A stretch of DNA of 64,000 bases from positions 2,515 through 66,514 of the forward strand of contig JBHJGR010000003.1 of assembly GCA_050331615.1 (NCBI GenBank). The letters are read 5' to 3'. The DNA comes from Elainellaceae cyanobacterium. GTDB taxonomy: Bacteria; Cyanobacteriota; Cyanobacteriia; CAKZMO01. Positions within the stretch are counted from its first letter, which is position 1. Each line of letters starts with the position of its first letter. The position numbers were made by a program, and so were the translations under genes. The notes beneath the pieces are model-generated. The model saw only the letters and a list, made by a program, of their open reading frames with translations. It did no database searches and was not told where the DNA came from. Of this stretch, positions 1-64,000 are shown piece after piece.

Positions 1-2215
1 ACTGCCCGCTGCCGTAGGGCGTGTCAACATCCAGCAGCAGCTTGCCGTCACCGGGGGCCTGCACCTGGTAGATATCCACGTCTGCGAAGGGAACGGCGGT
101 AGTGCCGTCCTGGCCGATCATGCCGCTCAGCCGCTGCGGCTCGCTCTCCAATATGACGGCAGTGGCTCCCGTGAGTACGCCATCGGCATCGCTGCCCTGG
201 GTGCTGAAGCGCAGGCGATAGGCTCCCATCGCTCCAGCCACGCCGCCCCCGCCACTGGGACTATAGGCGCGATTGGGATCGCCGCTCACCCCGGCGTAGT
301 AGGTGCCTGGCGTCAGAGCAGCGGTGAGCTGGGAGAATTCTCCGGCCCCCGATGCGTCGTCTGCCGCCAGCTCCTGACCGCTGGCGTTAAACAGCCGCAG
401 GTAGGTATCAACTTCCTGGAGCTGAGCAGGATCGGCTTCCAGCGTCACGGTGATGGGGCTGGCGGTGCTGACCTGGAACTGGTACAGATCCACGTCGCTG
501 GCCCCCACGGAAACGGCCCCATCGCTGCCCAGGCTGGCACTAATGGGGACAGTCAGATTCGTAACCGGGATGGCACTGGTAAGGGTACCGTCGGCGTCAC
601 TGGAAAGACCGATGGGGCCAGGAAACGTCTGCCCCAGCCGTTGCTGCACCTCGGCGATCGCCCCATACACGTTCAGCCGGGGATAGCTGCGGTTGGAGTT
701 GCGCACGTTGTCGTCTTCGTCGTCGCCGTCGTAGACCAGGTCGGCGGTGTCCCGCAGAATGTCCGTTACTTCAGCAGGGGAGAGGAGGCGATCGCCAAAC
801 TGGAGAGCCGCTTCCTGCATCAGGGCCACCGTCCCCGCCACCATGGGCGAGGCCATGCTGGTGCCCGCCATGTTGCGGGTGCGTCCTCCCGGCACCGTGC
901 TGCGGATAAAAGCTCCAGGGGCGAATAGGGTATTGGGGGCATCGAGGCGCTGGCTGAAGCTAGCGATGCGATCGCCCCCCGTGGTGTAGTCCACCGCCCC
1001 GTCGCCAAAGTAGACGTTGCGGTTCACCCCGTCCTGCCAGACGGCTCCCACCGACAGAGTGCTGAAGATGGCGGGTTCGGCGGCATTGGGGTACTCGTTG
1101 TTCTTATAGAAATTTCCGGCGGCGGACACCACCGTCACCCCGGCAGCCTCCAGACGCTGCACGTCGTCGTAGAGAATGCTGCCGCTGGCCTGCCGGGGGG
1201 AGGAGAAGAAGCCGTTTCCCAGAGACATATTGACCGCCACGATGTTGTAGCGATCGCGATTGGCCGCCACCCACTCCAGGGCATCCTCGATGCGGCGGTT
1301 GGAGGCGTAGCCGTTTTGAAACACCTGGAGGCCAATCAGGTTCACGTCGGGGGCGACGCCAATATTCTCGTCCCGTGCGCCGATGGTGCCCGCCACGTGG
1401 GTGCCGTGCTCCCAACGGTCCACTGGATTGCTGCTGCCGGTCACAAGGTCATAGCCAGCGACATAGCCGGGACGCAGCAGGGGATGGGTCTGGTCTAGGC
1501 CGGTGTCAATCACCACCACGCTCATGCCGCTGCCGTCGATGCCGGTGAAGCGGGGGTCGTTGCGCAGATCGGTGAGGCCAATCAGGTCAAAGGCGGGATT
1601 AATGCCAGGAGTGGCCTGCTCTAGCAGGATGTCTTCCCCGTCCAGGGCCAGCACCACAGTATCGTCTTCACCCCGCAGCGGCTGGAGGGTGGGCTCGTCC
1701 AGCCTGGCTCCCTGGGCCACCCGAGAAAAAATCGCGCCCTCATCCCCAGGCGTATCGATGGGATTTAGCCGGGCATCGACACCGTGGCCGACTTCCTCCA
1801 GCAGCACCGCCGTTATTGCCTCCAGACCTGCAGTGGTATTGCCATGGCTCAGCAGGAATTCTTCTGAGAGATAGACGCGATCGCGCCCAGCGGCAAAGGC
1901 TCCGTAGGCTCCATTTAGCTCAGAGGCGGAGCGAATTTCCAGGTCGGGCAGCAGGCTAAACGTTTCGGTGCGCCAGTCCTGAGCCAGGGCGATCGCCTGT
2001 TTTGCGTCGAAGCGATCGCCAAAAGTGAAGGTCAGTTGCTCTAGAAAAGAGTCTCCTTTAGCAAAGTCTGTTAGATGCGCCTGCGCCTGTTCCAGAGCCA
2101 GGGACAATATCCCGGTAGCTCCGTGAACTGGCTGCGGCCTTAAATTTAGCTGAAATTCGGATAAAGCAGAGCTGCTCCAGTCAGGCAGATCGCCCCAAAG
2201 CTGTCGGGTCGGCAT
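1..2215 (-). CDS. Subtilisin-like serine peptidase (S8 family), partial; C-terminus runs off the window start
   Basis: Reverse-strand reading from the ATG at 2215 (preceded by GAGGAA) stays open to position 1. S8 triad motifs are present: VVVIDTGLD (Asp), HGTHVAGTIGA (His), GTSMASPMVAGTVAL (Ser). These are followed by two PPC-type pre-peptidase C-terminal beta domains. The small + and - ORFs in the track for this region are antisense or out-of-frame artefacts. Confidence 0.85.
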   Translation of the reverse strand, partial: MPTRQLWGDLPDWSSSALSEFQLNLRPQPVHGATGILSLALEQAQAHLTDFAKGDSFLEQLTFTFGDRFDAKQAIALAQDWRTETFSLLPDLEIRSASELNGAYGAFAAGRDRVYLSEEFLLSHGNTTAGLEAITAVLLEEVGHGVDARLNPIDTPGDEGAIFSRVAQGARLDEPTLQPLRGEDDTVVLALDGEDILLEQATPGINPAFDLIGLTDLRNDPRFTGIDGSGMSVVVIDTGLDQTHPLLRPGYVAGYDLVTGSSNPVDRWEHGTHVAGTIGARDENIGVAPDVNLIGLQVFQNGYASNRRIEDALEWVAANRDRYNIVAVNMSLGNGFFSSPRQASGSILYDDVQRLEAAGVTVVSAAGNFYKNNEYPNAAEPAIFSTLSVGAVWQDGVNRNVYFGDGAVDYTTGGDRIASFSQRLDAPNTLFAPGAFIRSTVPGGRTRNMAGTSMASPMVAGTVALMQEAALQFGDRLLSPAEVTDILRDTADLVYDGDDEDDNVRNSNRSYPRLNVYGAIAEVQQRLGQTFPGPIGLSSDADGTLTSAIPVTNLTVPISASLGSDGAVSVGASDVDLYQFQVSTASPITVTLEADPAQLQEVDTYLRLFNASGQELAADDASGAGEFSQLTAALTPGTYYAGVSGDPNRAYSPSGGGGVAGAMGAYRLRFSTQGSDADGVLTGATAVILESEPQRLSGMIGQDGTTAVPFADVDIYQVQAPGDGKLLLDVDTPYGSGQ

Positions 2216-2488
2216 CCCGCGTTCCTCAACCGTTCGATACCGCGATTCTGTCCGAGGGAGGATTTGGGTAGCGGTACAGCCGTTTGAGTTTTCAAATTGT
2301 GACAGTCAACGGACGAAGCTGACGACAGTCAGGAATGGGCTCAATCATTGATGGAATCACTAGATCAGGCTGCGGCCAATGCGCTCATAGGGCCGATGGG
2401 TTTTAGGACGATTGTTAAGCCGTCCTGCGATCGCCTCAAATCGGTTCATCTGGTGATGGCACTGGATATAATCAAACGCTAAGGGAGT

Positions 2489-2540
2489 TCTGAATCCTGA
2501 CTTCTGACTCCTGACTTCTGACTCCTGACTTACGCCTGAT
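2489..2540. repeat. Tandem heptanucleotide array TGAATCC/TGACTTC/TGACTCC (about 7 units)
   Basis: Direct reading shows tgaatcc tgacttc tgactcc tgacttc tgactcc tgactta. Confidence 0.8.
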
Positions 2541-2651
2541 GTGAGTTATCTCAAATCCTTGCGTAGCGCGGGCTTCCAGCCTGCGGTGTGACGATGCCAG
2601 CAAGCAGGATGCTTGCGCTACGGGGCATCCGGTTCCTAATTCGCATTAGAC

Positions 2652-2700
2652 GTGACTTCTGAATCCTGACTTCTGAATCCTGACTTCCTGAATCCAAAAC
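2652..2700. repeat. Second heptanucleotide array of the same family (TGACTTC/TGAATCC x ~6), ending 13 bp before the blaI-like start
   Basis: Direct reading shows gtgacttc tgaatcc tgacttc tgaatcc tgacttcc tgaatcc. Confidence 0.8.
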
Positions 2701-2712
2701 CAAACCATCACC

Positions 2713-3132
2713 ATGTCCCCCCTCCCCGACCACATTCCCCCGCAGTTGAGCTTGGGAACGCTAGAAACCGAGATCATGGAGATTCTCTGGGAACTGGGTT
2801 CGGCCACGGTTAAAGAGATCCACGATTGCATCCTCAGCGATCCCAATCGGGACCTGGCCTACGCCTCTATTACCACCGTGCTCAACCGCCTCGCCAGAAA
2901 AGGGTGGCTGACCTGCGATCGCACAGGCAAAGCCTTTCGCTGGCGACCCCTGGTTTCTCACCATGAAGCTCAGGTGCTGCGAGCCCACGACCAGCTCCAG
3001 CAGTTTCTGGCGGTGAGCAACCCCGACATTGTCGCCGCCTTCGCCGATAGCCTGGATGCGCCCACCCTGGAGCAACTGGAGGCGATCGCCCAGCGCATCA
3101 AACTGGCGCGGCAGCGGAGGGCAGAGCCATGA
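2713..3132 (+). CDS. BlaI/MecI/CopY-family (penicillinase-repressor type) winged-helix transcriptional repressor
   Basis: 139 aa with an ATG start. The N-terminal winged-helix signature reads EIMEILWELGSATVKEIHDCI...SITTVLNRLARKGWL. The stop overlaps the start of the next gene (ATGA), which suggests translational coupling. Confidence 0.8.
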   Translation: MSPLPDHIPPQLSLGTLETEIMEILWELGSATVKEIHDCILSDPNRDLAYASITTVLNRLARKGWLTCDRTGKAFRWRPLVSHHEAQVLRAHDQLQQFLAVSNPDIVAAFADSLDAPTLEQLEAIAQRIKLARQRRAEP

Positions 3133-3965
3133 TGCACCTGGGATTAATGCTGGTCACGGTGGCGATCGCCCTGAGTATTCGCCAGAGCTGGAGCCCGCAG
3201 GGAACCTACGCCCAGCGCTGGCAGCAGGCACAGATGGCCCTGCTGCTGCCAGGACTGCTGTTACTGATGACCGCCCTGGCCATTATTTGCATGGGCTACA
3301 CCGGGCAGATGGTGGCTTACTGGGAAGGGGTGGTCACCTATGGAGCCGCCTGGGGATTTTTGGGGACGGCACTGGGCTGGCTCACGCTTCTCACGTTTCA
3401 GAGCTGGCGATCGCTTCATCGCATCCAAGCCCAGCCGCAGCAGACCATCGGCGGCTACTCCTGCCGCCTGCTGGACACCGAAGTGCCCTACAGTGCCCAG
3501 GTGGGGCTCTGGCATCCCACCGTGGTGGTGAGCCAGGGGCTGGTTGACCTGCTGGACGAGGATCATCTACAGGCAGTGCTGACCCACGAAGCCGGACACG
3601 GCTACTATCGGGACACCTTCTGGTTCTTCTGGCTGGGTTGGGTGCGGCGGCTGACGGCCTGGCTGCCCCAAACCCAACTGCTGTGGCAGGAACTGGTGCT
3701 GCTGCGGGAAATTCGGGCCGACCGCTGGGCCACCCAGGCAGTGGATCACCTCACCCTGGCAGAATCCCTGGTGCAGGTGGCCCAGGCTCCCCTGATGTCG
3801 CCCCATGCCGCTGCCTTTAGCTGCTCTGTAGTGGGCGATCGCATCACGGAGCGCATCGACGCCCTCCTGGCAGAAGCCCCACCAGAAATAGCGGGCGATC
3901 GCACCTCCTGGCTCTGGCTGCTGGTAACGGTGCTGCCGCTGCTGCTGGTGCCGTTTCACCATTAG
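3129..3965 (+). CDS. BlaR1-like M56-family membrane metallopeptidase (signal-transducer type)
   Basis: 278 aa with multiple transmembrane segments. The HExxH zinc motif occurs in BlaR1-like context: VLTHEAGHGYYRD. It overlaps the upstream repressor gene by 4 nt. Confidence 0.75.
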   Translation: MMHLGLMLVTVAIALSIRQSWSPQGTYAQRWQQAQMALLLPGLLLLMTALAIICMGYTGQMVAYWEGVVTYGAAWGFLGTALGWLTLLTFQSWRSLHRIQAQPQQTIGGYSCRLLDTEVPYSAQVGLWHPTVVVSQGLVDLLDEDHLQAVLTHEAGHGYYRDTFWFFWLGWVRRLTAWLPQTQLLWQELVLLREIRADRWATQAVDHLTLAESLVQVAQAPLMSPHAAAFSCSVVGDRITERIDALLAEAPPEIAGDRTSWLWLLVTVLPLLLVPFHH

Positions 3966-3985
3966 TTTTGCCGCCGCAAGGCACC

Positions 3986-5920
3986 CTACTCTGAGGGCTG
4001 CTCGGCTCCCTGATCCAGATTGCTCAGGTAAGCGGCGATCGCCTCACAGGCCAGCTCGGTCATGGGCTTGCCCTGCTGCTTGGCGGCGGCCTTGAGCTGC
4101 TGGTAGACCTCGTCGTTCACCCCAATGCGGTGGGTGGAGTTGTTGCGGGGAATGCCGGAGCCCGTCTTGTAGATGGCGGTGAACTGGCGTAGGGCGTCGA
4201 AGCCCACCCGGTGGCAGAAGTTACCGAAGCTTTCATCAGGCTGGCGATCGCGCTTGAAAAACACCAGCAGCGGCTCCAGGGTCTTCTCCAAATCATCAAT
4301 GGGCATCCGCTCCTGGTAGGGTTGCGCCAGCCGCGTCTGGTTGGGATCGGCCCCAATCCACAGCTGGTAGGCACCGGGAGCCTGACCCACAAAGCCCAGC
4401 TCCGCCAGGTAGGGGCGGGCACAGCCGTTGGGGCAGCCGGTCATGCGGATAACAAATTTTTCCTGGGACAGCCCCACCTGATTCAGCAAGGTGCGGATGC
4501 GTTCCGTGACGCTGGGCAGCACCCGCTCCGATTCGGTAATGGCCAGACCGCAGGTGGGCAGGGCGGGACAGGCCATGGAGTAGCGCACCAGCGGGTCAAT
4601 GTCGTCCTCTTTCTGAACGCCGCAGCGCTTGAGGATGGCGTCGATGTCGCTCTGCCAGGCCGGATCGATTTCGTAGAACACCAGGTTGTGGTTGGGGGTC
4701 AGCCGCATGGGCAGCTCGAACCGCTCCACAATCTCCCGCAGAGCCGTTTTGAGCTGGAGATTGCCCTCGTCCTTAACCCGGCCATTTTCGATGGAGATGC
4801 CCAGGAACAGCTTGCCGTCCCCCTGCTCGTGCCAGCCCAGATAGTCGCGGTACTCAAACTCCGGCAGCGGCTTGAAGGGGGCAAGGGGCTTGCCGAAATA
4901 CTCTTCCACCATGGCGCGGAAGCGATCAACCCCCCAGTCGTGGATCAGGTATTTCATGCGGGCGTGACGGCGATTGACGCGATCGCCATAGTCCCGCTGG
5001 GTGGCGACGATGGCCTTCAGCAGGTCGTAAACGTCATCCTTGTCCACATAGCCGATGGGGTCAGCCAGACGAGCAAAGGTTTCTTCCTTGTTGTGGGTGC
5101 GACCCAAACCGCCGCCCGCCAGCACATTGAATCCTTCTAGCTCGCCCTGGTCGTTGGTGATCACCACCAAAGCGACATCCTGGGAGTAGAGATCAACGGA
5201 GTTATCCCCCGGCACCGTGACGCAGCACTTGAACTTGCGGGGCATGTAGTAGGTGCCGTAAATGGGCTCTTCCTGGTTGTGGAACACTGTGCCCGTGCCG
5301 TTGCGCTGGCGGGCGGCCACCACGTCGGGATGCTCCTCAGCGGTAATCGCTTTCTCGCCATCCAGCCAGATCTCGTAGTAGGCTCCGGATTGGGGCGTGA
5401 GCAAATCAGCAATGCGATTGGCATAGTCGCGGGCGTATTCGTACTCAGGCCGATGTTTGTAGGGGGCGGGAGGAGCCATGACGTTGCGGTTGAGGTCGCC
5501 ACAAGCTCCCAGAGTAGACCCCATGTGGCGCACGATGGTGGCAATCACCGTCTTCAGGTCTTGCTTGAGGATGCCGTGGAGCTGAAAGCCCTGGCGCGTG
5601 GTGACCCGCAGGGTGTGGCTGCCGTACTGATCAGACAGGCGATCCAGCGCCAGGTAGAGGGGGGCGGGGATGAACCCGGCGGGGTTCCGCGTCCGCAGCA
5701 TGAACTGGTAGTCTTTGTCCTGGCCTTTGACCCGGTTGTCGCGGTTGTCCTGCTGGTAGGAGCCGTGAAACTTGAGGATTTGGATGCCGTCCTGGCTGAA
5801 GTGGTTGGTATCTTCCAGGATCTCGGTGGCAATGGGCTCCCGCAGAGCATTGCTGCGCTCTTTCAGCGCCTCTAATTTGGACGTGGCTTTGACGTTGGGT
5901 GACGGAGGAGTAGAAACCAT
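3986..5920 (-). CDS. sir: Ferredoxin-sulfite reductase (siroheme/4Fe-4S NiR/SiR family) with a C-terminal ribbon-helix-helix-like extension
   Basis: 644 aa with an ATG at 5920. Conserved SiR/NiR repeats and the Cys cluster region are present ([33 protein letters not shown]). The last ~45 aa resemble a ParD/CopG-type ribbon-helix-helix (RHH) fold. Confidence 0.9.
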
Positions 5921-6258
5921 GGTGCGTGGCTATGCTGGATACGGATATGGAATCCCCGGTAATCCGGTCGGGATACGGGAATTTGCCACATCTATCCTAC
6001 CATCTCCTGGGGGCGATCGCCGATCATCCGGGACAAGTGAGACAATCCCGCAACATTTCGCCAACCTTCCTTTAATAACCCTTATGTTTCGCCTGACTCC
6101 CTCAGGAAGGAGCCTACAATCGGGCCTACCATCATAGACTACACTACCCCTGATGGATAGCTCCCAGCCCAGCCCAGGAGCGCCATCCACGCTTTGGCCC
6201 AGGTGGTCCTGGATGACAACATACCTTAACCAGCAGTAGGCTCTACCCCAGACAAACT

Positions 6259-7416
6259 ATGCAACACCTTCGCATCAATGACACCACCCTGCGGGATGGC
6301 GAACAGGCCGCTGGCGTTGTTTTCAGCATCGATGAAAAGATTGCGATCGCCCGTATCCTGGACGCCATTGGTATTCAGGAAATTGAAGTGGGCATCCCCG
6401 CGATGGGGGGAGAGGAAGCGACGGCGATCGCCGTTATCCAGGCCCTCAACCTGCGGGCCGACCTGCTGGGATGGAATCGGGCGGTGCGCAGCGATCTGGA
6501 GGCTTCCATTGCCTGTGGTCTCAAGCGGGTACACATCTCCATCCCCGTTTCCACCGTGCAGATTGGGGCCAAGTTCAACGGCGACTGGCAGATGGTGCTG
6601 CGCCGACTGGAGGAGGCGATCGCCTTTGCCTGCGATCAGCACCTCTATGTCAGCATCGGCGGCGAAGACAGCTCCCGAGCCGATGAGAATTTTCTGCTGG
6701 AGGTGGCCCAGCAGGCGGCAGATTGGGGGGCCTCCCGGTTCCGCTACTGCGATACGGTGGGCATTCTCGACCCGTTTTCCATCTACGAGCGGGTGCAGCG
6801 GCTGGTGACGGCGCTGCCCATTCCGGTAGAAATCCACACCCACGATGACCTGGGAATGGCCACGGCCAATGCGATCGCCGGAGCCCGGGCCGGAGCCATT
6901 TCCATCAACACCACCGTCAACGGGTTGGGCGAGCGGGCGGGCAATGCTGCCCTGGAGGAGGTGGTAATGGCCCTCCAGCGCCTGGACCACCTGGATTTAG
7001 GCATCGATACCACCCAACTGCCCACCCTCTCCCGCTTTGTGGAGCAGGCATCCGGGGATCACCTATCCCGCTGGAAGGCGATCGTGGGGCAAAATGCCTT
7101 TACCCACGAGTCGGGTATCCATGCTGACGGCGTACTGAAACAGCCCCTTACCTATGAACCCTTTCCCCCCGAACTGGTAGGCATGGCCCATCAGCTCGTC
7201 ATTGGGAAGCACTCCGGACGGCACCTGCTGCAAAGCCTCCTCCAGGCCCACGGCATCACCCTGGGAACGACGGCTTCCTCTTCCCTACTCGAACAGGTGC
7301 GGCTGCGATCGGGGCAGCTCAAGCGCAGCCTGACGGAGCATGAGCTGTTAGGACTGGTGGCAGACTTGCCAGATGATGCGGGGGAGCGACCACAAATGTC
7401 GCTGCATCCTTCGTAA
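6259..7416 (+). CDS. Homocitrate synthase / 2-isopropylmalate synthase family protein (NifV-like, HMGL-like TIM barrel)
   Basis: 385 aa with an ATG start. The N-terminal motif is LRDGEQ, and the metal-binding HxH region reads HTHDDLGMATANAIAG. The length is typical of NifV-like rather than full LeuA proteins. Confidence 0.8.
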   Translation: MQHLRINDTTLRDGEQAAGVVFSIDEKIAIARILDAIGIQEIEVGIPAMGGEEATAIAVIQALNLRADLLGWNRAVRSDLEASIACGLKRVHISIPVSTVQIGAKFNGDWQMVLRRLEEAIAFACDQHLYVSIGGEDSSRADENFLLEVAQQAADWGASRFRYCDTVGILDPFSIYERVQRLVTALPIPVEIHTHDDLGMATANAIAGARAGAISINTTVNGLGERAGNAALEEVVMALQRLDHLDLGIDTTQLPTLSRFVEQASGDHLSRWKAIVGQNAFTHESGIHADGVLKQPLTYEPFPPELVGMAHQLVIGKHSGRHLLQSLLQAHGITLGTTASSSLLEQVRLRSGQLKRSLTEHELLGLVADLPDDAGERPQMSLHPS

Positions 7417-7554
7417 GGAGTTGCAAAATCTCGAAATCATCTCAAAATAAAGAAATCTCAAAGGTTTTTGGCACCGCTGATGACAGATCGGATAATGTAT
7501 CCGGATTTTGCGGCGACTTTTCCATTTGCAGATAGTTTTTTAGGTGGTTGGGCT

Positions 7555-9045
7555 ATGGCAGACGTCAACGGCACAATGATGCAGTACTTCCACTGGTACA
7601 TTCCCAGCTATGGAAGCCTGTGGAACGAGGTGAGCACCTGGGCAAAAGAACTGGCCGATGTAGGGTTTACGGCCCTATGGCTGCCGCCTGCGTACAAAGG
7701 ATTTGCCGGAAGTGAGGATGTCGGCTACGGTGTCTACGACCTGTTTGACCTGGGCGAATTCGACCAGCGAGGTTCAGTGCGCACTAAGTACGGTACGTTC
7801 CAGGAGTATCTAAATGCCATTCAGGCCATCAAGGCGGCAGGGCTCCAGGTGTATGCTGATGCCGTGCTCAATCACAAAATGGGCGGCGACGCTATTGAGA
7901 CCTTCGAGGCGACCCCCTTTCCCCAAGACAACCGGCTCCAGCCTAAGGGGGGGCTTCAAGAAATCAAAAGCTACACCCGGTTCTACTTTCCAGGACGACA
8001 GGGCAAGTACTCTACCTTTGAGTGGCGCTGGTGGCACTTCGACGCGGTGGACTACAACGAATATACCGGGGGCGATCGCGACACGGTTTATCTTATTAAA
8101 GACAAGGTCTTTGACGACTACGTTGCTCTGGAAAGGGGCAACTTTGCCTACCTGATGGGCTGTGACCTCGACTTTCAAAGCGAGTGGGTGCGGGGTGAAA
8201 TTAACTACTGGGGTCGCTGGTATCTGGATACCACGGGCGTTGATGGCTTCCGGCTAGACGCGATTAAGCATATCTCGGCCTGGTTCTTCCCTGAGTGGAT
8301 CCGCGACCTGGAGCGCCATGCGGGTAAAGAGATATTCGTAGTGGGGGAATATTGGGTTCCCAATGTCGATACCCTCCACTGGTACGTTGACTCGGTGAAG
8401 GGGGAAATGTCGGTTTTTGACGTGCCGCTCCACTACAACTTTCACTACGCCAGCCGCGCCGGGGGCTACTACGACATGCGCACCATCCTCGACAACACGA
8501 TGATGCAGCAGCGCCCCACCCACGCCGTTACCTTCGTCGAAAACCACGACTCCCAACCGCTCCAGGCCCTTGAATCCGTGGTTGAACCGTGGTTTAAGCC
8601 GCTGGCCTATGCCATCATTTTGCTGCGCCGCGAGGGCTACCCCTGCGTGTTCTACGCTGACTACTACGGCACCAGCTACGAAGACTATGGCCGGGATGGC
8701 AACCGCTATCACATCCATATGCCCTCTCACCGCTGGCTGCTGGACAAGTTTCTCTATGCCCGGCGGCACTACGCCTATGGGCCGCAGTACGACTACTTTG
8801 ATCACTTCAACACCATTGGCTGGACCCGGCTGGGAGATGAGGATCATCCCCAGGCTATGGCGGTCATCATGAGCGATGGGGACGCCGGCACGAAGTGGAT
8901 GGAGGTGGGGAAGGCCAACGCTAAATTTGTTGATCTCACTGAGCACATTAGCGACCCCATTTACACCAACGAGTGGGGCTGGGCCGAGTTCCGCTGCCAG
9001 GGCGGGTCGGTATCGGTCTGGATTGAGGAACCCGTCCAGGTTTGA
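7555..9045 (+). CDS. Alpha-amylase, GH13 (Bacillus AmyL-like)
   Basis: From the ATG at 7555 the protein begins MADVNGTMMQYFHWY, like the mature start of Bacillus licheniformis alpha-amylase. AGGTGG lies 7 nt upstream. The track ORF begins at a TTG at 7468, and an alternative ATG is at 7480. GH13 catalytic regions are present (DAVLNHK, GFRLDAIKH, EYW, FVENHD). Confidence 0.88.
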   Translation: MADVNGTMMQYFHWYIPSYGSLWNEVSTWAKELADVGFTALWLPPAYKGFAGSEDVGYGVYDLFDLGEFDQRGSVRTKYGTFQEYLNAIQAIKAAGLQVYADAVLNHKMGGDAIETFEATPFPQDNRLQPKGGLQEIKSYTRFYFPGRQGKYSTFEWRWWHFDAVDYNEYTGGDRDTVYLIKDKVFDDYVALERGNFAYLMGCDLDFQSEWVRGEINYWGRWYLDTTGVDGFRLDAIKHISAWFFPEWIRDLERHAGKEIFVVGEYWVPNVDTLHWYVDSVKGEMSVFDVPLHYNFHYASRAGGYYDMRTILDNTMMQQRPTHAVTFVENHDSQPLQALESVVEPWFKPLAYAIILLRREGYPCVFYADYYGTSYEDYGRDGNRYHIHMPSHRWLLDKFLYARRHYAYGPQYDYFDHFNTIGWTRLGDEDHPQAMAVIMSDGDAGTKWMEVGKANAKFVDLTEHISDPIYTNEWGWAEFRCQGGSVSVWIEEPVQV

Positions 9046-9073
9046 GGCAAAGGGATGCTTCCTAGGAGCCGGT

Positions 9074-9097
9074 CCCAAACTCTAGAAAGGGTTTGGG
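9074..9097. terminator. Hairpin (CCCAAAC-N9-GTTTGGG) between convergent amylase and MFS genes
   Basis: Inverted repeat read directly. It has no strong U-tract, so this is a weak call. Confidence 0.3.
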
Positions 9098-9114
9098 ATC
9101 AGCGCTAGAAGGCT

Positions 9115-10350
9115 CTAGTCAACCGCATAGAGGTCACGGCCCCGTCCCAGCGCAAACCGCAGGGAATGGGGCACGTCTTTGCTAGACAGGGTGAGAAAGG
9201 CGGCCAGGCCGATGAGAATTAGCCCAGCGAGGCAGCCAAAAATAAAGCGAAAGCCCACCGAGTCGGCAAAGCTGCCCATAATGGGACCCGCGGTGGCAAT
9301 GCCTGCATCGAAGCCCACCATGCACAGGCCGAACATGCGGCCCCGCTCGTTGGGATAGGAGCGATCGGCCATCAGGGCAGCCGTCATGGGGATGATCATG
9401 CCAGCGGCGGCTCCCTGCAGGGTAGCCCCAGCAACAAACAGGACAGCACTGTTGGCTTGGCATAGGATGAGCATGGCCGAGCTGTAGAGGATGAGGCTGA
9501 GGGTAATAAAAAGGCCCCGACCGTAGCGATCTGAGGCGCGACCAATTAGGATACGGACCGAAAAGCTGGCGATCGCCGCTGCCGTGTAAAACAGCCCGAT
9601 GTTCAGATCAACCCCAACAGATTTGATGAATAGAGGCACAAAGGTGCTGATAGTACCAAAGGCGATGCCCACCATCAGCAGCACAAAGGCGGGAATGCGC
9701 ACCCGTTCTGATCCCAGCAGACTCCAAAACTTTTGGTCATTGGCGGAACGGGCCGCCCCGCCTGCACTGGCCATGGGTGACTCCTGGACCCGAGCCGTAC
9801 AAATCAGCCCCAATAGCCCCAGGGCGGTAGCGGCAAGAAAAGCGGGCGTGTAGCCCCCCGACTCCTGCAAAAAGCCTCCCAGGGCCGGTCCTAGGGCCAG
9901 GCCGAGGGGGTTGACCAGGCTCATGTAGCCAATCAATTCCCCCCGGTTCTGGGGCGGAGAAATATCGATGACCAGCGCGCTGTAGGCAGTGGCAAAGGCG
10001 GCAATGCTGATGCCGTGAAATCCTCGAAAGGCCATCAGCAGAGGGATTGATTGAAAGGACAGGTAGCCGAGGGGGGCGAGGGCGATCGCACTCATGCCGA
10101 TGATCAGCACAATCTTCCGCCCCTGCTCGTCGGCCAGCCGCGAAAGCCAGGCTTTCGATAGCAGCAGCCCAATGGCAAAACAGGCCATCACAATCCCTAC
10201 CTGCTGACTGCTGCCTCCAGCATCACGGATATAGAGCGGCAGGGTCGGCAGCATAGAAGCTAGCCCCGACCAAAATAAAAGACCTGCTGTGAATAGAACC
10301 AGCAGGTTAAGTCGCTGTTGCCCGTTCAGCGTGGCGATAATACGTCTCAA
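9115..10350 (-). CDS. MFS-family transporter
   Basis: 411 aa with 12 predicted hydrophobic segments, a typical MFS loop 2-3 region and a conserved GRK motif (DEQGRK). The track start is a TTG with no nearby in-frame ATG, so the exact start is uncertain. Confidence 0.8.
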   Translation of the reverse strand: MRRIIATLNGQQRLNLLVLFTAGLLFWSGLASMLPTLPLYIRDAGGSSQQVGIVMACFAIGLLLSKAWLSRLADEQGRKIVLIIGMSAIALAPLGYLSFQSIPLLMAFRGFHGISIAAFATAYSALVIDISPPQNRGELIGYMSLVNPLGLALGPALGGFLQESGGYTPAFLAATALGLLGLICTARVQESPMASAGGAARSANDQKFWSLLGSERVRIPAFVLLMVGIAFGTISTFVPLFIKSVGVDLNIGLFYTAAAIASFSVRILIGRASDRYGRGLFITLSLILYSSAMLILCQANSAVLFVAGATLQGAAAGMIIPMTAALMADRSYPNERGRMFGLCMVGFDAGIATAGPIMGSFADSVGFRFIFGCLAGLILIGLAAFLTLSSKDVPHSLRFALGRGRDLYAVD

Positions 10351-10587
10351 CCGTCAACCCCCTTTAAATCATGGACTTCTGAGCAACGCCAGAACGGCGA
10401 CACCACTACAACTATGATGCCGAATCTATGGGAGCCTGCCGAGGGCTGACCGGGTGAATTAAGCTGACCGGGTGAATTAAGTAGTTAAGCAAGATTATCT
10501 TCTTGGGGGAGCTTCCCCGCGAGGCGCTCCCCCCAAGCAAGGTAGTCAAAATTGCTCAAGCACTCATGAGTGAATAGAGCCAATAGA

Positions 10588-10821
10588 TTAGAGCGCCTGC
10601 CGGGAGACGTATTTCTCAAAGTCAGCCTGGGTTTGCTGCAGAAGCTGCTCCCGGCTGTCGTCGGCTTTGGTGAGTCGGGGGACGAGATTGCGGGCCTGTA
10701 ACGCCATATGAAGCTGGAGGTGAGCAACGTACTCACTGAAGTCTTCACGGAGTACGGAACTTTGAGCGGCAGAATTGGAGCTTGAAATCAACTTGGGTTT
10801 CCTCTCTAAACGCTGCAACAC
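10588..10821 (-). CDS. Hypothetical small protein (77 aa), weak call
   Basis: ORF with a GTG start and no recognisable motif. It lies in an otherwise gene-free 850-bp gap. Confidence 0.2.
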   Translation of the reverse strand: MLQRLERKPKLISSSNSAAQSSVLREDFSEYVAHLQLHMALQARNLVPRLTKADDSREQLLQQTQADFEKYVSRQAL

Positions 10822-11039
10822 CAGGGTTTACACTGGCTTTTCAAACGTTGCCAACCGTCCTTGAAGGTAACACGCTGCCGTGAATCTACTTGGAAATTCG
10901 CAACGAAGTTTAATGCTTTGGGGTGAGAGCGTAGTGAAATGTAAACGGAAAGAACGCGCTAGCATCGCAGTAGGGAACACTGGCTTAGCGCTATCTTTAA
11001 GCTACATTGAGCTTTTCAGTCCCGTTTGCAGCTCACCCA

Positions 11040-11135
11040 GCTGTAGCGTTACGTTTTCGCGTTAGGACATTCAAGAGGTGTGGAACTCCCGCGACGCGCG
11101 GGTTCCATAATCAACCCTTAGCCCATAGGGCGATA
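11040..11135 (-). repeat. MITE/REP-like ~95-bp multi-hairpin element, copy 1 (reverse orientation)
   Basis: Matches the consensus TAGCCCTACGGGCTAAGGTTTGAGTGTGGAACCCCCGCG-CGCGGGGGTTCCACAC...CCTAACGCGAAAGCGTAGCGCCATA in reverse complement. Confidence 0.85.
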
Positions 11136-11194
11136 CAAGCGAATGGATTATGCGTGCATTGTGTTCTATCCTTATTCTCTAGCTGCTAAATATC

Positions 11195-12154
11195 ATGGTC
11201 AGATTAACGATGCTGCCCATTGGGGCCATGGCACTCTTAGTTGTAGCGTTTTCGACTTACCAAATCTCCTCCGCGTCGTCATCGTCCTTACCAATGGAAG
11301 TTTCCGTTAGGGATGCCCCTAATCGCTTTCCACCCGACGCCCAGGCAGTCCCCAGGGGTCTCAGGGAAGCAAACGTGGTGTATCTAGGAGAAACCCATAA
11401 TCAGCCCGATGACCACGCGGCGCAGTTTAACATCATCCAAAAGCTTTATCAGGAGAATCCTGATTTGGCGATCGCCATGGAGATGTTTCAGCGCCCCTTC
11501 CAGCCTGTCATTGATGATTATCTAGCAGGCCAGATTTCGGCGGCAGAGCTACGGCGACAGAGTGAGTATGACCAGCGCTGGGGCTATCCCTGGAGCTACT
11601 ACGAGCCCATTTTGGAATTTGCCAAAGCGCAGGGGCTGCCGGTCCTTGCAGCCAATACCCCCGCCGAAATTACGCAGCAGGTGGCCCGTGAGGGGCTAGA
11701 CAGCCTCTCCGAGGACGATCTGCAGTGGATTCCGCCGGTTTCGGAAATTCATACCAACAACGATGCCTACCGTGAGTGGATTCGCCAGATCTATCGCGGT
11801 AGCCATCGGGGGCACGGCAACAGCCAGAACTTTAACAATTTTTTCCTGGCTCAGGTGCTTTGGGATGAGACGATGGCGGAGAGCGTCGCCCAGTTTCTCA
11901 TCGAAAATCCCAACCGCCAGGTGGTGGTGCTGGCTGGGCAGGGGCACATCATGTATGGCTACGGCATTCCCAGTCGGGTGGCGCGGCGGGTCGAGTCCAG
12001 TCCCCAGTGGCAGGGGCAGTTTTCCCAGACGACCGTGCTGCTGAACCCGTCTGAGGACAGCCGTGAACAGCGGGAAGCGGAGGATGGCACGGCGATCGCC
12101 GACTATTTTTGGTTCCACACAGCCCCTGAGCGGGAGTCTGGGCGGGAGCCGTAG
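11195..12154 (+). CDS. ChaN-family (Tiki/TraB superfamily, haem-binding-uptake type) lipoprotein-like protein
   Basis: 319 aa with an N-terminal signal/hydrophobic segment. The family motif is VVYLGETHNQPDDH. A CbbY-like gene follows after a 3-nt gap. Confidence 0.65.
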   Translation: MVRLTMLPIGAMALLVVAFSTYQISSASSSSLPMEVSVRDAPNRFPPDAQAVPRGLREANVVYLGETHNQPDDHAAQFNIIQKLYQENPDLAIAMEMFQRPFQPVIDDYLAGQISAAELRRQSEYDQRWGYPWSYYEPILEFAKAQGLPVLAANTPAEITQQVAREGLDSLSEDDLQWIPPVSEIHTNNDAYREWIRQIYRGSHRGHGNSQNFNNFFLAQVLWDETMAESVAQFLIENPNRQVVVLAGQGHIMYGYGIPSRVARRVESSPQWQGQFSQTTVLLNPSEDSREQREAEDGTAIADYFWFHTAPERESGREP

Positions 12155-12157
12155 CCG

Positions 12158-12946
12158 ATGCCGACGCTGCACGCCATCATTTTTGATGTAGACGGTACCC
12201 TGGCCGAAACCGAGCGGGATGGCCATCGGGTGGCGTTCAATCGGGCCTTTGCCGCGGCGCATCTGCCGTGGCACTGGAACGAGGAGCTTTATGGCGAGCT
12301 GTTGACCGTCGCTGGCGGCAAGGAGCGCATTCGCCATTTCATCGACCGCTATAGGAAATCTGCTGATCTAGGCGGCCAACCGCCCCCTGATGTCCCCAAT
12401 TTGGACCGCTTGATCGCCGAACTGCACGCCGCCAAAACCGTCCACTACCGGCAGTTGCTCCAGGCCGGCAAAATTCCCCTGCGGCCAGGGGTGCGGCGGC
12501 TGATGGATGAAGCCCGCCAGCGGGGGATACGGCTGGCGATCGCCACCACCAGTGCTCCAGATAACGCGATCGCCCTGCTGGAAACGGCCCTGGCCCCCGA
12601 TAGTCCTGACTGGTTTGAAGTCATTGCTGCCGGAGACGTGGTGCCTGCCAAAAAGCCCGCTCCCGACATCTACCGCTATGTGCTGACCCAGATGGGGCTG
12701 ACGCCTGACACCTGCCTGGCGATCGAAGACTCACAGCACGGGCTGGCGGCAGCTTCCCAAGCTGGACTTAGGACCGTGGTGACGGTGAATGACTATACCC
12801 GCCAGCAGGACTTTTCCCAGGCCCTGCTGGTGCTGGACCACTTGGGGGATGAGGGTCTGCCCGCAACGGCGATCGCCGGAGATCTGGGCACTGGCACAGC
12901 CCTGACGGTCGATCTGGCACAGCACCTCCTAACTGTCCCACTGTGA
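12158..12946 (+). CDS. cbbY: HAD-superfamily hydrolase, CbbY-like (xylulose-1,5-bisphosphate phosphatase type)
   Basis: 262 aa. It aligns closely with Rhodobacter CbbY (IIFDVDGTLAETERDGHRVAFNRAF...GKERI...RLAIATTS...KKPAPDIY...EDSQHGL). Confidence 0.75.
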   Translation: MPTLHAIIFDVDGTLAETERDGHRVAFNRAFAAAHLPWHWNEELYGELLTVAGGKERIRHFIDRYRKSADLGGQPPPDVPNLDRLIAELHAAKTVHYRQLLQAGKIPLRPGVRRLMDEARQRGIRLAIATTSAPDNAIALLETALAPDSPDWFEVIAAGDVVPAKKPAPDIYRYVLTQMGLTPDTCLAIEDSQHGLAAASQAGLRTVVTVNDYTRQQDFSQALLVLDHLGDEGLPATAIAGDLGTGTALTVDLAQHLLTVPL

Positions 12947-12968
12947 TCCCGTTAGATAGAAGCACGAG

Positions 12969-13072
12969 TATAGCGTTACGCTTTCGCGTTAGGACATTCA
13001 AGAGGTGTGGAACCCCCGCGACGCGCGGGTTCCACACTCAAACCTTAGCCCGTAGGGCTATATACTTGGTGA
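12969..13072 (-). repeat. MITE/REP-like element, copy 2 (reverse orientation), flanked by TA
   Basis: Same family. It begins tatagcgttacgc and ends gtagggctatata. Confidence 0.85.
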
Positions 13073-13094
13073 CAAGAGAACGAGGAGGTCTATC

Positions 13095-13646
13095 ATGAAG
13101 CGGCTGATCACGACCCTCATCCTTGCCGGAGCGCTGGTGGCGACGCCGAAAGCTGCCCATGCCGACCGAGTGATTCGCATCATTCAACACGGTGGCGACC
13201 ACCCACGACACGACGAATATCGCCGCGATCGCGACTATTATCGGGATCACCCCGTTATCCGTCCCCGCCACGGTCTGGACCTGGATCGTCGGGACGTAGT
13301 CATTGTCACGCCATTTCAGATTGGCCCCTTTCCCCAGAGGCGACCTGCTCCCCTACTGGTCTCCCCAACTCCCGTCGCTTCTCAGGCCGGCAGTCCCCGG
13401 TTACTCCACGGTCAGGAGATTTATCCTGTCTACGCCCTAGTCTACGGTCGTAATCAGCTAGAGGGCCGCGAAGGACCGGGAACGGTGTACTCCGTCTTGA
13501 CTCGGTTTGCGCCTGGGCAGTGGGTCACCCTCACCCAGGTGGCAGGCGGGGCCGACGGCTATGACTGGTATCTAGCGGCTTCCCCCTCTGGCCAATATGC
13601 CTGGGTGCGGGGAGACGCGGTCGCAATCTACGTCGACGAAGATTAG
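13095..13646 (+). CDS. Secreted protein with a His/Arg/Asp-rich region and a C-terminal bacterial SH3-like domain
   Basis: 183 aa with a signal peptide (MKRLITTLILAGALVATPKAAHA). A GAGGAGG ribosome-binding site lies 6 nt upstream. The C-terminal GQWVTLTQVAGGADGYDWYLAASPSGQYAWVRGDAVAI resembles SH3b. Confidence 0.55.
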   Translation: MKRLITTLILAGALVATPKAAHADRVIRIIQHGGDHPRHDEYRRDRDYYRDHPVIRPRHGLDLDRRDVVIVTPFQIGPFPQRRPAPLLVSPTPVASQAGSPRLLHGQEIYPVYALVYGRNQLEGREGPGTVYSVLTRFAPGQWVTLTQVAGGADGYDWYLAASPSGQYAWVRGDAVAIYVDED

Positions 13647-13818
13647 GGGCGTTTAGGAAATTTCTGCAAGCGATTCTACCCGACGACGTAGGAGCCAATG
13701 GCCCTTTACCCTTGCCAGCCGTCTACCCGGAGCAACCCACTGCTCAACCCAGACGAGGTTTAGGATAAAGATAGATCGAAGCGATCGATCGACTGTTCTA
13801 AACCCTCTACAAGACTGC

Positions 13819-14661
13819 ATGGATTGGCAAGCAATTTCGGGAAACTGGCTCCTGGTGCCCCCCCGGCCTAGGGCAATCGTTCATTTTTTGGGCGGGGCGT
13901 TTGTCGCCAGCGCGCCCCAAGTTACCTATCGACTGTTGCTGGAGCATCTGGCCCATCAGGGCTATGCGGTGGTGGCGACGCCGTTTGTGAACACGATGGA
14001 TCACGTGGCGATCGCCCGTAGCGTCCTTCTCTCCTTTGAGGGGGGGCTGGACTACCTGCAGGAGCGGGTTCTGCGGCAGCGCTATCTGCCCGTTTATGGC
14101 CTGGGTCACAGCATGGGCTGTAAGCTCCACCTGCTGATTTGCAGTTTGTTTGAGCCGGAACGGGCGGGCAATATCTTCATCTCGTTCAACAACTTTCCGG
14201 CCCGCCGCTCAATTCCGTTCCTGGAGCAGGCCAGCCAGTTCTCGTCGGCGTTTGAGGGCATGCGCCAGTCCTTTCCCCTGCTGAACCAGTTTGCCCAAGT
14301 CTCTCCTATGCTGGATGCAGAATTTGTGCCCTCTCCAGACGAAACCAATCAAATCATTGCCGATCGCTATCCCGTGCGGCGCAATCTGCTCATCAAGTTT
14401 CGCCAGGACGACATTGACCAAACCCTCACCCTGAATGACGTTCTGCAGCTACGGTTTCCTGACCTGACCACGTTTCACATTTTGCCGGGTAGCCACCTCA
14501 CGCCTTTAGGTCAGGACGTGACCTGGCGATCGGGGGACGCATTTTCCCCGATTGATGCCGTTGGCCAGTTCGTGCGTCAGGAGTTCTACCGGGACCTGAA
14601 CCAGCTCAAGCTCCAGGTGCTGCGCTGGCTAGACCCCGTTACGTTTGACCAGAAGCGGTAA
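13819..14661 (+). CDS. Alpha/beta-hydrolase-fold protein (DUF1350-like cyanobacterial/plastid-lineage family)
   Basis: 280 aa with a GxSxG nucleophile elbow (GLGHSMGCKL). The family assignment is from memory. Confidence 0.5.
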   Translation: MDWQAISGNWLLVPPRPRAIVHFLGGAFVASAPQVTYRLLLEHLAHQGYAVVATPFVNTMDHVAIARSVLLSFEGGLDYLQERVLRQRYLPVYGLGHSMGCKLHLLICSLFEPERAGNIFISFNNFPARRSIPFLEQASQFSSAFEGMRQSFPLLNQFAQVSPMLDAEFVPSPDETNQIIADRYPVRRNLLIKFRQDDIDQTLTLNDVLQLRFPDLTTFHILPGSHLTPLGQDVTWRSGDAFSPIDAVGQFVRQEFYRDLNQLKLQVLRWLDPVTFDQKR

Positions 14662-14756
14662 TGCTTTCACTGTACCAAAAAATGTACTAAATTAATAAGG
14701 GTTCACCTTCCCTCAGATGGATTACGGGTATCTTCCTGGACAGGCTGACGATTGCG

Positions 14757-17519
14757 ATGGAAATTCTCTCAGTTACGCTCAAAAACTTTAAGTCCCACGG
14801 CGATCGCCACTTTGCATTCCAGCCGGGCACCAACGCCATTTGCGGGGAAAACGGAGCGGGGAAAACCAGCATTTTAGAGGCGATCGCCTGGGTGCTGTTC
14901 AACTACCGGGGCAACTACCGCAAGGAAGACTTTATTCGCAATGGGGCCAGCAGCGCTCAGGCCACGGTGTCCTTTGTCTCCAGCCGGGATGCTCGCACCT
15001 ATGACATCATGCGCTGCACCAGCCGGGGCTACAGCCTCTTCGATCCCCAACTGGGGCAGCGGCTGCCCTACACGCGCATTGAAGACGAGGTGCTGCCCTG
15101 GCTGCGGCAACATTTAGGAGTCTCCCCCGGCACCGACCTGGAGCGGCTGTTTGAGAATACTATTGGCGTCCCCCAGGGCACCTTTACGGCAGACTTCCTG
15201 CTATCGGCGGAGAAGCGAAAGCAGGTTTTTGACGTTGTCCTCAAGGTGGAAGAATACAAGCAGGTTTACTCCGGGCTGGCTTCGCTGAAGAAGTACGGCG
15301 ACGGGCAGATCGATGCTGTCAAGCGAGACTTGGCCCACTACGAAGAAGCGCTGGCAGACTGGGAAGCCATACAAACCCGTCATCAGCAGCTCCAGCAAAC
15401 TATCCGGCAGGATGAGGCCACACTCACCCAATTGGAGCGGCGGCTCACCCAGCTACAAACTCGACGGGATCAGTTCGCGGCCCAGGCCCAGCGAGCGCAG
15501 CAACTGGAGACCCAACTGCAAACCCTCGCCACCCGAATAACCGGTAAGGAACAGGAGCGATCGCTCCGTGAACAGGCCGTCATCCAGGCCCAGCAAGCGC
15601 TGGAGCGCTGTGCCCAGCATCGCGATGGCTACGAAGCCTATCAGCAGGCGGAGGCAGCCCTGCAAACCCTCGACCAGCAGGCTAAGCAGCAAAAGAAACT
15701 GCTCAAGCGACAGCAAACTCTGCGGGAAACTCTGGCGACCCACGAGGCCAGAGCAGCGGCGCTGCAGATAGAGCGGGATCGCCTCACTCAAATCGAGTCT
15801 ACCCTGGCCAAGCTGGAGCCCCTCCTGGCCCAGCAAGCTGACCTGGAACAGCAGCAGCAGGCTCTAGACCAAGAACTGCAGCAGCTTCACCAGTGTCAGC
15901 TAGAGCTGGAGGCGTCGAACCAACAGCTCCAGCGGCTGCGGCGGGAGTGGAAGCAGCTGGCCCAAGAGATTGAGCGCCTCCAGTCCCTCGCCCCCGTAGT
16001 CGAGACCATCCCAGATTTAGAACAGCAGCGCGATCGCCTCCAGCTCCAGATTAGCCGGGTGGACGCAGCTCAGCAGTTTGAGGCCGAGCTACGGCAGTTG
16101 GCTCTGTCCATAGGGGAAAAGGGCGATCGCCTCCAGGCCCAAGCCCAGGCAGCTCTGAAGGCGCTGCAAGCCATCCAGCCCGCTTTCGGGAAGCAAGAGC
16201 CTGACCCCATCGCGTCTATCGCGGCGGTTCTGGAGTCGGGAGCTGCCCTCAACGCCGAAATGCTCACGGCGCTACAAACCATCCTGGCCGACCTGGCTGA
16301 GCAGGTTTCCGTGCCCAAGCTGAAGCGACAGGTCACCGACCTCAACCGGCAGCTAAAAACGGCCTATCAGCACCGGGCCGACTGGGGCCAACTGGAGGAG
16401 AAGCAGGCCCAGCAGGCCGACCGCCAGCGAGAGGGCGAGCAGATTCAAGTGCGCCTGAAGGAACTCCAGGCCCGGCTCGATACCCAGACAGAGCGGCAGC
16501 AGCAGCGATCGCAGCTTACCCTTGCTCTGGAGAAGCTAGACAATCCTAAAAGCCGCCACCAAATTTTGCAGGCTGAGCTGAAACGGCGGGATCAGGTGCT
16601 AGCCGACCAGCAGCAGCTAGGGGCTGAGGGCGATCGCCTCCGGCAGCAGCTCCAGGACCTGGAAACCCAGCTCCAGCCCTTTGCCGACTTGGACAACCAA
16701 ACGGAGGCCCAGCAAACCCGTCGCCAGACCCACCAGCCCAGCTATCTCATCTACCTGCAAAACCAGCAGGAAGCCGACCAGCTCACCGTCCGTCAGACCG
16801 ATCTGGAGACAGCGCAGCAACAGCTCCAGGAACTCCAGCAGGAGCGGCAGCGGGTGCAGCAGGACTACAGCGAGGCGATCGCCCAATATAGCCCGGAGGA
16901 GCATCGCCAGCTCGACGCCGATTACAATGAGGCCCGCAGCCAAACCGACCAGCTACTGGGTCGATTGCCCCAGCAGCAGCAGACCCTTGCTGAGCTGGAG
17001 GCTACCCTGGCCAAGCTAAAGTCTCTGGCGGATAAGCGCGATCGCGCCCAGGCTGACCTTAAGCATAAGGATCGCATCAAGCGCTTCATTAACTTCGCCC
17101 GCAAGGTCTACAGAGAGGCGGGGCCACGGGTGACTGAGCGCTACGTGCAAACCATCTCGCAGGAAGCGGATCGACTGTTTCGGGAGCTGCTGAATCGCCC
17201 CAATATTGCCCTGGAATGGGCGAGGGATTATGAAATCATCGTCCAAGAGGGGGCGCACCGTCGCCGCTTCATTAACCTGTCCGGCGGTGAGCAGATGTGT
17301 GCGGCTCTGGCCGTGCGGCTGGCGCTGCTGCGGGTGCTAGCCGACATCGATATCGCCTTCTTTGACGAACCCACGACCAATATGGATCGGCCCCGCCGTC
17401 AGAGTTTAGCGGAAGCGATCGCCAACATTCGCACCTTTCACCAGCTTTTCGTCATCAGCCACGACGACACCTTTGAGCAGTTCACCGAAAACGTCGTCCT
17501 GGTAGAGCGGGAAGTTTAG
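14757..17519 (+). CDS. SbcC/Rad50-like SMC-type ATPase
   Basis: 920 aa. It has an N-terminal Walker A (GENGAGKTSILEAI), about 600 aa of Q/E/L/R-rich coiled coil, and a C-terminal ABC signature plus Walker B/D-loop (LSGGEQMCAALAVRLALL...IAFFDEPTTNMD). Confidence 0.85.
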   Translation: MEILSVTLKNFKSHGDRHFAFQPGTNAICGENGAGKTSILEAIAWVLFNYRGNYRKEDFIRNGASSAQATVSFVSSRDARTYDIMRCTSRGYSLFDPQLGQRLPYTRIEDEVLPWLRQHLGVSPGTDLERLFENTIGVPQGTFTADFLLSAEKRKQVFDVVLKVEEYKQVYSGLASLKKYGDGQIDAVKRDLAHYEEALADWEAIQTRHQQLQQTIRQDEATLTQLERRLTQLQTRRDQFAAQAQRAQQLETQLQTLATRITGKEQERSLREQAVIQAQQALERCAQHRDGYEAYQQAEAALQTLDQQAKQQKKLLKRQQTLRETLATHEARAAALQIERDRLTQIESTLAKLEPLLAQQADLEQQQQALDQELQQLHQCQLELEASNQQLQRLRREWKQLAQEIERLQSLAPVVETIPDLEQQRDRLQLQISRVDAAQQFEAELRQLALSIGEKGDRLQAQAQAALKALQAIQPAFGKQEPDPIASIAAVLESGAALNAEMLTALQTILADLAEQVSVPKLKRQVTDLNRQLKTAYQHRADWGQLEEKQAQQADRQREGEQIQVRLKELQARLDTQTERQQQRSQLTLALEKLDNPKSRHQILQAELKRRDQVLADQQQLGAEGDRLRQQLQDLETQLQPFADLDNQTEAQQTRRQTHQPSYLIYLQNQQEADQLTVRQTDLETAQQQLQELQQERQRVQQDYSEAIAQYSPEEHRQLDADYNEARSQTDQLLGRLPQQQQTLAELEATLAKLKSLADKRDRAQADLKHKDRIKRFINFARKVYREAGPRVTERYVQTISQEADRLFRELLNRPNIALEWARDYEIIVQEGAHRRRFINLSGGEQMCAALAVRLALLRVLADIDIAFFDEPTTNMDRPRRQSLAEAIANIRTFHQLFVISHDDTFEQFTENVVLVEREV

Positions 17520-17547
17520 CCTTGCCCGGAGATCTGCCCCAGGGGAG

Positions 17548-17823
17548 CTACAGGGCCTCGATCCAGGCGTGAACATCCCGCTCCGATTTGGACGAAAAGG
17601 AAGTCTGCGTCACTGGGTCGTAAACGTGCCAGATGGCGCGACCATTGATGTCGTAATACTTTGAGATGCGGAGCTGCTGCCGACTGCGGGTGAAAACCTC
17701 CTTCAGAGACAGCCCAACCATCTTAAAGAATGACCAAAACTGGTGAGGGACCGACACCGAGGGCGATAGGTGATACAGTGCCTCCAGCCAGGCGCGATTC
17801 GATGCGTCGTCATACTTTGCCAT
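17548..17823 (-). CDS. Hypothetical protein (about 91 aa)
   Basis: The start was moved to the ATG at 17823 (MAKYDDAS...). This ATG has GAGGGAGG 8 nt upstream, whereas the track TTG start at 17841 contains that Shine-Dalgarno-like sequence itself. The gene is convergent with the SbcC-like gene. Confidence 0.4.
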   Translation of the reverse strand: MAKYDDASNRAWLEALYHLSPSVSVPHQFWSFFKMVGLSLKEVFTRSRQQLRISKYYDINGRAIWHVYDPVTQTSFSSKSERDVHAWIEAL

Positions 17824-17880
17824 AGCCAATGCCTCCCTCAAAATTTCCTCAAAATTTCCTCAAAAGTAAAAATCTAAACA
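17824..17880 (-). promoter_or_regulatory. Three tandem 11-nt units (TTTTGAGGAAA x2, then TTTTGAGGGAGG) immediately upstream of the start codon, each carrying a Shine-Dalgarno-like GAGG
   Basis: On the minus strand it reads TTTTGAGGAAATTTTGAGGAAATTTTGAGGGAGGCATTGGCT-ATG. Confidence 0.5.
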
Positions 17881-18053
17881 GAATTATTCTCTTGGGGGTG
17901 TGCGCCCCCATAAAATACAATTAGCCATCTGAGGATGCACGGATTTGGGTCAGGGACGGACAATCGCCGCTATACCTCTACCCTAAACAGGCTCGTATGC
18001 CCATGCCATCAACAGGTTTAATTGGGGACATGAATAAACTAGATTGATTTGGT

Positions 18054-18152
18054 ATAGCCCTACGGGCTAAGGCTTGAGTGTGGACCCCCCGCGCCGCCGT
18101 GGGGCTACATCTCTTGAATGCCCTAACGCGAAAGCGTAGCGCCATACGAGTG
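18054..18152 (+). repeat. MITE/REP-like element, copy 3
   Basis: tatagccctacgggctaaggcttgagtgtggaccccccgcgccgccgtggggctacatctcttgaatgccctaacgcgaaagcgtagcgccatac. Confidence 0.85.
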
Positions 18153-18172
18153 ACAGAGCGGCAGGTAAGGAC

Positions 18173-18742
18173 TTACCAGGTTTCAGCCTTGCAGGTCGAT
18201 AAAATCCGCTCGTCGTTTGGGCTAATCGTATCCAGCGGCTGGAAGCCAACCAGGCTAACCGATGGTGCATCGCCTGCGGCAGCGGCAATTGGCGCTTCGG
18301 TGTTGAGCGGCACAGAGTAGGGGAAAACTTCCTGCTCGTAGGTCGCCTGCACCATGAGCGAGAGCTGCTCAGACTGGAACTCTCCCCGAAAGCAGTCAAA
18401 CGAGGAGTGGGGCATGTAGAACGCACCGACGGTCCGTCGGCCCGTTACCTCGAAAACCATATACACTGCGCCAATCTGATCGGGCTCAGAGGTTTGTCCG
18501 TAGAGATATACGCCGTCTGGCAGGGGTTGGCGGGGTGGGGCGATCGCCGTTTTTAATATGGAGGTTGCAGTTGAGTTTTGCGCCATCGGCAGTTGGTTGG
18601 CGCTGCCGGAGACAGCCGTGATCCCCAAGCTTCCCAAACCAATGGCCAGGGAAGTGATGCCAACGGTAAAGCGATTAGTGCGATCGCGTCGCAGACTGCG
18701 GAGAGGATGCCGCGACGTACTTTGGGTTTGTTTCTTGTGCAC
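18173..18742 (-). CDS. Hypothetical secreted/membrane-anchored protein
   Basis: 189 aa with a GTG start. An N-terminal basic region is followed by a hydrophobic anchor (FTVGITSLAIGLGSLGITAVSGSA). No family was recognised. Confidence 0.45.
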   Translation of the reverse strand: MHKKQTQSTSRHPLRSLRRDRTNRFTVGITSLAIGLGSLGITAVSGSANQLPMAQNSTATSILKTAIAPPRQPLPDGVYLYGQTSEPDQIGAVYMVFEVTGRRTVGAFYMPHSSFDCFRGEFQSEQLSLMVQATYEQEVFPYSVPLNTEAPIAAAAGDAPSVSLVGFQPLDTISPNDERILSTCKAETW

Positions 18743-18943
18743 CGCCCGGCCTCCTTTACTTCAAAACTAAACAGCTAAACATTGATGAACCTATTTTTAA
18801 CTTTAGCGAATAAGTGATAAGCCCTGAAGCATCAGTTTGAAAGACTTTACACATCTTTGAGGTTAGCCATCCAGGCTGGTCCACGTATCAACCAGTAGAT
18901 AAAGATCCAGCTTCTTGTGGGAAAATTACGGATAAGGCAGGAA

Positions 18944-19043
18944 ATAAATAAGTAGGTCGGCACAATTAAATTCAGGTTAGAAAACCGGGGCGCTCCCCCG
19001 GTTTTCTAACCTTCGTTTTTCAACGCAGTTCTACTTAAACGAT
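18944..19043 (+). repeat. ~100-bp element with internal 15-bp-stem hairpin GTTAGAAAACCGGGG-CGCTC-CCCCGGTTTTCTAAC; copy A of an inverted pair
   Basis: It is about 95% identical to the reverse complement of 35376..35470. Confidence 0.85.
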
Positions 19044-19153
19044 TCCCTCACCGGCTCAACAAGTCGGTGAGGATCATGACGGCTGGCGATCGCCCCAATA
19101 CGGGAGACGACCAGTCAAATCTCATTGCAGGGACGCAGGTCTGTCAAAACCAG

Positions 19154-19192
19154 TTTTTAGGGTAAATCCCGCGGAATTTACCCTAATTTTCA
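19154..19192. terminator. Bidirectional intrinsic-terminator-like element: T5, then AGGGTAAATCCC-GCGG-AATTTACCCT, then AATTTT
   Basis: A perfect 11-bp palindrome flanked by a T-tract and an A-tract, 15 bp downstream of the sigma-factor stop. Two further copies of the same sequence sit between convergent genes at 24349 and 50583. Confidence 0.55.
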
Positions 19193-19206
19193 ATCGTGAC
19201 GCGGCG

Positions 19207-20208
19207 TTAGCTAGCTAGATAGCCTTTCACCGAAGCTTTCCGGCGGCGCAGGTGGTCGAGGGCCTGCCGCTCAAGCTGGCGCACCCGCTCCCGGCTAATG
19301 TTCATCCGCTGGCCGACCTTAGCCAGGGACAGCTCCCGACCATCGGTGAGGCCAAAGCGCAGGGTCAGCACTTCCCGCTGCTGGGGCGTTAGCTCCGCCA
19401 TCAGGTCGTTCAGGTCCTGACGCAGCAGCTCCTGGGTAGCGTAGTTCTCGGGAGACGCGTCTTCGTCCTCCAGCAGATCCTGTAGCTCCGTATCCTGGTT
19501 GTCGCCCACCCGCATGTCGAGAGACACGGGCTGGCGGGCCATCAGCAGGTAGTCGCGAATCTGGGCAGGCTCCAGCTCCAGCGCCTCGGCGATCTCCACC
19601 GGGCTGGGGCTGCGGCCCAGCTTTTGGGTCAGCTCCCGCTGCACCTTCTTGATCTTGTTGAGCTTCTCGGTGATGTGGATGGGCAGGCGAATCGTGCGGG
19701 CCTGCTGGGCGATCGCCCGAGTGATGGCCTGGCGAATCCACCAGTAGGCGTAGGTAGAGAACTTGTAGCCCCGGGTCGGATCAAACTTCTCGACGCCCCG
19801 CTCCAAACCCAGGGTGCCTTCCTGAATCAGGTCGAGGAATTCCAGGTTGCGCTTTTGGTACTTCTTGGCGATCGCCACTACCAGCCGCAGGTTGGCCTCG
19901 ATCATCTTTTTCTTGGCCCGCTGTCCAACACGCATGATACCGTCTAGTTCCTCAACGGTTAGCTTCGCCTTCTCGGCCCACTCCGCTTGGGTAGGTTCGC
20001 GGTCCAGCGTCTTCGCCAGCTTCTCCTTCGTTTCAAGCAGCCCCATCATTTTCTGAACCTGCTTACCGAAAACGATTTCCTGTTCGTGGGTGAGCAGCGG
20101 TACGCGACCAATTTCGTGCAGATAGGTTCTGACCATATCTGCCGTGAACATCATTTTGGAATCTTTCTTAGGAACTTTAACGTTGGCTTTCTCAGTTTTC
20201 ATGGGCAT
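19207..20208 (-). CDS. Group-2 sigma-70 family RNA polymerase sigma factor
   Basis: 333 aa with an ATG start. Regions 1.2 to 4 are all recognisable, including [62 protein letters not shown] and the region 4 helix-turn-helix [24 protein letters not shown]. Confidence 0.9.
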
Positions 20209-21519
20209 CGCGAGGGTACCTCGTCAGACAACAGTGCAGGATTTGGGCTAGCAACCCGGTGAGCCAACTTGTGCAACAGCGTGGAACTTGACTCTAGCCA
20301 GTACCCATCAGACAGGAACATTCTCAACCGGGCAATTAGATCAACAGTAAGGGGACAGCGGTGGCGGGAAGTGGAAGACCAGCCTTCGGTCCAAGGTAGA
20401 GGACTTAGATATCTCGTCTAGCCGACCGACCAATCGATGGCGCGTCTGCGCGAAACGACCCGAAACAGCTTGCGGGAACCAGGCTTCTCCAGAGGAATTC
20501 AGGTCAGGTACATGAGGAGGCAAATGAATGAAGGCGCTCGGCCTCTACAAAGTCATAAAAGCTGATGTGAAGCCACCATCACATCAGTCACGTCGCCGGG
20601 CATACATCACTATCTTCTTTGTCAGCAGCAGCGTAACCGTAGCCATGAATGCCCTTTGGCCCGCTGACGCTTCAACTCGAAGTCATTACGGCTTTGTCTT
20701 ATTCCCATCGTATTATAAGTTTATGAGTTAGTAAAGGGATACGATTCATCCGAAAGGGTGAACTCGGGTGATTTTTTGACGCCCTTTGGACGCGGTCAGC
20801 AGTGCTGCGTAACTGGGGCCAACTAGGCGACTGCGCATCAGGTAAACGAATGATATGAACCAGCGGACAGTTTTTCTACCTCTCTACACAAAATGTCAGA
20901 TAAACCTCATCGGGGCTGGGAAGTGAAGTTTACCCACCAGGGACACTCTACTTGCCAAAGTGATTGTGGTTTAGGAGGATTCGGTTGAGAGATGGCCGCC
21001 CCGCATTCAGCAAATTGATTGCTATCGAGCTGACTAAATGGGAAACATACCTGCACTTACTATGATGAATCCTGAACTGTTCTTTTGAATGCCTAATAGG
21101 AGGGGAATAACCGAACGTTTCAAGCGTAATTTCCGCGGCTGAAAAGCGTCTGCGGTCTGCAGAGTTTGCTGTTCACGGCCACTGCGTTCCTGTTCAAGCG
21201 GCAGCTTCTGCCCTCCCTAGTCGAAGAATACAATTGGTTTGTTCCGACATCAGTAAAAAAGCATTTTGTCAGTAGGGGATTAATGTGATCTGAGATCATG
21301 ATTAAGTTTTTCTTAACTTTAACTCAGGCGCGATCGCCCCGTTTAGACGCCCCTCCCAGTCAGTCCAGCACCCGTCTCAAAAATGGCCAGAGGTTTTGAT
21401 TTCCAAAAACTCCGACGCGATTTCGGATAGGTATTGAAAGATCTGCTTCCGATTTTCCCCAAAAACTTTAAAAAGTCAAGTCTATCGAAACTTCTAATTT
21501 TCGAATCTGCCTCCCTGGA

Positions 21520-23211
21520 TTAAAATCCCAAATCAGCTTTAGCTGACTCAGCGGCTTGTAGCAGGGTAGCGGTCGGCATCTCTTCCCAGTCAGTATCCCC
21601 AATTTCGGCATAAAAAGTTTCATCGTAGGGACGGGTGCGAATCACCACGGGCATGGGGACGGCATGGCCCAGGATCAGGGCCTGCTGCTTGGAGTCGAGC
21701 TTGGCCAGTACCGACCGCAGGTTCTGACCACCGGAAACGCCGGTAAAGATGGCGTCAATGTCCTTCTCATCGTTCAGTAATGCCGTAATGCGGGTGCCGA
21801 TTTGGGACATCACTTCGGTATCGATCCCCGATGGCCGCTGATCCACCACCAGCAGGGTGACAAAGTACTTGCGCATCTCTCGGGCGATCGTGCCAAAGAT
21901 GGTCTGGCGCACCGTGCTGGGATCAAGGAAGCGGTGGGCTTCTTCGATGGTGATGACGAGCTGGCGGGGGCGATCGCTGGGATTCTTCGTCTGCAAAAAC
22001 GTCTCCGCTTTACGCACATAGCTGGCGTGGATGCGGCGGGCAATCACGTTGGTGGCCAGCATGTAGGAGAGCAGGTTGGACTGGGAGCCAAACTCAACGA
22101 TCACGTGCTTGCCCGCTTCCAGCGAATCCAGAATCTGGCGGACGTAGTCGTGGGGCACCGTATTGCGGATGTATTTCAGGTCGTCCAATCGGGTCAGCTT
22201 GCGCTGCAGCGCCATGATGGAGGACTTGCTGCCCATTTTCACTTCACAAAATTCCTGAATTTCTTCATTGCTCATGGACAGCAGACGGGTAATCCAGGAT
22301 TTGCCGAACTCGTTGCGCAGGATGATGGCGTTCTCCAGGCTGGCCTCTGACAGGTTCAGCTCGCCCCGCACCAGCACCAGATCCTCCACGTCAATCTGGC
22401 TGTAGCTGATGTAGAGCTCCTGGGCGTCTCGCACTCCCCGCCGCTGGGTGGATTCTGGGTCGAGGGTATAGATCTGCACCCGGTCGGGAAAGAGCTGGCG
22501 CAATCCCTTGACGGTACTAAAGTGCTTGCCCTCCTTGGCCGCCTCCCAGCCATATTCCGAATGCATGTCAAAAATCAAGTTCACTGCCGCCCGCTTACGA
22601 ATCAGGCCGGAGAGCAGCAGCCGGGTCAAAAACGACTTACCCGTGCCCGATTTGCCAAAGACGCCGTTGCTGCGCTCTGCAAACCGATCCAGGTCAATGC
22701 AAATAGGCACGTCCATGTCAATCGGCTGACCGATAGAAAAGTTGCGTCGATGGGGGTCATCCTCCCAGCCAAACACCACGCGAAAGTCTCGCTCGGAGGC
22801 TTCAAACACCTGGCTAAAGTGGCTGGGCACCGTCTTCACCGGCAGCAGCTCTACGTCGGCGCTGCTCTGGGCCTGGGGTCCGGCGTTACCATTGCTTGAC
22901 AGTCGCTTCCCTGGCTCTGGCGTCAGCATCAGCATGGGAGCCAGCTCCACCGTGCCGTAGGTGCCCGTCCCGGCCAGCACTTCCTGCAAAAAAGTGTTGC
23001 TTGGTTCGGGAGGATTGGCCATGATGCGGTGGCTGGCGGTGCCCAAAGACACGTCCGTCATCAGGCAGAAGAAGTGCGATCGCCGCCCCTGCACCACGAG
23101 AAACTTGCCCACCCGCATGTCTTCCACCGACACATCGGGGTGCAGCCGCACCTCCAGCCCTTGGCTCAGGGAACCTTGAATGACTGATCCCAACGGTTGT
23201 TCAGCGTTCAT
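21520..23211 (-). CDS. HerA-like (FtsK/HerA superfamily, DUF87-type) P-loop ATPase
   Basis: 563 aa with an ATG start. It has an N-terminal HAS-barrel-like region, a Walker A (VFGKSGTGKSFLTRLL) and a Walker B (LLVVDQRPS). Confidence 0.7.
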   Translation of the reverse strand: MNAEQPLGSVIQGSLSQGLEVRLHPDVSVEDMRVGKFLVVQGRRSHFFCLMTDVSLGTASHRIMANPPEPSNTFLQEVLAGTGTYGTVELAPMLMLTPEPGKRLSSNGNAGPQAQSSADVELLPVKTVPSHFSQVFEASERDFRVVFGWEDDPHRRNFSIGQPIDMDVPICIDLDRFAERSNGVFGKSGTGKSFLTRLLLSGLIRKRAAVNLIFDMHSEYGWEAAKEGKHFSTVKGLRQLFPDRVQIYTLDPESTQRRGVRDAQELYISYSQIDVEDLVLVRGELNLSEASLENAIILRNEFGKSWITRLLSMSNEEIQEFCEVKMGSKSSIMALQRKLTRLDDLKYIRNTVPHDYVRQILDSLEAGKHVIVEFGSQSNLLSYMLATNVIARRIHASYVRKAETFLQTKNPSDRPRQLVITIEEAHRFLDPSTVRQTIFGTIAREMRKYFVTLLVVDQRPSGIDTEVMSQIGTRITALLNDEKDIDAIFTGVSGGQNLRSVLAKLDSKQQALILGHAVPMPVVIRTRPYDETFYAEIGDTDWEEMPTATLLQAAESAKADLGF

Positions 23212-23442
23212 ACCTACCTAAGTGCTCAAGCACAATTGATTACGACCGACGGGGGTGTGCGCCTCCTGTGAAGACGCACTGTTTAACGACTGACTGTTTC
23301 AGAACCTACGTTCTGCAATACCAATGTACGCGGTTCTTGAACGAAATCCCAGCCCCTAGAGCGCGCGCTACGCCAATTGACGCACCGATAAGTGGGACGG
23401 GATGCCCCATAATGGGGCAAGTGACGGGATGGAGGAAGCAAT

Positions 23443-24333
23443 ATGGCAAAACGCAAACGGGCTCGACGCCCCGATGGGTTTGGGCAACCGGCAAAGCAAC
23501 CCGCCGAGGCGAGGCCGACAAAGCAACCCGCTGAAGTGAGGCCATTTATTCCCGCTGAAGTGAGGCCATTTATTCCCCCCGTGGCAGCACAGCCGTCGCC
23601 GCAGCCGCTGCAAACCTATACCTTGAACGGCTATCACATCCGGGAGAGTCGGCGGGCCAAGCGCATCACCATCAAGGTGTCCACCAAAGCCGAGGTAGAA
23701 GTGGTGGTGCCGCCCCAGTGCGATCGCCAGCGCATCCTGAACTTCCTGGAGTCCAAACAGGATTGGATTGAGAACAGCGTGCGCAAGATGCAGCTTGAGC
23801 GCCAGGAGCGATCCGACGAAGACCAGGCGGTGCTGCCCTCGACGATTTTGCTGCGATCGCTCAAAGAAGAATGGACGGTGACCTACGAACCCACCGATGA
23901 CGAGCAGATCACCATTCTGGTGCCCCAGTGCTTCCAGCTAACGTTGCGGGGGGCGGTGAACGATGCTTCCTACTGCCGGTTTGCCCTCCAGCACTGGGTC
24001 CGCCAGAAGGCCAAGTACTGTCTGACCGCGTGGCTACGGGAGGTGAGCCGCCAGGTGAAGCTGCCCTGCAATGCTATCACCATTCGCCGGCAAAAGACTC
24101 GCTGGGCCAGTTGCTCGACCAAGCACAACATCAGTCTGAACGACAAGCTGCTGTTTCTGCCGCCGGAGCTGGTGCGCTACATTTTTATCCACGAGCTTTG
24201 CCACACCCAGCACATGGACCACTCGCCCGAGTTTTGGGCACTGGTGGCCAGCAAAGACCCCAACTATCAGCAGTCGGACCAGGCCATGCGGGATGCCTGG
24301 AAGTTTGTGCCGGATTGGTTGATTGCCGATTAG
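23443..24333 (+). CDS. DUF45/YgjP-family (M48-like, SprT-like fold) predicted metal-dependent hydrolase with a Pro/Ala-rich repeat N-terminus
   Basis: 296 aa. The ATG has GGAGGAAG 5 nt upstream. The family motif is RWASCSTKHNISLNDKLLFLPPELVRYIFIHELCHTQHMDHSPEFW. The N-terminus carries KQPAE(A/V)RP and FIPAEVRP repeats that are also visible as DNA tandem repeats. Confidence 0.75.
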   Translation: MAKRKRARRPDGFGQPAKQPAEARPTKQPAEVRPFIPAEVRPFIPPVAAQPSPQPLQTYTLNGYHIRESRRAKRITIKVSTKAEVEVVVPPQCDRQRILNFLESKQDWIENSVRKMQLERQERSDEDQAVLPSTILLRSLKEEWTVTYEPTDDEQITILVPQCFQLTLRGAVNDASYCRFALQHWVRQKAKYCLTAWLREVSRQVKLPCNAITIRRQKTRWASCSTKHNISLNDKLLFLPPELVRYIFIHELCHTQHMDHSPEFWALVASKDPNYQQSDQAMRDAWKFVPDWLIAD

Positions 24334-24348
24334 CACAGCATCACGGTT

Positions 24349-24390
24349 AAAAATTAGGGTAAACCCCTGCGGGATTTACCCTAATTTTTA
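24349..24390. terminator. Bidirectional terminator-like element, copy 2 (A-tract, then AGGGTAAACCCCTGCGGGATTTACCCT, then T-tract)
   Basis: Lies between the convergent DUF45 gene (ends 24333) and the antiporter gene (ends 24405). Confidence 0.55.
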
Positions 24391-24404
24391 GTCTTGACAG
24401 ACAA

Positions 24405-26051
24405 CTAGGATTCGACCACCAGTACGGGTAATGGACTGGTTTCCAGAACGGCCTGGGATACTGACCCCACCAGCACTTCCTCCAGCCGCCGATGGCCCCG
24501 TTTGCCCATGACGATTTCGGTGGCTCCACATTCCCGCGCCGTGCGCACAATGCCCTCCGGGATTGGCCCATTGACGGTGACAAACCGATGGTGAATATCG
24601 GCCAGATGCTGGTGAGCCAGTCGCCGGAGCTGTTTCACTCCTTTGGGATCATCCACTTGAAGGACGTGCAGCACCACCACCTCCCCATCGCTGGGTCGGG
24701 CCAGCTCGGCAGCTTTGGTGAGCACCCGGACGGCCAGGGGAGAGGTATCCACGGCAGCGAGGAGCACCGCCCGCTGGGCGATCGCCACCTTCGTTGGGTC
24801 TACCTCCCCCCGCTCCAGCAGCTTCGGGGCAAAGGTGGGAATGGCCCAGGCTCCCAGGGGCGCAGTCACCAGAATGGACAGGGCGGCGATCGCCAGAATG
24901 ATCTCCCCGCCCGCCACCCCCTGGGCCAGCGGTATGGCCCCAATCGCCGCCTGCACCGTCGCCTTGGCGGAGTTCCCCGGCAGCAGAAACAGCCGCTCCC
25001 GCCAGGTCCAGTTGCTGCCCAGGGTAGAGAGGTACCAGCCGAGCGATCGCCCCACCAGCGTGCCAACGGCCAAAATCAGCAGCCCCGCCAGCAGCCTCTC
25101 CTCCAGAACGCCCAGCTGAATGCTCGCCCCCAGCAGCACAAAGAGGACGATTTCGGCGATCGCCCACAGCCCATCGAACCCCGCCCGCAGCCGTCGCGCC
25201 AGCCGCGCATCCAGCTCGATCAGAAAGAATCCAGTGGCCATTACCGCCAGGTAGCCGGAGAAAACCGGCACCGCCGCAGCCAGTACCACCAGAAACAGGG
25301 CCAAGCCTGCCGCCACCAGGGCATCCTGCACCGCCTTCTGGGTCCAGTTTTGCCGCACCAGCAGGGATACCAGCGTCTGGGCCGTGAGCCATCCCAGCAG
25401 CAGGCCCAGCCCAATTTGCAGCATAATTTGCAGCGGCAGCAGCTGCACCGCACTTAAGGTGAGACCTCCCGGTAGGGGGAGACCCGTGGCGGCGTCCTGG
25501 GAGAGAAAGGCCAGCAGCAGGCTAAACACCAGCAGCAGCAGCACGTCGGAAAGGGCACTCCCCGTTAGAATCGCGTCGGGAATTCCTTTGGCTACGCCCC
25601 AGCCCAAACTCTTCAGCCGCAGCATCCCCGGTACGATCACCGCAGGGGACTCCGCGCCGATGATGCAGCCTAGCAGCAGGCCAATGGGCCAGTCGAAATC
25701 AAACAGCCAGATGGCAGTGAGGGTAATGGCGATCGCCTCACAGGCTGCGGGCAGAAATCCCAGCCGTAGGGCTACTGTACCCTGCTGCTTCAGCTTCTCC
25801 CGATCCAGCCCCAGCCCTGCTTTCATCAAGATTACCATCACGGCAATGGTGCGCAAAGAATCCGCTGCCGCCAATACCCCCGGACTCAGCACGTTGCCCA
25901 CCTGCGGCCCCAGCACGATCCCCGCCAGCACCATGCCCACCAGGGCGGGTGCTCCCAGTCGTCGAGCAATCTGCCCAACGAAAAACCCCATCAGCAAAAT
26001 CCAAAGGATACTTTCCAGCATCAAAGCAGATTTGTACAGCAAACCAATCAT
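24405..26051 (-). CDS. Monovalent cation:proton antiporter (CPA family, NhaS/NhaP-like) with a C-terminal universal-stress-protein (UspA) domain
   Basis: About 548 aa counted from the ATG at 26051; the track ORF uses a TTG at 26096. The N-terminal 400 aa are polytopic membrane segments. The C-terminal UspA domain reads VVVLHVLQVDD...GATEIVMGKRGHRRLEEVLVGSVSQAVLETSPLPVLVV. Confidence 0.85.
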   Translation of the reverse strand: MIGLLYKSALMLESILWILLMGFFVGQIARRLGAPALVGMVLAGIVLGPQVGNVLSPGVLAAADSLRTIAVMVILMKAGLGLDREKLKQQGTVALRLGFLPAACEAIAITLTAIWLFDFDWPIGLLLGCIIGAESPAVIVPGMLRLKSLGWGVAKGIPDAILTGSALSDVLLLLVFSLLLAFLSQDAATGLPLPGGLTLSAVQLLPLQIMLQIGLGLLLGWLTAQTLVSLLVRQNWTQKAVQDALVAAGLALFLVVLAAAVPVFSGYLAVMATGFFLIELDARLARRLRAGFDGLWAIAEIVLFVLLGASIQLGVLEERLLAGLLILAVGTLVGRSLGWYLSTLGSNWTWRERLFLLPGNSAKATVQAAIGAIPLAQGVAGGEIILAIAALSILVTAPLGAWAIPTFAPKLLERGEVDPTKVAIAQRAVLLAAVDTSPLAVRVLTKAAELARPSDGEVVVLHVLQVDDPKGVKQLRRLAHQHLADIHHRFVTVNGPIPEGIVRTARECGATEIVMGKRGHRRLEEVLVGSVSQAVLETSPLPVLVVES

Positions 26052-26301
26052 GCAGTAGGGTGTGTTGCAGCGCAAGGTTAACGCACCCTGCGGCAAGGTT
26101 CTGACCCGTCACTCAGGTGGTGACGATCCCGGCGAAAATTCTAATTGACTAAGCCACAGGAGTCAGTAGCGGTAGGGCTTATTCGCAGTTTTGACAGATG
26201 GATACCAAGGCTAATTAATTAAAAATTAAAAATAGGGAAAAAGGCAGAAGGACTATTGAATTTCGATACTTTTTTCCCTTGTTGCTTGATACGAGAGACG
26301 T

Positions 26302-27156
26302 ATGTTTTACCACACTAAAAGACTACAGTATTTCACCAAACCCGAACGCCCAGACCCGGTTTATGCCAAGCAGTTACAGGAGTTGATTGGTGGTCCCTTT
26401 GGGGAAATGTCGGTGATGATGCAGTACCTGTTCCAGGGCTGGAACTGCCGCGGACCTGCTAAGTACAAAGACATGATGCTGGACATCGGTACTGAAGAAA
26501 TTGGTCACGTAGAAATGCTGGCCAATCTCATCGCCCACCTGGTGGATAAAGCCCCCGCCCAGGACCAGGAAAACGCGATTCAAGACCCCATCGTTGAAGG
26601 GGTGATGGGCGGCATGAAGGCCGAAGATATCATTATGGCCAGCATGAACCCCAAGCATGCTGTGATGACCGGGGGCGGCGCAGCCCCAACTGATAGCGTC
26701 GGCTATCCCTGGAACGGCAACTATATCGTTGCTTCCGGTAACCTGATGGCCGATTTCTACTCTAATGTGCAGGCCGAAGCCCAGGGGCGTCTGCAGGCCG
26801 TGCGGCTATATGAACTGTCTACTGACCCCGGCGTCAAGGACACTCTCAGCTACATGATTGCCCGCGACACCATGCACCAAAACCAGTGGCTGGCGGCGAT
26901 CGAAGAGCTGAAGAAAGACGGACTGGAGGATGTCCCCGTTCCTAGCAAGTTTCCCCGCGAGCTGGAGAAGCAGGAAACCTCCTATAAGTTCTGGAACCTA
27001 TCTGAAGGTACGGAAAGCAAAGAAGGGGGTTGGGCCAAAGGTCCCAGTCCTGATGGCAAGGGCGAATTTGAGTATGTCGAGAAGCCCGAACCCCAAGGCC
27101 CTGAAGGTCAAGCTCCAGCTCCCAACCCAAAGCTGTATGCCACCACTGAGCAGTAG
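26302..27156 (+). CDS. Manganese catalase
   Basis: 284 aa. It is near-colinear with Lactobacillus Mn-catalase: MFYHTKRLQYFTKPERPDPVYAKQLQELIGGPFGEMSVMMQYLFQGWN...DIGTEEIGHVEMLANLIAHL. Confidence 0.9.
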   Translation: MFYHTKRLQYFTKPERPDPVYAKQLQELIGGPFGEMSVMMQYLFQGWNCRGPAKYKDMMLDIGTEEIGHVEMLANLIAHLVDKAPAQDQENAIQDPIVEGVMGGMKAEDIIMASMNPKHAVMTGGGAAPTDSVGYPWNGNYIVASGNLMADFYSNVQAEAQGRLQAVRLYELSTDPGVKDTLSYMIARDTMHQNQWLAAIEELKKDGLEDVPVPSKFPRELEKQETSYKFWNLSEGTESKEGGWAKGPSPDGKGEFEYVEKPEPQGPEGQAPAPNPKLYATTEQ

Positions 27157-27168
27157 GATTCTGGCTAT

Positions 27169-27546
27169 TCATGCTAGTGTTGTCGGGTGCGATCGCTCAA
27201 AGTACCGGGACAGGGAATCGATCACTTCGTCCAGGCCGATGTTTTGACCGTCTTTTTTGACCGACATGTAGGCTTTGCGGGCAGCAGCATAGGCTTCGCT
27301 GCCCGCTATGGACTGGGTATCTTTCACCATCTGCTCTAGCTCGCTGAGTACTTGCAGGACGGCAATAAACAGATTCATGTCGCGCATGGCTCCATCTACA
27401 TCCAGGTAACGGGGCATTAGCTCGGGATGCTGGGTAGCCACATCAAGGGCCTGATAGGTAAATGCCTGGGATTTGCGGCTAATTTTGGGAAGGCGGCGAC
27501 GCTCATCGGAGGAAAGGCCCACGAGAAACGGCAGCTTTTCCCGCAC
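27169..27546 (-). CDS. Hypothetical protein (about 125 aa)
   Basis: GTG start in the track. It is convergent with the catalase gene and codon usage is host-like. No family was recognised and the start is uncertain. Confidence 0.4.
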   Translation of the reverse strand: MREKLPFLVGLSSDERRRLPKISRKSQAFTYQALDVATQHPELMPRYLDVDGAMRDMNLFIAVLQVLSELEQMVKDTQSIAGSEAYAAARKAYMSVKKDGQNIGLDEVIDSLSRYFERSHPTTLA

Positions 27547-27643
27547 AGTGGTGGATGCGGCGATGCAAACCGTTGGCTATCTGGCGAAGCGGCAGCTCGC
27601 TAAAAAGGTATTAGAACAGGACGGGTCCGCAGATACAGCCCTA

Positions 27644-27722
27644 CGGGCTAAGGTTTGAGCAGGAAACCTCAGGGTCGCGGGGGTTCCACATCTCCTAAAT
27701 GTCCTAATGCGAAAGACGAGTT
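27644..27722 (+). repeat. MITE/REP-like element, copy 4 (one palindrome arm degenerate)
   Basis: tacagccctacgggctaaggtttgagcaggaaacctcagggtcgcgggggttccacatctcctaaatgtcctaatgcgaaagacgag. Confidence 0.75.
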
Positions 27723-27729
27723 TTTTCAC

Positions 27730-27921
27730 CTACGAATCAACGACGTGTTGGATATTTTCCAGGGCGGCCCGCTGCCATTGGCTGGCCCGTCCGTATCGCA
27801 CCTGCTGGCGGATAAACTGAATCACCTGATCAGCCTTTTCGATGGCTTCCTGCATTTGCTGAGGCGACAGCTTGCCGGAGGCTGAGTCAGCGACGATATG
27901 TTCCCACTCTTCTCGCTGCAT
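27730..27921 (-). CDS. Hypothetical small protein (about 63 aa)
   Basis: First ATG at 27921 (MQREEWEH...); the track begins at a TTG at 27936. The stop abuts the MITE copy. Confidence 0.35.
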   Translation of the reverse strand: MQREEWEHIVADSASGKLSPQQMQEAIEKADQVIQFIRQQVRYGRASQWQRAALENIQHVVDS

Positions 27922-28250
27922 ATGCCATAACTCCAAATGATGAAGGGATGGATGGAAGTAACAATCTAATCGTTCCCGGTTTTAGGGGAAACGCTCTACT
28001 TCAAACTTCGCTCTCTGGCTCCTATCTCCGGAGGTCTACCCCCAATACCGGGGGATTACGGAGGTCGGCCGGATACCGGATTAGCGTAGCGGGGCGAAAT
28101 CACGGTAGAGTTTGGGTGAAGGTCAGACTCTTCGGTATTTCCACGTCGGCGATCGCGCCGATAATTTTCTAGCTGTAGGTTTAGACCTTCCCCTATAATG
28201 CTACCTCGTTTTCTCGACCCGATTGTTCCTCCTGAACGGTTCCCAACGGT

Positions 28251-29351
28251 ATGACTGCTTCCCCCGCCGACCAACCCCATCCCCCCGATCCTGCCCTCAA
28301 CGCCGACGACCTTCTACGCTCCCTCCGCCGCAAGGAGGGCAACTGGGTGTCCTGGGGAGAAGCCTGCCTACAGCTACAGAAAGCGGGCTACAGTCCCCAG
28401 CAGATTTTTGAGGAAACGGGCTTTGAACCCGTGCAGCAAAACCAGATTGGAGTAGCTGCCCAGGTGTTTGCCTCAATCACGGCAACGGGTATTCCAGAGG
28501 GGGTGCGATCGCACTTCGAGCAGCGGGGCAGCGACACCCTCTACGAGTTCCGCATCCTCACCCAAACCGAGCGGGCGGCGGCGGCGACCCTCTGCCTTGA
28601 GAAGGGCATTGACTCGGAGGGGGCACGGGAGGTGGCCCGCGCCATCAAAGATTTCTCCCGATTCACCACGCCGCCAGAAGGGTTCCAATCTTTTGCCGAC
28701 CATCCGGGGGACGCGATCGCCTATCACTACTGGAAACTCGCCCGCCAGCAGTCGGATCTCCAGATGCGATCGCGCCTGATTGCCTCCGGCCTGCGGTTTG
28801 CTGAAAGCGACTCGGCCCGCACGCGATTGGAAACGTTGCTCACCGACTTCTCGGTAACACGCCAGCGACGCCAGCCCCTGCTGCCGGCCTATCGCCCCGA
28901 CTCCGAGGAAGAGGTGCCCCGAGTGGTGCCCGTAGCGGGTCGACTGCCCCTGACGGCGGCGGACGTGAAAGCCGTCCCCTTGTTGGAGGAGACGGGAGAC
29001 TTCCATATCGTCACCGCAGGCGGTGCGGCGGGCATGGGGGCGTGGGTGGCCTTTCCCGGCTGGCAGGTGGTGTGGCTGGCGGAGGATCCCGTCGCTATTC
29101 TGGCGGACAGTGACCAGTTGCCGGTAAACTCGGCGCGATCGGAGGAGGTGATGGTGCTGGTGGATCGGACCCAGCGGCAGTGGAATCCCGACAGCTATTT
29201 CCTCGCCGAGCAGGGCGGTCACCTCCAGGTGCTCTGGCTGGAGGAAGAACCCGCCGATTTGCCCCTGCTGGGACGGGTGCTGCTGGTGCTGCGGCCTCGC
29301 CAGGTGATCGACGAAAACCTCAGTCGCGATCCCTGGCAGGTTGAAGAATAA
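28251..29351 (+). CDS. Conserved hypothetical protein with an N-terminal helix-turn-helix-like helical domain and a C-terminal beta domain; possibly RuBisCO accumulation factor 1 (Raf1)-like
   Basis: 366 aa with an ATG start. The size and the helical-N plus beta-C layout fit Raf1. This identification is from memory only and no catalytic motif is expected. Confidence 0.4.
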   Translation: MTASPADQPHPPDPALNADDLLRSLRRKEGNWVSWGEACLQLQKAGYSPQQIFEETGFEPVQQNQIGVAAQVFASITATGIPEGVRSHFEQRGSDTLYEFRILTQTERAAAATLCLEKGIDSEGAREVARAIKDFSRFTTPPEGFQSFADHPGDAIAYHYWKLARQQSDLQMRSRLIASGLRFAESDSARTRLETLLTDFSVTRQRRQPLLPAYRPDSEEEVPRVVPVAGRLPLTAADVKAVPLLEETGDFHIVTAGGAAGMGAWVAFPGWQVVWLAEDPVAILADSDQLPVNSARSEEVMVLVDRTQRQWNPDSYFLAEQGGHLQVLWLEEEPADLPLLGRVLLVLRPRQVIDENLSRDPWQVEE

Positions 29352-29359
29352 AATGTCTC

Positions 29360-29809
29360 CTACAGCCGTAGGGAGGCGGCCATTTTGTCCAATTCAGCGC
29401 GAGACAGCTCCGGAACGTTCTTCAGGTGAAAGCGCACCTCGCCGTCTTCTACGTAGGCCCGGTGCTTGTGCATGATATCGAGGGGGTCATACTGCGGCAG
29501 GACGTGCAGATGAGCGTGGGCAACCCCGAATCCATGTACCACCATGCCCACCCGCAGCGGCTGGTAGACCTCCCTGATCCTGCGCCCGATGCGCTGGGCT
29601 ACTACCATGATTTGGGCCGCCAGCGGATTGGGAATGTCCGTGAAGTGGTCGATGTGCGCCCTGGGAATGACCAGACACGCCCCCGGATACACCGGATGGA
29701 TGGGAATGATGGCCATGAGGGATTTATCTTCGTAGACCACGCTGGCGGGAGCCTGGTGGTGGGCGATCGCACAAAACGGGCATGGCTCGGCGGACATATC
29801 CATGGGCAT
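29360..29809 (-). CDS. HIT-family (histidine triad) nucleotide hydrolase/transferase
   Basis: The histidine triad is HAHLHVLPQ. The start was set at the ATG at 29809; the track TTG is at 29827. An N-terminal CPFC motif is present. Confidence 0.85.
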   Translation of the reverse strand: MPMDMSAEPCPFCAIAHHQAPASVVYEDKSLMAIIPIHPVYPGACLVIPRAHIDHFTDIPNPLAAQIMVVAQRIGRRIREVYQPLRVGMVVHGFGVAHAHLHVLPQYDPLDIMHKHRAYVEDGEVRFHLKNVPELSRAELDKMAASLRL

Positions 29810-29932
29810 CTCCTGTATTCCAGGCAACTCACTATCCGTATTTAAACGTCAATACGGATTGTTTCCATGTATGGAAGATGCCATCGCTCCAAATTTCTCT
29901 CGGCTTTTGGGAGGGGTTGGTCTTGAGAATCA

Positions 29933-29966
29933 ACCGTAGGGGCAAATGGCCATTTGCCCCTACGGG
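29933..29966. terminator. Perfect palindrome CCGTAGGGGCAAATGGC|CATTTGCCCCTACGG (hairpin family 2) just downstream of the peptidoglycan-binding-domain gene
   Basis: A 16-bp perfect inverted repeat read directly. Further copies are at 46435 and 48624. Confidence 0.5.
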
Positions 29967-29996
29967 GTTTGGGCGTTGGGTTTAGGACGGACGGCA

Positions 29997-30401
29997 TTAG
30001 AGAATTCCGTCGTCTTCGTTGTCGAATTGGCCTTCATTGTCGAAGATGCCTTCGTCTTCGTCGCTGGCATCGTCATCAAAAACACCGTCTTCATCGAATA
30101 GACCGTCATCGATTTGTTCCGGGTCATCCACGGTTTCATCGATTTCATTCCCAACATCATCGACGGTGGTGTCGATCGCCTCGCCCGCGTCATCCACGGT
30201 TTCATCGATTTCATTGCCGACATCGTCAAAGGTCTCTCCGGCCTCGTCGATGATGCCGCTGTCGGCCATCTCCTCAAAGGTTTCGTAGCCAATGATGCCG
30301 TCCGCCCGCAGGTCGTTATCGCGCTGGTATTGGACCACAGCCTGCTGGGTCAGGGGGCCATAGATGCCGTCGATTGGCCCCACGGCATAGCCTTCTTCCA
30401 T
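29997..30401 (-). CDS. Peptidoglycan-binding-domain (PG_binding_1-like) protein with a highly acidic repetitive C-terminal tail
   Basis: The peptidoglycan-binding motif is YAVGPIDGIYGPLTQQAVVQYQRDNDLRADGIIG. The tail is made of VDD(A/V)G(N/E)EIDETVDD repeats. The start was set at the ATG at 30401. The track ORF extends to 30572 and would then abut the divergent purB start, so the true start is uncertain. Confidence 0.55.
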   Translation of the reverse strand: MEEGYAVGPIDGIYGPLTQQAVVQYQRDNDLRADGIIGYETFEEMADSGIIDEAGETFDDVGNEIDETVDDAGEAIDTTVDDVGNEIDETVDDPEQIDDGLFDEDGVFDDDASDEDEGIFDNEGQFDNEDDGIL

Positions 30402-30573
30402 AAAAAGTATTCTTAACACTGTCTTAACGTTGATTCTCCCGGTTTCCCATCGGTCAGCGGTGGGAAGCCCCGTTTTACCTGGGACAGACTTTGTCTTCCC
30501 TCCAGGTAGCCATTGATCAACGTTCGTCCCACGGAGGTTATAGAATAGAGCGGTCGTGTTTTGAGACAGCACC

Positions 30574-31869
30574 TTGATTGAGCGCTACACCTTGCCCGCC
30601 ATGGGCGACCTGTGGACGGATGAGTACAAGCTAAAGACCTGGCTGGCGGTTGAGATTGCCGTCTGTGAGGCCCAGGCCGATTTAGGCTATATTCCCGCTG
30701 AAGCCGTTGAGGAAATTCGGGCAACCGCTAATTTTGACCCCCAGCGGGTGCTGGAAATCGAGCAGGAAGTGCGCCACGATGTCATTGCCTTTCTCACCAA
30801 CGTGAACGAGTATGTCGGCGATGCCGGGCGCTACATCCACCTGGGCATGACCAGCTCTGACATGCTGGACACCGCCCTGGCGCTCCAGCTGGTGGCCAGT
30901 CTGGAGGTGCTGCTGGCCCAGCTGGAACAGTTGAGTCAGGCTATTCGCTACCAGGCCCAGCAGCACCGCTACACGGTGATGATTGGTCGCTCCCACGGCA
31001 TCCACGCCGAGCCGATTACCTTTGGCTTTAAGCTGGCGGGCTGGCTAGCGGAGGTGCTGCGCCATCGCGATCGCCTCTGTGCCGTCCGCCAAAGTGTCGC
31101 CGTGGGCAAAATTTCCGGCGCGGTGGGCACCTACGCCAACATTGGTCCCGAGGTGGAGGAACTCACCTGTCAAAAGCTGGGACTCCAGCCCGACGCTGCT
31201 TCTACCCAGGTGGTGTCGCGCGATCGCCACGCCGAATTTCTCCAGGCCCTGGCCTTGCTGGCGGCGTCCTTGGAGCGCTTTGCTGTGGAGATTCGCAACC
31301 TCCAGCGCACCGATGTACTGGAAGTGGAGGAGTACTTCGCCAAAGGCCAGAAAGGGTCCTCCGCCATGCCCCACAAGCGCAATCCGGTGCGATCGGAGCG
31401 GATTTCGGGACTGGCGCGGATTATTCGCGGGCATGCGATCGCCGCCCTGGAAAACGTGGCCCTCTGGCACGAGCGAGACATCTCCCACAGCTCCGTGGAG
31501 CGGGTGATCTTCCCCGATGCCTGCATCCTCACCCACTATCTGCTGGTGGAGTCCACCGACTTAATCAAACATCTGCAGGTCTACCCCGACAACATGCAGC
31601 GCAACATGAACGTGTATGGTGGCGTGGTCTTCAGTCAGCGGGTGCTGCTGACCCTGGTAGATAAGGGTATGAGCCGGGAAGACGCCTACCGGGTGGTGCA
31701 GTCCTGCGCCCACGAAGCCTGGAACCAGCCCGACGGCAACTTCCGGGGGCTGATCGAGGCGCATCCGGAGGTAACCCAGCGACTTTCACCAGAGGAAATC
31801 GCTGCCTGCTTTGACCCTAACCACCATTTGCGCAACCTGGAGCGGGTGTATGAGCGGTTAAATATTTGA
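30574..31869 (+). CDS. purB: Adenylosuccinate lyase
   Basis: 431 aa. The N-terminus MIERYTLPAMGDLWTDEYKLKTWL is near-identical to Bacillus PurB, and the signature is GSSAMPHKRNP. The start codon is TTG. Confidence 0.93.
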   Translation: MIERYTLPAMGDLWTDEYKLKTWLAVEIAVCEAQADLGYIPAEAVEEIRATANFDPQRVLEIEQEVRHDVIAFLTNVNEYVGDAGRYIHLGMTSSDMLDTALALQLVASLEVLLAQLEQLSQAIRYQAQQHRYTVMIGRSHGIHAEPITFGFKLAGWLAEVLRHRDRLCAVRQSVAVGKISGAVGTYANIGPEVEELTCQKLGLQPDAASTQVVSRDRHAEFLQALALLAASLERFAVEIRNLQRTDVLEVEEYFAKGQKGSSAMPHKRNPVRSERISGLARIIRGHAIAALENVALWHERDISHSSVERVIFPDACILTHYLLVESTDLIKHLQVYPDNMQRNMNVYGGVVFSQRVLLTLVDKGMSREDAYRVVQSCAHEAWNQPDGNFRGLIEAHPEVTQRLSPEEIAACFDPNHHLRNLERVYERLNI

Positions 31870-31973
31870 TATTTGAGTTTACTGTCAAAGGCGATCGCCC
31901 CGATACTCTCCGAGCGATCGCCCATTACTGCAACTAAGCAGCTAAGTAGGTGGTCATAATTAAACGTAGCTAT

Positions 31974-32009
31974 GGTGGGGTGCGCCCCCCGGCGGGTGGC
32001 GCACCCCAC
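31974..32009. terminator. Strong GC hairpin (GGTGGGGTGCGCC-loop-GGCGCACCCCAC, 12-bp stem) between convergent purB and the phosphoesterase gene
   Basis: Read directly. It is immediately followed by MITE copy 5. Confidence 0.45.
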
Positions 32010-32100
32010 TGTCTCTTATGGCCATAAGGGCTAAGGTTTAAGTTTGGAACCCCCGCGCCGCGGGGGTTCCAAACCTCTTGAATGTCCTAACGCGAAGGCG
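32010..32100 (+). repeat. MITE/REP-like element, copy 5
   Basis: ccataagggctaaggtttaagtttggaacccccgcgccgcgggggttccaaacctcttgaatgtcctaacgcgaaggcgtagcgccatat. Confidence 0.85.
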
Positions 32101-32125
32101 TAGCGCCATATTTGTGGCTATGTAC

Positions 32126-34804
32126 TTAAACAGCGGTGTAAACCAAGTCGGTAATCGCGCCGCTTTCAACGAGGGTGACGTCTACGCGACTCACGCCGTC
32201 AAGACCGATCTCGACCGTGCCAGCTTGGTTACCGCCGGTGACTGTGGTCTCCAAGACACCGAGCACAGAGCCAGCCTCATCGTACGCGATGATCGTGCCA
32301 ACTCTCTCGATGTCGAAGACGCCAATGCTCTCCAGGGTCACAAGTTCATCGAAGGTGAACTCGAAGGTGCCGCCGTTGGCGTTATCGTCAGGGTCAGTGC
32401 TGTCGCCGTCTTCAGACAGAATCAGTATATTGCCCAGGATGTCGCTGGCCAGATCGTCGTCACCACCAGTAGGGTTAGCCGTGTCGAAAATCATGGCTTC
32501 TGGGCCGCTCGTTGCAACGGTGAGACCGGTTAACTGGTCTGTGACCACGCTGCCTGACTCTAAGCCTTCACCCTCAAAATCAATCGTAACTGCCTCGTCC
32601 TCTAGCAGGGCATCAACGCGAGCGTCTCCGACATCAGCACCCGTCAAGTCAGACAGACCCAGCGCCTCTGCAAACTCAGGAGCTAAGAGCAAGTCCGCCT
32701 CCGCGATGGTCAGCTCAGCGTCAGTGGTTTCTACAACACCAGGGGCACCGATGTCGAACAGGATGTCCAGATCGTTACCTTCAACGGTGTCAGCCACGAA
32801 AAATCCGCTAGCCGCCCCAGAGACGCGACCTGCATCGAAGCCAATGGAGAAGTTGCCTACGGTAATAGCGTCGTTGAACGTGATAGTGCCATCATGCTCA
32901 ATCGTGCCGCCAGCGGGAGCAAACGGCTCAGCCGTGAAGCTGAGATCGGTTTCGTCATTGATGGCAAAGCCGACTTGGAAATCCTCCGAGAAGGGTGCAG
33001 CCTCGCTGTCAACTCCTGTCAGAACCAGACCAGTCGCCGACTCAATCAAGTCCAGGTCGAGGAATACGCTGGTCACGCCAGACTCGACCAAAAATTCCTC
33101 AGGTACAGGACTCGTAGCGATTCCATCGGCATTGATTTGTAGGGTGATTTCGTCACCATACACCCGCCGCTCCGTATCGACCAGCTCATAGTTGGAGTCT
33201 AGGATTGGAAAGCTGTAGACCGGCGTAAACGTGACCTGCGCAACGCCATCTTCACCATCTAGCCGTTGAACGTTGACTTCCAGATGTCCGTAATGCTTAC
33301 CTCCGGCAACGTTTTGCAGGACGCCGTCTACTTCTGCCCACAGCTCCGGCTCATCCTGATCCGCAGTCCACTGGCTAAAGGCGTTGTAGTTGAGGAGATT
33401 ACCATCGGCATCAGTGCGCTGGCCCCGCATGCCATCGCCAGCAACCCCCACATCGTAGTAAAACACCCCCGTACCATCGCCGTCCTCATCGACGAAGCTG
33501 CGCTCAAACATCTCGCTGTGTCCAGAGAAAACAGCGACGACGCCATACTCTTCAAATAGTGGATGGTACTGACGCAGCGGCGTTCCCCCCTGGCCTGAGG
33601 AATCCTCGTGGTTCATCGGTAGGCCGTGGGTGCCGCTGGAGTAAGGCACATGGTGAAACTGAGCAAAGATCATTTGTCCGTCTGCTCGGGCATCTTCCAG
33701 TTGCTCAATCACCCAATTCCATTGAGTGCTGCCGGGGTTGAAGTCTGCCAAATCGGTCCCACCTTCAGCTTCATACTGCTCGCGGGTGAAGTTTTCCTGG
33801 GTGTCGGTTCCCGGTCCGGTAAATTCCTGACCGCTGATTTGGGGGGGTTGACCTTCGCCCCCATAGTTACCCCGGCTATCATCCGGCTCACCATTGGAAC
33901 TGTCGAGGGTAAGAATAGTGACAGGGCCATAGTCAATTCGGTAGTAGTTGTCCTGATGTTCAGGGGTGCCGTTTTCTGGGGCATCAAAATAGACGCCAAA
34001 CTTCTGGCGACCGACCAAGGGTCCGAAACGGCCATCAGCATCGGTGCCATAGCCGCCGTTGAGCGCACCAAAGTTTTCCCAGTTACCCAGGGCCGGTAGA
34101 ATTGGATACTCCGACAGCCCGCTATCAAATTCACCAGCGTTGTGGCGGAAAAACTCGTCCCAAGCCGGCTGATAACCGCCTCCCTGGATTAAGTCTCCTG
34201 GCATAACGAGAAAATCTGGGTTACGGCTGTTGATAATCTCCAGGTTGTTGAGGTAGCCCGTGGCTTCAGTCAGGGGGTAGTTGAGGCGATCGCCAGAAAC
34301 TCCCAACGTCTCTGCCCAAAGACTGCCATCCGCGGAAGGCCGCGGCAGGGAGTCGGCATCTAGCGCCCCCTGCTGCCAATCCCGACGCCGGACGCGACCG
34401 AGGGGCTCTGTTTCACTGTCTGAGAGCGCCACAAAGCGAATGTGCTCCCAGTCGTCAGCCGTGGGGGCAGTGGTGAAACTGGATTCAAACACCTGACCGT
34501 CTACTGTCACGGTGTAGGTGTAGGTGCTATCGGGTAGGAGACCGCTGACATCAACCGTGTGCTTATAGTTGTCATTCCCCAACAACCAGGAACCTTGTTC
34601 TAAGCCAGTGATCTCTTGATTGAGTTCAGCATCGGTGTAGCTTAGCAGCGGTTCAAAGGTTGGTTCAGTGGAAAAGGTGAGAGGAGTGTCTAAACCTGGT
34701 CCTGAAATGGATACGTCACCGGATGCATCGGTCTCACTGAACCAAGTAATGTACATGCCATTACTGGATGGCTGTTGCAGGTAAGGATTAACGCGGAATG
34801 ACAT
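32126..34804 (-). CDS. Large calcineurin-like metallophosphoesterase (purple-acid-phosphatase-type N-terminal domain) with a ~400-aa acidic, Gly/Asp/Thr-rich C-terminal region
   Basis: 892 aa with an ATG start. The N-terminus has a PAP-like beta domain (RVNPYLQQPSSNGMYITWFSE). Metallophos motifs are present (VALSDSE, GDLIQGGG, GNWENF, FAQFHHVPYSSGTHG). There is no N-terminal signal peptide. The C-terminal 400 aa are low-pI and beta-rich. Confidence 0.7.
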   Translation of the reverse strand: MSFRVNPYLQQPSSNGMYITWFSETDASGDVSISGPGLDTPLTFSTEPTFEPLLSYTDAELNQEITGLEQGSWLLGNDNYKHTVDVSGLLPDSTYTYTVTVDGQVFESSFTTAPTADDWEHIRFVALSDSETEPLGRVRRRDWQQGALDADSLPRPSADGSLWAETLGVSGDRLNYPLTEATGYLNNLEIINSRNPDFLVMPGDLIQGGGYQPAWDEFFRHNAGEFDSGLSEYPILPALGNWENFGALNGGYGTDADGRFGPLVGRQKFGVYFDAPENGTPEHQDNYYRIDYGPVTILTLDSSNGEPDDSRGNYGGEGQPPQISGQEFTGPGTDTQENFTREQYEAEGGTDLADFNPGSTQWNWVIEQLEDARADGQMIFAQFHHVPYSSGTHGLPMNHEDSSGQGGTPLRQYHPLFEEYGVVAVFSGHSEMFERSFVDEDGDGTGVFYYDVGVAGDGMRGQRTDADGNLLNYNAFSQWTADQDEPELWAEVDGVLQNVAGGKHYGHLEVNVQRLDGEDGVAQVTFTPVYSFPILDSNYELVDTERRVYGDEITLQINADGIATSPVPEEFLVESGVTSVFLDLDLIESATGLVLTGVDSEAAPFSEDFQVGFAINDETDLSFTAEPFAPAGGTIEHDGTITFNDAITVGNFSIGFDAGRVSGAASGFFVADTVEGNDLDILFDIGAPGVVETTDAELTIAEADLLLAPEFAEALGLSDLTGADVGDARVDALLEDEAVTIDFEGEGLESGSVVTDQLTGLTVATSGPEAMIFDTANPTGGDDDLASDILGNILILSEDGDSTDPDDNANGGTFEFTFDELVTLESIGVFDIERVGTIIAYDEAGSVLGVLETTVTGGNQAGTVEIGLDGVSRVDVTLVESGAITDLVYTAV

Positions 34805-35375
34805 GATTGAATTCTTTCCTCCGTTAGGGTTGATTGGAGTTGTTCAAATTTCTTTGAAGGCGAATATGAGAAGTTGAGCGCAAGCCAAACTTCAAGGGAA
34901 GATTGAGTTAGGAATAACTTCCTAATCGGAGGGTCTCTCTCAGAAGAACATTGTCTCTTCAGGAACAGAAGAGTTGCAAGTTTCAAGTTAGGCTGCCGAC
35001 TTAAAACGCAGTCCTCAGAACTTATTCAATCTCTGTTCTCAGTAAACTTTTACCTGTTGTGGCTTCGCCGCGACAGCAAGCTAGATGAACAAAAGTTGGT
35101 GTAAACGTGGGGTCCATAGAGTAGAAATTGATGTGAAGCACAGCTGAGCTAATCTCGGATAATGATTAGAGTCGTACATCCTTCTTCCATTGAGGAATGA
35201 AGCGCTCTTCAACTCTCATAACCTTTGCGAGCCTACGATACCATAGTCCTCAGAGAAGAACGTTAAGGTTCGGGGAGATGAAAAGTTAAGGTAGGATAAA
35301 GGTTCTGCCGCTGCGGCTAAGGTCCCAGCAGTGCTTCCACCGCCAGCCACAGGCCAGGAAACCTCGACTGCGATT

Positions 35376-35470
35376 CTAAGTAGAACTGCGTTGAAAAACG
35401 AGGTTAGAAAACCGGGGCGCTCCCCCGGTTTTCTAACATGAATTTAATTGTGCCGACCTACTTATTTCTT
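35376..35470 (-). repeat. Copy B of the ~100-bp inverted-repeat element with the GTTAGAAAACCGGGG...CCCCGGTTTTCTAAC hairpin
   Basis: The reverse complement aligns to 18944..19043 with about 5 mismatches. Confidence 0.85.
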
Positions 35471-35872
35471 GGAGGCACATCCCCAAGAAAACAATTCTGT
35501 TTCACTGCTTAGAGCTTGAACAGCTCGGGTTAGCTCAGCCGCAGCGCGATCGCCCCAGTTCCCCTCCCCCCGCCTGCCAGTATGGAGGATGAAGTGCAGC
35601 GTGTAGGCATGGGCATAGCCTTCGGCCTCTATCCAGAGGCGATCGCTTTCCAGTTCGCAGCTGATCTTTTCCTCATCCATCAGCTCTGTAGCCATGTACG
35701 CCATGGTGTCTGCCAGATCCATAACAAAACGGCACAAGTCCTCCAGCTCAGCTTCCGTTAGCTCTAGGGACCAATCATCGCCACCCACCAAGCCCTTAAA
35801 TTCACTAGCGTCAGGATTCCAGCCGAGCCGCCAACCGTCGCCCTGCTTCAACTGCCGCTTGTTGCTGTGCAT
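35462..35872 (-). CDS. Conserved hypothetical protein (about 136 aa)
   Basis: ATG at 35872 (MHSNKRQLKQGDGWRLGW...); the track GTG is at 35896. Acidic residues dominate and no family was assigned confidently. Confidence 0.45.
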   Translation of the reverse strand: MHSNKRQLKQGDGWRLGWNPDASEFKGLVGGDDWSLELTEAELEDLCRFVMDLADTMAYMATELMDEEKISCELESDRLWIEAEGYAHAYTLHFILHTGRRGEGNWGDRAAAELTRAVQALSSETELFSWGCASKK

Positions 35873-35926
35873 GATTTTTGCCCGTTCGTTCAACACCCTG
35901 GATGGGGGCTACTGCCGTCATCCCAA

Positions 35927-36469
35927 TCATTCCCCAGCAGGGGACGCACTGGCATTGTCGCCATAGACCTCGACCAAAATTTGCACGAGCTGGTCCCGCT
36001 GGGAACGGTTCAGGCTGGAGATAGCGGCAATATCACCGGCTTGGGGATTGTCCTGGAGGTTGTCTGCTCCAGGATAAATGGAGGGCTGCACCCACTCGTT
36101 TGCGCCTAGATAGTCGGCAAGAGTCAGCTTCCAGTCAAACCGATAGACGGGCGATCGCCCCCGCACATAGAGATGGTAGCGAATGAAGCGGCTTGCAAGG
36201 GTGTTTTCGGTGGCCACGTCCCCGGTTTCGCGAAGCTCATAGTGGTTCTCCAGCGGCAAATCGGGCATCTGGGCATAGACGCGAGCCGCAGCTTCGCGAT
36301 CGCCAAGCCGCTGGGCGCGGGCAGGTTGAACCAGCAAGACTCGTGGCAGCCGGAGATTCCCCCCGCGATTCCACTCTAAACCTGCATGAGAGAATACCAG
36401 GCTCACCATCAAAGCAATCATGCTCATCCAGATGAGTCGGCTTGACTGATTAAACCTTTTCTGTGCCAC
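35927..36469 (-). CDS. Hypothetical membrane-anchored protein
   Basis: 180 aa with a GTG start (alternative ATG at 36427). It has an N-terminal signal-anchor (RLIWMSMIALMVSLVF) and is probably in an operon with the preceding gene. Confidence 0.45.
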   Translation of the reverse strand: MAQKRFNQSSRLIWMSMIALMVSLVFSHAGLEWNRGGNLRLPRVLLVQPARAQRLGDREAAARVYAQMPDLPLENHYELRETGDVATENTLASRFIRYHLYVRGRSPVYRFDWKLTLADYLGANEWVQPSIYPGADNLQDNPQAGDIAAISSLNRSQRDQLVQILVEVYGDNASASPAGE

Positions 36470-36525
36470 AGGCTGTCTACTGGAATTTTAGCCGCTAGAA
36501 CTTTGCCTACAGAAATCTAAAGCGT

Positions 36526-36768
36526 CTACTCGCCGATGATTTCGGGCTGAGTTAGCTCATCCGACATTTCGATGACGGCGCGGATGACGGGCTTCATCTT
36601 CGGATCGTCTACGCTGTCGAACTCTTCGTAACGACGACGCTGGGCTCGGTTAGCCACCTGAACGGTGATGCGATAGCGATTAGAAGCAGCACTGACGAGA
36701 TCTTCAGCCCGTCGCATCAGTTGAGCACCATCAACAGCAGAGCGCTTTACACTAGCCAAGGCGAACAT
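36526..36768 (-). CDS. rpoZ: DNA-directed RNA polymerase subunit omega (cyanobacterial type)
   Basis: 80 aa with an ATG start. The motif [24 protein letters not shown] parallels the omega core NRFDLVLVAARRARQ of E. coli. The C-terminal [13 protein letters not shown] is typical of cyanobacterial omega. Confidence 0.7.
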
Positions 36769-36954
36769 CCTCTCAAACTCTTCCTACCAGTCTACTGCAG
36801 AAGTCTGGGATAGGGATATAGGTTTTGACTGCCAGACTCCAGCACTCCTTTTGGCAGGGGTAGAAATCTCCGCTAAAATCGGCGGAAAACCGCACCCAGA
36901 CTTGGCTCGCAAATTTGTCACAATGAGAGTGTTAACGAGAGGAGCCGCCTGTCC

Positions 36955-37263
36955 ATGAAAAAAAGGCTTTTTGGGAACGTATTTGCCAACTGGTTTCGCC
37001 AGCTAATCCGCCATCCCCGCTATCGCTGGGTCGTGATTCTAGCCTCAGCTCTATATTTCGTCAGCCCCGTCGATATTTCCCCTGATGTGTTTCCCGTCGT
37101 GGGCTGGATTGATGACGGTTTAATCGCTACGGTTCTGGTAACAGAAGTGTCGCAGCTATTGCTTGAGCGATCGCGCTCCAAAAAAGATCGTCAGGCTGAG
37201 ACCACAGATGCTTCCGCAGCTAACCCGGTAACTTACGACGTGGCTGCAACGGTAGTTGACTAA
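36955..37263 (+). CDS. DUF1232 (YkvA-like) small membrane protein
   Basis: 102 aa. The ATG has GAGAGGAG upstream. The family motif is FVSPVDISPDVFPVVGWIDDGLIA. Confidence 0.6.
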   Translation: MKKRLFGNVFANWFRQLIRHPRYRWVVILASALYFVSPVDISPDVFPVVGWIDDGLIATVLVTEVSQLLLERSRSKKDRQAETTDASAANPVTYDVAATVVD

Positions 37264-37414
37264 GCGAGAAGGGGACAACATTAGAGTTTTGCTCTAGGAA
37301 TTTACCAGCTAACAATTTTCTCTGAAGATGCGCCTTTCAGTTGGAGGGCGTATCGTTCTTATCGATCGGTGGTAAATTAAATCCAATATTCATGATCTGC
37401 CTAGGAATAAAAGC

Positions 37415-38116
37415 TTGGGGAAAATCCGCATTTGGGTACCAGCAGGCGTAGAGGCTGGGGTTGTTCGGCGACAGCTGGGGACATCTGAACCAGAACGGGT
37501 CATGGCCCTGCCGATGGGGGGGCAGGGGCGCGATCGCCTCCAACACTGTGTAACCGCCGCCGCTGCAGCCCTAGAGCCTGGGGAGCGGATTGTTCTGATG
37601 GGCCTAGGAGGTAGCCTGTCGCCGGATTACCGAGTGGGGGATGTGCTGATTTATCAGACCTGCATCCAGCTCAGTACAGGCGAGGAGCGGGCGGGCGATC
37701 GCCCCTTCAGTTCAGCCATTCAGTCCCAGTTGCGGGAGAAGCTGCCGAGACGGCGGGTGGACCTGATACGGGGATTGACGAGCGATCGCGTCATCTGGTC
37801 AGCCGCAGAGAAGCAGCATCTGGGACAGACTCACCAGGCCAGCGGGGTGGATATGGAGGGCTGGACAGTCCTAACTGCATTGGCACCGCGAGGAATTCCT
37901 ATAGCGATCGTGCGGGTGGTCAGCGACAGCTGTGGCGGGGACATTCCAAACGTGGGAGCCGCCATTGGCCCAGGCGGAACGTTCCAGCCGTGGCCTCTGG
38001 TTCGCCCACTGGTGCGTCAACCCGCTGGAGCGCTGCGGCTGATTCGAGGTTCCCTGGTGGGGCTGTGGGCACTGGGTCGGGTGGCGCAGGCGCTAACGGG
38101 ACGAGAGCAGCCGTAG
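37415..38116 (+). CDS. Nucleoside phosphorylase-family (PNP_UDP_1 / MTA-nucleosidase-like) protein
   Basis: 233 aa. It has a TTG start, and the N-terminal beta-strand KIRIWVPAGVEAG resembles the MTAN N-terminus. The motif GVDMEGW resembles the MTAN catalytic region. The 3' end overlaps the convergent ABC permease gene by 24 nt. Confidence 0.55.
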   Translation: MGKIRIWVPAGVEAGVVRRQLGTSEPERVMALPMGGQGRDRLQHCVTAAAAALEPGERIVLMGLGGSLSPDYRVGDVLIYQTCIQLSTGEERAGDRPFSSAIQSQLREKLPRRRVDLIRGLTSDRVIWSAAEKQHLGQTHQASGVDMEGWTVLTALAPRGIPIAIVRVVSDSCGGDIPNVGAAIGPGGTFQPWPLVRPLVRQPAGALRLIRGSLVGLWALGRVAQALTGREQP

Positions 38117-38731
38117 GTGGGGGCTGGCCCACCGTTCCAAAAGCAGAAATAAGCCATTTGCGGCAAAGGCCAATAGAGCAACGGCGATCGCCCCCGCCCA
38201 AATTTTGTCATAGCGCCCCGTCTGGGCAATGCCGTCGAACAGCAGGGTACCCAGCCCGCCTGCGCCAAACTTTGCGCCAATGGTGGCAATGGCGATCGCC
38301 ACGATGGCCGACAGCCTTACCCCTGCCAGGAAAACGGGCAGCACCAGCGGCACCTGCACCCACCACCACCGCTGCCAGCCGCTCATCCCCATACCCGTCG
38401 CCGCTTCCAGAATTGCCGGATCGATACCCTGGAGCCCGACCGTGAGGTTGCGCACCAAAATGACCTGAACATAGAGCACCATCGCCACCACCACCGAGGC
38501 GGCGTTGAGGCCAAACAGGGGAACCAGCAGAATGATGAGCGCCAGACTGGGAATAGTGTAAATCACTCCCAGCGTTCCCAGCACCGGGACGGTGAGCCAG
38601 CGGAACTGCAGCACCAGCAGCGAGAGGGGCACGGCCAGGAGGATGGCGATCGCCAGAGTCAGGCCCGTCATTTGCAGATGCTCCACCAGGTATGTGAAGA
38701 CTTCGCCAAGGTTGTCAATGAGGTAAAGCAT
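38093..38731 (-). CDS. ABC transporter permease subunit (OpuBB/ProW-like osmoprotectant-type, binding-protein-dependent inner-membrane component)
   Basis: 212 aa with an ATG start. The EAA-like loop reads AILEAATGMGMSGWQRWWWVQVPL, and there are 5-6 transmembrane helices. No ATPase or substrate-binding-protein gene is adjacent. Confidence 0.78.
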   Translation of the reverse strand: MLYLIDNLGEVFTYLVEHLQMTGLTLAIAILLAVPLSLLVLQFRWLTVPVLGTLGVIYTIPSLALIILLVPLFGLNAASVVVAMVLYVQVILVRNLTVGLQGIDPAILEAATGMGMSGWQRWWWVQVPLVLPVFLAGVRLSAIVAIAIATIGAKFGAGGLGTLLFDGIAQTGRYDKIWAGAIAVALLAFAANGLFLLLERWASPHLRLLSSR

Positions 38732-38823
38732 GGTGACCGGGTATGGGTTGGGCAGAGAAAATCATGCGGCTGGGTGAGCAGGGCAGAGGATTTGGGCTAT
38801 ACTCACATACTTTAGAGTGAAGG

Positions 38824-40578
38824 ATGAACAAGCCAAACTGGGGGCGTTTGATTAATCTGCCCGTCAATAGGCATCTGGGGAACGACTGGAGGATAAGCGT
38901 GATTAATCTTATGCTGCCGTTGATGGGCGCGATCGCCCGTCGTGCCAAATCAAAGTTTCTGCAACAAACGACCCAGGCCGACCGGGTCCAAACGGCGTTC
39001 CTGCGATCGCTGCTAGCGGCCCATCAGCCCACGGAATTTGGTCAGCTGCATCGCCTGGAGGAGATTCGCACGCTTGACCAGTTTCGGCAGCGACTGCCCG
39101 TTTCTACCTACCAAGACTTTTGGCCCTACATTGATCGCATGGCTAGCGGCGAAGCCAACATCCTCACCCCCGACCCGCTGGTCTTTATGAATATGACCAG
39201 CGGCTCCACCGGACCCAAGAAGCTGATTCCCGTGACGCGGCGATCGCGCCAGGCCATTTCCCAGGCTAATCGCACTGCCATGGGCTTCCTGTTCGATGCC
39301 GCCCGTCGTGAGGGAATTTCCCTCGGCAAAATGCTGTTCACCAGCTCCGCCAGCTCGATGGGCATCACCGCTGGCGGCATCGCCTATGGCCCCGTTAGCA
39401 CTAGCGACCTGCGCCTGCGTAACGTCTTTTCTCGCCAAATCTTTGCCTATCCCTTTGAAGTGCTGCAGGTGAGCGACAGCCCCTCTCGTCACTATTTGTG
39501 TCTGTTGTTTGCTCTGAGCCACCCCCACCTGCGGGTTATTAGCGCCACCTTTCCCGTCCTGGCCCTCCAGCTTGCCGACTATCTGGAGAAATACGCTGAG
39601 TCTTTAATCCAAGATCTGGAGACCGGGGAAATTGCCCCCTGGCTAGTGCTGTCTCCTGCCCAGCGGCTAAGGCTGGAGCGGCAGTGGTCCGCTGCTCCCC
39701 AGCGAGCGCGACAGCTCCGCGAGATTTTCCAGGCAGAGGGAACGCTGACGCCGCTGCTGGCCTGGCCGGGGCTGTCCTTTATGGTGACGGCTCGCGGCGG
39801 TACCTCTGACTTTTACTTTGAGCGATTTCCCAAGTACTTTGGCCATACTCCTATTTTTGGGGGGATCTATGCCTCGGCAGAGGCCACCTACGGTATCCAT
39901 CGCGACTTCAACACCGACAGTGTGCTGCTGGCCCTCAATAGCGGCTTCTACGAGTTCATTCCTGAGCACCAGTGGGAGACGACGAATCCTAAAACGGTGC
40001 TGCCCTGGGAAGTGACGCCGGGCGATCGCTACCGCATTGTGGTCACCAACTACAGCGGCTTCTATCGCTATGACGTGGGCGACGTAGTGGAGATAGACGG
40101 CTTTGAGGGCAATACGCCCCGCTTCACCTTTCGTCATCGCCGGGGGGGAGTCATCTCCTCTACCACAGAGAAAACAACTGAGTACCATGTGGTGCAGACG
40201 ATGCAGCGCCTCCAGCAGGAGTTTGCGGTTCAGCTTGAACAGTTCTGCATCACGCTGGCCGATGACCGGATTCCTGCGGCCTACCAGGTCAATATTGAGC
40301 TGGCTCCTGGCTCGCGCCTTGACCAGCCCGAGACGTTCCGCCAGCGGTTTGACGTCGTCCTCAAGGAGGTCAATGCCTCCTATGCCGTCAAGCGTCGTGA
40401 CCAGGTTCCTGATCCTCGTCTGCGGATTCTCGCATCGGGTAGCTTCGCTGCCCTGCGTCGGCGGATGATCCAGCAGGGCACGGTGGAGTCTCAAATCAAG
40501 TTTCCTTTAGTAACGGAGAATCGGACTTGGCTGACCGGGCTGCGAGTGGAGCACGAGATTAGGGCTGATGACTTATAG
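38824..40578 (+). CDS. GH3-family acyl-acid amido synthetase (adenylate-forming)
   Basis: 584 aa. The GH3 P-loop-like motif is TSGSTGPKKLIPVT, and the fold is colinear with plant GH3 and bacterial homologues. The true start may be the internal ATG at 38911. The stop codon TAG is contributed by the first bases of MITE copy 6. Confidence 0.8.
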   Translation: MNKPNWGRLINLPVNRHLGNDWRISVINLMLPLMGAIARRAKSKFLQQTTQADRVQTAFLRSLLAAHQPTEFGQLHRLEEIRTLDQFRQRLPVSTYQDFWPYIDRMASGEANILTPDPLVFMNMTSGSTGPKKLIPVTRRSRQAISQANRTAMGFLFDAARREGISLGKMLFTSSASSMGITAGGIAYGPVSTSDLRLRNVFSRQIFAYPFEVLQVSDSPSRHYLCLLFALSHPHLRVISATFPVLALQLADYLEKYAESLIQDLETGEIAPWLVLSPAQRLRLERQWSAAPQRARQLREIFQAEGTLTPLLAWPGLSFMVTARGGTSDFYFERFPKYFGHTPIFGGIYASAEATYGIHRDFNTDSVLLALNSGFYEFIPEHQWETTNPKTVLPWEVTPGDRYRIVVTNYSGFYRYDVGDVVEIDGFEGNTPRFTFRHRRGGVISSTTEKTTEYHVVQTMQRLQQEFAVQLEQFCITLADDRIPAAYQVNIELAPGSRLDQPETFRQRFDVVLKEVNASYAVKRRDQVPDPRLRILASGSFAALRRRMIQQGTVESQIKFPLVTENRTWLTGLRVEHEIRADDL

Positions 40579-40668
40579 CCCTACGGGCTAAGGTTTGAGT
40601 GTGGAACCTCCGTGACGTGGGGGTTCCACACCGCCTGAATGTTCTGACGCGAAAGCATAGCGCCATAC
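40575..40668 (+). repeat. MITE/REP-like element, copy 6 (overlaps the GH3 stop codon)
   Basis: tatagccctacgggctaaggtttgagtgtggaacctccgtgacgtgggggttccacaccgcctgaatgttctgacgcgaaagcatagcgccatac. Confidence 0.85.
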
Positions 40669-40885
40669 GCCTGATCTCAAAACCAAAACCTCGGAACTTA
40701 AAACTTCCTTAAGATATCCTGATCAAACAGAAGGAAGCTGCCCCTGCGGCTGATGAGGTTACACACTGGTTCTGGTTAAATAGAGCACCATGAAAGATTT
40801 GAAGCAGCCATAGCGGTCCGAGTTCCAGTGCCCCACAACCCAGATTCATCCTGGGCGATCGCCCCAGCGACAATACCGTATCAGC

Positions 40886-41089
40886 ATGTCTCAAGCCGTT
40901 ACACGGGTAATTTTGGCTGCCGGTATGGTTGGGGCAGGGGCTGGCTTCTCCCAGTCTGAACGATTGTTGCGGTCTGTCGAGCAAATGGGCGGACTGGGTA
41001 TTGTGACATATGTTGGGATTTTAGCGATCGCCATTGTCATTGGGTCGTGGAGAACTCAGCGCCATCGCTGGCAGGTTTATAGGGTTTAG
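40886..41089 (+). CDS. Hypothetical small membrane protein (67 aa), weak call
   Basis: ATG start with two hydrophobic segments. It lies 35 bp upstream of the TamB-like gene. Confidence 0.25.
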   Translation: MSQAVTRVILAAGMVGAGAGFSQSERLLRSVEQMGGLGIVTYVGILAIAIVIGSWRTQRHRWQVYRV

Positions 41090-41126
41090 TGCATCTGGAC
41101 TAGGAAGTGGTACGTAAACAACCGAT

Positions 41127-44100
41127 ATGAGAATTCCAGGGATGACTCAAGGGCAATTAGCACGGTTAGCCAACTGGCACCACTGGCAGCGGGTGCTGCA
41201 GGCCGGACTGTGGCTGGGTGGCCTCACGACCCTCGTTGGCGGGCTGGGGGCAATGTATGGCATGAGGTACGTTCAGCAGCATCTAGCCCCAACGGTGGCC
41301 CAGGACCTCAGCGAAACCCTCGATCGCCCAGTTGTATTGGGGGAGGTGAAAGCCATTCGCCCAACGGCTATTCGTCTGGGAGCGTCCTCCATTCCACCCA
41401 CGGCCACCGATGCCGATACGATGCACGTTACCGGGGTGACGGTGGGATTTTCGCCCCTGGATGTGCTGGATGGCACCATCGGCCTAGTGGTCACCCTGGA
41501 GCAGCCCACTGTCTATCTAGACCAGAACGATGGGGGAGATTGGCTAGAAACCGACCTGCCCCCCCGCTCGGAAGATGCGGTAGACATCAGCCAGATTCGT
41601 CTGCGCAACGCCACTATTGAGATGCGGCCCTATGCTACCGAGCAGTCAGTGACGCTACAAAACCTGTCTGCATCCCTACGACTCGACCATCCAACCCAGC
41701 CGCTGCAGTTCTGGGTGCGGGGCCAAACCGAGCAGGGGGGGCGGTTTCGCTGGGTTGGCAGGATTTTAGATGCCGGTGCTATAAATGCCTGGGTGCGGCT
41801 CAAGTCGGTGGCGATCGCCTCCCTCTCGCCCTTGCTGCCCCCCGAAGTTCAGGTAGAGTCGGGCCAGCTTAGCGGACGGGTCCACATTACCCACCATCCT
41901 GACCAGCCCATCGCCCTCAAGGGGTGGGCCAACCTGCGGGACGGGGCGGCCTGGGTAGACGGGGAACCCAACCCCTTCACCCACACGGGCGGACGACTCC
42001 AGTTTGCCGATCAGACAGTTCGCATCGTCCGGGGGCAAACCCAGTACGGCAAAATTCCCTTCGCGGTGGGTGGTACCATCCATCTGCAGGATGGGCTAGA
42101 CCTACAGGCCCAGGTCAAGGCAGTGAGCGTGCCGGACTTTATGGAAACCTTTGACCTCTCCCTGCCGGTCCCCGCTGAAGGAGCCCTCGGCACAGACAAC
42201 CTCACGGTATCGGGGCCGTTTGATCAAGTCATTTTTGCCGGAACGGTTTACGACACCCGCCCCGTGCAAATCGATCGCGTTCCCCTGGCATCGGTCCGCA
42301 CTGAATTTACCTTGAACAAAGGCACTGACGAGCTGCGGCTGTTTGATACCGAGTTTGCCCTCGCCGCTGGGGGCAGCGTTGCGGGTGGAGCCGAGATTCA
42401 GCTCGGAGATATTGACGATGCGGTCATCCGGCTGGCCATGCGACAGGTGTCGGCAGATGCGATCGCCCAAACCTACGACCTAGCCGTCCCCGCATCTCTG
42501 GGTAACGTAGAAGCCGATGCCCGCGTGGTGATCACAGAGGCGGGCCTCACCGCCGACGGTCAGTGGCAGCTTGGGGGGGGCACCTATCCCGCCCAGGGCA
42601 ACCTCCAGGTGAGCGAAGACGGTCTGTACCTGCGGGATGGGGTAATTCAGGTGGCCGACAGCCGAGTCGCGGTGGAGGGCACGGTGCGGGATGGAGACTG
42701 GTCAGCCACGGTGCGCACCTCACCCCTGCCCCTGGCCCAGTTTGCGCCAGAGCTGCCCGGCACCGCCCAGGGCGAGATGACCCTTTCCGGTAGCCTGGCT
42801 CAGCTCGACTTAGCAGAGATGCGGGCGACGGGCGACGTCAAATTGACCCACCTGTCCCCAGACTGGCCCCACCCGATTGACGCTTCGCTGGCCTGGGATG
42901 GCGATCGCCTCCAGGTCAAGCACGCCACTAGTGTCGGGCTCTCTGCCGCCGGCTGGGTTGCGGCGGACTGGGCGGCGGACTCTCCCATCTCGGCTCTGGA
43001 CCTCACGCTGCAGCTTCCCGATTACGACCTGGCGACGCTGCCCATCGACCTGCCCGCTGGCGCATCCTTGACCGGACGCACCCAGCTCATTGCCCGCGTC
43101 ACGGGTACACCCGCCACGCCTCAGGTCAACGGCGACCTCCAGGTGCAGAACCTGGCGGTGAATGGGGCGATCGCCTTCGATCCTCACCTAGATGGCTCTC
43201 TCAGCCTCCACCCTGACCGGGGACTCATGCTCAACCTGACCGGAGCGCGGGACCAGATCAGCCTGGCGATGGCCTCGGCTGAGCAAATTGAGTTTGGCCT
43301 GCAGCGCGATCGCGCCCAGCTGGAGGGCACCCTCACCGGTACTCAGCTAACCGCCACGGTGCAACACCTCCCCCTGGAGCTGATTGCCGATGGGCTCATC
43401 CCCAGCGCCCAAGTCCCTGCTGCTCTCGATCCAGAAACCTGGAGCGGCGTGCTATCGGGACGCCTGACGGCTGACCTGGCTGAAGCGACCCCTCCCCGCC
43501 TGTGGGCCGAGGTGGCGATCGCCCAACCCCGCTTTGGGCCTCTGAGTGCAGCACTGGCGGAGCGGCACCAGCAGGACCAGATTGTGGGCCAGGTCCACTA
43601 TGCTGATGGCCAGGTGCAAATCCGCCAGGGAGAGGTGCGGTTTGGGGAGAGCCGCTTCCAGGTCGCTGGGGACGTGCCCCTCCACCGCTGGGAAGATGCC
43701 ACCGGTCAGATCGACATCGCCAGCGCTCAAGTTCAGGACCTGCTCACGGCTCTGCAGTGGCTGCCCTCCGAATCCGCCGCGCCCATGCCGGTTCAGGCAT
43801 TTGTCTCCCCCAACCCGGCTCCTGAGGACGTGGAGCTGCCCTGGGTAGACAACGCCGCCCAGTCGATGCGGGGTGAGCTAACGGGCAGGATTCGGCGATC
43901 GCCCCAGGCCGACAGTCCCACCGCTCTCACCACCTTCGACTTGCAGGGCCACGACTGGCGCTGGGGCGGCTATGGGATTGAGCAGATTGAACTAGCTGAG
44001 GGGCAGTTTGACGGGACGCACGTGAGCGTGCCCCTGCTGCGGCTAGCGGGGGCCGTGTATGACGGGCAGGGGAATGGGTGGCGATCGCCCGATGCTTCCC

Positions 44101-44933
44101 TCACCCTGGCCCTAGACAGCGCGGAGCAAACGGGTGCCCTCCGGGTTGCCGATATTCCCCTGGCCCTGCTGGGGCAGATGATGGAGCTATCGGATGTGGG
44201 CGGCGAACTCAATCTCAGGGCCACTTGGCAGGGCGATTGGCTAGAGCCGCAGATGGCCGGGAACGTGACCTTACAAAACCCTCGCCTGGGGAGACTGGGC
44301 ACTCCTCGCATGCAGGTCGGCTTTGGCTACCAGGGCAATCACCTGCGGGTGGGCCAATGGTCCGACGGCGGCACCGTGCGGGAACTGCTAGCGGTGGGGC
44401 GAATTCATCTGCCCTTTCGCGACCCACTGCCGCCCACTCAGGAAGCTGCGATGGTGGCTACCCTATCTCTACCTAGTCAGCCCCAAACTGGCATCGAGCC
44501 ACAGGGAGCGGAGCAGGTAATTTTCCATCACGGGCTGATTCAGCCATCGTTTGCGGTGGCCGACCTCCACGAGTTTGTGGCGACCGGGGAGGTGCCAGAC
44601 GGCTGGAGTTTGTATCTGGCGATCGCCGACCTGGAACCCGAAGCCCTCCACGCCCTGCTCACCCAGGAAATTGCCGTCAACCTCGGTATTGCTGACCACT
44701 TGCTCAACTCCGCTATGGGAGAACAGCTCCTGACCTACGTGGGGCAGGTGATCCACACTCCCTCACGGCAGGCTAATGTCCAGGCCCTGCGCTCGGCCCT
44801 GGTGCTGGCGGCTCAAGACGATGCCCGCCTGTCGCTGCTGGAGGTGCTGGACCACTATCCCCACGCCGAAATTCACGTCGATATCAGTCAGCTAGTGAGC
44901 CTCATCAAGGCAATGGAGGCGGCGACCCAATAG
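41127..44933 (+). CDS. Very large TamB/AsmA-like envelope protein with an N-terminal membrane anchor
   Basis: 1268 aa with an ATG start. The N-terminal transmembrane helix is AGLWLGGLTTLVGGLGAMYGM. The remainder is a long beta-rich region with repeated ...GxxxLxG.../DGxLxL motifs, typical of TamB/DUF490/AsmA-2 proteins. The assignment is from composition and architecture, not from a catalytic motif. Confidence 0.55.
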   Translation: MRIPGMTQGQLARLANWHHWQRVLQAGLWLGGLTTLVGGLGAMYGMRYVQQHLAPTVAQDLSETLDRPVVLGEVKAIRPTAIRLGASSIPPTATDADTMHVTGVTVGFSPLDVLDGTIGLVVTLEQPTVYLDQNDGGDWLETDLPPRSEDAVDISQIRLRNATIEMRPYATEQSVTLQNLSASLRLDHPTQPLQFWVRGQTEQGGRFRWVGRILDAGAINAWVRLKSVAIASLSPLLPPEVQVESGQLSGRVHITHHPDQPIALKGWANLRDGAAWVDGEPNPFTHTGGRLQFADQTVRIVRGQTQYGKIPFAVGGTIHLQDGLDLQAQVKAVSVPDFMETFDLSLPVPAEGALGTDNLTVSGPFDQVIFAGTVYDTRPVQIDRVPLASVRTEFTLNKGTDELRLFDTEFALAAGGSVAGGAEIQLGDIDDAVIRLAMRQVSADAIAQTYDLAVPASLGNVEADARVVITEAGLTADGQWQLGGGTYPAQGNLQVSEDGLYLRDGVIQVADSRVAVEGTVRDGDWSATVRTSPLPLAQFAPELPGTAQGEMTLSGSLAQLDLAEMRATGDVKLTHLSPDWPHPIDASLAWDGDRLQVKHATSVGLSAAGWVAADWAADSPISALDLTLQLPDYDLATLPIDLPAGASLTGRTQLIARVTGTPATPQVNGDLQVQNLAVNGAIAFDPHLDGSLSLHPDRGLMLNLTGARDQISLAMASAEQIEFGLQRDRAQLEGTLTGTQLTATVQHLPLELIADGLIPSAQVPAALDPETWSGVLSGRLTADLAEATPPRLWAEVAIAQPRFGPLSAALAERHQQDQIVGQVHYADGQVQIRQGEVRFGESRFQVAGDVPLHRWEDATGQIDIASAQVQDLLTALQWLPSESAAPMPVQAFVSPNPAPEDVELPWVDNAAQSMRGELTGRIRRSPQADSPTALTTFDLQGHDWRWGGYGIEQIELAEGQFDGTHVSVPLLRLAGAVYDGQGNGWRSPDASLTLALDSAEQTGALRVADIPLALLGQMMELSDVGGELNLRATWQGDWLEPQMAGNVTLQNPRLGRLGTPRMQVGFGYQGNHLRVGQWSDGGTVRELLAVGRIHLPFRDPLPPTQEAAMVATLSLPSQPQTGIEPQGAEQVIFHHGLIQPSFAVADLHEFVATGEVPDGWSLYLAIADLEPEALHALLTQEIAVNLGIADHLLNSAMGEQLLTYVGQVIHTPSRQANVQALRSALVLAAQDDARLSLLEVLDHYPHAEIHVDISQLVSLIKAMEAATQ

Positions 44934-44972
44934 GGTGTTGCAGATTGTCGCGATCGCGGATTGGGGCAGAGG

Positions 44973-45066
44973 TATAGCCCTACGGGCTGAGGTTTGAGTG
45001 TGGACCCCGCGTCGCGGGGGGGGCACACCGCTTGAATGTCCTAACGCGAAAGCGTAACGCCATAGA
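44973..45066 (+). repeat. MITE/REP-like element, copy 7
   Basis: tatagccctacgggctgaggtttgagtgtggaccccgcgtcgcggggggggcacaccgcttgaatgtcctaacgcgaaagcgtaacgccatag. Confidence 0.85.
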
Positions 45067-45106
45067 CTGGCAAATAGCCAGTTGCCCCTGCGGCGGGGAT
45101 TGGTGC

Positions 45107-45622
45107 TCAGCCCGGCGAGACGCGCTTTTTGCCGTTGCGGGATTGACGACGGGCTGTGTGGGCAGTCATCGCTTCATCTGCTGCAGCAGACTCCAGGGCA
45201 TATACCTCCACCATCAGGGATTCTTGTACTCCCGCAATCAGCGCTGGGCCTCCGGGGGCACCCACCCGCAGCAGGGCCCCCAGGTGGTAGACCGTGCCGG
45301 GAGTCAGACCAGCTTCTCCGGGTGACTCCACCAGATGCTCCAGCCGGTAGGACGAAACGCTGGCGATCGCCTCCTCACTGACCAGACCTAGGTCGAGGGT
45401 CCCCCCGGCAATCACTGGCTTGGCGTAAAACTCGACACAAATTTGGGGCTGGAGCCGCAGTAGGGCGATCGCCCCCGTCCCCAGAAAGTCCACCGTGACC
45501 GCAAGGGTAAAGGGATAGTCGAGGGATAGGGTGGAAGTGGCTTCGCCGGAGGAGTGGGCGATCGCGCTGAGGTTAGCCAGACGGCAGCGAATCGGGAGAA
45601 TGGGAAAATCTGCCTCGTGCAT
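45107..45622 (-). CDS. Hypothetical protein (about 171 aa), family not recognised
   Basis: First ATG at 45622 (MHEADFPILPIRCRLANL...). The track extension to a TTG at 45775 adds only a low-complexity N-terminus. Codon usage is host-like. It is divergent from the tandem paralogue pair. Confidence 0.5.
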   Translation of the reverse strand: MHEADFPILPIRCRLANLSAIAHSSGEATSTLSLDYPFTLAVTVDFLGTGAIALLRLQPQICVEFYAKPVIAGGTLDLGLVSEEAIASVSSYRLEHLVESPGEAGLTPGTVYHLGALLRVGAPGGPALIAGVQESLMVEVYALESAAADEAMTAHTARRQSRNGKKRVSPG

Positions 45623-45865
45623 AGCGGCAAAACCTACTGCGGCAAAACCTGCGGCGACGGTGGGGCTTTCACCTGCAAAGGAAAATGGCGAAATGAAAGA
45701 GTACCCAGTCTGGGTACTGCCAGCCCCCCGACCGGTCTGACATGATGTGAACAGTTGAAGGAGCGAGAGCGGCAAGCGAGAAAGCCAAATCCAGCAACCG
45801 TTTCGCCCCCTTTCAACAGGTTCAAACCCTTAGTCAACCGTTCATTAGCTACAAGGACTTCCATT

Positions 45866-46414
45866 ATGGCAGATACAGCATCTATCCAGAAAGTCGGTCA
45901 GCAAATTCCCGTTCAGATCGGCGGCACTGAAACCTACTCCAAAAACGTTCTGGGTCCGGTTTCCTTCACCCTCTGTAACCTGCAAATCCGTGGGCTGGCA
46001 GGTGAGCCTGCGCTACCCAAGGATGTTGCCCCGGCTCAATCTCCCTACATCATCGCCACCAACGAGCAGTTCGAAGTCAGTGTTGACATCGAGTTCAACT
46101 CCAGCCCGCTTACCCGTCTGCTGCTCTGCCTGGGCACCAAGATGACGGTTTGCTTCTCCTTCGAGGGCGTCGGTGCCAAGGCCGTTGAAATCGACCTGGA
46201 AGAGATGATGACCAGCGAGAAGGATGTCTTCAAGTACACCCTGACCTGGGAAGGCACCCCTGACACGGCCGGCCTGACTGCTGGCTTCTACGGCATCGCT
46301 GCCGTTGCCACCATCGGCCCCGTTGAGCACCCCTGCGCACCCAAGTGTGCCATGGGCTTCGGCTACATCGCTGGCCTGCTGCTCCAGGTTTACGACGCTT
46401 TCGAAGCGCACTAA
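45866..46414 (+). CDS. Tandem paralogue A of an unrecognised ~181-aa protein family
   Basis: ATG at 45866 (MADTASIQKVGQQIPVQIGGTETYSKN...) with AAGGA upstream. The track ORF start at 45755 is a spurious N-terminal extension. It is about 85% identical to the downstream paralogue. Conserved Cys residues fall in CNL, CLG, CFSF and PCAPKC contexts. Confidence 0.7.
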   Translation: MADTASIQKVGQQIPVQIGGTETYSKNVLGPVSFTLCNLQIRGLAGEPALPKDVAPAQSPYIIATNEQFEVSVDIEFNSSPLTRLLLCLGTKMTVCFSFEGVGAKAVEIDLEEMMTSEKDVFKYTLTWEGTPDTAGLTAGFYGIAAVATIGPVEHPCAPKCAMGFGYIAGLLLQVYDAFEAH

Positions 46415-46434
46415 ACCCGGCAGTTTAGTCTCCC

Positions 46435-46463
46435 TTAGGGGCGAATAGCTATTTGCCCCTACC
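46435..46463. terminator. Hairpin family 2 copy (TAGGGGCGAATAGCTATTTGCCCCTA) between the tandem paralogues
   Basis: Palindrome read directly. Confidence 0.45.
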
Positions 46464-46576
46464 TTGACCCTGCGGGGTTGCATCGGTCGGCCCCGCTGGT
46501 TCTCTCCTGCTGACACTTCAGCCTATCTATTCGATTTGTTCACCTAGTCAATTTACCCATCACGAGGACTTCAACC

Positions 46577-47122
46577 ATGGCAGATACTGCAATCAAGAAA
46601 ATCGGTCGGCAAATTCCCGTTCAGCTTGGCGGCACCGAAACCCACTCCAAGAACGTTCTGGGTCCGGTTTCCTTCACCCTCTGCAACCTGCGCATCCGCG
46701 GTCTAGCTGGCGAGCCTGAACTACCTAAGGATGTCGCTCCTGCCCAGTCGCCCTACATCGTGGCTTCCAATGAGCAGTTTGAAGTGAGCGTTGACATCGA
46801 GTTCAACGCCAGCCCGCTTACCCGCCTGCTGCTCTGCCTGGGCACCAAGCTGTCGGTTTGCTTCTCCTTTGAAGGCGTGGGTGCCAAGGCCGTTGAAATC
46901 GACCTGGAAGATACCGACCTGACCCGCAAGGATGTCTTCAAGTACACCCTGACCTGGGAAGGTACGCCGGAAATGGCTGGCCTGACTGCTGGCTTCTACG
47001 GCATCGCTGCCGTTGCCACCATCGGCCCCGTTGAGCATCCCTGCGCACCCAAGTGTGCCTATGGCTTCGGCTACATCGCCGGTCTGCTGTTCCAGGTCTA
47101 CGATGCCTTCGAAGCTCACTAA
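46577..47122 (+). CDS. Tandem paralogue B of the same unrecognised family
   Basis: 181 aa. The ATG has GAGGA 8 nt upstream. Differences from paralogue A cluster in one loop (DTDLTR versus EEMMTSE). Confidence 0.75.
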   Translation: MADTAIKKIGRQIPVQLGGTETHSKNVLGPVSFTLCNLRIRGLAGEPELPKDVAPAQSPYIVASNEQFEVSVDIEFNASPLTRLLLCLGTKLSVCFSFEGVGAKAVEIDLEDTDLTRKDVFKYTLTWEGTPEMAGLTAGFYGIAAVATIGPVEHPCAPKCAYGFGYIAGLLFQVYDAFEAH

Positions 47123-47305
47123 GAGCTGGCGTTGACCAAGAGGCGGGCCACTACTGACCCGCCTCCCATTCGGTAGTGGTCTGACAAGCCTAAGGTAGTG
47201 CATGGGCGATCGCGTCAGTTTTTTGACTGGTGGGCAATGCCCACCCTACGCGATGCAATCTGATGAAGGTGCGTTGGGCTTGCGCCACAACGCACCCTAC
47301 GCGGG

Positions 47306-47352
47306 CCAATCCAAAATCCAAAATCCAAAATCTAAAATCCAAAATCTAAAAT
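47306..47352. repeat. STRR-like heptamer array, CCAAAAT/CTAAAAT x ~6
   Basis: ccaatccaaaatccaaaatccaaaatctaaaatccaaaatctaaaattc. Confidence 0.85.
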
Positions 47353-47409
47353 TCAACAGCTTCCCCAGGGATTATCTAGATTTTGCATCGATAAGCGGGA
47401 GGAACAACG

Positions 47410-48492
47410 ATGAGCATTTCAGGAAACGTCCTAAACGGCAAATACAGCCACAGCATCCAGCTCGATGACCTGACCCAGATCGAAGGAATTGGGCCAGTGC
47501 GTCAACAGTGGTTGCGCACGGTTTTTGATATTCACACCTATGGCGAACTGGCTGACCTGTCGGCGACAGCAATTGAGGCCAAGCTACGTCAGGGGCAGCG
47601 ATCGCTCCCAATTCAGGAAATTGAAAAATGGCTAAAGCAGGCCCGGCAACTGGCATCCCAGGCTGGGCCGGTAGAGGAGAGTCAGCCCCCTGCCGCTCCC
47701 AGCTTGAATGAAAGCGGCGACGGCTGGCAAACCGAGGGCCACTTTACCCTGACGCGGCAGACCCGGCAAGACGGGACGACCCGCATCGTGCTCCACTGTC
47801 AGGAGACGGGGGAGGTGCGCATTTTTGAGGATGGGCAGTGGCAGACGATCGCCCAATGGCTAAACATTCCCCTGGAGGTGGAGGAAGCGGCTCCGTCTTT
47901 TAAGGACGTTGAGGGGGCGATCGCCGCTGAGCCAGAACCAGCTTCGGCATCGACAGAAACTAGCGAGCTGGAGCATGATGCCGGTCTGGATGAGGGCGCT
48001 CAGTGGGAAGGCCAGCACCGTTTCGAAGCAGTCGAGTCCACCCAGGCTGCATCTGCCCCGGAGGCGACAGCGAAGGCTCAGACGCCGCGCCCCATCTCTG
48101 TGCAGATTCGCCAGGTGCGACTGTCCCAGGCGCTGCGGGCAGCAGTGCCGCTGGTGTTCAGTGCTGAGCAGTCCCAGCGCAGCGGGGCAGTGATGGGTCA
48201 GGTGCCCCTGACGGTGCAGATAGGATTTAGTCTGTCGCAGCGGGAAGCGATCGCCCCAGACTTGAGCGGTCACGCCCAGATTTATGCCATGAACCGCTCG
48301 ACGGGCGACCTGCTCAACCTGGGCGAGTTTGGCGACCTGTGCCTCACGTCTATCCGTGGCGGCTACCTGGTTACCCTGCCAGAGGTCCGGTTTGAGGAAG
48401 CGGGAATTTACCACCTGAAGCTTTTGCTGCGCCTGCAGGATTGCCCCACGATTCCGGGATACTTTGAGATTCCTTTGCTCCAGGCCATCTAG
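47410..48492 (+). CDS. Hypothetical protein with an N-terminal helix-hairpin-helix (HhH) motif, an acidic low-complexity linker and a C-terminal beta domain
   Basis: 360 aa. The ATG has GGGAGGAAC upstream. The HhH motif reads LTQIEGIGPVRQQWLRTVFDIHTYGELADL. Confidence 0.55.
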   Translation: MSISGNVLNGKYSHSIQLDDLTQIEGIGPVRQQWLRTVFDIHTYGELADLSATAIEAKLRQGQRSLPIQEIEKWLKQARQLASQAGPVEESQPPAAPSLNESGDGWQTEGHFTLTRQTRQDGTTRIVLHCQETGEVRIFEDGQWQTIAQWLNIPLEVEEAAPSFKDVEGAIAAEPEPASASTETSELEHDAGLDEGAQWEGQHRFEAVESTQAASAPEATAKAQTPRPISVQIRQVRLSQALRAAVPLVFSAEQSQRSGAVMGQVPLTVQIGFSLSQREAIAPDLSGHAQIYAMNRSTGDLLNLGEFGDLCLTSIRGGYLVTLPEVRFEEAGIYHLKLLLRLQDCPTIPGYFEIPLLQAI

Positions 48493-48580
48493 CGGGCGAT
48501 CTTAACGATTCGGGGCCAATTCCAGGGTGGCGGCAGCGGGACACCACCAGTCCTCGCGCCACAGGGTTCCTCCCGGAACC

Positions 48581-48612
48581 AGGGGTACAGCGGCGCTGTA
48601 CCCCTGTTTTTT
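48581..48612 (+). terminator. Rho-independent terminator (AGGGGTACAGCG-GCG-CTGTACCCCT followed by GTTTTTT)
   Basis: A 12-bp GC-rich stem is followed directly by a T6 run. It lies 90 bp after the 47410..48492 stop, with a hairpin family 2 copy at 48624..48647 just beyond it. Confidence 0.65.
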
Positions 48613-48880
48613 CCCCATCGGCAGTAGGGGCAAATGGCTATTTGCCCTGGCGCATCGGGTCCCATCATTAACCGGTAGGAACAACGGCAGCCTTGCTTTG
48701 GTCAGCACACATCCCGGTTTTAGCCGCAAATCTTCCGACTAAAGCAACAAACTTCTCGCCTTAAGCGAGAACGATCTCGCATTAAGCCCCAAGCATCGCC
48801 CTATGAACCTCATTGGCCCAGTGCTGGACCGCACTCCTGGAGCGAAGCACCATTTGCCCCAGGAGCAGACGCGGGTCAGT

Positions 48881-49222
48881 CTAAAGCCGTCCCTGGGGTG
48901 CGAGTTTAACGGCTGTTCCAGTGGCCGTGATCAGCAGCAGCACCCCCGACTCATCGAGGCTGATGGTGCCCGTATCCACCCGCACCCCAATGACGGCATC
49001 TGCCCCCAGACGACCCGCCCGCTGCTCCAGTTCGGCGATCGCTTCCCGCTGCCCCCGCTCAAACACTCGCTCATAGGCTCCGGTGCGTCCGCCAATAATA
49101 TCCCGGATGCCCGCAAAGAAATCCCGCAGGGCATTGCTGCCGTAGACTACCTCGGCGGTGACAATCCCCAAATACTCTGACACCATCGCTCCCTGAACCG
49201 TGCCAGTGGTTGTCTGAATCAT
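48881..49222 (-). CDS. YbjQ/UPF0145-family protein
   Basis: 113 aa from the ATG at 49222, which has a perfect GAGGAGG 6 nt upstream. The sequence MIQTTTGTVQGAMVSEYLGIVTAEVVYGSNALRDFFAGIRDIIGGRTGAYE... is a typical YbjQ. The remainder of the 307-aa track ORF is antisense to the TPR gene and spurious. Confidence 0.8.
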   Translation of the reverse strand: MIQTTTGTVQGAMVSEYLGIVTAEVVYGSNALRDFFAGIRDIIGGRTGAYERVFERGQREAIAELEQRAGRLGADAVIGVRVDTGTISLDESGVLLLITATGTAVKLAPQGRL

Positions 49223-49289
49223 CTCAGCCTCCTCTATCTCGTTGTTTCCGGTTATGGTTTCCTTCTGACCGTACCACTGAGGGAGAGGG

Positions 49290-49334
49290 GGGATTTTGGG
49301 ATTTTGGATTTTGGGATTTTGGATTTTGGATTGG
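49290..49334. repeat. STRR-like heptamer array (GGATTTT/GGGATTTT x ~6; reverse complement of the CCAAAAT family) in a divergent promoter region
   Basis: gggattttgggattttggattttgggattttggattttggattgg. Confidence 0.85.
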
Positions 49335-49432
49335 CTGATCCCAATCATTGGCCAAATGGGTTGGGAACCCGGTATGATTCCCTTTGATGTATTGGTTCCT
49401 TGTGGTGTGTGGTTGTGAATGGTGTTTCTGTT

Positions 49433-50566
49433 ATGGCTTCTATGATGGCTAAGGTTTTGTCTGGGGCGATCGCCCCAAAGCGGGTTCTGTCCAACCTGGT
49501 GATGGTTTTGGGGTTGATGGTGGCGGTGCCGCCGGTGGTTCAAGCGCAGGCATCGCCGCTGGTGGTGGCGCAGAATCCCGATGAGCGGCTGAATGACTTG
49601 CTGCGTCAGGGGCAAGAGCTGGTGGAAGCGGAAAACTTTGGCCAGGCCCTGGCGGTTTACCAGGAGGCGGCTGGCTATGAGCCGGAGAATCCCAAGATCT
49701 TCTCGGGCATTGGCTACCTCCAGGCGCGGCAGGGAGATTTTCAGGCGGCGGTGCGCTCCTACCAGCGGGCGATCGCCCTGGAGGCGGATAACGCCAACTT
49801 TCACTATGCCCTGGCCTACAGTCTGGCCCAGCTCGGCGACTATGCCGGAGCAGCCGAAGCCTATCGCCGCACGACGGAGCTGGATAGCGAAAACGCTGAC
49901 GCTTTTCTGGGGCTGGGGGTGGTCGCCACCGAGCTGCGCGACTATGAGATGGCCCTGGCTGCCTACGAGCGGGTGGCCGAACTGCGGCCCGGCAATGTGG
50001 ACGTGTATGAGTTTATGGGGGCGCTGTTTATCGAGCAGCAGCGCTACGAAGATGCCCTCGCCATTTTGGACCGGGCCGTGGAGATTGCTCCCCGGCGCAG
50101 CAGTATTTACCTAAATCGCGGCGTTGCCTGGATTAATCTGAACGACATTGACGCTGGGCTGGATGCCTTTGAGCGGGCCGCCGAACTGGACCCCACCAAT
50201 GCTCTGGCTTTTCTGCAAATTGGCGATATTCTGCGGGCGCGGGGGGATGCAGGCGGTGCCCTGGCGGCTTACCAGCGGGCCACCTATGTCCAGCCAGAGC
50301 TAGCCGAGGCCCATGCCCTGGTGGGTGACCTGTGGTTTGCCCAGGAGGATTTTCTGCGGGCGGTGATCTCCTACCGGCGGGTGATTGAGCTGTGGCCCAA
50401 TGAACCCCGCGCCTACTACCAGTTGGGGCGATCGCTCCTGGGTCGAGAGCGGCGACAGGAGGCCATTGAGGCGTTTCAGCAGGCCCGTGACCTCTACCAG
50501 CAGCAGGGCAACGCCGATGGCGTCGCGCGGACGGAATCTGTTCTGGAGAATCTGGCGCAGAATTAG
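49433..50566 (+). CDS. Secreted tetratricopeptide-repeat (TPR) protein
   Basis: ATG at 49433 gives the signal peptide MASMMAKVLSGAIAPKRVLSNLVMVLGLMVAVPPVVQAQA; the track TTG is at 49400. It carries at least eight TPR units (AxxYxxAlxLxPxNaxa pattern). Confidence 0.8.
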   Translation: MASMMAKVLSGAIAPKRVLSNLVMVLGLMVAVPPVVQAQASPLVVAQNPDERLNDLLRQGQELVEAENFGQALAVYQEAAGYEPENPKIFSGIGYLQARQGDFQAAVRSYQRAIALEADNANFHYALAYSLAQLGDYAGAAEAYRRTTELDSENADAFLGLGVVATELRDYEMALAAYERVAELRPGNVDVYEFMGALFIEQQRYEDALAILDRAVEIAPRRSSIYLNRGVAWINLNDIDAGLDAFERAAELDPTNALAFLQIGDILRARGDAGGALAAYQRATYVQPELAEAHALVGDLWFAQEDFLRAVISYRRVIELWPNEPRAYYQLGRSLLGRERRQEAIEAFQQARDLYQQQGNADGVARTESVLENLAQN

Positions 50567-50582
50567 TGGTCTGCCAAGACTA

Positions 50583-50620
50583 ATTTTTAGGGTAAATCCC
50601 CTGGGATTTACCCTAAATCT
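50583..50620. terminator. Bidirectional terminator-like element, copy 3 (ATTTTT, then AGGGTAAATCCCCTGGGATTTACCCT, then AAAT)
   Basis: Lies between the convergent TPR gene (ends 50566) and ispD (ends 50638). Confidence 0.55.
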
Positions 50621-50637
50621 TTAACCGTAACGCGGCA

Positions 50638-51342
50638 CTAAGCGGCGGGCGGACCAGCGGGCGATCGCCGCTGGAGGATAAAGGCAGCGATCGCCAAATC
50701 CACTGGCGTGGTCACCTTCAGGTTGGTCTCCTCCCCCGTAACGATCTGCACCGGCAGGTCACACCGCTCAAACAGGGCGGCGTCGTCGGTCACGTCCCAG
50801 CCCTCGGTGCGGCCCCGCTGGTGGCACTGCTTCAGAGTAGCCACGTCAAAGCCCTGGGGGGTCTGGGCGGCCCAGAGGTGGCGGCGATCGGGGGTGTGAG
50901 CCACCTGCTGGGTGTCGGCAGCCACCACTTTTATCGTGTCCTTGACGGGAACGGCGGCAATCAGTCCGGCGCAGGTCATGAGGGCGTCGGCGCAGCGGTC
51001 AAAGAGGTTAGGGGTGGCTAGACAGCGAGCGCCGTCGTGGATGAGTACCCGCTCGGCGTCTGACGGCAGGGCCTGGAGACCGTTGAACACCGATTCCTGG
51101 CGGGTGTCTCCCCCCTGGATGAACTCGACGGGGAGGGCGATCGCCAAATCCTGGAGAATCGTCTTGAAGTCTGGCCAATCTACCGGCTGGCCAATGATGC
51201 CCACCCACTGGATGCGCTCAGCAGCGGCGATCGCCTGGAGCGTCCAGGCCAGCACGGGCTGTCCCAACAGGTCGAGGAGCAGCTTGTTGCGATCGCTGCC
51301 CATGCGGCGGCCCCGTCCGGCGGCTGGAATCAGTAAATGCAC
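50638..51342 (-). CDS. ispD: 2-C-methyl-D-erythritol 4-phosphate cytidylyltransferase
   Basis: 234 aa. The motif LIPAAGRGRRMGSDRNKLLL matches the IspD P-loop. It has a GTG start. Confidence 0.9.
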   Translation of the reverse strand: MHLLIPAAGRGRRMGSDRNKLLLDLLGQPVLAWTLQAIAAAERIQWVGIIGQPVDWPDFKTILQDLAIALPVEFIQGGDTRQESVFNGLQALPSDAERVLIHDGARCLATPNLFDRCADALMTCAGLIAAVPVKDTIKVVAADTQQVAHTPDRRHLWAAQTPQGFDVATLKQCHQRGRTEGWDVTDDAALFERCDLPVQIVTGEETNLKVTTPVDLAIAAFILQRRSPAGPPAA

Positions 51343-51515
51343 AGGTTTTTCCCGCTCAAATCCACACCTGACATCCTATCCCGAATTGGGCCGGGGCCTG
51401 TCAGGTCACTGCCAGGAATTCTGGAGCGATCGCCCCCAATAAAATAATCTTGTTTAACTATTTACTGGCGTATTTCTTCCCCTACAATAAGGGCGACTTC
51501 TAGTAGCAAACTGCC

Positions 51516-52478
51516 ATGCGAATACTGGCTCTTGTCCCCGGTGGGATTGGCGACCAAATCTTGTTTTTCCCGACGCTTGATGACTTGAAGCAAGCCTATC
51601 CGACGGCTGACGTGGATGTTGTCGTTGAACCCCGCTCGAAAGGAGCCTACCGCGTATCCAAGTCGGTCAGCAACGTGATTCCGTTCGACTTTAAGGACCG
51701 CAACAGTCCGGCGGACTGGGCTAATCTGCTGGGAGTGGCGCGCGATCGCTACTATGACATCGTCCTCTCCCTGGGGCAGCGCTGGACAGTGGGGCTGCTG
51801 CTCTGGCTCACGGGTACGCCGGTCCGGGTGGGCTACGCCAGCAGTCTGGGCAACCTGTTCCTGACCAATCCGGTCCCCCTCAATCCCGATCAGTACGCGG
51901 CCCAGATGTACCACGACCTGCTCCAGGGCCTGGGCATCACCACCCCCTGCCCGCCTCTCTCCATCAACCTGCCTCGGGGCGACATCGAGTGGGCAGAAGC
52001 CGAGCAAAAGCGGCTGGGGCTGCCGGGGGGCGGCTATGTGCTAATTCACGGCGGGTCGAGCCAGCTCGCCAAAACCAAGGGCATCGACAAAATCTATCCC
52101 GTAGAGCGCTGGAAGGCAATTATTCAGGACTTCCAGACCCGCCAGCCCGATTTACCCCTGGTGATCGTTCAGGGGCCAGAAGACGGAGACTTTGTGGACA
52201 ATCTTCAGGGCATCGCCCCCAACCTGAAGGTGACCCAGCCCAGCGACGTGGGCAAGCTGGCCGCCATGATCGCCGGGGCTAACCTAATGCTCTGCACCGA
52301 CAGCGCCCCCATGCACCTGGCCGTCGCCCTCCAGGTCTACACCGTCGCCCTATTTGGCCCGACTGACCCGGCGCGGCTCATCCCCAAGAGCGACAAGATT
52401 ATCCCCATCAAGTCCTCCACCGACAGCATGGCGGACATCGCCCCAGAAACGATTCTGCAGAAGGTCTGGGGCGGCTAG
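51516..52478 (+). CDS. Glycosyltransferase family 9 (heptosyltransferase-like)
   Basis: 320 aa with an ATG start. The N-terminal motif ILALVPGGIGDQILFFPTLDDLKQAYPTADVDVVV is GT9-typical. gmhB follows after 3 nt. Confidence 0.8.
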   Translation: MRILALVPGGIGDQILFFPTLDDLKQAYPTADVDVVVEPRSKGAYRVSKSVSNVIPFDFKDRNSPADWANLLGVARDRYYDIVLSLGQRWTVGLLLWLTGTPVRVGYASSLGNLFLTNPVPLNPDQYAAQMYHDLLQGLGITTPCPPLSINLPRGDIEWAEAEQKRLGLPGGGYVLIHGGSSQLAKTKGIDKIYPVERWKAIIQDFQTRQPDLPLVIVQGPEDGDFVDNLQGIAPNLKVTQPSDVGKLAAMIAGANLMLCTDSAPMHLAVALQVYTVALFGPTDPARLIPKSDKIIPIKSSTDSMADIAPETILQKVWGG

Positions 52479-52481
52479 GCC

Positions 52482-53066
52482 ATGCTCAGACCGGCTGTAT
52501 TCCTAGATCGGGACGGCGTCCTGAACGTCGAAGCAGGCTATATCCATCGCGTTGAAGATCTCCACCTGGTGCCGGGAGCCGCCCAGGCCGTGCGCCAGCT
52601 CAACGAGGCGGGCTGGTTTTGCTGTCTGGTATCCAACCAGTCTGGCCCGGCGCGGGGCTACTATCCCGTCAGCCATGTCGAGGCCCTGCACCAGCGCCTC
52701 TGTCGATTACTCCAGGCAGAAGCCGGGGCCAAGCTGGATGCCCTGTACTACTGTCCCTACCTGAGTCCACCAGAGGGGGGCACCGACCCCGAATTCACCC
52801 GCTGGTCCACCTGGCGCAAGCCCAACACCGGCATGCTGGTGGCCGCCGCCTGGGAGCACGACCTGGACCTGCGCCGCAGCGTCATGGTGGGCGACAAGGC
52901 CACCGATGTAGATCTAGCCCACAACGCTGGCTGTCGGGGCATTTTGGTCAAAACTGGCTATGGCGATCGCGTCCTCTCTGGCAGCTACCAGCATCCTACT
53001 CAGCCCGATTACGTGGCCGCCGATCTGGCCGATGCTGTGGACTGGATTTTAGGTTTTGGATTTTAG
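52482..53066 (+). CDS. gmhB: D-glycero-beta-D-manno-heptose-1,7-bisphosphate 7-phosphatase (HAD IIIA, histidinol-phosphatase-like)
   Basis: 194 aa. The HAD motifs are FLDRDGVLN and LVSNQSG...GDKATD. The last codons (GFGF, stop) are encoded by the heptamer array. Confidence 0.8.
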   Translation: MLRPAVFLDRDGVLNVEAGYIHRVEDLHLVPGAAQAVRQLNEAGWFCCLVSNQSGPARGYYPVSHVEALHQRLCRLLQAEAGAKLDALYYCPYLSPPEGGTDPEFTRWSTWRKPNTGMLVAAAWEHDLDLRRSVMVGDKATDVDLAHNAGCRGILVKTGYGDRVLSGSYQHPTQPDYVAADLADAVDWILGFGF

Positions 53067-53087
53067 ATTTTGGATTTTGGATTTTCT
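53045..53087. repeat. STRR-like heptamer array (GGATTTT family) overlapping the gmhB 3' end, followed by a ~45-nt CT-rich tract
   Basis: ggttttggattttagattttggattttggattttctgcc, then cttctgccttcctcctcctgcctcccgcctccc. Confidence 0.8.
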
Positions 53088-53170
53088 GCCTTCTGCCTTC
53101 CTCCTCCTGCCTCCCGCCTCCCTAGCCCAACACGAGATCGTATCCTTATAGTGAACGGTCATGAACGGTC

Positions 53171-54625
53171 GTGAACGGTCGTGAACACCGTCCAGTCATT
53201 GAAACGGAGCGTAGGGCCTTGGCATTTACTGACGACAACAACTCCGCTACTCTCCAGGCCGTCTCGCGGCGCGAACTGCGGGAACTGGTGCGATCGCAGC
53301 TACAGGGGCTCCTGGAGCAGAACAACCTCCAGGGGGCGAAGGCGTTACTGGTGCCAGTGCAGCCTGCCGACATTGCCGAGGCGATTGAAGGGCTGCCGGA
53401 GACGATGCAGGTAATCGCGTTTCGGCTGCTGTCCAAGGCCGAGGCGATCGAGGTCTATGAGTATCTGGACTCCAGCGTACAGCAGTCCCTCCTCGAAAAA
53501 TTCAAGCGGCAGGAAGTCCTCAACATCATGGACCAGATGTCGCCCGACGATCGCGCCCGCCTGTTCGATGAGCTGCCCGCCAAGGTGGTGACCCGTCTAC
53601 TGTCTCAGCTCAGTCACGAGGAGCGGCGGTCCACTGCCCTACTGCTGGGCTATGAGCCAGACACTGCCGGACGCATCATGACGCCAGAGTATGTCTCCCT
53701 GAAGGAGAGCTGGACGGTGGCCCAGGCTCTGGAGCGCATTCGCAGCCTGGCTCACGTCAGTGAAACGATCTATTCCCTCTACGTCACCGACGCGGCCCGC
53801 CACCTCACGGGCATTCTCTCGCTGCGGGACCTGGTGATTGCCCAGCCGGACCAGAACATCGGCGACATTATGGTGCGGGAGTTTGTCCATGTCCAGACCG
53901 ACACCGACCAGGAGGAGGCGGCCCGCCTAATTCAGCGCTACGACTTCCTGGCGCTGCCCGTGGTGGATACGGAGCGGCGGCTGGTGGGCATTGTCACCGT
54001 GGACGACGTGCTCGACATCCTGGAGGAGGAGACGACGGAGGACATTTATACCCTGGGAGGGGTGCAGTCGGGGACCGACAGCTATTTCCAAACGAACCTG
54101 GTGACTGTGGCGCGGCGGCGGGTGGTGTGGCTGTTTATCCTGCTGGTGACTAGCGTGGCTACCAGCGCCGTGATCCGCAGCCAGGAGGTGATTCTCGACC
54201 AGGTAGTGGCCCTGGCGGCGTTTATCCCCCTGTTGATTAGCGCCGGGGGGAACGTGGGAGCCCAATCCTCGACGGTGGTGATTCGCGGACTCAATACCGA
54301 CGAGATTCGCATCGATCGCGCCACGCGGGTGATTCGGCGGGAGGCGATCGCCGGTTCTCTCCTGGGCGTCATGCTGGGCACCGTCGCCATGCTGGTGGCC
54401 TACGTGCTGCAGGGCAATCTGGCGGTTTCGGTGGTGGTGGGGGTCAGCCTCATTGGCATCTCGATTGTGGCGTCTATTGCCGGGTCGGCCCTGCCGTTTT
54501 TGTTCCAGGCCGTAGGCTTCGACCCGGCCCTGATGTCGGCTCCTTTTATCACCACAGCGGTGGACGTGCTGGGAGTGACCATCTACTTAAGCATGGCGCG
54601 ACTGCTGCTATTTGCCCCTGGATAG
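53171..54625 (+). CDS. mgtE: Magnesium transporter MgtE (N-domain, tandem CBS domains, transmembrane domain)
   Basis: 484 aa. It has CBS pairs, and the transmembrane region carries the conserved GNxGAQSSTVVIRGL motif. The start codon lies inside a 10-mer tandem repeat. Confidence 0.9.
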   Translation: MNGREHRPVIETERRALAFTDDNNSATLQAVSRRELRELVRSQLQGLLEQNNLQGAKALLVPVQPADIAEAIEGLPETMQVIAFRLLSKAEAIEVYEYLDSSVQQSLLEKFKRQEVLNIMDQMSPDDRARLFDELPAKVVTRLLSQLSHEERRSTALLLGYEPDTAGRIMTPEYVSLKESWTVAQALERIRSLAHVSETIYSLYVTDAARHLTGILSLRDLVIAQPDQNIGDIMVREFVHVQTDTDQEEAARLIQRYDFLALPVVDTERRLVGIVTVDDVLDILEEETTEDIYTLGGVQSGTDSYFQTNLVTVARRRVVWLFILLVTSVATSAVIRSQEVILDQVVALAAFIPLLISAGGNVGAQSSTVVIRGLNTDEIRIDRATRVIRREAIAGSLLGVMLGTVAMLVAYVLQGNLAVSVVVGVSLIGISIVASIAGSALPFLFQAVGFDPALMSAPFITTAVDVLGVTIYLSMARLLLFAPG

Positions 54626-54870
54626 GATAAATTCCTGGCAGAACTATCGATTTTTCTCTATGCTTTCTCTTAGGGGGAATTCTGCCTCCCGAGCTAGTCT
54701 TAAGGGACCAGATTTATATTTCCCCAGAGCGATAGAGGCGAGCAGTACTGAATCTACGGTAAGAATGAAGTTACATTCTGCCATTAGCCAGATTCATCCG
54801 CCCTCGCGTTCCCAGCTCCTACCCGTCATTGAGCAGACGGGATGCTGGTGCGTTTTCCCAATTCCGTATC

Positions 54871-56103
54871 ATGATGACCCTGCCATCCGAATCCCTGACT
54901 GAGGTTACCCTCAGCCCATCGCTGCAAATCGGCATAATTGTCGGTCTAACGGCGATCGCCACCCTCATCCTGAGCCGCATCATCCCCGCCCTCATCAGCA
55001 ATATTAGCCGCTGGATTCAAGCCGGGGCGCAGTCCGTGCGGGCCGACCTAGCCCAACCTCATCCACCCATCCACCCATCTCCCCCCGCACCCACCAAAAC
55101 TCCCCAGACCCTGAGCACGCTGGCAACCCGCAACGGCAGCCCGCGCCAGCCGACTCGGACGACCTGGCAGTTGGTGCAGGAGGTGGTGCAGCCCTACCGC
55201 AGTTTGGGGCTGGGGGCGATCGCCCTGCTGGTGCTCGACCTGGCGGTGTTTCTGCTGCCGCGATCGCCCGGGTACCCCTTTTTGGAGATCCCCGTCAGCC
55301 TGGCCCTGACTATTACCGTGAGCTGGCTGGCATCCCGGCTGTTCAAGCGCTTTTTTGACATCTATCTGCTGGATGCGGTGGTCAAGGAGGGGCGCAAGCT
55401 CAACAGCGAAATTCTGATTCTGGCGAAGTTTTCCGCCAACTCGGTGATCGTGATTCTCGCCGTGATTATCTTCGCCCAGACCCATCAAATCAACGTGTTT
55501 GGCCTGGTGGCGAGCTTGGGCATTGGCGGTTTGGCGGTGGCCTTTGCGGCCCAGAAGACCCTGGAGCAATTTTTGGGGGGCATTGTGCTCTATGTCGATC
55601 GCCCCTTCATTGTGGATGACTACATCGGTCTACCGGACGGCACCTTTGGCCGGGTGGAGTCCATCGGCCTGCGGTCAACGAAGATTCGCACCTCGGGCAA
55701 GGGTACGCTGATGGTTGTTCCCAACAGCTCTCTTACCCAGATCAATATTGAGAATTTCACCGGGGCCAAAAAGGTGATGTCCATCATCTATCTCAACCTG
55801 TATCGGCAGATTCCTGAGGACGAGCGGGCCTTGATTCGGCAGGTCATTTTGGAAAGCACCAACGATATTTTTGGCATCGACCCCCGCAGCACCGACGTAG
55901 CCTTTCGCAAGATGCCGGGCTTAGACCGGACCCAAGTACAGGTGACGTTTTTTATTCTCGGATCGGGGGAAGTGTCTATGGAGCTGCGGCGGCAGGTGCT
56001 GGACTTTGCCAACCAGCAGATTACCCAGCAGCTCACAGAATATGGCATCGCCTTTGATATCGAAGAACCAACAATTTACGTTGATTCGCCCATCACCATT
56101 TGA
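54871..56103 (+). CDS. Mechanosensitive channel, MscS family (paralogue 1)
   Basis: First ATG at 54871; the track TTG is at 54829. Transmembrane helices are followed by the MscS beta-domain GRVESIGLRSTKIRTSGKGTLMVVPNS. Confidence 0.8.
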   Translation: MMTLPSESLTEVTLSPSLQIGIIVGLTAIATLILSRIIPALISNISRWIQAGAQSVRADLAQPHPPIHPSPPAPTKTPQTLSTLATRNGSPRQPTRTTWQLVQEVVQPYRSLGLGAIALLVLDLAVFLLPRSPGYPFLEIPVSLALTITVSWLASRLFKRFFDIYLLDAVVKEGRKLNSEILILAKFSANSVIVILAVIIFAQTHQINVFGLVASLGIGGLAVAFAAQKTLEQFLGGIVLYVDRPFIVDDYIGLPDGTFGRVESIGLRSTKIRTSGKGTLMVVPNSSLTQINIENFTGAKKVMSIIYLNLYRQIPEDERALIRQVILESTNDIFGIDPRSTDVAFRKMPGLDRTQVQVTFFILGSGEVSMELRRQVLDFANQQITQQLTEYGIAFDIEEPTIYVDSPITI

Positions 56104-56154
56104 GCACAGTTCTCCCAGCCCTTTGCACACCAGCATTCAACATCCGCAACTAGC

Positions 56155-57264
56155 ATGAACGTCATTGGCCAAAGTATTATTAACCGGGTTGAGGATTTCC
56201 TGCAGGTCAATTCTCTGACGATTCCCCGACCCGCGATTTTTATCATTTTCGTAGTAGTGTCCTGGCTGGTGGGGCGCTACACGCCAACTTTTATCCGGGC
56301 GATCGCCCTCCGGTTCTTCCCCCAACAGTTTGCCGAGATCTTTGATAATTTGGTGGAGCCGGTGAAAGGAGCCCTCCGCACCGCCGGAACGCTGATTCTC
56401 GTCTACTGGTCGCTGGGCTGGCTGCGGGTTGAGGAATATCAAACCTTCTACGGCTTCATCGAGCCGCTGGTCAAGCTGGGGGTAATCATCAGCATTGCCT
56501 GGCTGATTTCGCGCCTGTTTCGCCAGTTCATTCGCGTCTACGGCATCGATCTGCTGAAGCGGTTTGGCTTCCAGGTGGATGAAATGCTGCTGGTGGTGGA
56601 GACGATCGCCAACATGATTATCGGCTTCATCGCCGCCCTGACTTTTTTCAACGACTTTGTGGGACTGCTGGCAAGTCTGGGAATCGGCGGTTTGGCCGTT
56701 GCCTTCGCGGCCCAAAAGATTCTAGAGCAGTTGCTGAGCACCATCGTCCTCTACCTCGATCGCCCCTTTGTTCCTGGAGACTATATTCGGCTGTCCAATG
56801 GTCAGCTCGGACGGGTAGAGTCCATCGGCCTGCGTTCGACTAAGATTCGCGCCTCCGCTAAAAACACCCTGTTTATCGTGCCCAACTCTAACCTGATCAG
56901 CATGGAGCTGGAGAACATTACCCGCGCCAAGAAAGTAATGGTGCTGCTCTATCTAGATTTCAATCAGCAGTTGGACAGCGAGGAGCGAGCGCTGGTGCAG
57001 CAGGTCATTAGCGAAACCACGGATTCCGTCTTTGGTATCGACCCCGGCAGCACCAACATTTCCTTTATGACAGACAACGGCAGCAAAGCCAATCGCGCCC
57101 GCATTACCTTTTTCATCCTGGGGTCCAACGAAAACTCAATTCAGCTACGCAAGCGGCTGCTGGAGCTGGCCAACGAAAACCTGTCGAAGAAGCTGGAGTC
57201 CTTCGGCATCACCTTCAAATCGCCGGAGCCAACGGTTTATGTGGAGTCGCCCGTGACAATTTGA
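56155..57264 (+). CDS. Mechanosensitive channel, MscS family (paralogue 2)
   Basis: 369 aa with an ATG start. The C-terminal half is about 55% identical to paralogue 1 (GRVESIGLRSTKIRASAKNTLFIVPNS). Confidence 0.8.
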   Translation: MNVIGQSIINRVEDFLQVNSLTIPRPAIFIIFVVVSWLVGRYTPTFIRAIALRFFPQQFAEIFDNLVEPVKGALRTAGTLILVYWSLGWLRVEEYQTFYGFIEPLVKLGVIISIAWLISRLFRQFIRVYGIDLLKRFGFQVDEMLLVVETIANMIIGFIAALTFFNDFVGLLASLGIGGLAVAFAAQKILEQLLSTIVLYLDRPFVPGDYIRLSNGQLGRVESIGLRSTKIRASAKNTLFIVPNSNLISMELENITRAKKVMVLLYLDFNQQLDSEERALVQQVISETTDSVFGIDPGSTNISFMTDNGSKANRARITFFILGSNENSIQLRKRLLELANENLSKKLESFGITFKSPEPTVYVESPVTI

Positions 57265-57369
57265 CCGGCATTCCGCTCCCAGCAATTCCTAATCTTCCGC
57301 TCAATCTGGTAGGTTGAGTTGAGCGCCAGCGTCACCCAACGCTTCCCTATTTTTCTCAACAACACCTCC

Positions 57370-58428
57370 ATGAAATTCAGCCAGCTCGCCCAGCAGCTCA
57401 AGGCCACCCAAACCAGCCTCTCCTCCCATCCCGATCGCGACCCGGAGATCAGCGGGGTAGCCGACCTCCGGGAAGCACCCCCCAACACCGTGAGCTACGT
57501 GGAAGGGCCAAAGTTCGCGAAGTACGTTGCCGAAACTGGCGCGATCGCCCTCATCTTGCCGGAATCCGCCGCCCTCCAACAGACCGCTACCGACCGGGGT
57601 CTGGCCTGGCTGAGCGTTCCCTATCCCCGGTTGGCCTTTGCCGAGGCGATCGCCCACTTCTACCAGCCTTTTCGCCCAGAGCCGGGCATTCATCCCACCG
57701 CCATGGTTCACCCCAGCGTCCGACTCGGCAAGGAGGTGTCAATCGGAGCCTATGCGGTGATCCAGCCCGATGTGGTGCTAGGAGATCAGGTGTGCGTCCA
57801 TCCCCATGTCGTGGTGTATCCGGCGGCGCAGATTGGCGATCGCACCATTCTCCACGCCCACTGCGTCATCCATGAGCGAGCCGTGATCGGGGCGGACTGC
57901 GTGATTCACAGCGGCGCGGTGATTGGCTCCGAAGGGTTTGGCTTTGTGCCCACCCGCGAGGGCTGGGTAAAGATGGAGCAGTCCGGCATCACGGTGCTGG
58001 AAGCTGGTGTAGAGGTAGGCTGCAACACCACCATCGATCGTCCAGCAGTGGGAGAAACCCGCATCAAAGCCCACACTAAAATTGACAACCTAGTGCAGAT
58101 TGGGCACGGCTGCGAGGTGGGGCAGGGGTGCGCCTTTGCTTCCCAGGTGGGGCTGGCGGGGGGCGTGACCGTGGGCGATCGCACCATTCTCGCGGGCCAG
58201 GTAGGCATCGCCAACCAGGTCACCATCGGCAGCGGCACCACGGCCACGGCACGGGCGGGCATCATCCAAGATGTAGCCGCCGGTCAGGTCGTGTCGGGCC
58301 ACCCCACCGTGCCCCACCGCCAGTGGCTGCGCCAATCTGCCCTACAGCAGCGCCTGCCAGAGATGTATCAAACTCTGAAGCTGCTCCAGCAGGAGGTTGA
58401 GGCCCTGCAGAAGCAGCTTGAACCCTAG
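57370..58428 (+). CDS. lpxD: UDP-3-O-(3-hydroxyacyl)glucosamine N-acyltransferase
   Basis: ATG at 57370 (MKFSQLAQQL...); the track TTG is at 57319. The left-handed beta-helix hexapeptide repeats and the GSEGFGF motif are typical of LpxD. Confidence 0.85.
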   Translation: MKFSQLAQQLKATQTSLSSHPDRDPEISGVADLREAPPNTVSYVEGPKFAKYVAETGAIALILPESAALQQTATDRGLAWLSVPYPRLAFAEAIAHFYQPFRPEPGIHPTAMVHPSVRLGKEVSIGAYAVIQPDVVLGDQVCVHPHVVVYPAAQIGDRTILHAHCVIHERAVIGADCVIHSGAVIGSEGFGFVPTREGWVKMEQSGITVLEAGVEVGCNTTIDRPAVGETRIKAHTKIDNLVQIGHGCEVGQGCAFASQVGLAGGVTVGDRTILAGQVGIANQVTIGSGTTATARAGIIQDVAAGQVVSGHPTVPHRQWLRQSALQQRLPEMYQTLKLLQQEVEALQKQLEP

Positions 58429-58447
58429 TCAGGCGTTTTGATGAGCG

Positions 58448-60268
58448 TCACGGTGACGGTTCCGGATCACGCCAGAAGGTGATCTGGTCGTGCAGCACTT
58501 CGAGCTGACTGCCGGGATAGTAGAAGCTGAGGATGCGATCGCTCGACCAGCCCAGCTCGCCCAAATTGTAGGCTCCGGTTTGGCTCATGCCCACCCCGTG
58601 GCCCCAGCCACCGCCGACAAAGGTATAGCCCTTGAGCACCCGGGCAGGCTGCTCAATCGGAGGGATGGGAGCAGCCGGGTCCGTGGCTCCAGACGCAGGC
58701 TCTAGGGACAGGTCCACAACCGGGTCGGTTGGGGAGGGCGCGGCGGGCGTTTCGGGTGGGGCATCTTCGTAGATGGGGTCGAGGTAGAACAGGGTGCTGC
58801 GGGGCGGATGAAGCGCCCGAATAATCTCGTCTTTCTCCAGCTCCATCACGCCCAGGTCAGTCGTCACGGCCAGCCTTTGGATGCGGCCCGACGTGGCCCG
58901 CTCCACCACCTCCAGCTTCTCGACCTTGGCGAAGTTGGCCATGGGGTGCTGCACGACCTCAAGATAAGCCCGCACGTCGTTGGCGATGTCGGTGAGGGAA
59001 TGGTCCACCCGCCAGCGGAAGGCATCCCAACCCTCCTCATTGAAGCCCTGGGCATTGTCGATGAACTGGCGGAAGTTGGTTTCATCGTCTAGACTCTTGC
59101 GGGATAAGTCCCAGATATTGTCTACCGAATCGACTACCGACGTTAGATACGAGCGGTCAGGACCGTTCCACACGTGGCTGAAGGGGGCCGTCACCCCTCC
59201 CGTCGTGGAGGAGTAGAGGGCATCCACCAGTTCATCTTCATAGGTCAGCACCTTGCCGCGGGTTGCGGCGATCGCCCGATCGCTAATCTCAGCCGCACCG
59301 CTCAACCCCCAGTAGACCTGACACTGGGTATCGGCACACAGCTCGTAGTTATCGATTTCAAACCGGCGTAAATTTCGCAGGGCATAGGTGCGGGCCAACA
59401 CCGCCTGGGCTTCAATGGTGGCTGGCGGAGCCCCCAGGCCAATTTCGTGGGGAACGACTCCCCGTAGATAGGTTTCGATGGGGACATCGTTTACCAGGGT
59501 GTAGGTGCCATAGGCATTGGGCTGGAGGCGCAGTTCTCCCCCATAGAGGCGGCGGTGCTGCCCCTCCACCGGATTCACCCAGATGCGATCGCGACCGCTG
59601 GTAATCTCCACTTCGTCCCGGTGGTAGCGAAACCCATTGACGACGATCGCCGCCTGGGGGCGGGCCTGCAGCGTGGTGGAGTCGAGAAAAGCCGTCTTCA
59701 CCCCGTGGGATTTGAGGTTCTGAATCAGCAGCCGCCGCAGCAGGGGACTGTTGTATACATCCCGCTTGGCCCACACCTGCCACTTACGGGGCTGGGCAAG
59801 CTCTACGTCGATGCCCTGCGATCGCCAGCGATTGGCGCTATCTTCGGCACTCTCAAAGCTCCGGTGGCTGCTGAGGACAACCCGCTCTACCACCTCTGGC
59901 TCCGGCAGGGGCTCCATGACGATCTCTACCCGCACCTGGTTGGCCGTCAGGGTTTGCTCTTGCCCCCCCGTTTCAATCTGGAGAGTGAGGCGATCGCCCG
60001 GCTGCGGTTCAATCATGAGCCAGTCGGTAGCCTGGTCGCCAAATCGCTGCACCACTCCCACCTCCAAAACCGGCTCAGGCAGGGGCTTGACCGTTTGCAC
60101 CGCTGATTTTGTCTGAGGTTTAGAGAGCAGGTTCGAGAAGGGAGACTGCCCCTCGCGGGCGGATGCCTGGGCAGGGGTCCAGCTCATCATCACCCCCATT
60201 GCGCAGAGGGAAAGGGCGACAGGCAATCGAGCGACCAGCCGGGTCGGTCGGAATGGATGAATTTGCAT
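58448..60268 (-). CDS. SpoIID/LytB-domain protein (amidase enhancer-like), secreted
   Basis: ATG at 60268 gives a signal peptide (MQIHPFRPTRLVARLPVALSLCAMGVMMSWTPAQASA); the track TTG is at 60337. The C-terminal SpoIID signature is GGGWGHGVGMSQTGAYNLGELGWSSDRILSFYYPG. Confidence 0.8.
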   Translation of the reverse strand: MQIHPFRPTRLVARLPVALSLCAMGVMMSWTPAQASAREGQSPFSNLLSKPQTKSAVQTVKPLPEPVLEVGVVQRFGDQATDWLMIEPQPGDRLTLQIETGGQEQTLTANQVRVEIVMEPLPEPEVVERVVLSSHRSFESAEDSANRWRSQGIDVELAQPRKWQVWAKRDVYNSPLLRRLLIQNLKSHGVKTAFLDSTTLQARPQAAIVVNGFRYHRDEVEITSGRDRIWVNPVEGQHRRLYGGELRLQPNAYGTYTLVNDVPIETYLRGVVPHEIGLGAPPATIEAQAVLARTYALRNLRRFEIDNYELCADTQCQVYWGLSGAAEISDRAIAATRGKVLTYEDELVDALYSSTTGGVTAPFSHVWNGPDRSYLTSVVDSVDNIWDLSRKSLDDETNFRQFIDNAQGFNEEGWDAFRWRVDHSLTDIANDVRAYLEVVQHPMANFAKVEKLEVVERATSGRIQRLAVTTDLGVMELEKDEIIRALHPPRSTLFYLDPIYEDAPPETPAAPSPTDPVVDLSLEPASGATDPAAPIPPIEQPARVLKGYTFVGGGWGHGVGMSQTGAYNLGELGWSSDRILSFYYPGSQLEVLHDQITFWRDPEPSP

Positions 60269-60477
60269 GGTTATTACCCCAGTTTGTGGGATAGCGTCAC
60301 GAAAATGCAAAGAAACGTCACGGTTGGAATCAACCAATTTGCTACTGAAATGCTATCCCAGTTCCTCCCAATTGTTCATTTTTTTCCCAACAAATTGGGG
60401 ATGACAGGTCGCTCATCTGCGTGATTTGCCCAACAGTCATCTATCCGCAGTGAGATTGATCAGAGACGAGGGGTGCC

Positions 60478-61050
60478 TTAGCGGATTGCCGCCCCCGACG
60501 ATTCTATCCGGTAGGTGACCCCATCGACCTCGTAGGTGACGATCGCCCTGACCGTCGCCGTTTGGCTGTATCCAGTCAGGCTGGAGCGATGGAGGTCAAT
60601 AATCGCGTTTTCCATCGGCCCCAGAGGGATAGCTCGGGGCAGGTTGTGATTTTCCTCAGTGAACGGCAGCACCTGGCCGCGATCGCTCAGGAGGGTCACC
60701 TGCTGAAGCACAATCTGGGCCTCTTGGTTCCTCGGGTTTTCTATTGTGAGAAAGATATCGGCATAGCCAACCGGATAGTCGGTAGGCGTCTCCACTCCCA
60801 GGGGAGGCAGCGGTTCCTCACGGGCAATGAGGGAGACTTGGGAAATGTGGGGCGAGTTAGCGGGCGGATGAATCACTGGTGACATGATGGAAATGAGGGT
60901 AGAGGGGGACGTTGGTGGTGGAGCCGCGGGCATTTCGGGCGGGGGATCCTCTGAGGCAGGTTTAGACACAAAAGACTGGGATGTGCAGGCGATCGCACTT
61001 CCCAGCAGCAGTAGGCCAGCGTATCGTATTGGGTGTTGCATCATGGGCAT
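60478..61050 (-). CDS. Hypothetical lipoprotein
   Basis: 190 aa. The ATG has GGAGGA upstream. A signal peptide with a lipobox is present (LLLGSAIAC), followed by a Pro-rich linker and then a beta domain. Confidence 0.5.
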   Translation of the reverse strand: MPMMQHPIRYAGLLLLGSAIACTSQSFVSKPASEDPPPEMPAAPPPTSPSTLISIMSPVIHPPANSPHISQVSLIAREEPLPPLGVETPTDYPVGYADIFLTIENPRNQEAQIVLQQVTLLSDRGQVLPFTEENHNLPRAIPLGPMENAIIDLHRSSLTGYSQTATVRAIVTYEVDGVTYRIESSGAAIR

Positions 61051-61208
61051 GTCCTCCGGGAAATGGCCGGGAGAGAGGGGCTATTCCTCTCTCCCAAAAC
61101 TTTGACGCTAAACCTGATTAAGTAGGCAAACAAAATTATTTTTTTGGAGATGCGCGCCCCCGGTGAGGGCGCACACCCCATCAGCTGTAGTTAATCGTGC
61201 TTTAGCAC

Positions 61209-63251
61209 TTAAACGTTGCTGTATTGAATCCAACCTTTCATTGACTGAAGTTCGGCCAAGGTGACATCAGCATGGCTGTGGCCCCAGGGGTTGTGCAGAC
61301 GGAAGCGCCCGGTGAAGGGGTTGTAGGAGGTGATGGTGTAGGCGTGGTTGTTGACCACTCCAGGAATCGTGCCGTCTACAAAGCCAACGGTGAGCATTTT
61401 GCTGGAGTTTACCAGGTTAATCAGCTGCGTCTGCGTCATGCTGGTAGCGTTTTTGGAGGTGGTGCTGTAGCCGGAAATCTGGTTAATTACGTTGTCCATC
61501 CAGCCGCCATCAATGCCAGCATAGGAGTTGGTGTTGTCCTGACCAATCCAGCCGGACTCGTTGACCTGGGCGTAGGCTTTCTCCAGCAAAGCCACCCACA
61601 GTTCATTATCTGTCTCAGAGTAGGATCCTCCGCCCCAGCCCGCATATCGGGCAGAGCTACCAGAGGTGGGCAGGTAGCGATCCACGGTCACATAGTCGCG
61701 GGTGCCGTCGGGCTTGAAAAAGCGGATAGTGAAGGTGCCATCTCCATTACTAATGAACATGTTGGAAATCACCGAGGATTTGTCCTGCGCGGCTGCACCC
61801 AGGGCAGCCAGGAAGTAGCAGTCGCCGGTTGCGCCCTGATCCACGTCGTGAACGCTAATGCCGCCTTGGAAGAGGGAGCCACTGGTGTAGCGGTAGGTGC
61901 CAGAGGCGTCGGGGCGATCGCTCCCATAAAACCACTTGCCCACCAGACTTTCAACCTGGGTATCACTGCTGCCGCCATAGAGGTTGCCGATGCCAGAGCG
62001 GATGTTGGCTACATCGCCGTTCACCACCTTGTTGGCCAGGTTCTTCACATACTCCGGCATGTAGAAGCTGCTGACGACTTTGCGCACGTCGGCCAGCTCG
62101 GTGCTGGTCATAGAACCGTAGTCCTTGGTTTCCCGAATGATCTCAATCATGTCGGTGCGGTTGATGCCGTCTGAGGCAAAGTTGCGGGTGATGTTGGTCA
62201 AGTCATTGTCACCCAGGTTGCGATCGTACCAGTCGCCCTCGCTCACCCGGAACCATGCCTGGGCGCGGTCTGCATCCCAAGCTCCCGTAGACGTCAGGGT
62301 ATATCCCCCAGTACCGGCAACATCCCCGGTAACTTGATTGGTGAGCAGGTCGTACCATAGGTTGATGTCGCGATAGCCCGACTTTGAATCAACGTCGATG
62401 CGATCGTCTGCTCCCGCCAGGCCACCATCACGGTCAAAGACTTCAATGCCGATGCTGACATAGCGGCTGTTGCCGTTAACGGTGCGGGTATAGGTCCAGT
62501 TGCTGGGCGAGATGTCGTTATCGTTGCTGATGGTGCCCGTGGTATAGGTCGCACCATCAATAGTAATTTTGCTGTAGTAGTCGGCATTATCGCCAAACCA
62601 GCCGGTATCAGGATTATCAATCGCTCTGATGCGGGTTACGTCTACCGTGACTTGGGGCAGGTTGGCATCGCTGCGGAACTCATAGGTGTTGCTGCCACCG
62701 CCCACTTGCTTAATCTCAGCAAAGTAATTGCCGCTAGCAAGTACTTTGTTGATGCTTTCGTTTGAGGAGCTGCTTCGGGTGGACCAGGCAAGCACTTCTC
62801 CGGAATCAACTAGACCGTTGCTGTTTTTATCCTGAATTAGGCGCAAGTCCGCATTGCTTTCTAAACCTGTGAGGGTCAGGGTAACGTCTCGAATGCCCGT
62901 AATTTCAAAGGAGTAGTAGTCAACGGTATCCGTACTGCCGACGTAGCCGCTGCGGGACTTGAGGCCGGTAAGGGTATCTAAATCCTGGGCCGTTGCCAGG
63001 CTATTGTCTGAAAATATGAGATTCGTATTCAGTGCTAAATTGTTTTGAGGAATGAGGTTTGAAGTAAGGGTGTTACTAATCGTTGCAGCTGCTAGCGGCT
63101 CGACATTCATCAGGCTTGGCTCACCGGAACCAACACCTGCATGGGGCGGCTGGAGCGAGTCTTGCAAACCAGACAAACTAGCGCCATCTATGGCTGATCC
63201 GTGAGACTGACCAAAGGGAGTTTTGGGTGTAAGCAACTCGTTGTAAGCCAT
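61209..63251 (-). CDS. Calpain-like cysteine peptidase (C2 family) with an N-terminal PPC-type domain
   Basis: ATG at 63251 (MAYNELL...) has AAGGAA upstream; the track TTG is at 63293. The calpain active-site Cys context QGATGDCYFLAALGAAAQ is present, together with downstream His/Asn regions (VNNHAYTIT, HNPWG). The motif DTVDYYSFEITG resembles a PPC domain. Confidence 0.72.
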   Translation of the reverse strand: MAYNELLTPKTPFGQSHGSAIDGASLSGLQDSLQPPHAGVGSGEPSLMNVEPLAAATISNTLTSNLIPQNNLALNTNLIFSDNSLATAQDLDTLTGLKSRSGYVGSTDTVDYYSFEITGIRDVTLTLTGLESNADLRLIQDKNSNGLVDSGEVLAWSTRSSSSNESINKVLASGNYFAEIKQVGGGSNTYEFRSDANLPQVTVDVTRIRAIDNPDTGWFGDNADYYSKITIDGATYTTGTISNDNDISPSNWTYTRTVNGNSRYVSIGIEVFDRDGGLAGADDRIDVDSKSGYRDINLWYDLLTNQVTGDVAGTGGYTLTSTGAWDADRAQAWFRVSEGDWYDRNLGDNDLTNITRNFASDGINRTDMIEIIRETKDYGSMTSTELADVRKVVSSFYMPEYVKNLANKVVNGDVANIRSGIGNLYGGSSDTQVESLVGKWFYGSDRPDASGTYRYTSGSLFQGGISVHDVDQGATGDCYFLAALGAAAQDKSSVISNMFISNGDGTFTIRFFKPDGTRDYVTVDRYLPTSGSSARYAGWGGGSYSETDNELWVALLEKAYAQVNESGWIGQDNTNSYAGIDGGWMDNVINQISGYSTTSKNATSMTQTQLINLVNSSKMLTVGFVDGTIPGVVNNHAYTITSYNPFTGRFRLHNPWGHSHADVTLAELQSMKGWIQYSNV

Positions 63252-63550
63252 TTTGAAGTTCCTTGAGGGTGAAAATTGTAGGGCCGATTGCAAGAGAACG
63301 GTTTGAACTTTGCGTTAGGTTCTCTCTCGAACTTGATCCCAGACTATCCGGCGGCTAAGGAGGCGCGAACCATACAGCCGTTGGCAGTTTCGTTGGTAAT
63401 TCAGGCCCTACTCTGTGGGGAGATTCGTAGGGAAAACTGTGGGGAGAAGGGCCATTTACCTATCTAGTTCGGTCAGGTTCAAATCGGCGCGATCGCTCAA
63501 GGCTACACATTGCTGAAGGCACCAGGCCAAACGGGATTTTCTCTAATCCC

Positions 63551-63580
63551 AGCACAAAAAGAGAGTAGGACCACGGTTCC
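63551..63580. terminator. Hairpin AGAGAGTAGGA-CCACGG-TTCCTACTCTCT downstream of the partial minus-strand gene
   Basis: An 11-bp perfect stem read directly. The flanks are only weakly T-rich. Confidence 0.3.
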
Positions 63581-63624
63581 TACTCTCTCCGGATTTGTTT
63601 GAGACGTGCTTACGCCAGCAGGAG

Positions 63625-64000
63625 CTACTTCCTGCTAGATGCTGGCACCGAGACCTTGAAATTAGCGAAATCGGCGTGGGTGTTTGACGGCGTTGCCCAG
63701 GACGGATCGCCTCCTCCAAAGAACGTGGAGAAGAAGACACCGTCAATCTTCAGATCAGAACTGGTGCGAAACGTCAGGTTTTCCTGCTTCAGAACGAGCT
63801 TGTCATCGAGCCAGACGCGAACCTTGCCGTTTTGCTTACCGGGCTGATTCAGCGACACCTCTTGTTCTAATTTGTGCCAAACGCCAGGTTCAAAGTCCCA
63901 TTTGCCGCGACCGAGTGACGTGCCAAATTTTTTGCTGGTAGGGAGGTAGGCATAAACCTCGCCATCGCCGTCACGCCGCCACATGAAGCGGGTAGAGAAG
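63625..64000 (-). CDS. Hypothetical protein, C-terminal part only; the N-terminus lies beyond the window end
   Basis: The reading frame stays open past 64000 upstream of the track ATG at 63984. It is beta-rich (...KIDGVFFSTFFGGGDPSWATPSNTHADFANFKV), possibly a jelly-roll polysaccharide-active domain. It is unassigned. Confidence 0.4.
   Translation of the reverse strand, partial: FSTRFMWRRDGDGEVYAYLPTSKKFGTSLGRGKWDFEPGVWHKLEQEVSLNQPGKQNGKVRVWLDDKLVLKQENLTFRTSSDLKIDGVFFSTFFGGGDPSWATPSNTHADFANFKVSVPASSRK

What the first reader, a model, noticed from the sequence alone, without database searches (positions are those of the whole stretch)
11040..45066. Seven copies of a ~95-bp multi-hairpin MITE/REP-like element scattered through 34 kb
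The copies are at 11040-11135(-), 12969-13072(-), 18054-18152(+), 27644-27722(+, degenerate), 32010-32100(+), 40575-40668(+) and 44973-45066(+). They share the consensus TA|TAGCCCTACGGGCTAAGGTTTGAGTGTGGAACCCCCGCG(N)CGCGGGGGTTCCACAC(CTCTTGAATGTCCTAACGCGAAAGCGTAGCGCCATA). Three stem-loops are visible by eye: TAGCCC-TAC-GGGCTA; a 15-bp-stem hairpin GTGTGGAACCCCCGCG/CGCGGGGGTTCCACAC; and ACGC-GAAA-GCGT, which has a GNRA-type tetraloop. Every copy lies in an intergenic gap, usually hard against a gene's 3' end. Most begin with TATAG, which hints at TA target preference, but there are no obvious terminal inverted repeats. Compensatory changes keep the central stem paired in copies 3, 6 and 7, which argues for selection on RNA or DNA secondary structure rather than simple drift. 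The element could be a non-autonomous mobile element, a REP-like regulatory or terminator module, or a small-RNA gene family.
Basis: seen in the sequence. Interest (0 to 1): 0.55.

Follow-up and report, generated by a model that had tools for sequence, protein, structure and literature searches.

The report
A 94-bp cyanobacterial MITE family
The seven hairpin-rich repeats are copies of a small non-coding mobile element (a MITE) that inserts at TA sites between genes of an Elainellaceae cyanobacterium: it does not seem to have been catalogued before, but it is an ordinary kind of element.

Summary
The window holds exactly seven copies of a 94-bp element, with three predicted hairpins, all in intergenic DNA.

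The ends are 12-bp imperfect inverted repeats (TATAGCCCTACG / CGTAACGCCATA). Every copy is also bounded by TA...TA.

In a related MAG (JAYKGU01) the element sits inside a second repeat family, and a single TA of that family is found on both sides of it. That is a TA target-site duplication. JAYKGU01 holds at least 28 full copies and 3 internally deleted ones that keep only the ends. A distant Elainellaceae MAG holds 2 decayed copies.

All five window insertion sites that could be compared are empty in JAYKGU01. Yet the consensus in the two genomes differs only at the loop base.

Individual copies decay freely. Four of the seven no longer fold better than shuffled sequence, and the central stem is the most variable part. 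Compensatory changes are few (5 cells, about 1 expected).

There is no Rfam match and no terminator-like T-run, and orientation relative to neighbouring genes is mixed.

Best reading: a non-autonomous TIR transposon, probably mobilised by an IS630/Tc1-mariner-type transposase. That transposase was not found. It is a new member of a known kind, of low interest.

The parts
11042..11135 (-). Copy 1 of the 94-bp element. It is decayed: the 3' TA has mutated to CA and the fold is z = -1.5. It lies in the divergent intergenic region 60 bp upstream of the ChaN-like gene (11195-12154).
   Evidence: the orthologous site in MAG JAYKGU01 (L107 about 8929-9015) lacks it
12969..13062 (-). Copy 2, the best preserved (97% identical to a JAYKGU01 copy). 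It lies between the HAD hydrolase gene (stop at 12946) and the SH3-domain gene (start at 13095). Read on the - strand it consists of: the 5' TIR TATAGCCCTACG; hairpin 1 TAGCCC-TAC-GGGCTA; the 33-bp central palindrome; hairpin 3 ACGC-GAAA-GCGT; and the 3' TIR CGTAACGCTATA.
   Evidence: the site is empty in the MAG, and the left junction falls exactly on the conserved GCACGRG|TA
18053..18146 (+). Copy 3, with a disrupted central stem (z = -1.6). It lies 27 bp beyond the stop of the 189-aa gene (18173-18742, - strand), inside a block of about 630 bp that the MAG lacks.
27634..27717 (+). Copy 4, degenerate and truncated at the 3' end (positions 1-82 of 94; no stable fold, z = +0.8). It lies next to a synteny break and a relic of an aminotransferase gene end (27546-27620).
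32017..32110 (+). Copy 5, with an intact fold (z = -5.1). It carries the compensatory G-C to U-A change in the central stem (GTTTGG...CCAAAC). It lies between the convergent purB gene (stop 31869) and a phosphoesterase gene (stop 32126).
   Evidence: two JGI metagenome contigs of the same population end just before it
40574..40667 (+). Copy 6. Its TATAG start supplies the TAG stop codon (40576-40578) of the GH3-family gene 38824-40578. The central stem is kept through G-U wobbles (z = -4.0).
   Evidence: the orthologous site in the MAG (L011 4880-5043) has heptamer repeats instead, and the MAG gene ends ...RAEEG* against ...RADDL* here
44973..45064 (+). Copy 7 (92 bp; a 2-nt deletion and a disrupted central stem, z = -1.4). 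It lies between the convergent DUF748/DUF1400 gene (stop 44933) and a 222-aa ORF (stop 45107).

Best explanation
[quoted passage not shown] It is a 90-bp non-coding DNA transposon with about 12-bp imperfect terminal inverted repeats that inserts at TA dinucleotides and duplicates the TA, giving 94 bp with both TAs.

It cannot move by itself. A DDE transposase encoded elsewhere, most probably of the IS630/Tc1-mariner family (the family known for strict TA duplication and common in cyanobacteria), would bind the terminal 25-30 bp at each end, excise the element and paste it into a new TA.

Insertions inside genes are removed by selection, so the surviving copies lie between genes, often just after stop codons. 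After insertion a copy decays neutrally. The hairpins belong to the master sequence and are not maintained at each locus.

Shown here: the repeat family, the TIRs, the TA ends, TA duplication at a nested insertion, deletion derivatives that keep only the ends, non-orthologous insertion sites in two species, and decay of individual copies.

Inferred: the transposase family, and cut-and-paste mobilisation in trans.
For: (1) The boundaries are sharp. In 33 aligned copies similarity starts at TAT(A/G)GCCC and stops at GC(C/T)ATA, and the flanks are unrelated.

(2) TIRs: TATAGCCCTACG against the reverse complement of CGTAACGCCATA matches at 9 of 12 positions. The binomial chance is about 4e-4 (my own arithmetic). 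Real copies reach 10 of 12.

(3) TA duplication. In JAYKGU01 loci L067 and L078 the element lies inside the right end of a second repeat family whose intact end reads ...GCAGTTCTACTTA. The interrupted copies read ...GCAGTTC-TA-[element]-TA-CTCA and ...-TA-CTGA.

(4) Deletion derivatives keep 29-31 nt of the 5' end and 18-25 nt of the 3' end (L011, L033, L085). [quoted passage not shown]

(5) Spread. There are at least 28 full copies in MAG JAYKGU01 and 2 decayed TA-bounded copies in the distant Elainellaceae MAG GCA_051117555.1.

(6) Mobility. The orthologous sites of copies 1, 2, 3, 4 and 6 are all unoccupied in JAYKGU01, and a JAYKGU01 copy (L107 7005-7098) is absent from the window, although gene order is conserved.

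(7) All 34 copies examined are intergenic.

(8) The pattern is star-like decay from one consensus: 84% pairwise identity in the window and 91% in the MAG.

(9) Cyanobacteria are among the most MITE-rich prokaryotes (PMC11602168; PMC2779907).
Against: No autonomous partner was found. None of the 40 window proteins is a transposase. Among 29 loci from relatives, no ORF of 200-520 aa is flanked by TA-bounded inverted repeats, and those loci share no IS-sized repeat.

The TIRs are short and imperfect, and beyond 12 bp the two ends are unrelated.

No perfectly clean empty site (flanks restored around a single TA) could be shown, because the two species are too diverged in intergenic DNA. The TA-duplication evidence rests on one nested arrangement seen at two loci, which may descend from a single event.

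The same ends could also be read as a left-flank TA target plus an element that itself ends in TA.

The consensus is identical over its whole length in two species. That is more conservation than a MITE strictly needs.
Confidence: 0.75

Rival explanations
1. REP/REPIN-type element. On this reading the central 33-bp palindrome is a pair of inverted REP sequences spread by a RAYT (Y1, IS200-like) transposase acting on single-stranded hairpin DNA.
For: There is a long GC-rich perfect palindrome in the centre with very stable DNA hairpin potential. The copies are intergenic and often lie near 3' ends of genes. There is a small excess of double-sided changes in that stem.
Against: The palindrome never occurs alone or as a single arm in the window. 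It is dispensable, because derivatives L033 and L085 lack it but keep both ends. It is the most variable part of the element. The element has TIRs and TA duplication, which REPINs lack. The palindrome carries no terminal GTAG/CGTC tag of the kind described in PMC3733652. No Y1 transposase is among the window proteins.
Confidence: 0.06
2. IS200/IS605-derived palindrome-associated element. On this reading a Y1 TnpA recognises subterminal hairpins 1 and 3 on single-stranded DNA, and the element inserts 3' of a short target ending in TA without duplicating it.
For: Small hairpins sit at both ends. IS200/IS605 elements are abundant in cyanobacteria (PMC2779907). The nested junction can formally be read as a left-flank TA plus an element that ends in TA.
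Against: The two end hairpins are unrelated in sequence (TAGCCC-TAC-GGGCTA against ACGC-GAAA-GCGT), whereas in this family the left and right hairpins resemble each other (established knowledge of IS608/ISDra2). The ends are inverted repeats of one another. No flank conservation exists beyond TA on either side. Both orientations occur within 7 kb (copies 2 and 3).
Confidence: 0.07
3. A host-selected structured RNA or DNA module, such as an mRNA 3'-end stabiliser, an RNase processing site, a terminator or an sRNA family. On this reading its spread and conservation are due to function rather than to transposition.
For: The consensus fold is very stable (z = -6). Hairpin 3 has a GNRA loop. Six of the seven window copies lie within 45 bp of a stop codon. 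The consensus is identical in two species whose genes are 73-91% identical. There are five double-sided changes in the central stem against 1.2 expected.
Against: No Rfam family matches, even at E = 10. There is no T-run and no terminator call, and no promoter lies inside the element. Orientation relative to the upstream gene is 5 sense to 10 antisense. Four of the seven window copies no longer fold better than shuffled sequence, and stems vary more than linkers. No insertion site is shared between the species. Quasipalindrome template switching can produce paired changes without selection (established knowledge).
Confidence: 0.07

Closest known systems
RUP (Repeat Unit of Pneumococcus), the 107-bp MITE of Streptococcus pneumoniae thought to be mobilised by an IS630-family transposase
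   Same: About 100 bp, non-coding, with TIRs and target duplication, many intergenic copies, and stable predicted secondary structure (PMC3184786). The TA target and the IS630-Spn1 link are from my own knowledge of Oggioni and Claverys 1999.
   Different: For RUP a cognate IS with matching ends is known. Here none has been found.
Correia / NEMIS elements of Neisseria
   Same: A small (about 104-157 bp) MITE with no known cognate transposase and often co-transcribed with neighbouring genes (PMC10969869; PMC3184786). That its insertions are bounded by TA is from my own knowledge.
   Different: Correia has 26-bp TIRs that pair with each other to form the RNase III substrate, and it carries promoters and an IHF site. 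Here the TIRs are only about 12 bp, the main hairpin is an internal palindrome, and no promoter-like site was found.
ISY100 (ISTcSa) of Synechocystis PCC 6803, IS630/Tc1-mariner family
   Same: A cyanobacterial element with imperfect terminal IRs and strict TA insertion with TA duplication. Mini-transposons carrying only 30 bp from each end transpose as efficiently as the full element (PMC2170065). This matches the TA ends and the ends-only deletion derivatives seen here.
   Different: ISY100 is a 947-bp autonomous IS that encodes its transposase. The element here encodes nothing.
Cyanobacterial MITEs: Nezha (Anabaena/Nostoc) and MaeMITEa-h (Microcystis)
   Same: Multi-copy TIR-bounded non-coding elements in cyanobacterial intergenic DNA. 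Nezha was likewise inferred to be mobile from filled and empty orthologous sites, and its partner IS is absent from the host genome (PMC3184786; PMC2779907).
   Different: Those elements are 130-435 bp long. This one is 94 bp, with a distinct three-hairpin layout, and is so far seen only in Elainellaceae. Sequence relatedness was not tested.
REP/REPIN elements with RAYT transposases
   Same: A GC-rich palindrome, an intergenic location and high copy number.
   Different: REPINs lack TIRs and target duplication and depend on the palindrome itself. Here the palindrome is dispensable and the ends define the element.

Membership tests
Prokaryotic MITE | Small (under about 600 bp) and non-coding | tested here: met
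   The element is 94 bp, too short to encode a protein, and its boundaries are sharp in 33 aligned copies.
Prokaryotic MITE | Multiple dispersed copies in a genome | tested here: met
   There are 7 copies in 64 kb of the window. MAG JAYKGU01 has at least 28 full and 3 deleted copies on about 29 contigs. GCA_051117555.1 has 2 copies.
Prokaryotic MITE | Terminal inverted repeats of at least about 10 bp | tested here: met
   TATAGCCCTACG against the reverse complement of CGTAACGCCATA matches at 9 of 12 positions in the consensus and at 10 of 12 in real copies that carry one of the common end variants. The repeats are short and imperfect.
Prokaryotic MITE | Target-site duplication flanking the element | tested here: met
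   Nearly all full copies have TA at both ends. A nested insertion in family B shows one TA of ...GCAGTTCTACTTA present on both sides of the element. This rests on one arrangement seen at two loci.
Prokaryotic MITE | Filled and empty orthologous sites (evidence of movement) | tested here: met
   The sites of copies 1, 2, 3, 4 and 6 are unoccupied in collinear JAYKGU01 loci, and L107 7005-7098 is absent from the window. The flanks are too diverged to reconstruct an exact empty site, except at the left junction of copy 2.
Prokaryotic MITE | An autonomous IS with matching ends that supplies the transposase | tested here: inconclusive
   None was found in the window or in about 300 kb from relatives. 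The whole genomes could not be searched.
IS630/Tc1-mariner-derived MITE | Insertion into TA with duplication of TA | tested here: met
   the reference behaviour of ISY100 is described in PMC2170065.
IS630/Tc1-mariner-derived MITE | Ends match those of an IS630-family IS (DDE_3 transposase) in the same or a related genome | not testable with these tools
Metagenome, viral, plasmid and phage searches with the element gave no hit.
REP/REPIN (RAYT-mobilised) | REP palindromes occur as singlets or inverted pairs and are themselves the mobile unit, with a GTAG/CGTC tag | tested here: not met
   The half-palindrome GGAACCCCCGCG occurs only inside the elements. Derivatives without the palindrome keep both ends. 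There is no terminal GTAG tag on the palindrome.
REP/REPIN (RAYT-mobilised) | A RAYT gene in the genome, flanked by the REPs | not testable with these tools
   No Y1 transposase is among the 40 window proteins. The rest of the genome was not available.
IS200/IS605-derived palindromic element | Similar subterminal hairpins at the left and right ends, no TIRs, no target duplication | tested here: not met
   The end hairpins are unrelated in sequence. The ends are inverted repeats. TA is found on both sides at the nested insertion.
Intrinsic (Rho-independent) terminator | A GC-rich hairpin followed directly by a T/U run | tested here: not met
   No family A copy is called in 10500-19500, while the family B and family C hairpins are. 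The tails are CCTCTTGAATGT and TCAAACCTTAGC.
Any Rfam RNA family | A covariance-model score at or above the gathering threshold | tested here: not met
   There are 0 matches at gathering score in the window. Only weak chance matches (E-values 0.17 and above, bit scores far below gathering), mostly to microRNA precursor models, appear at E up to 10.
Correia, RUP, Nezha and MaeMITE (named MITE families) | Sequence similarity to the family consensus | not tested
Size and TIR length differ from the published descriptions.

The most novel reading that the evidence does not exclude
The whole 94-nt consensus differs only at the loop base between two Elainellaceae species whose orthologous genes are 73-91% identical and which share none of the 5 testable insertion sites. 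Two readings follow.

(a) The element, with its unknown transposase, was recently transferred horizontally between these lineages.

(b) The master copy is constrained over its entire length because the three-hairpin transcript or DNA has a function, for example in its own mobilisation or in host RNA processing, beyond the usual TIR-only requirement of MITEs.
Probability: 0.2. Interest if true: 0.4.

Novelty: new member of a known kind. Interest (0 to 1): 0.2.

Why it matters
The practical value is modest.
- Naming the family lets annotators mask several hundred intergenic repeats in Elainellaceae genomes (a rough extrapolation).
- It explains contig breaks in short-read assemblies: two metagenome contigs end right at copy 5.
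- It flags gene-end alterations, as in copy 6, which supplies the stop codon of a GH3-family gene.
- It provides markers for strain typing.

The genome carries at least three TA-bounded or palindromic small repeat families that nest in and cluster with one another. It would therefore suit a study of MITE dynamics in filamentous cyanobacteria. The consensus identity across species hints at horizontal spread of a MITE and transposase pair. Nothing here challenges current understanding.

Tried and rejected
- **Rfam.** Searches at gathering score and at permissive E-values gave no real match.
- **Terminator and promoter scan**. Family A was not called.
- **Literature search for the sequence string** found nothing.
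- **Collection scans.** Two metagenome-contig scans with 21-23-nt patterns, a viral-contig scan, and plasmid and phage BLASTN all gave zero hits. They say nothing about wider distribution. The metagenome collection evidently lacks the JGI samples that do carry the species (L100, L101, L108).
- **Exact-protein look-ups of purB from the window** failed. Homologue-based look-ups worked.
- **Strain-level polymorphism.** JGI contigs 99.8-99.9% identical to the window carry the same copies, so no polymorphism was seen.
- **Search for the autonomous partner.** I annotated 40 window proteins with Pfam. I ran an all-against-all BLAST of the relatives' loci for IS-sized repeats. I scanned for TA-flanked 14-bp inverted repeats around ORFs of 200-520 aa. 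All were negative.
- **Obtaining an IS630 transposase as a local query.** I tried annotated Synechocystis and Nostoc plasmids and found only IS5, IS701, ISL3-like and IS200/IS605 genes, so I abandoned this.
- **Flank logo for a wider target motif**. Only a weak G at position -1 appeared.
- **Rejected readings.** A 3-bp TSD (TAT and ATA are not direct repeats), REPIN, an IS200/IS605 derivative, a terminator and an sRNA family. The reasons are given under the rival explanations.
Full report
**Observation.** Reading the stated coordinates confirms seven related segments. A MAFFT alignment with flanks shows that similarity begins abruptly at TAT(A/G)GCCC and ends at GC(C/T)ATA.

Two diagnostic sub-sequences are far beyond chance. 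The 18-mer of hairpin 1 occurs 7 times with up to 3 mismatches, against 0.04 expected. A 28-mer from the 3' part occurs 5 times against 0. A profile built from the copies finds exactly these seven in the 64-kb window and nothing else.

The refined coordinates are:
- 11042-11135(-)
- 12969-13062(-)
- 18053-18146(+)
- 27634-27717(+, 3' end lost)
- 32017-32110(+)
- 40574-40667(+)
- 44973-45064(+)

**Host.** The window has 134 copies of the HIP1 octamer GCGATCGC against 1.6 expected, and 54-62% G+C. It encodes ordinary chromosomal genes, including purB, Raf1, a group-2 sigma factor, Mn catalase, IspD, LpxD and MgtE, and no transposase. Its PurB is 100% identical to a protein of an NCBI MAG named Elainellaceae cyanobacterium on a 67.8-kb contig (taxonomy). 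Two JGI metagenome contigs are 99.8-99.9% identical to the window.

**Anatomy.** The consensus is TATAGCCCTACGGGCTAAGGTTTGAGTGTGGAACCCCCGCG-N-CGCGGGGGTTCCACACCTCTTGAATGTCCTAACGCGAAAGCGTAACGCCATA.

TATAGCCCTACG against the reverse complement of CGTAACGCCATA (TATGGCGTTACG) matches at 9 of 12 positions. Real copies that carry one of the frequent end variants (TATGGCCC... at the 5' end or ...GTAGCGCCATA at the 3' end) reach 10 of 12, and combining both variants would give 11 of 12. By my own binomial arithmetic, 9 or more matches out of 12 has a chance of about 4e-4.

Nearly every full copy starts and ends with TA. No further direct repeat or conserved motif lies in the flanks, apart from a weak G at position -1.

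**Relatives elsewhere.** Even so, 27 of the 99 stretches came from one genome, MAG 'Synechococcales cyanobacterium isolate 1108005' (JAYKGU01, GCA_035285585.1). The other 72 were lone 16-mers in unrelated phyla with no further similarity.

The JAYKGU01 loci hold 26 full-length copies, and two more were found in loci fetched through neighbouring genes (L102 and L107). Those two loci were chosen without regard to the element and each carries one copy in 15-21 kb. The window carries one per 9 kb. By rough extrapolation that means a few hundred copies per genome.

A more distant Elainellaceae MAG (GCA_051117555.1; PurB 81% identical, 49% G+C) has two decayed copies in 21 kb, again bounded by TA...TA. 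Two other relatives showed none in 16-17 kb. Scans of the metagenome, viral, plasmid and phage collections found nothing.

**Evidence that it moves, and how.**

- *Non-orthologous sites.* JAYKGU01 is collinear with large parts of the window. L107 covers window positions 726-24046, L102 covers 27554-31869 and L011 covers 37413-43571, with 73-91% DNA identity in genes. At the orthologous places of copies 1, 2, 3, 4 and 6 the MAG has no element. Conversely, the MAG copy that abuts the MFS gene's stop (L107 7005-7098) is missing in the window. At copy 2 the conserved left flank GCACGRG runs exactly up to the TA where the element begins.
- *Nested insertion.* A second repeat family ('B'; see below) has an intact right end reading ...CAATGCAGTTCTACTTA. 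In two MAG loci that end is interrupted by a family A element...GCAGTTC-TA-[A]-TA-CTCA in L067 and ...GCAGCTC-TA-[A]-TA-CTGA in L078. One TA has become two, which is the signature of a 2-bp TA target-site duplication.
- *Deletion derivatives.* Three MAG copies are internally deleted but retain both termini. L033 and L085 (54 bp) lack the 40 bp between the direct repeats TTGAGTGT and TTGAATGT, and so lack the whole central palindrome. L011 (49 bp) has another junction. What survives is 29-31 nt at the 5' end and 18-25 nt at the 3' end.
- *Comparison with ISY100.* This is what is expected if only the ends are needed in cis. [quoted passage not shown]

**Is the structure under selection?** Across 33 copies, 94.8% of pair cells form standard pairs. 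That mostly reflects how similar the copies are (92% mean column identity).

Double-sided changes occur in 5 cells at 4 pairs, all in the central helix. Column shuffles give 1.2 cells expected, and 1 of 500 shuffles reaches the observed number. Hairpins 1 and 3 show none. About 43 of the 820 cells do not form a standard pair. The tool's own caveat applies, because these sequences are related. Template switching within quasipalindromes can also create paired changes without selection (established knowledge).

Per-region divergence in the window copies, which were found without regard to sequence, is highest in the central stem (11-13%). It is lowest in the terminal parts and hairpin 3 (4-7%).

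Folded one by one, only copies 2, 5 and 6 are still much more stable than shuffles (z = -4 to -5). Copies 1, 3 and 7 are not (z = -1.4 to -1.6), and copy 4 has lost the fold (z = +0.8). The hairpins therefore belong to the master sequence and are not maintained at individual loci.

**Other functional readings.**
- No Rfam family matches.
- The central hairpin is not followed by a T-run, and the terminator scan does not call it, although it does call the hairpins of families B and C.
- All 34 copies examined lie outside ORFs of 150 aa or more. They are near stops and near starts alike.
- Relative to the nearest upstream gene they are 5 sense and 10 antisense.

This is the pattern of tolerated insertions. 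It is not the pattern of a directional RNA signal. Individual copies may still matter locally. Copy 6 supplies the TAG stop of a GH3-family gene whose last residues differ from those of the MAG orthologue. Copy 2 lies inside a probable operon, 33 bp before a start codon.

**An oddity.** The majority consensus of the window copies and that of the MAG copies differ only at the loop base. Pairwise identity is 84% within the window, 91% within the MAG and 87% between them, which is a star-like pattern. No insertion site is shared, and neighbouring genes are only 73-91% identical. So both bursts post-date the species split yet started from the same master sequence. Either the master is constrained along its whole length or the family moved horizontally. 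I could not discriminate between the two.

**What is missing.** The transposase was not found. There is none in the window. No IS-sized repeat occurs among 28 MAG loci plus the window. No TA-flanked 14-bp inverted repeat surrounds any ORF of 200-520 aa in 29 loci from relatives. MAG assemblies usually lose IS copies, so this absence is weak evidence. IS630 is inferred from the TA duplication alone. Correia elements show that TA-duplicating MITEs can exist without any known partner.

**Comparison with known elements.** The element behaves like RUP, Correia/NEMIS and the cyanobacterial MITEs Nezha and MaeMITE (PMC3184786; PMC10969869; PMC2779907). Cyanobacteria are reported to be among the most MITE-rich prokaryotes (PMC11602168).

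Its special points are its small size, the short TIRs combined with a dispensable internal perfect palindrome, and its restriction, as far as could be seen, to Elainellaceae. Sequence membership in a named family could not be tested.

**Verdict.** It is a real repeat family. It is a MITE with TA target duplication, which makes it a new member of a known kind. Interest is low (0.2).

Noticed in passing
window 18943-19037 (+) and 35377-35470 (-); also L048, L078 (3 copies), L049, L037, L030, L033, L062, L058, L005, L067, L070: A second TA-bounded repeat family ('B') of about 95-110 bp. Its TIRs are TAAGTAGGTCAGC / GCAGTTCTACTTA (10 of 13 positions match). It has a central GC-rich palindrome of variable length, followed by a T-run that scores as terminator-like on both strands. 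In the MAG it often lies next to family A, or is interrupted by it.
   Followed up: partly
window 19138-19205, 24325-24407, 50564-50646: A third small repeat family ('C') built around the palindrome TTAGGGTAAATCCCGCGGGATTTACCCTAA, with partly conserved flanks. The copy near 19.1 kb scores as terminator-like.
   Followed up: partly
whole window: There are 134 HIP1 octamers (GCGATCGC) against 1.6 expected, the hallmark of many cyanobacteria. STRR-type heptamer arrays lie at 2488-2531, 2653-2695, 47308-47356, 49290-49332 and 53043-53085.
   Followed up: partly
family A consensus, window compared with JAYKGU01 loci: The consensus is identical apart from the loop base in two species that share none of the 5 testable insertion sites and whose genes are 73-91% identical. 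This is unexplained: either horizontal transfer or a master copy constrained over its whole length.
   Followed up: partly
window 27546-27620: A relic of the 3' end of a GntR/aminotransferase gene, 86% identical to L102 6103-6165, where the gene is intact. It marks a synteny break immediately beside the truncated copy 4.
   Followed up: partly
window 40574-40578: Copy 6 supplies the TAG stop codon of the GH3-family gene 38824-40578. The C-terminus reads ...RADDL* here and ...RAEEG* in the MAG orthologue.
   Followed up: yes
window 17520-18172 and 7468-9045: There are two presence/absence differences from the collinear MAG locus L107. One is a block of about 630 bp, carrying a 97-aa ORF and copy 3, between the SMC-like gene and the 189-aa gene. 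The other is the alpha-amylase-family gene. At the alpha-amylase gene's place the MAG has a family A copy abutting the MFS gene's stop.
   Followed up: partly
window 45755-46414 and 46577-47122: Tandem paralogous ORFs (219 and 181 aa, 87% DNA identity) with no Pfam match.
   Followed up: no
window 31975-32010; L100 and L101 ends: A GC-rich hairpin (GGTGGGGTGCGCC...GGCGCACCCCAC) lies directly before copy 5. Both JGI contigs of the same population stop there, and L101 ends in Illumina adapter sequence (AGATCGGAAGAGC...), an assembly artefact in the public record.
   Followed up: no
L033 1708-1761 and L085 4881-4934: These 54-bp derivatives of family A share the same deletion junction between the 8-bp direct repeats TTGAGTGT and TTGAATGT that bracket the palindrome. 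Either deletion by slippage recurs, or a short subfamily has itself transposed.
   Followed up: partly
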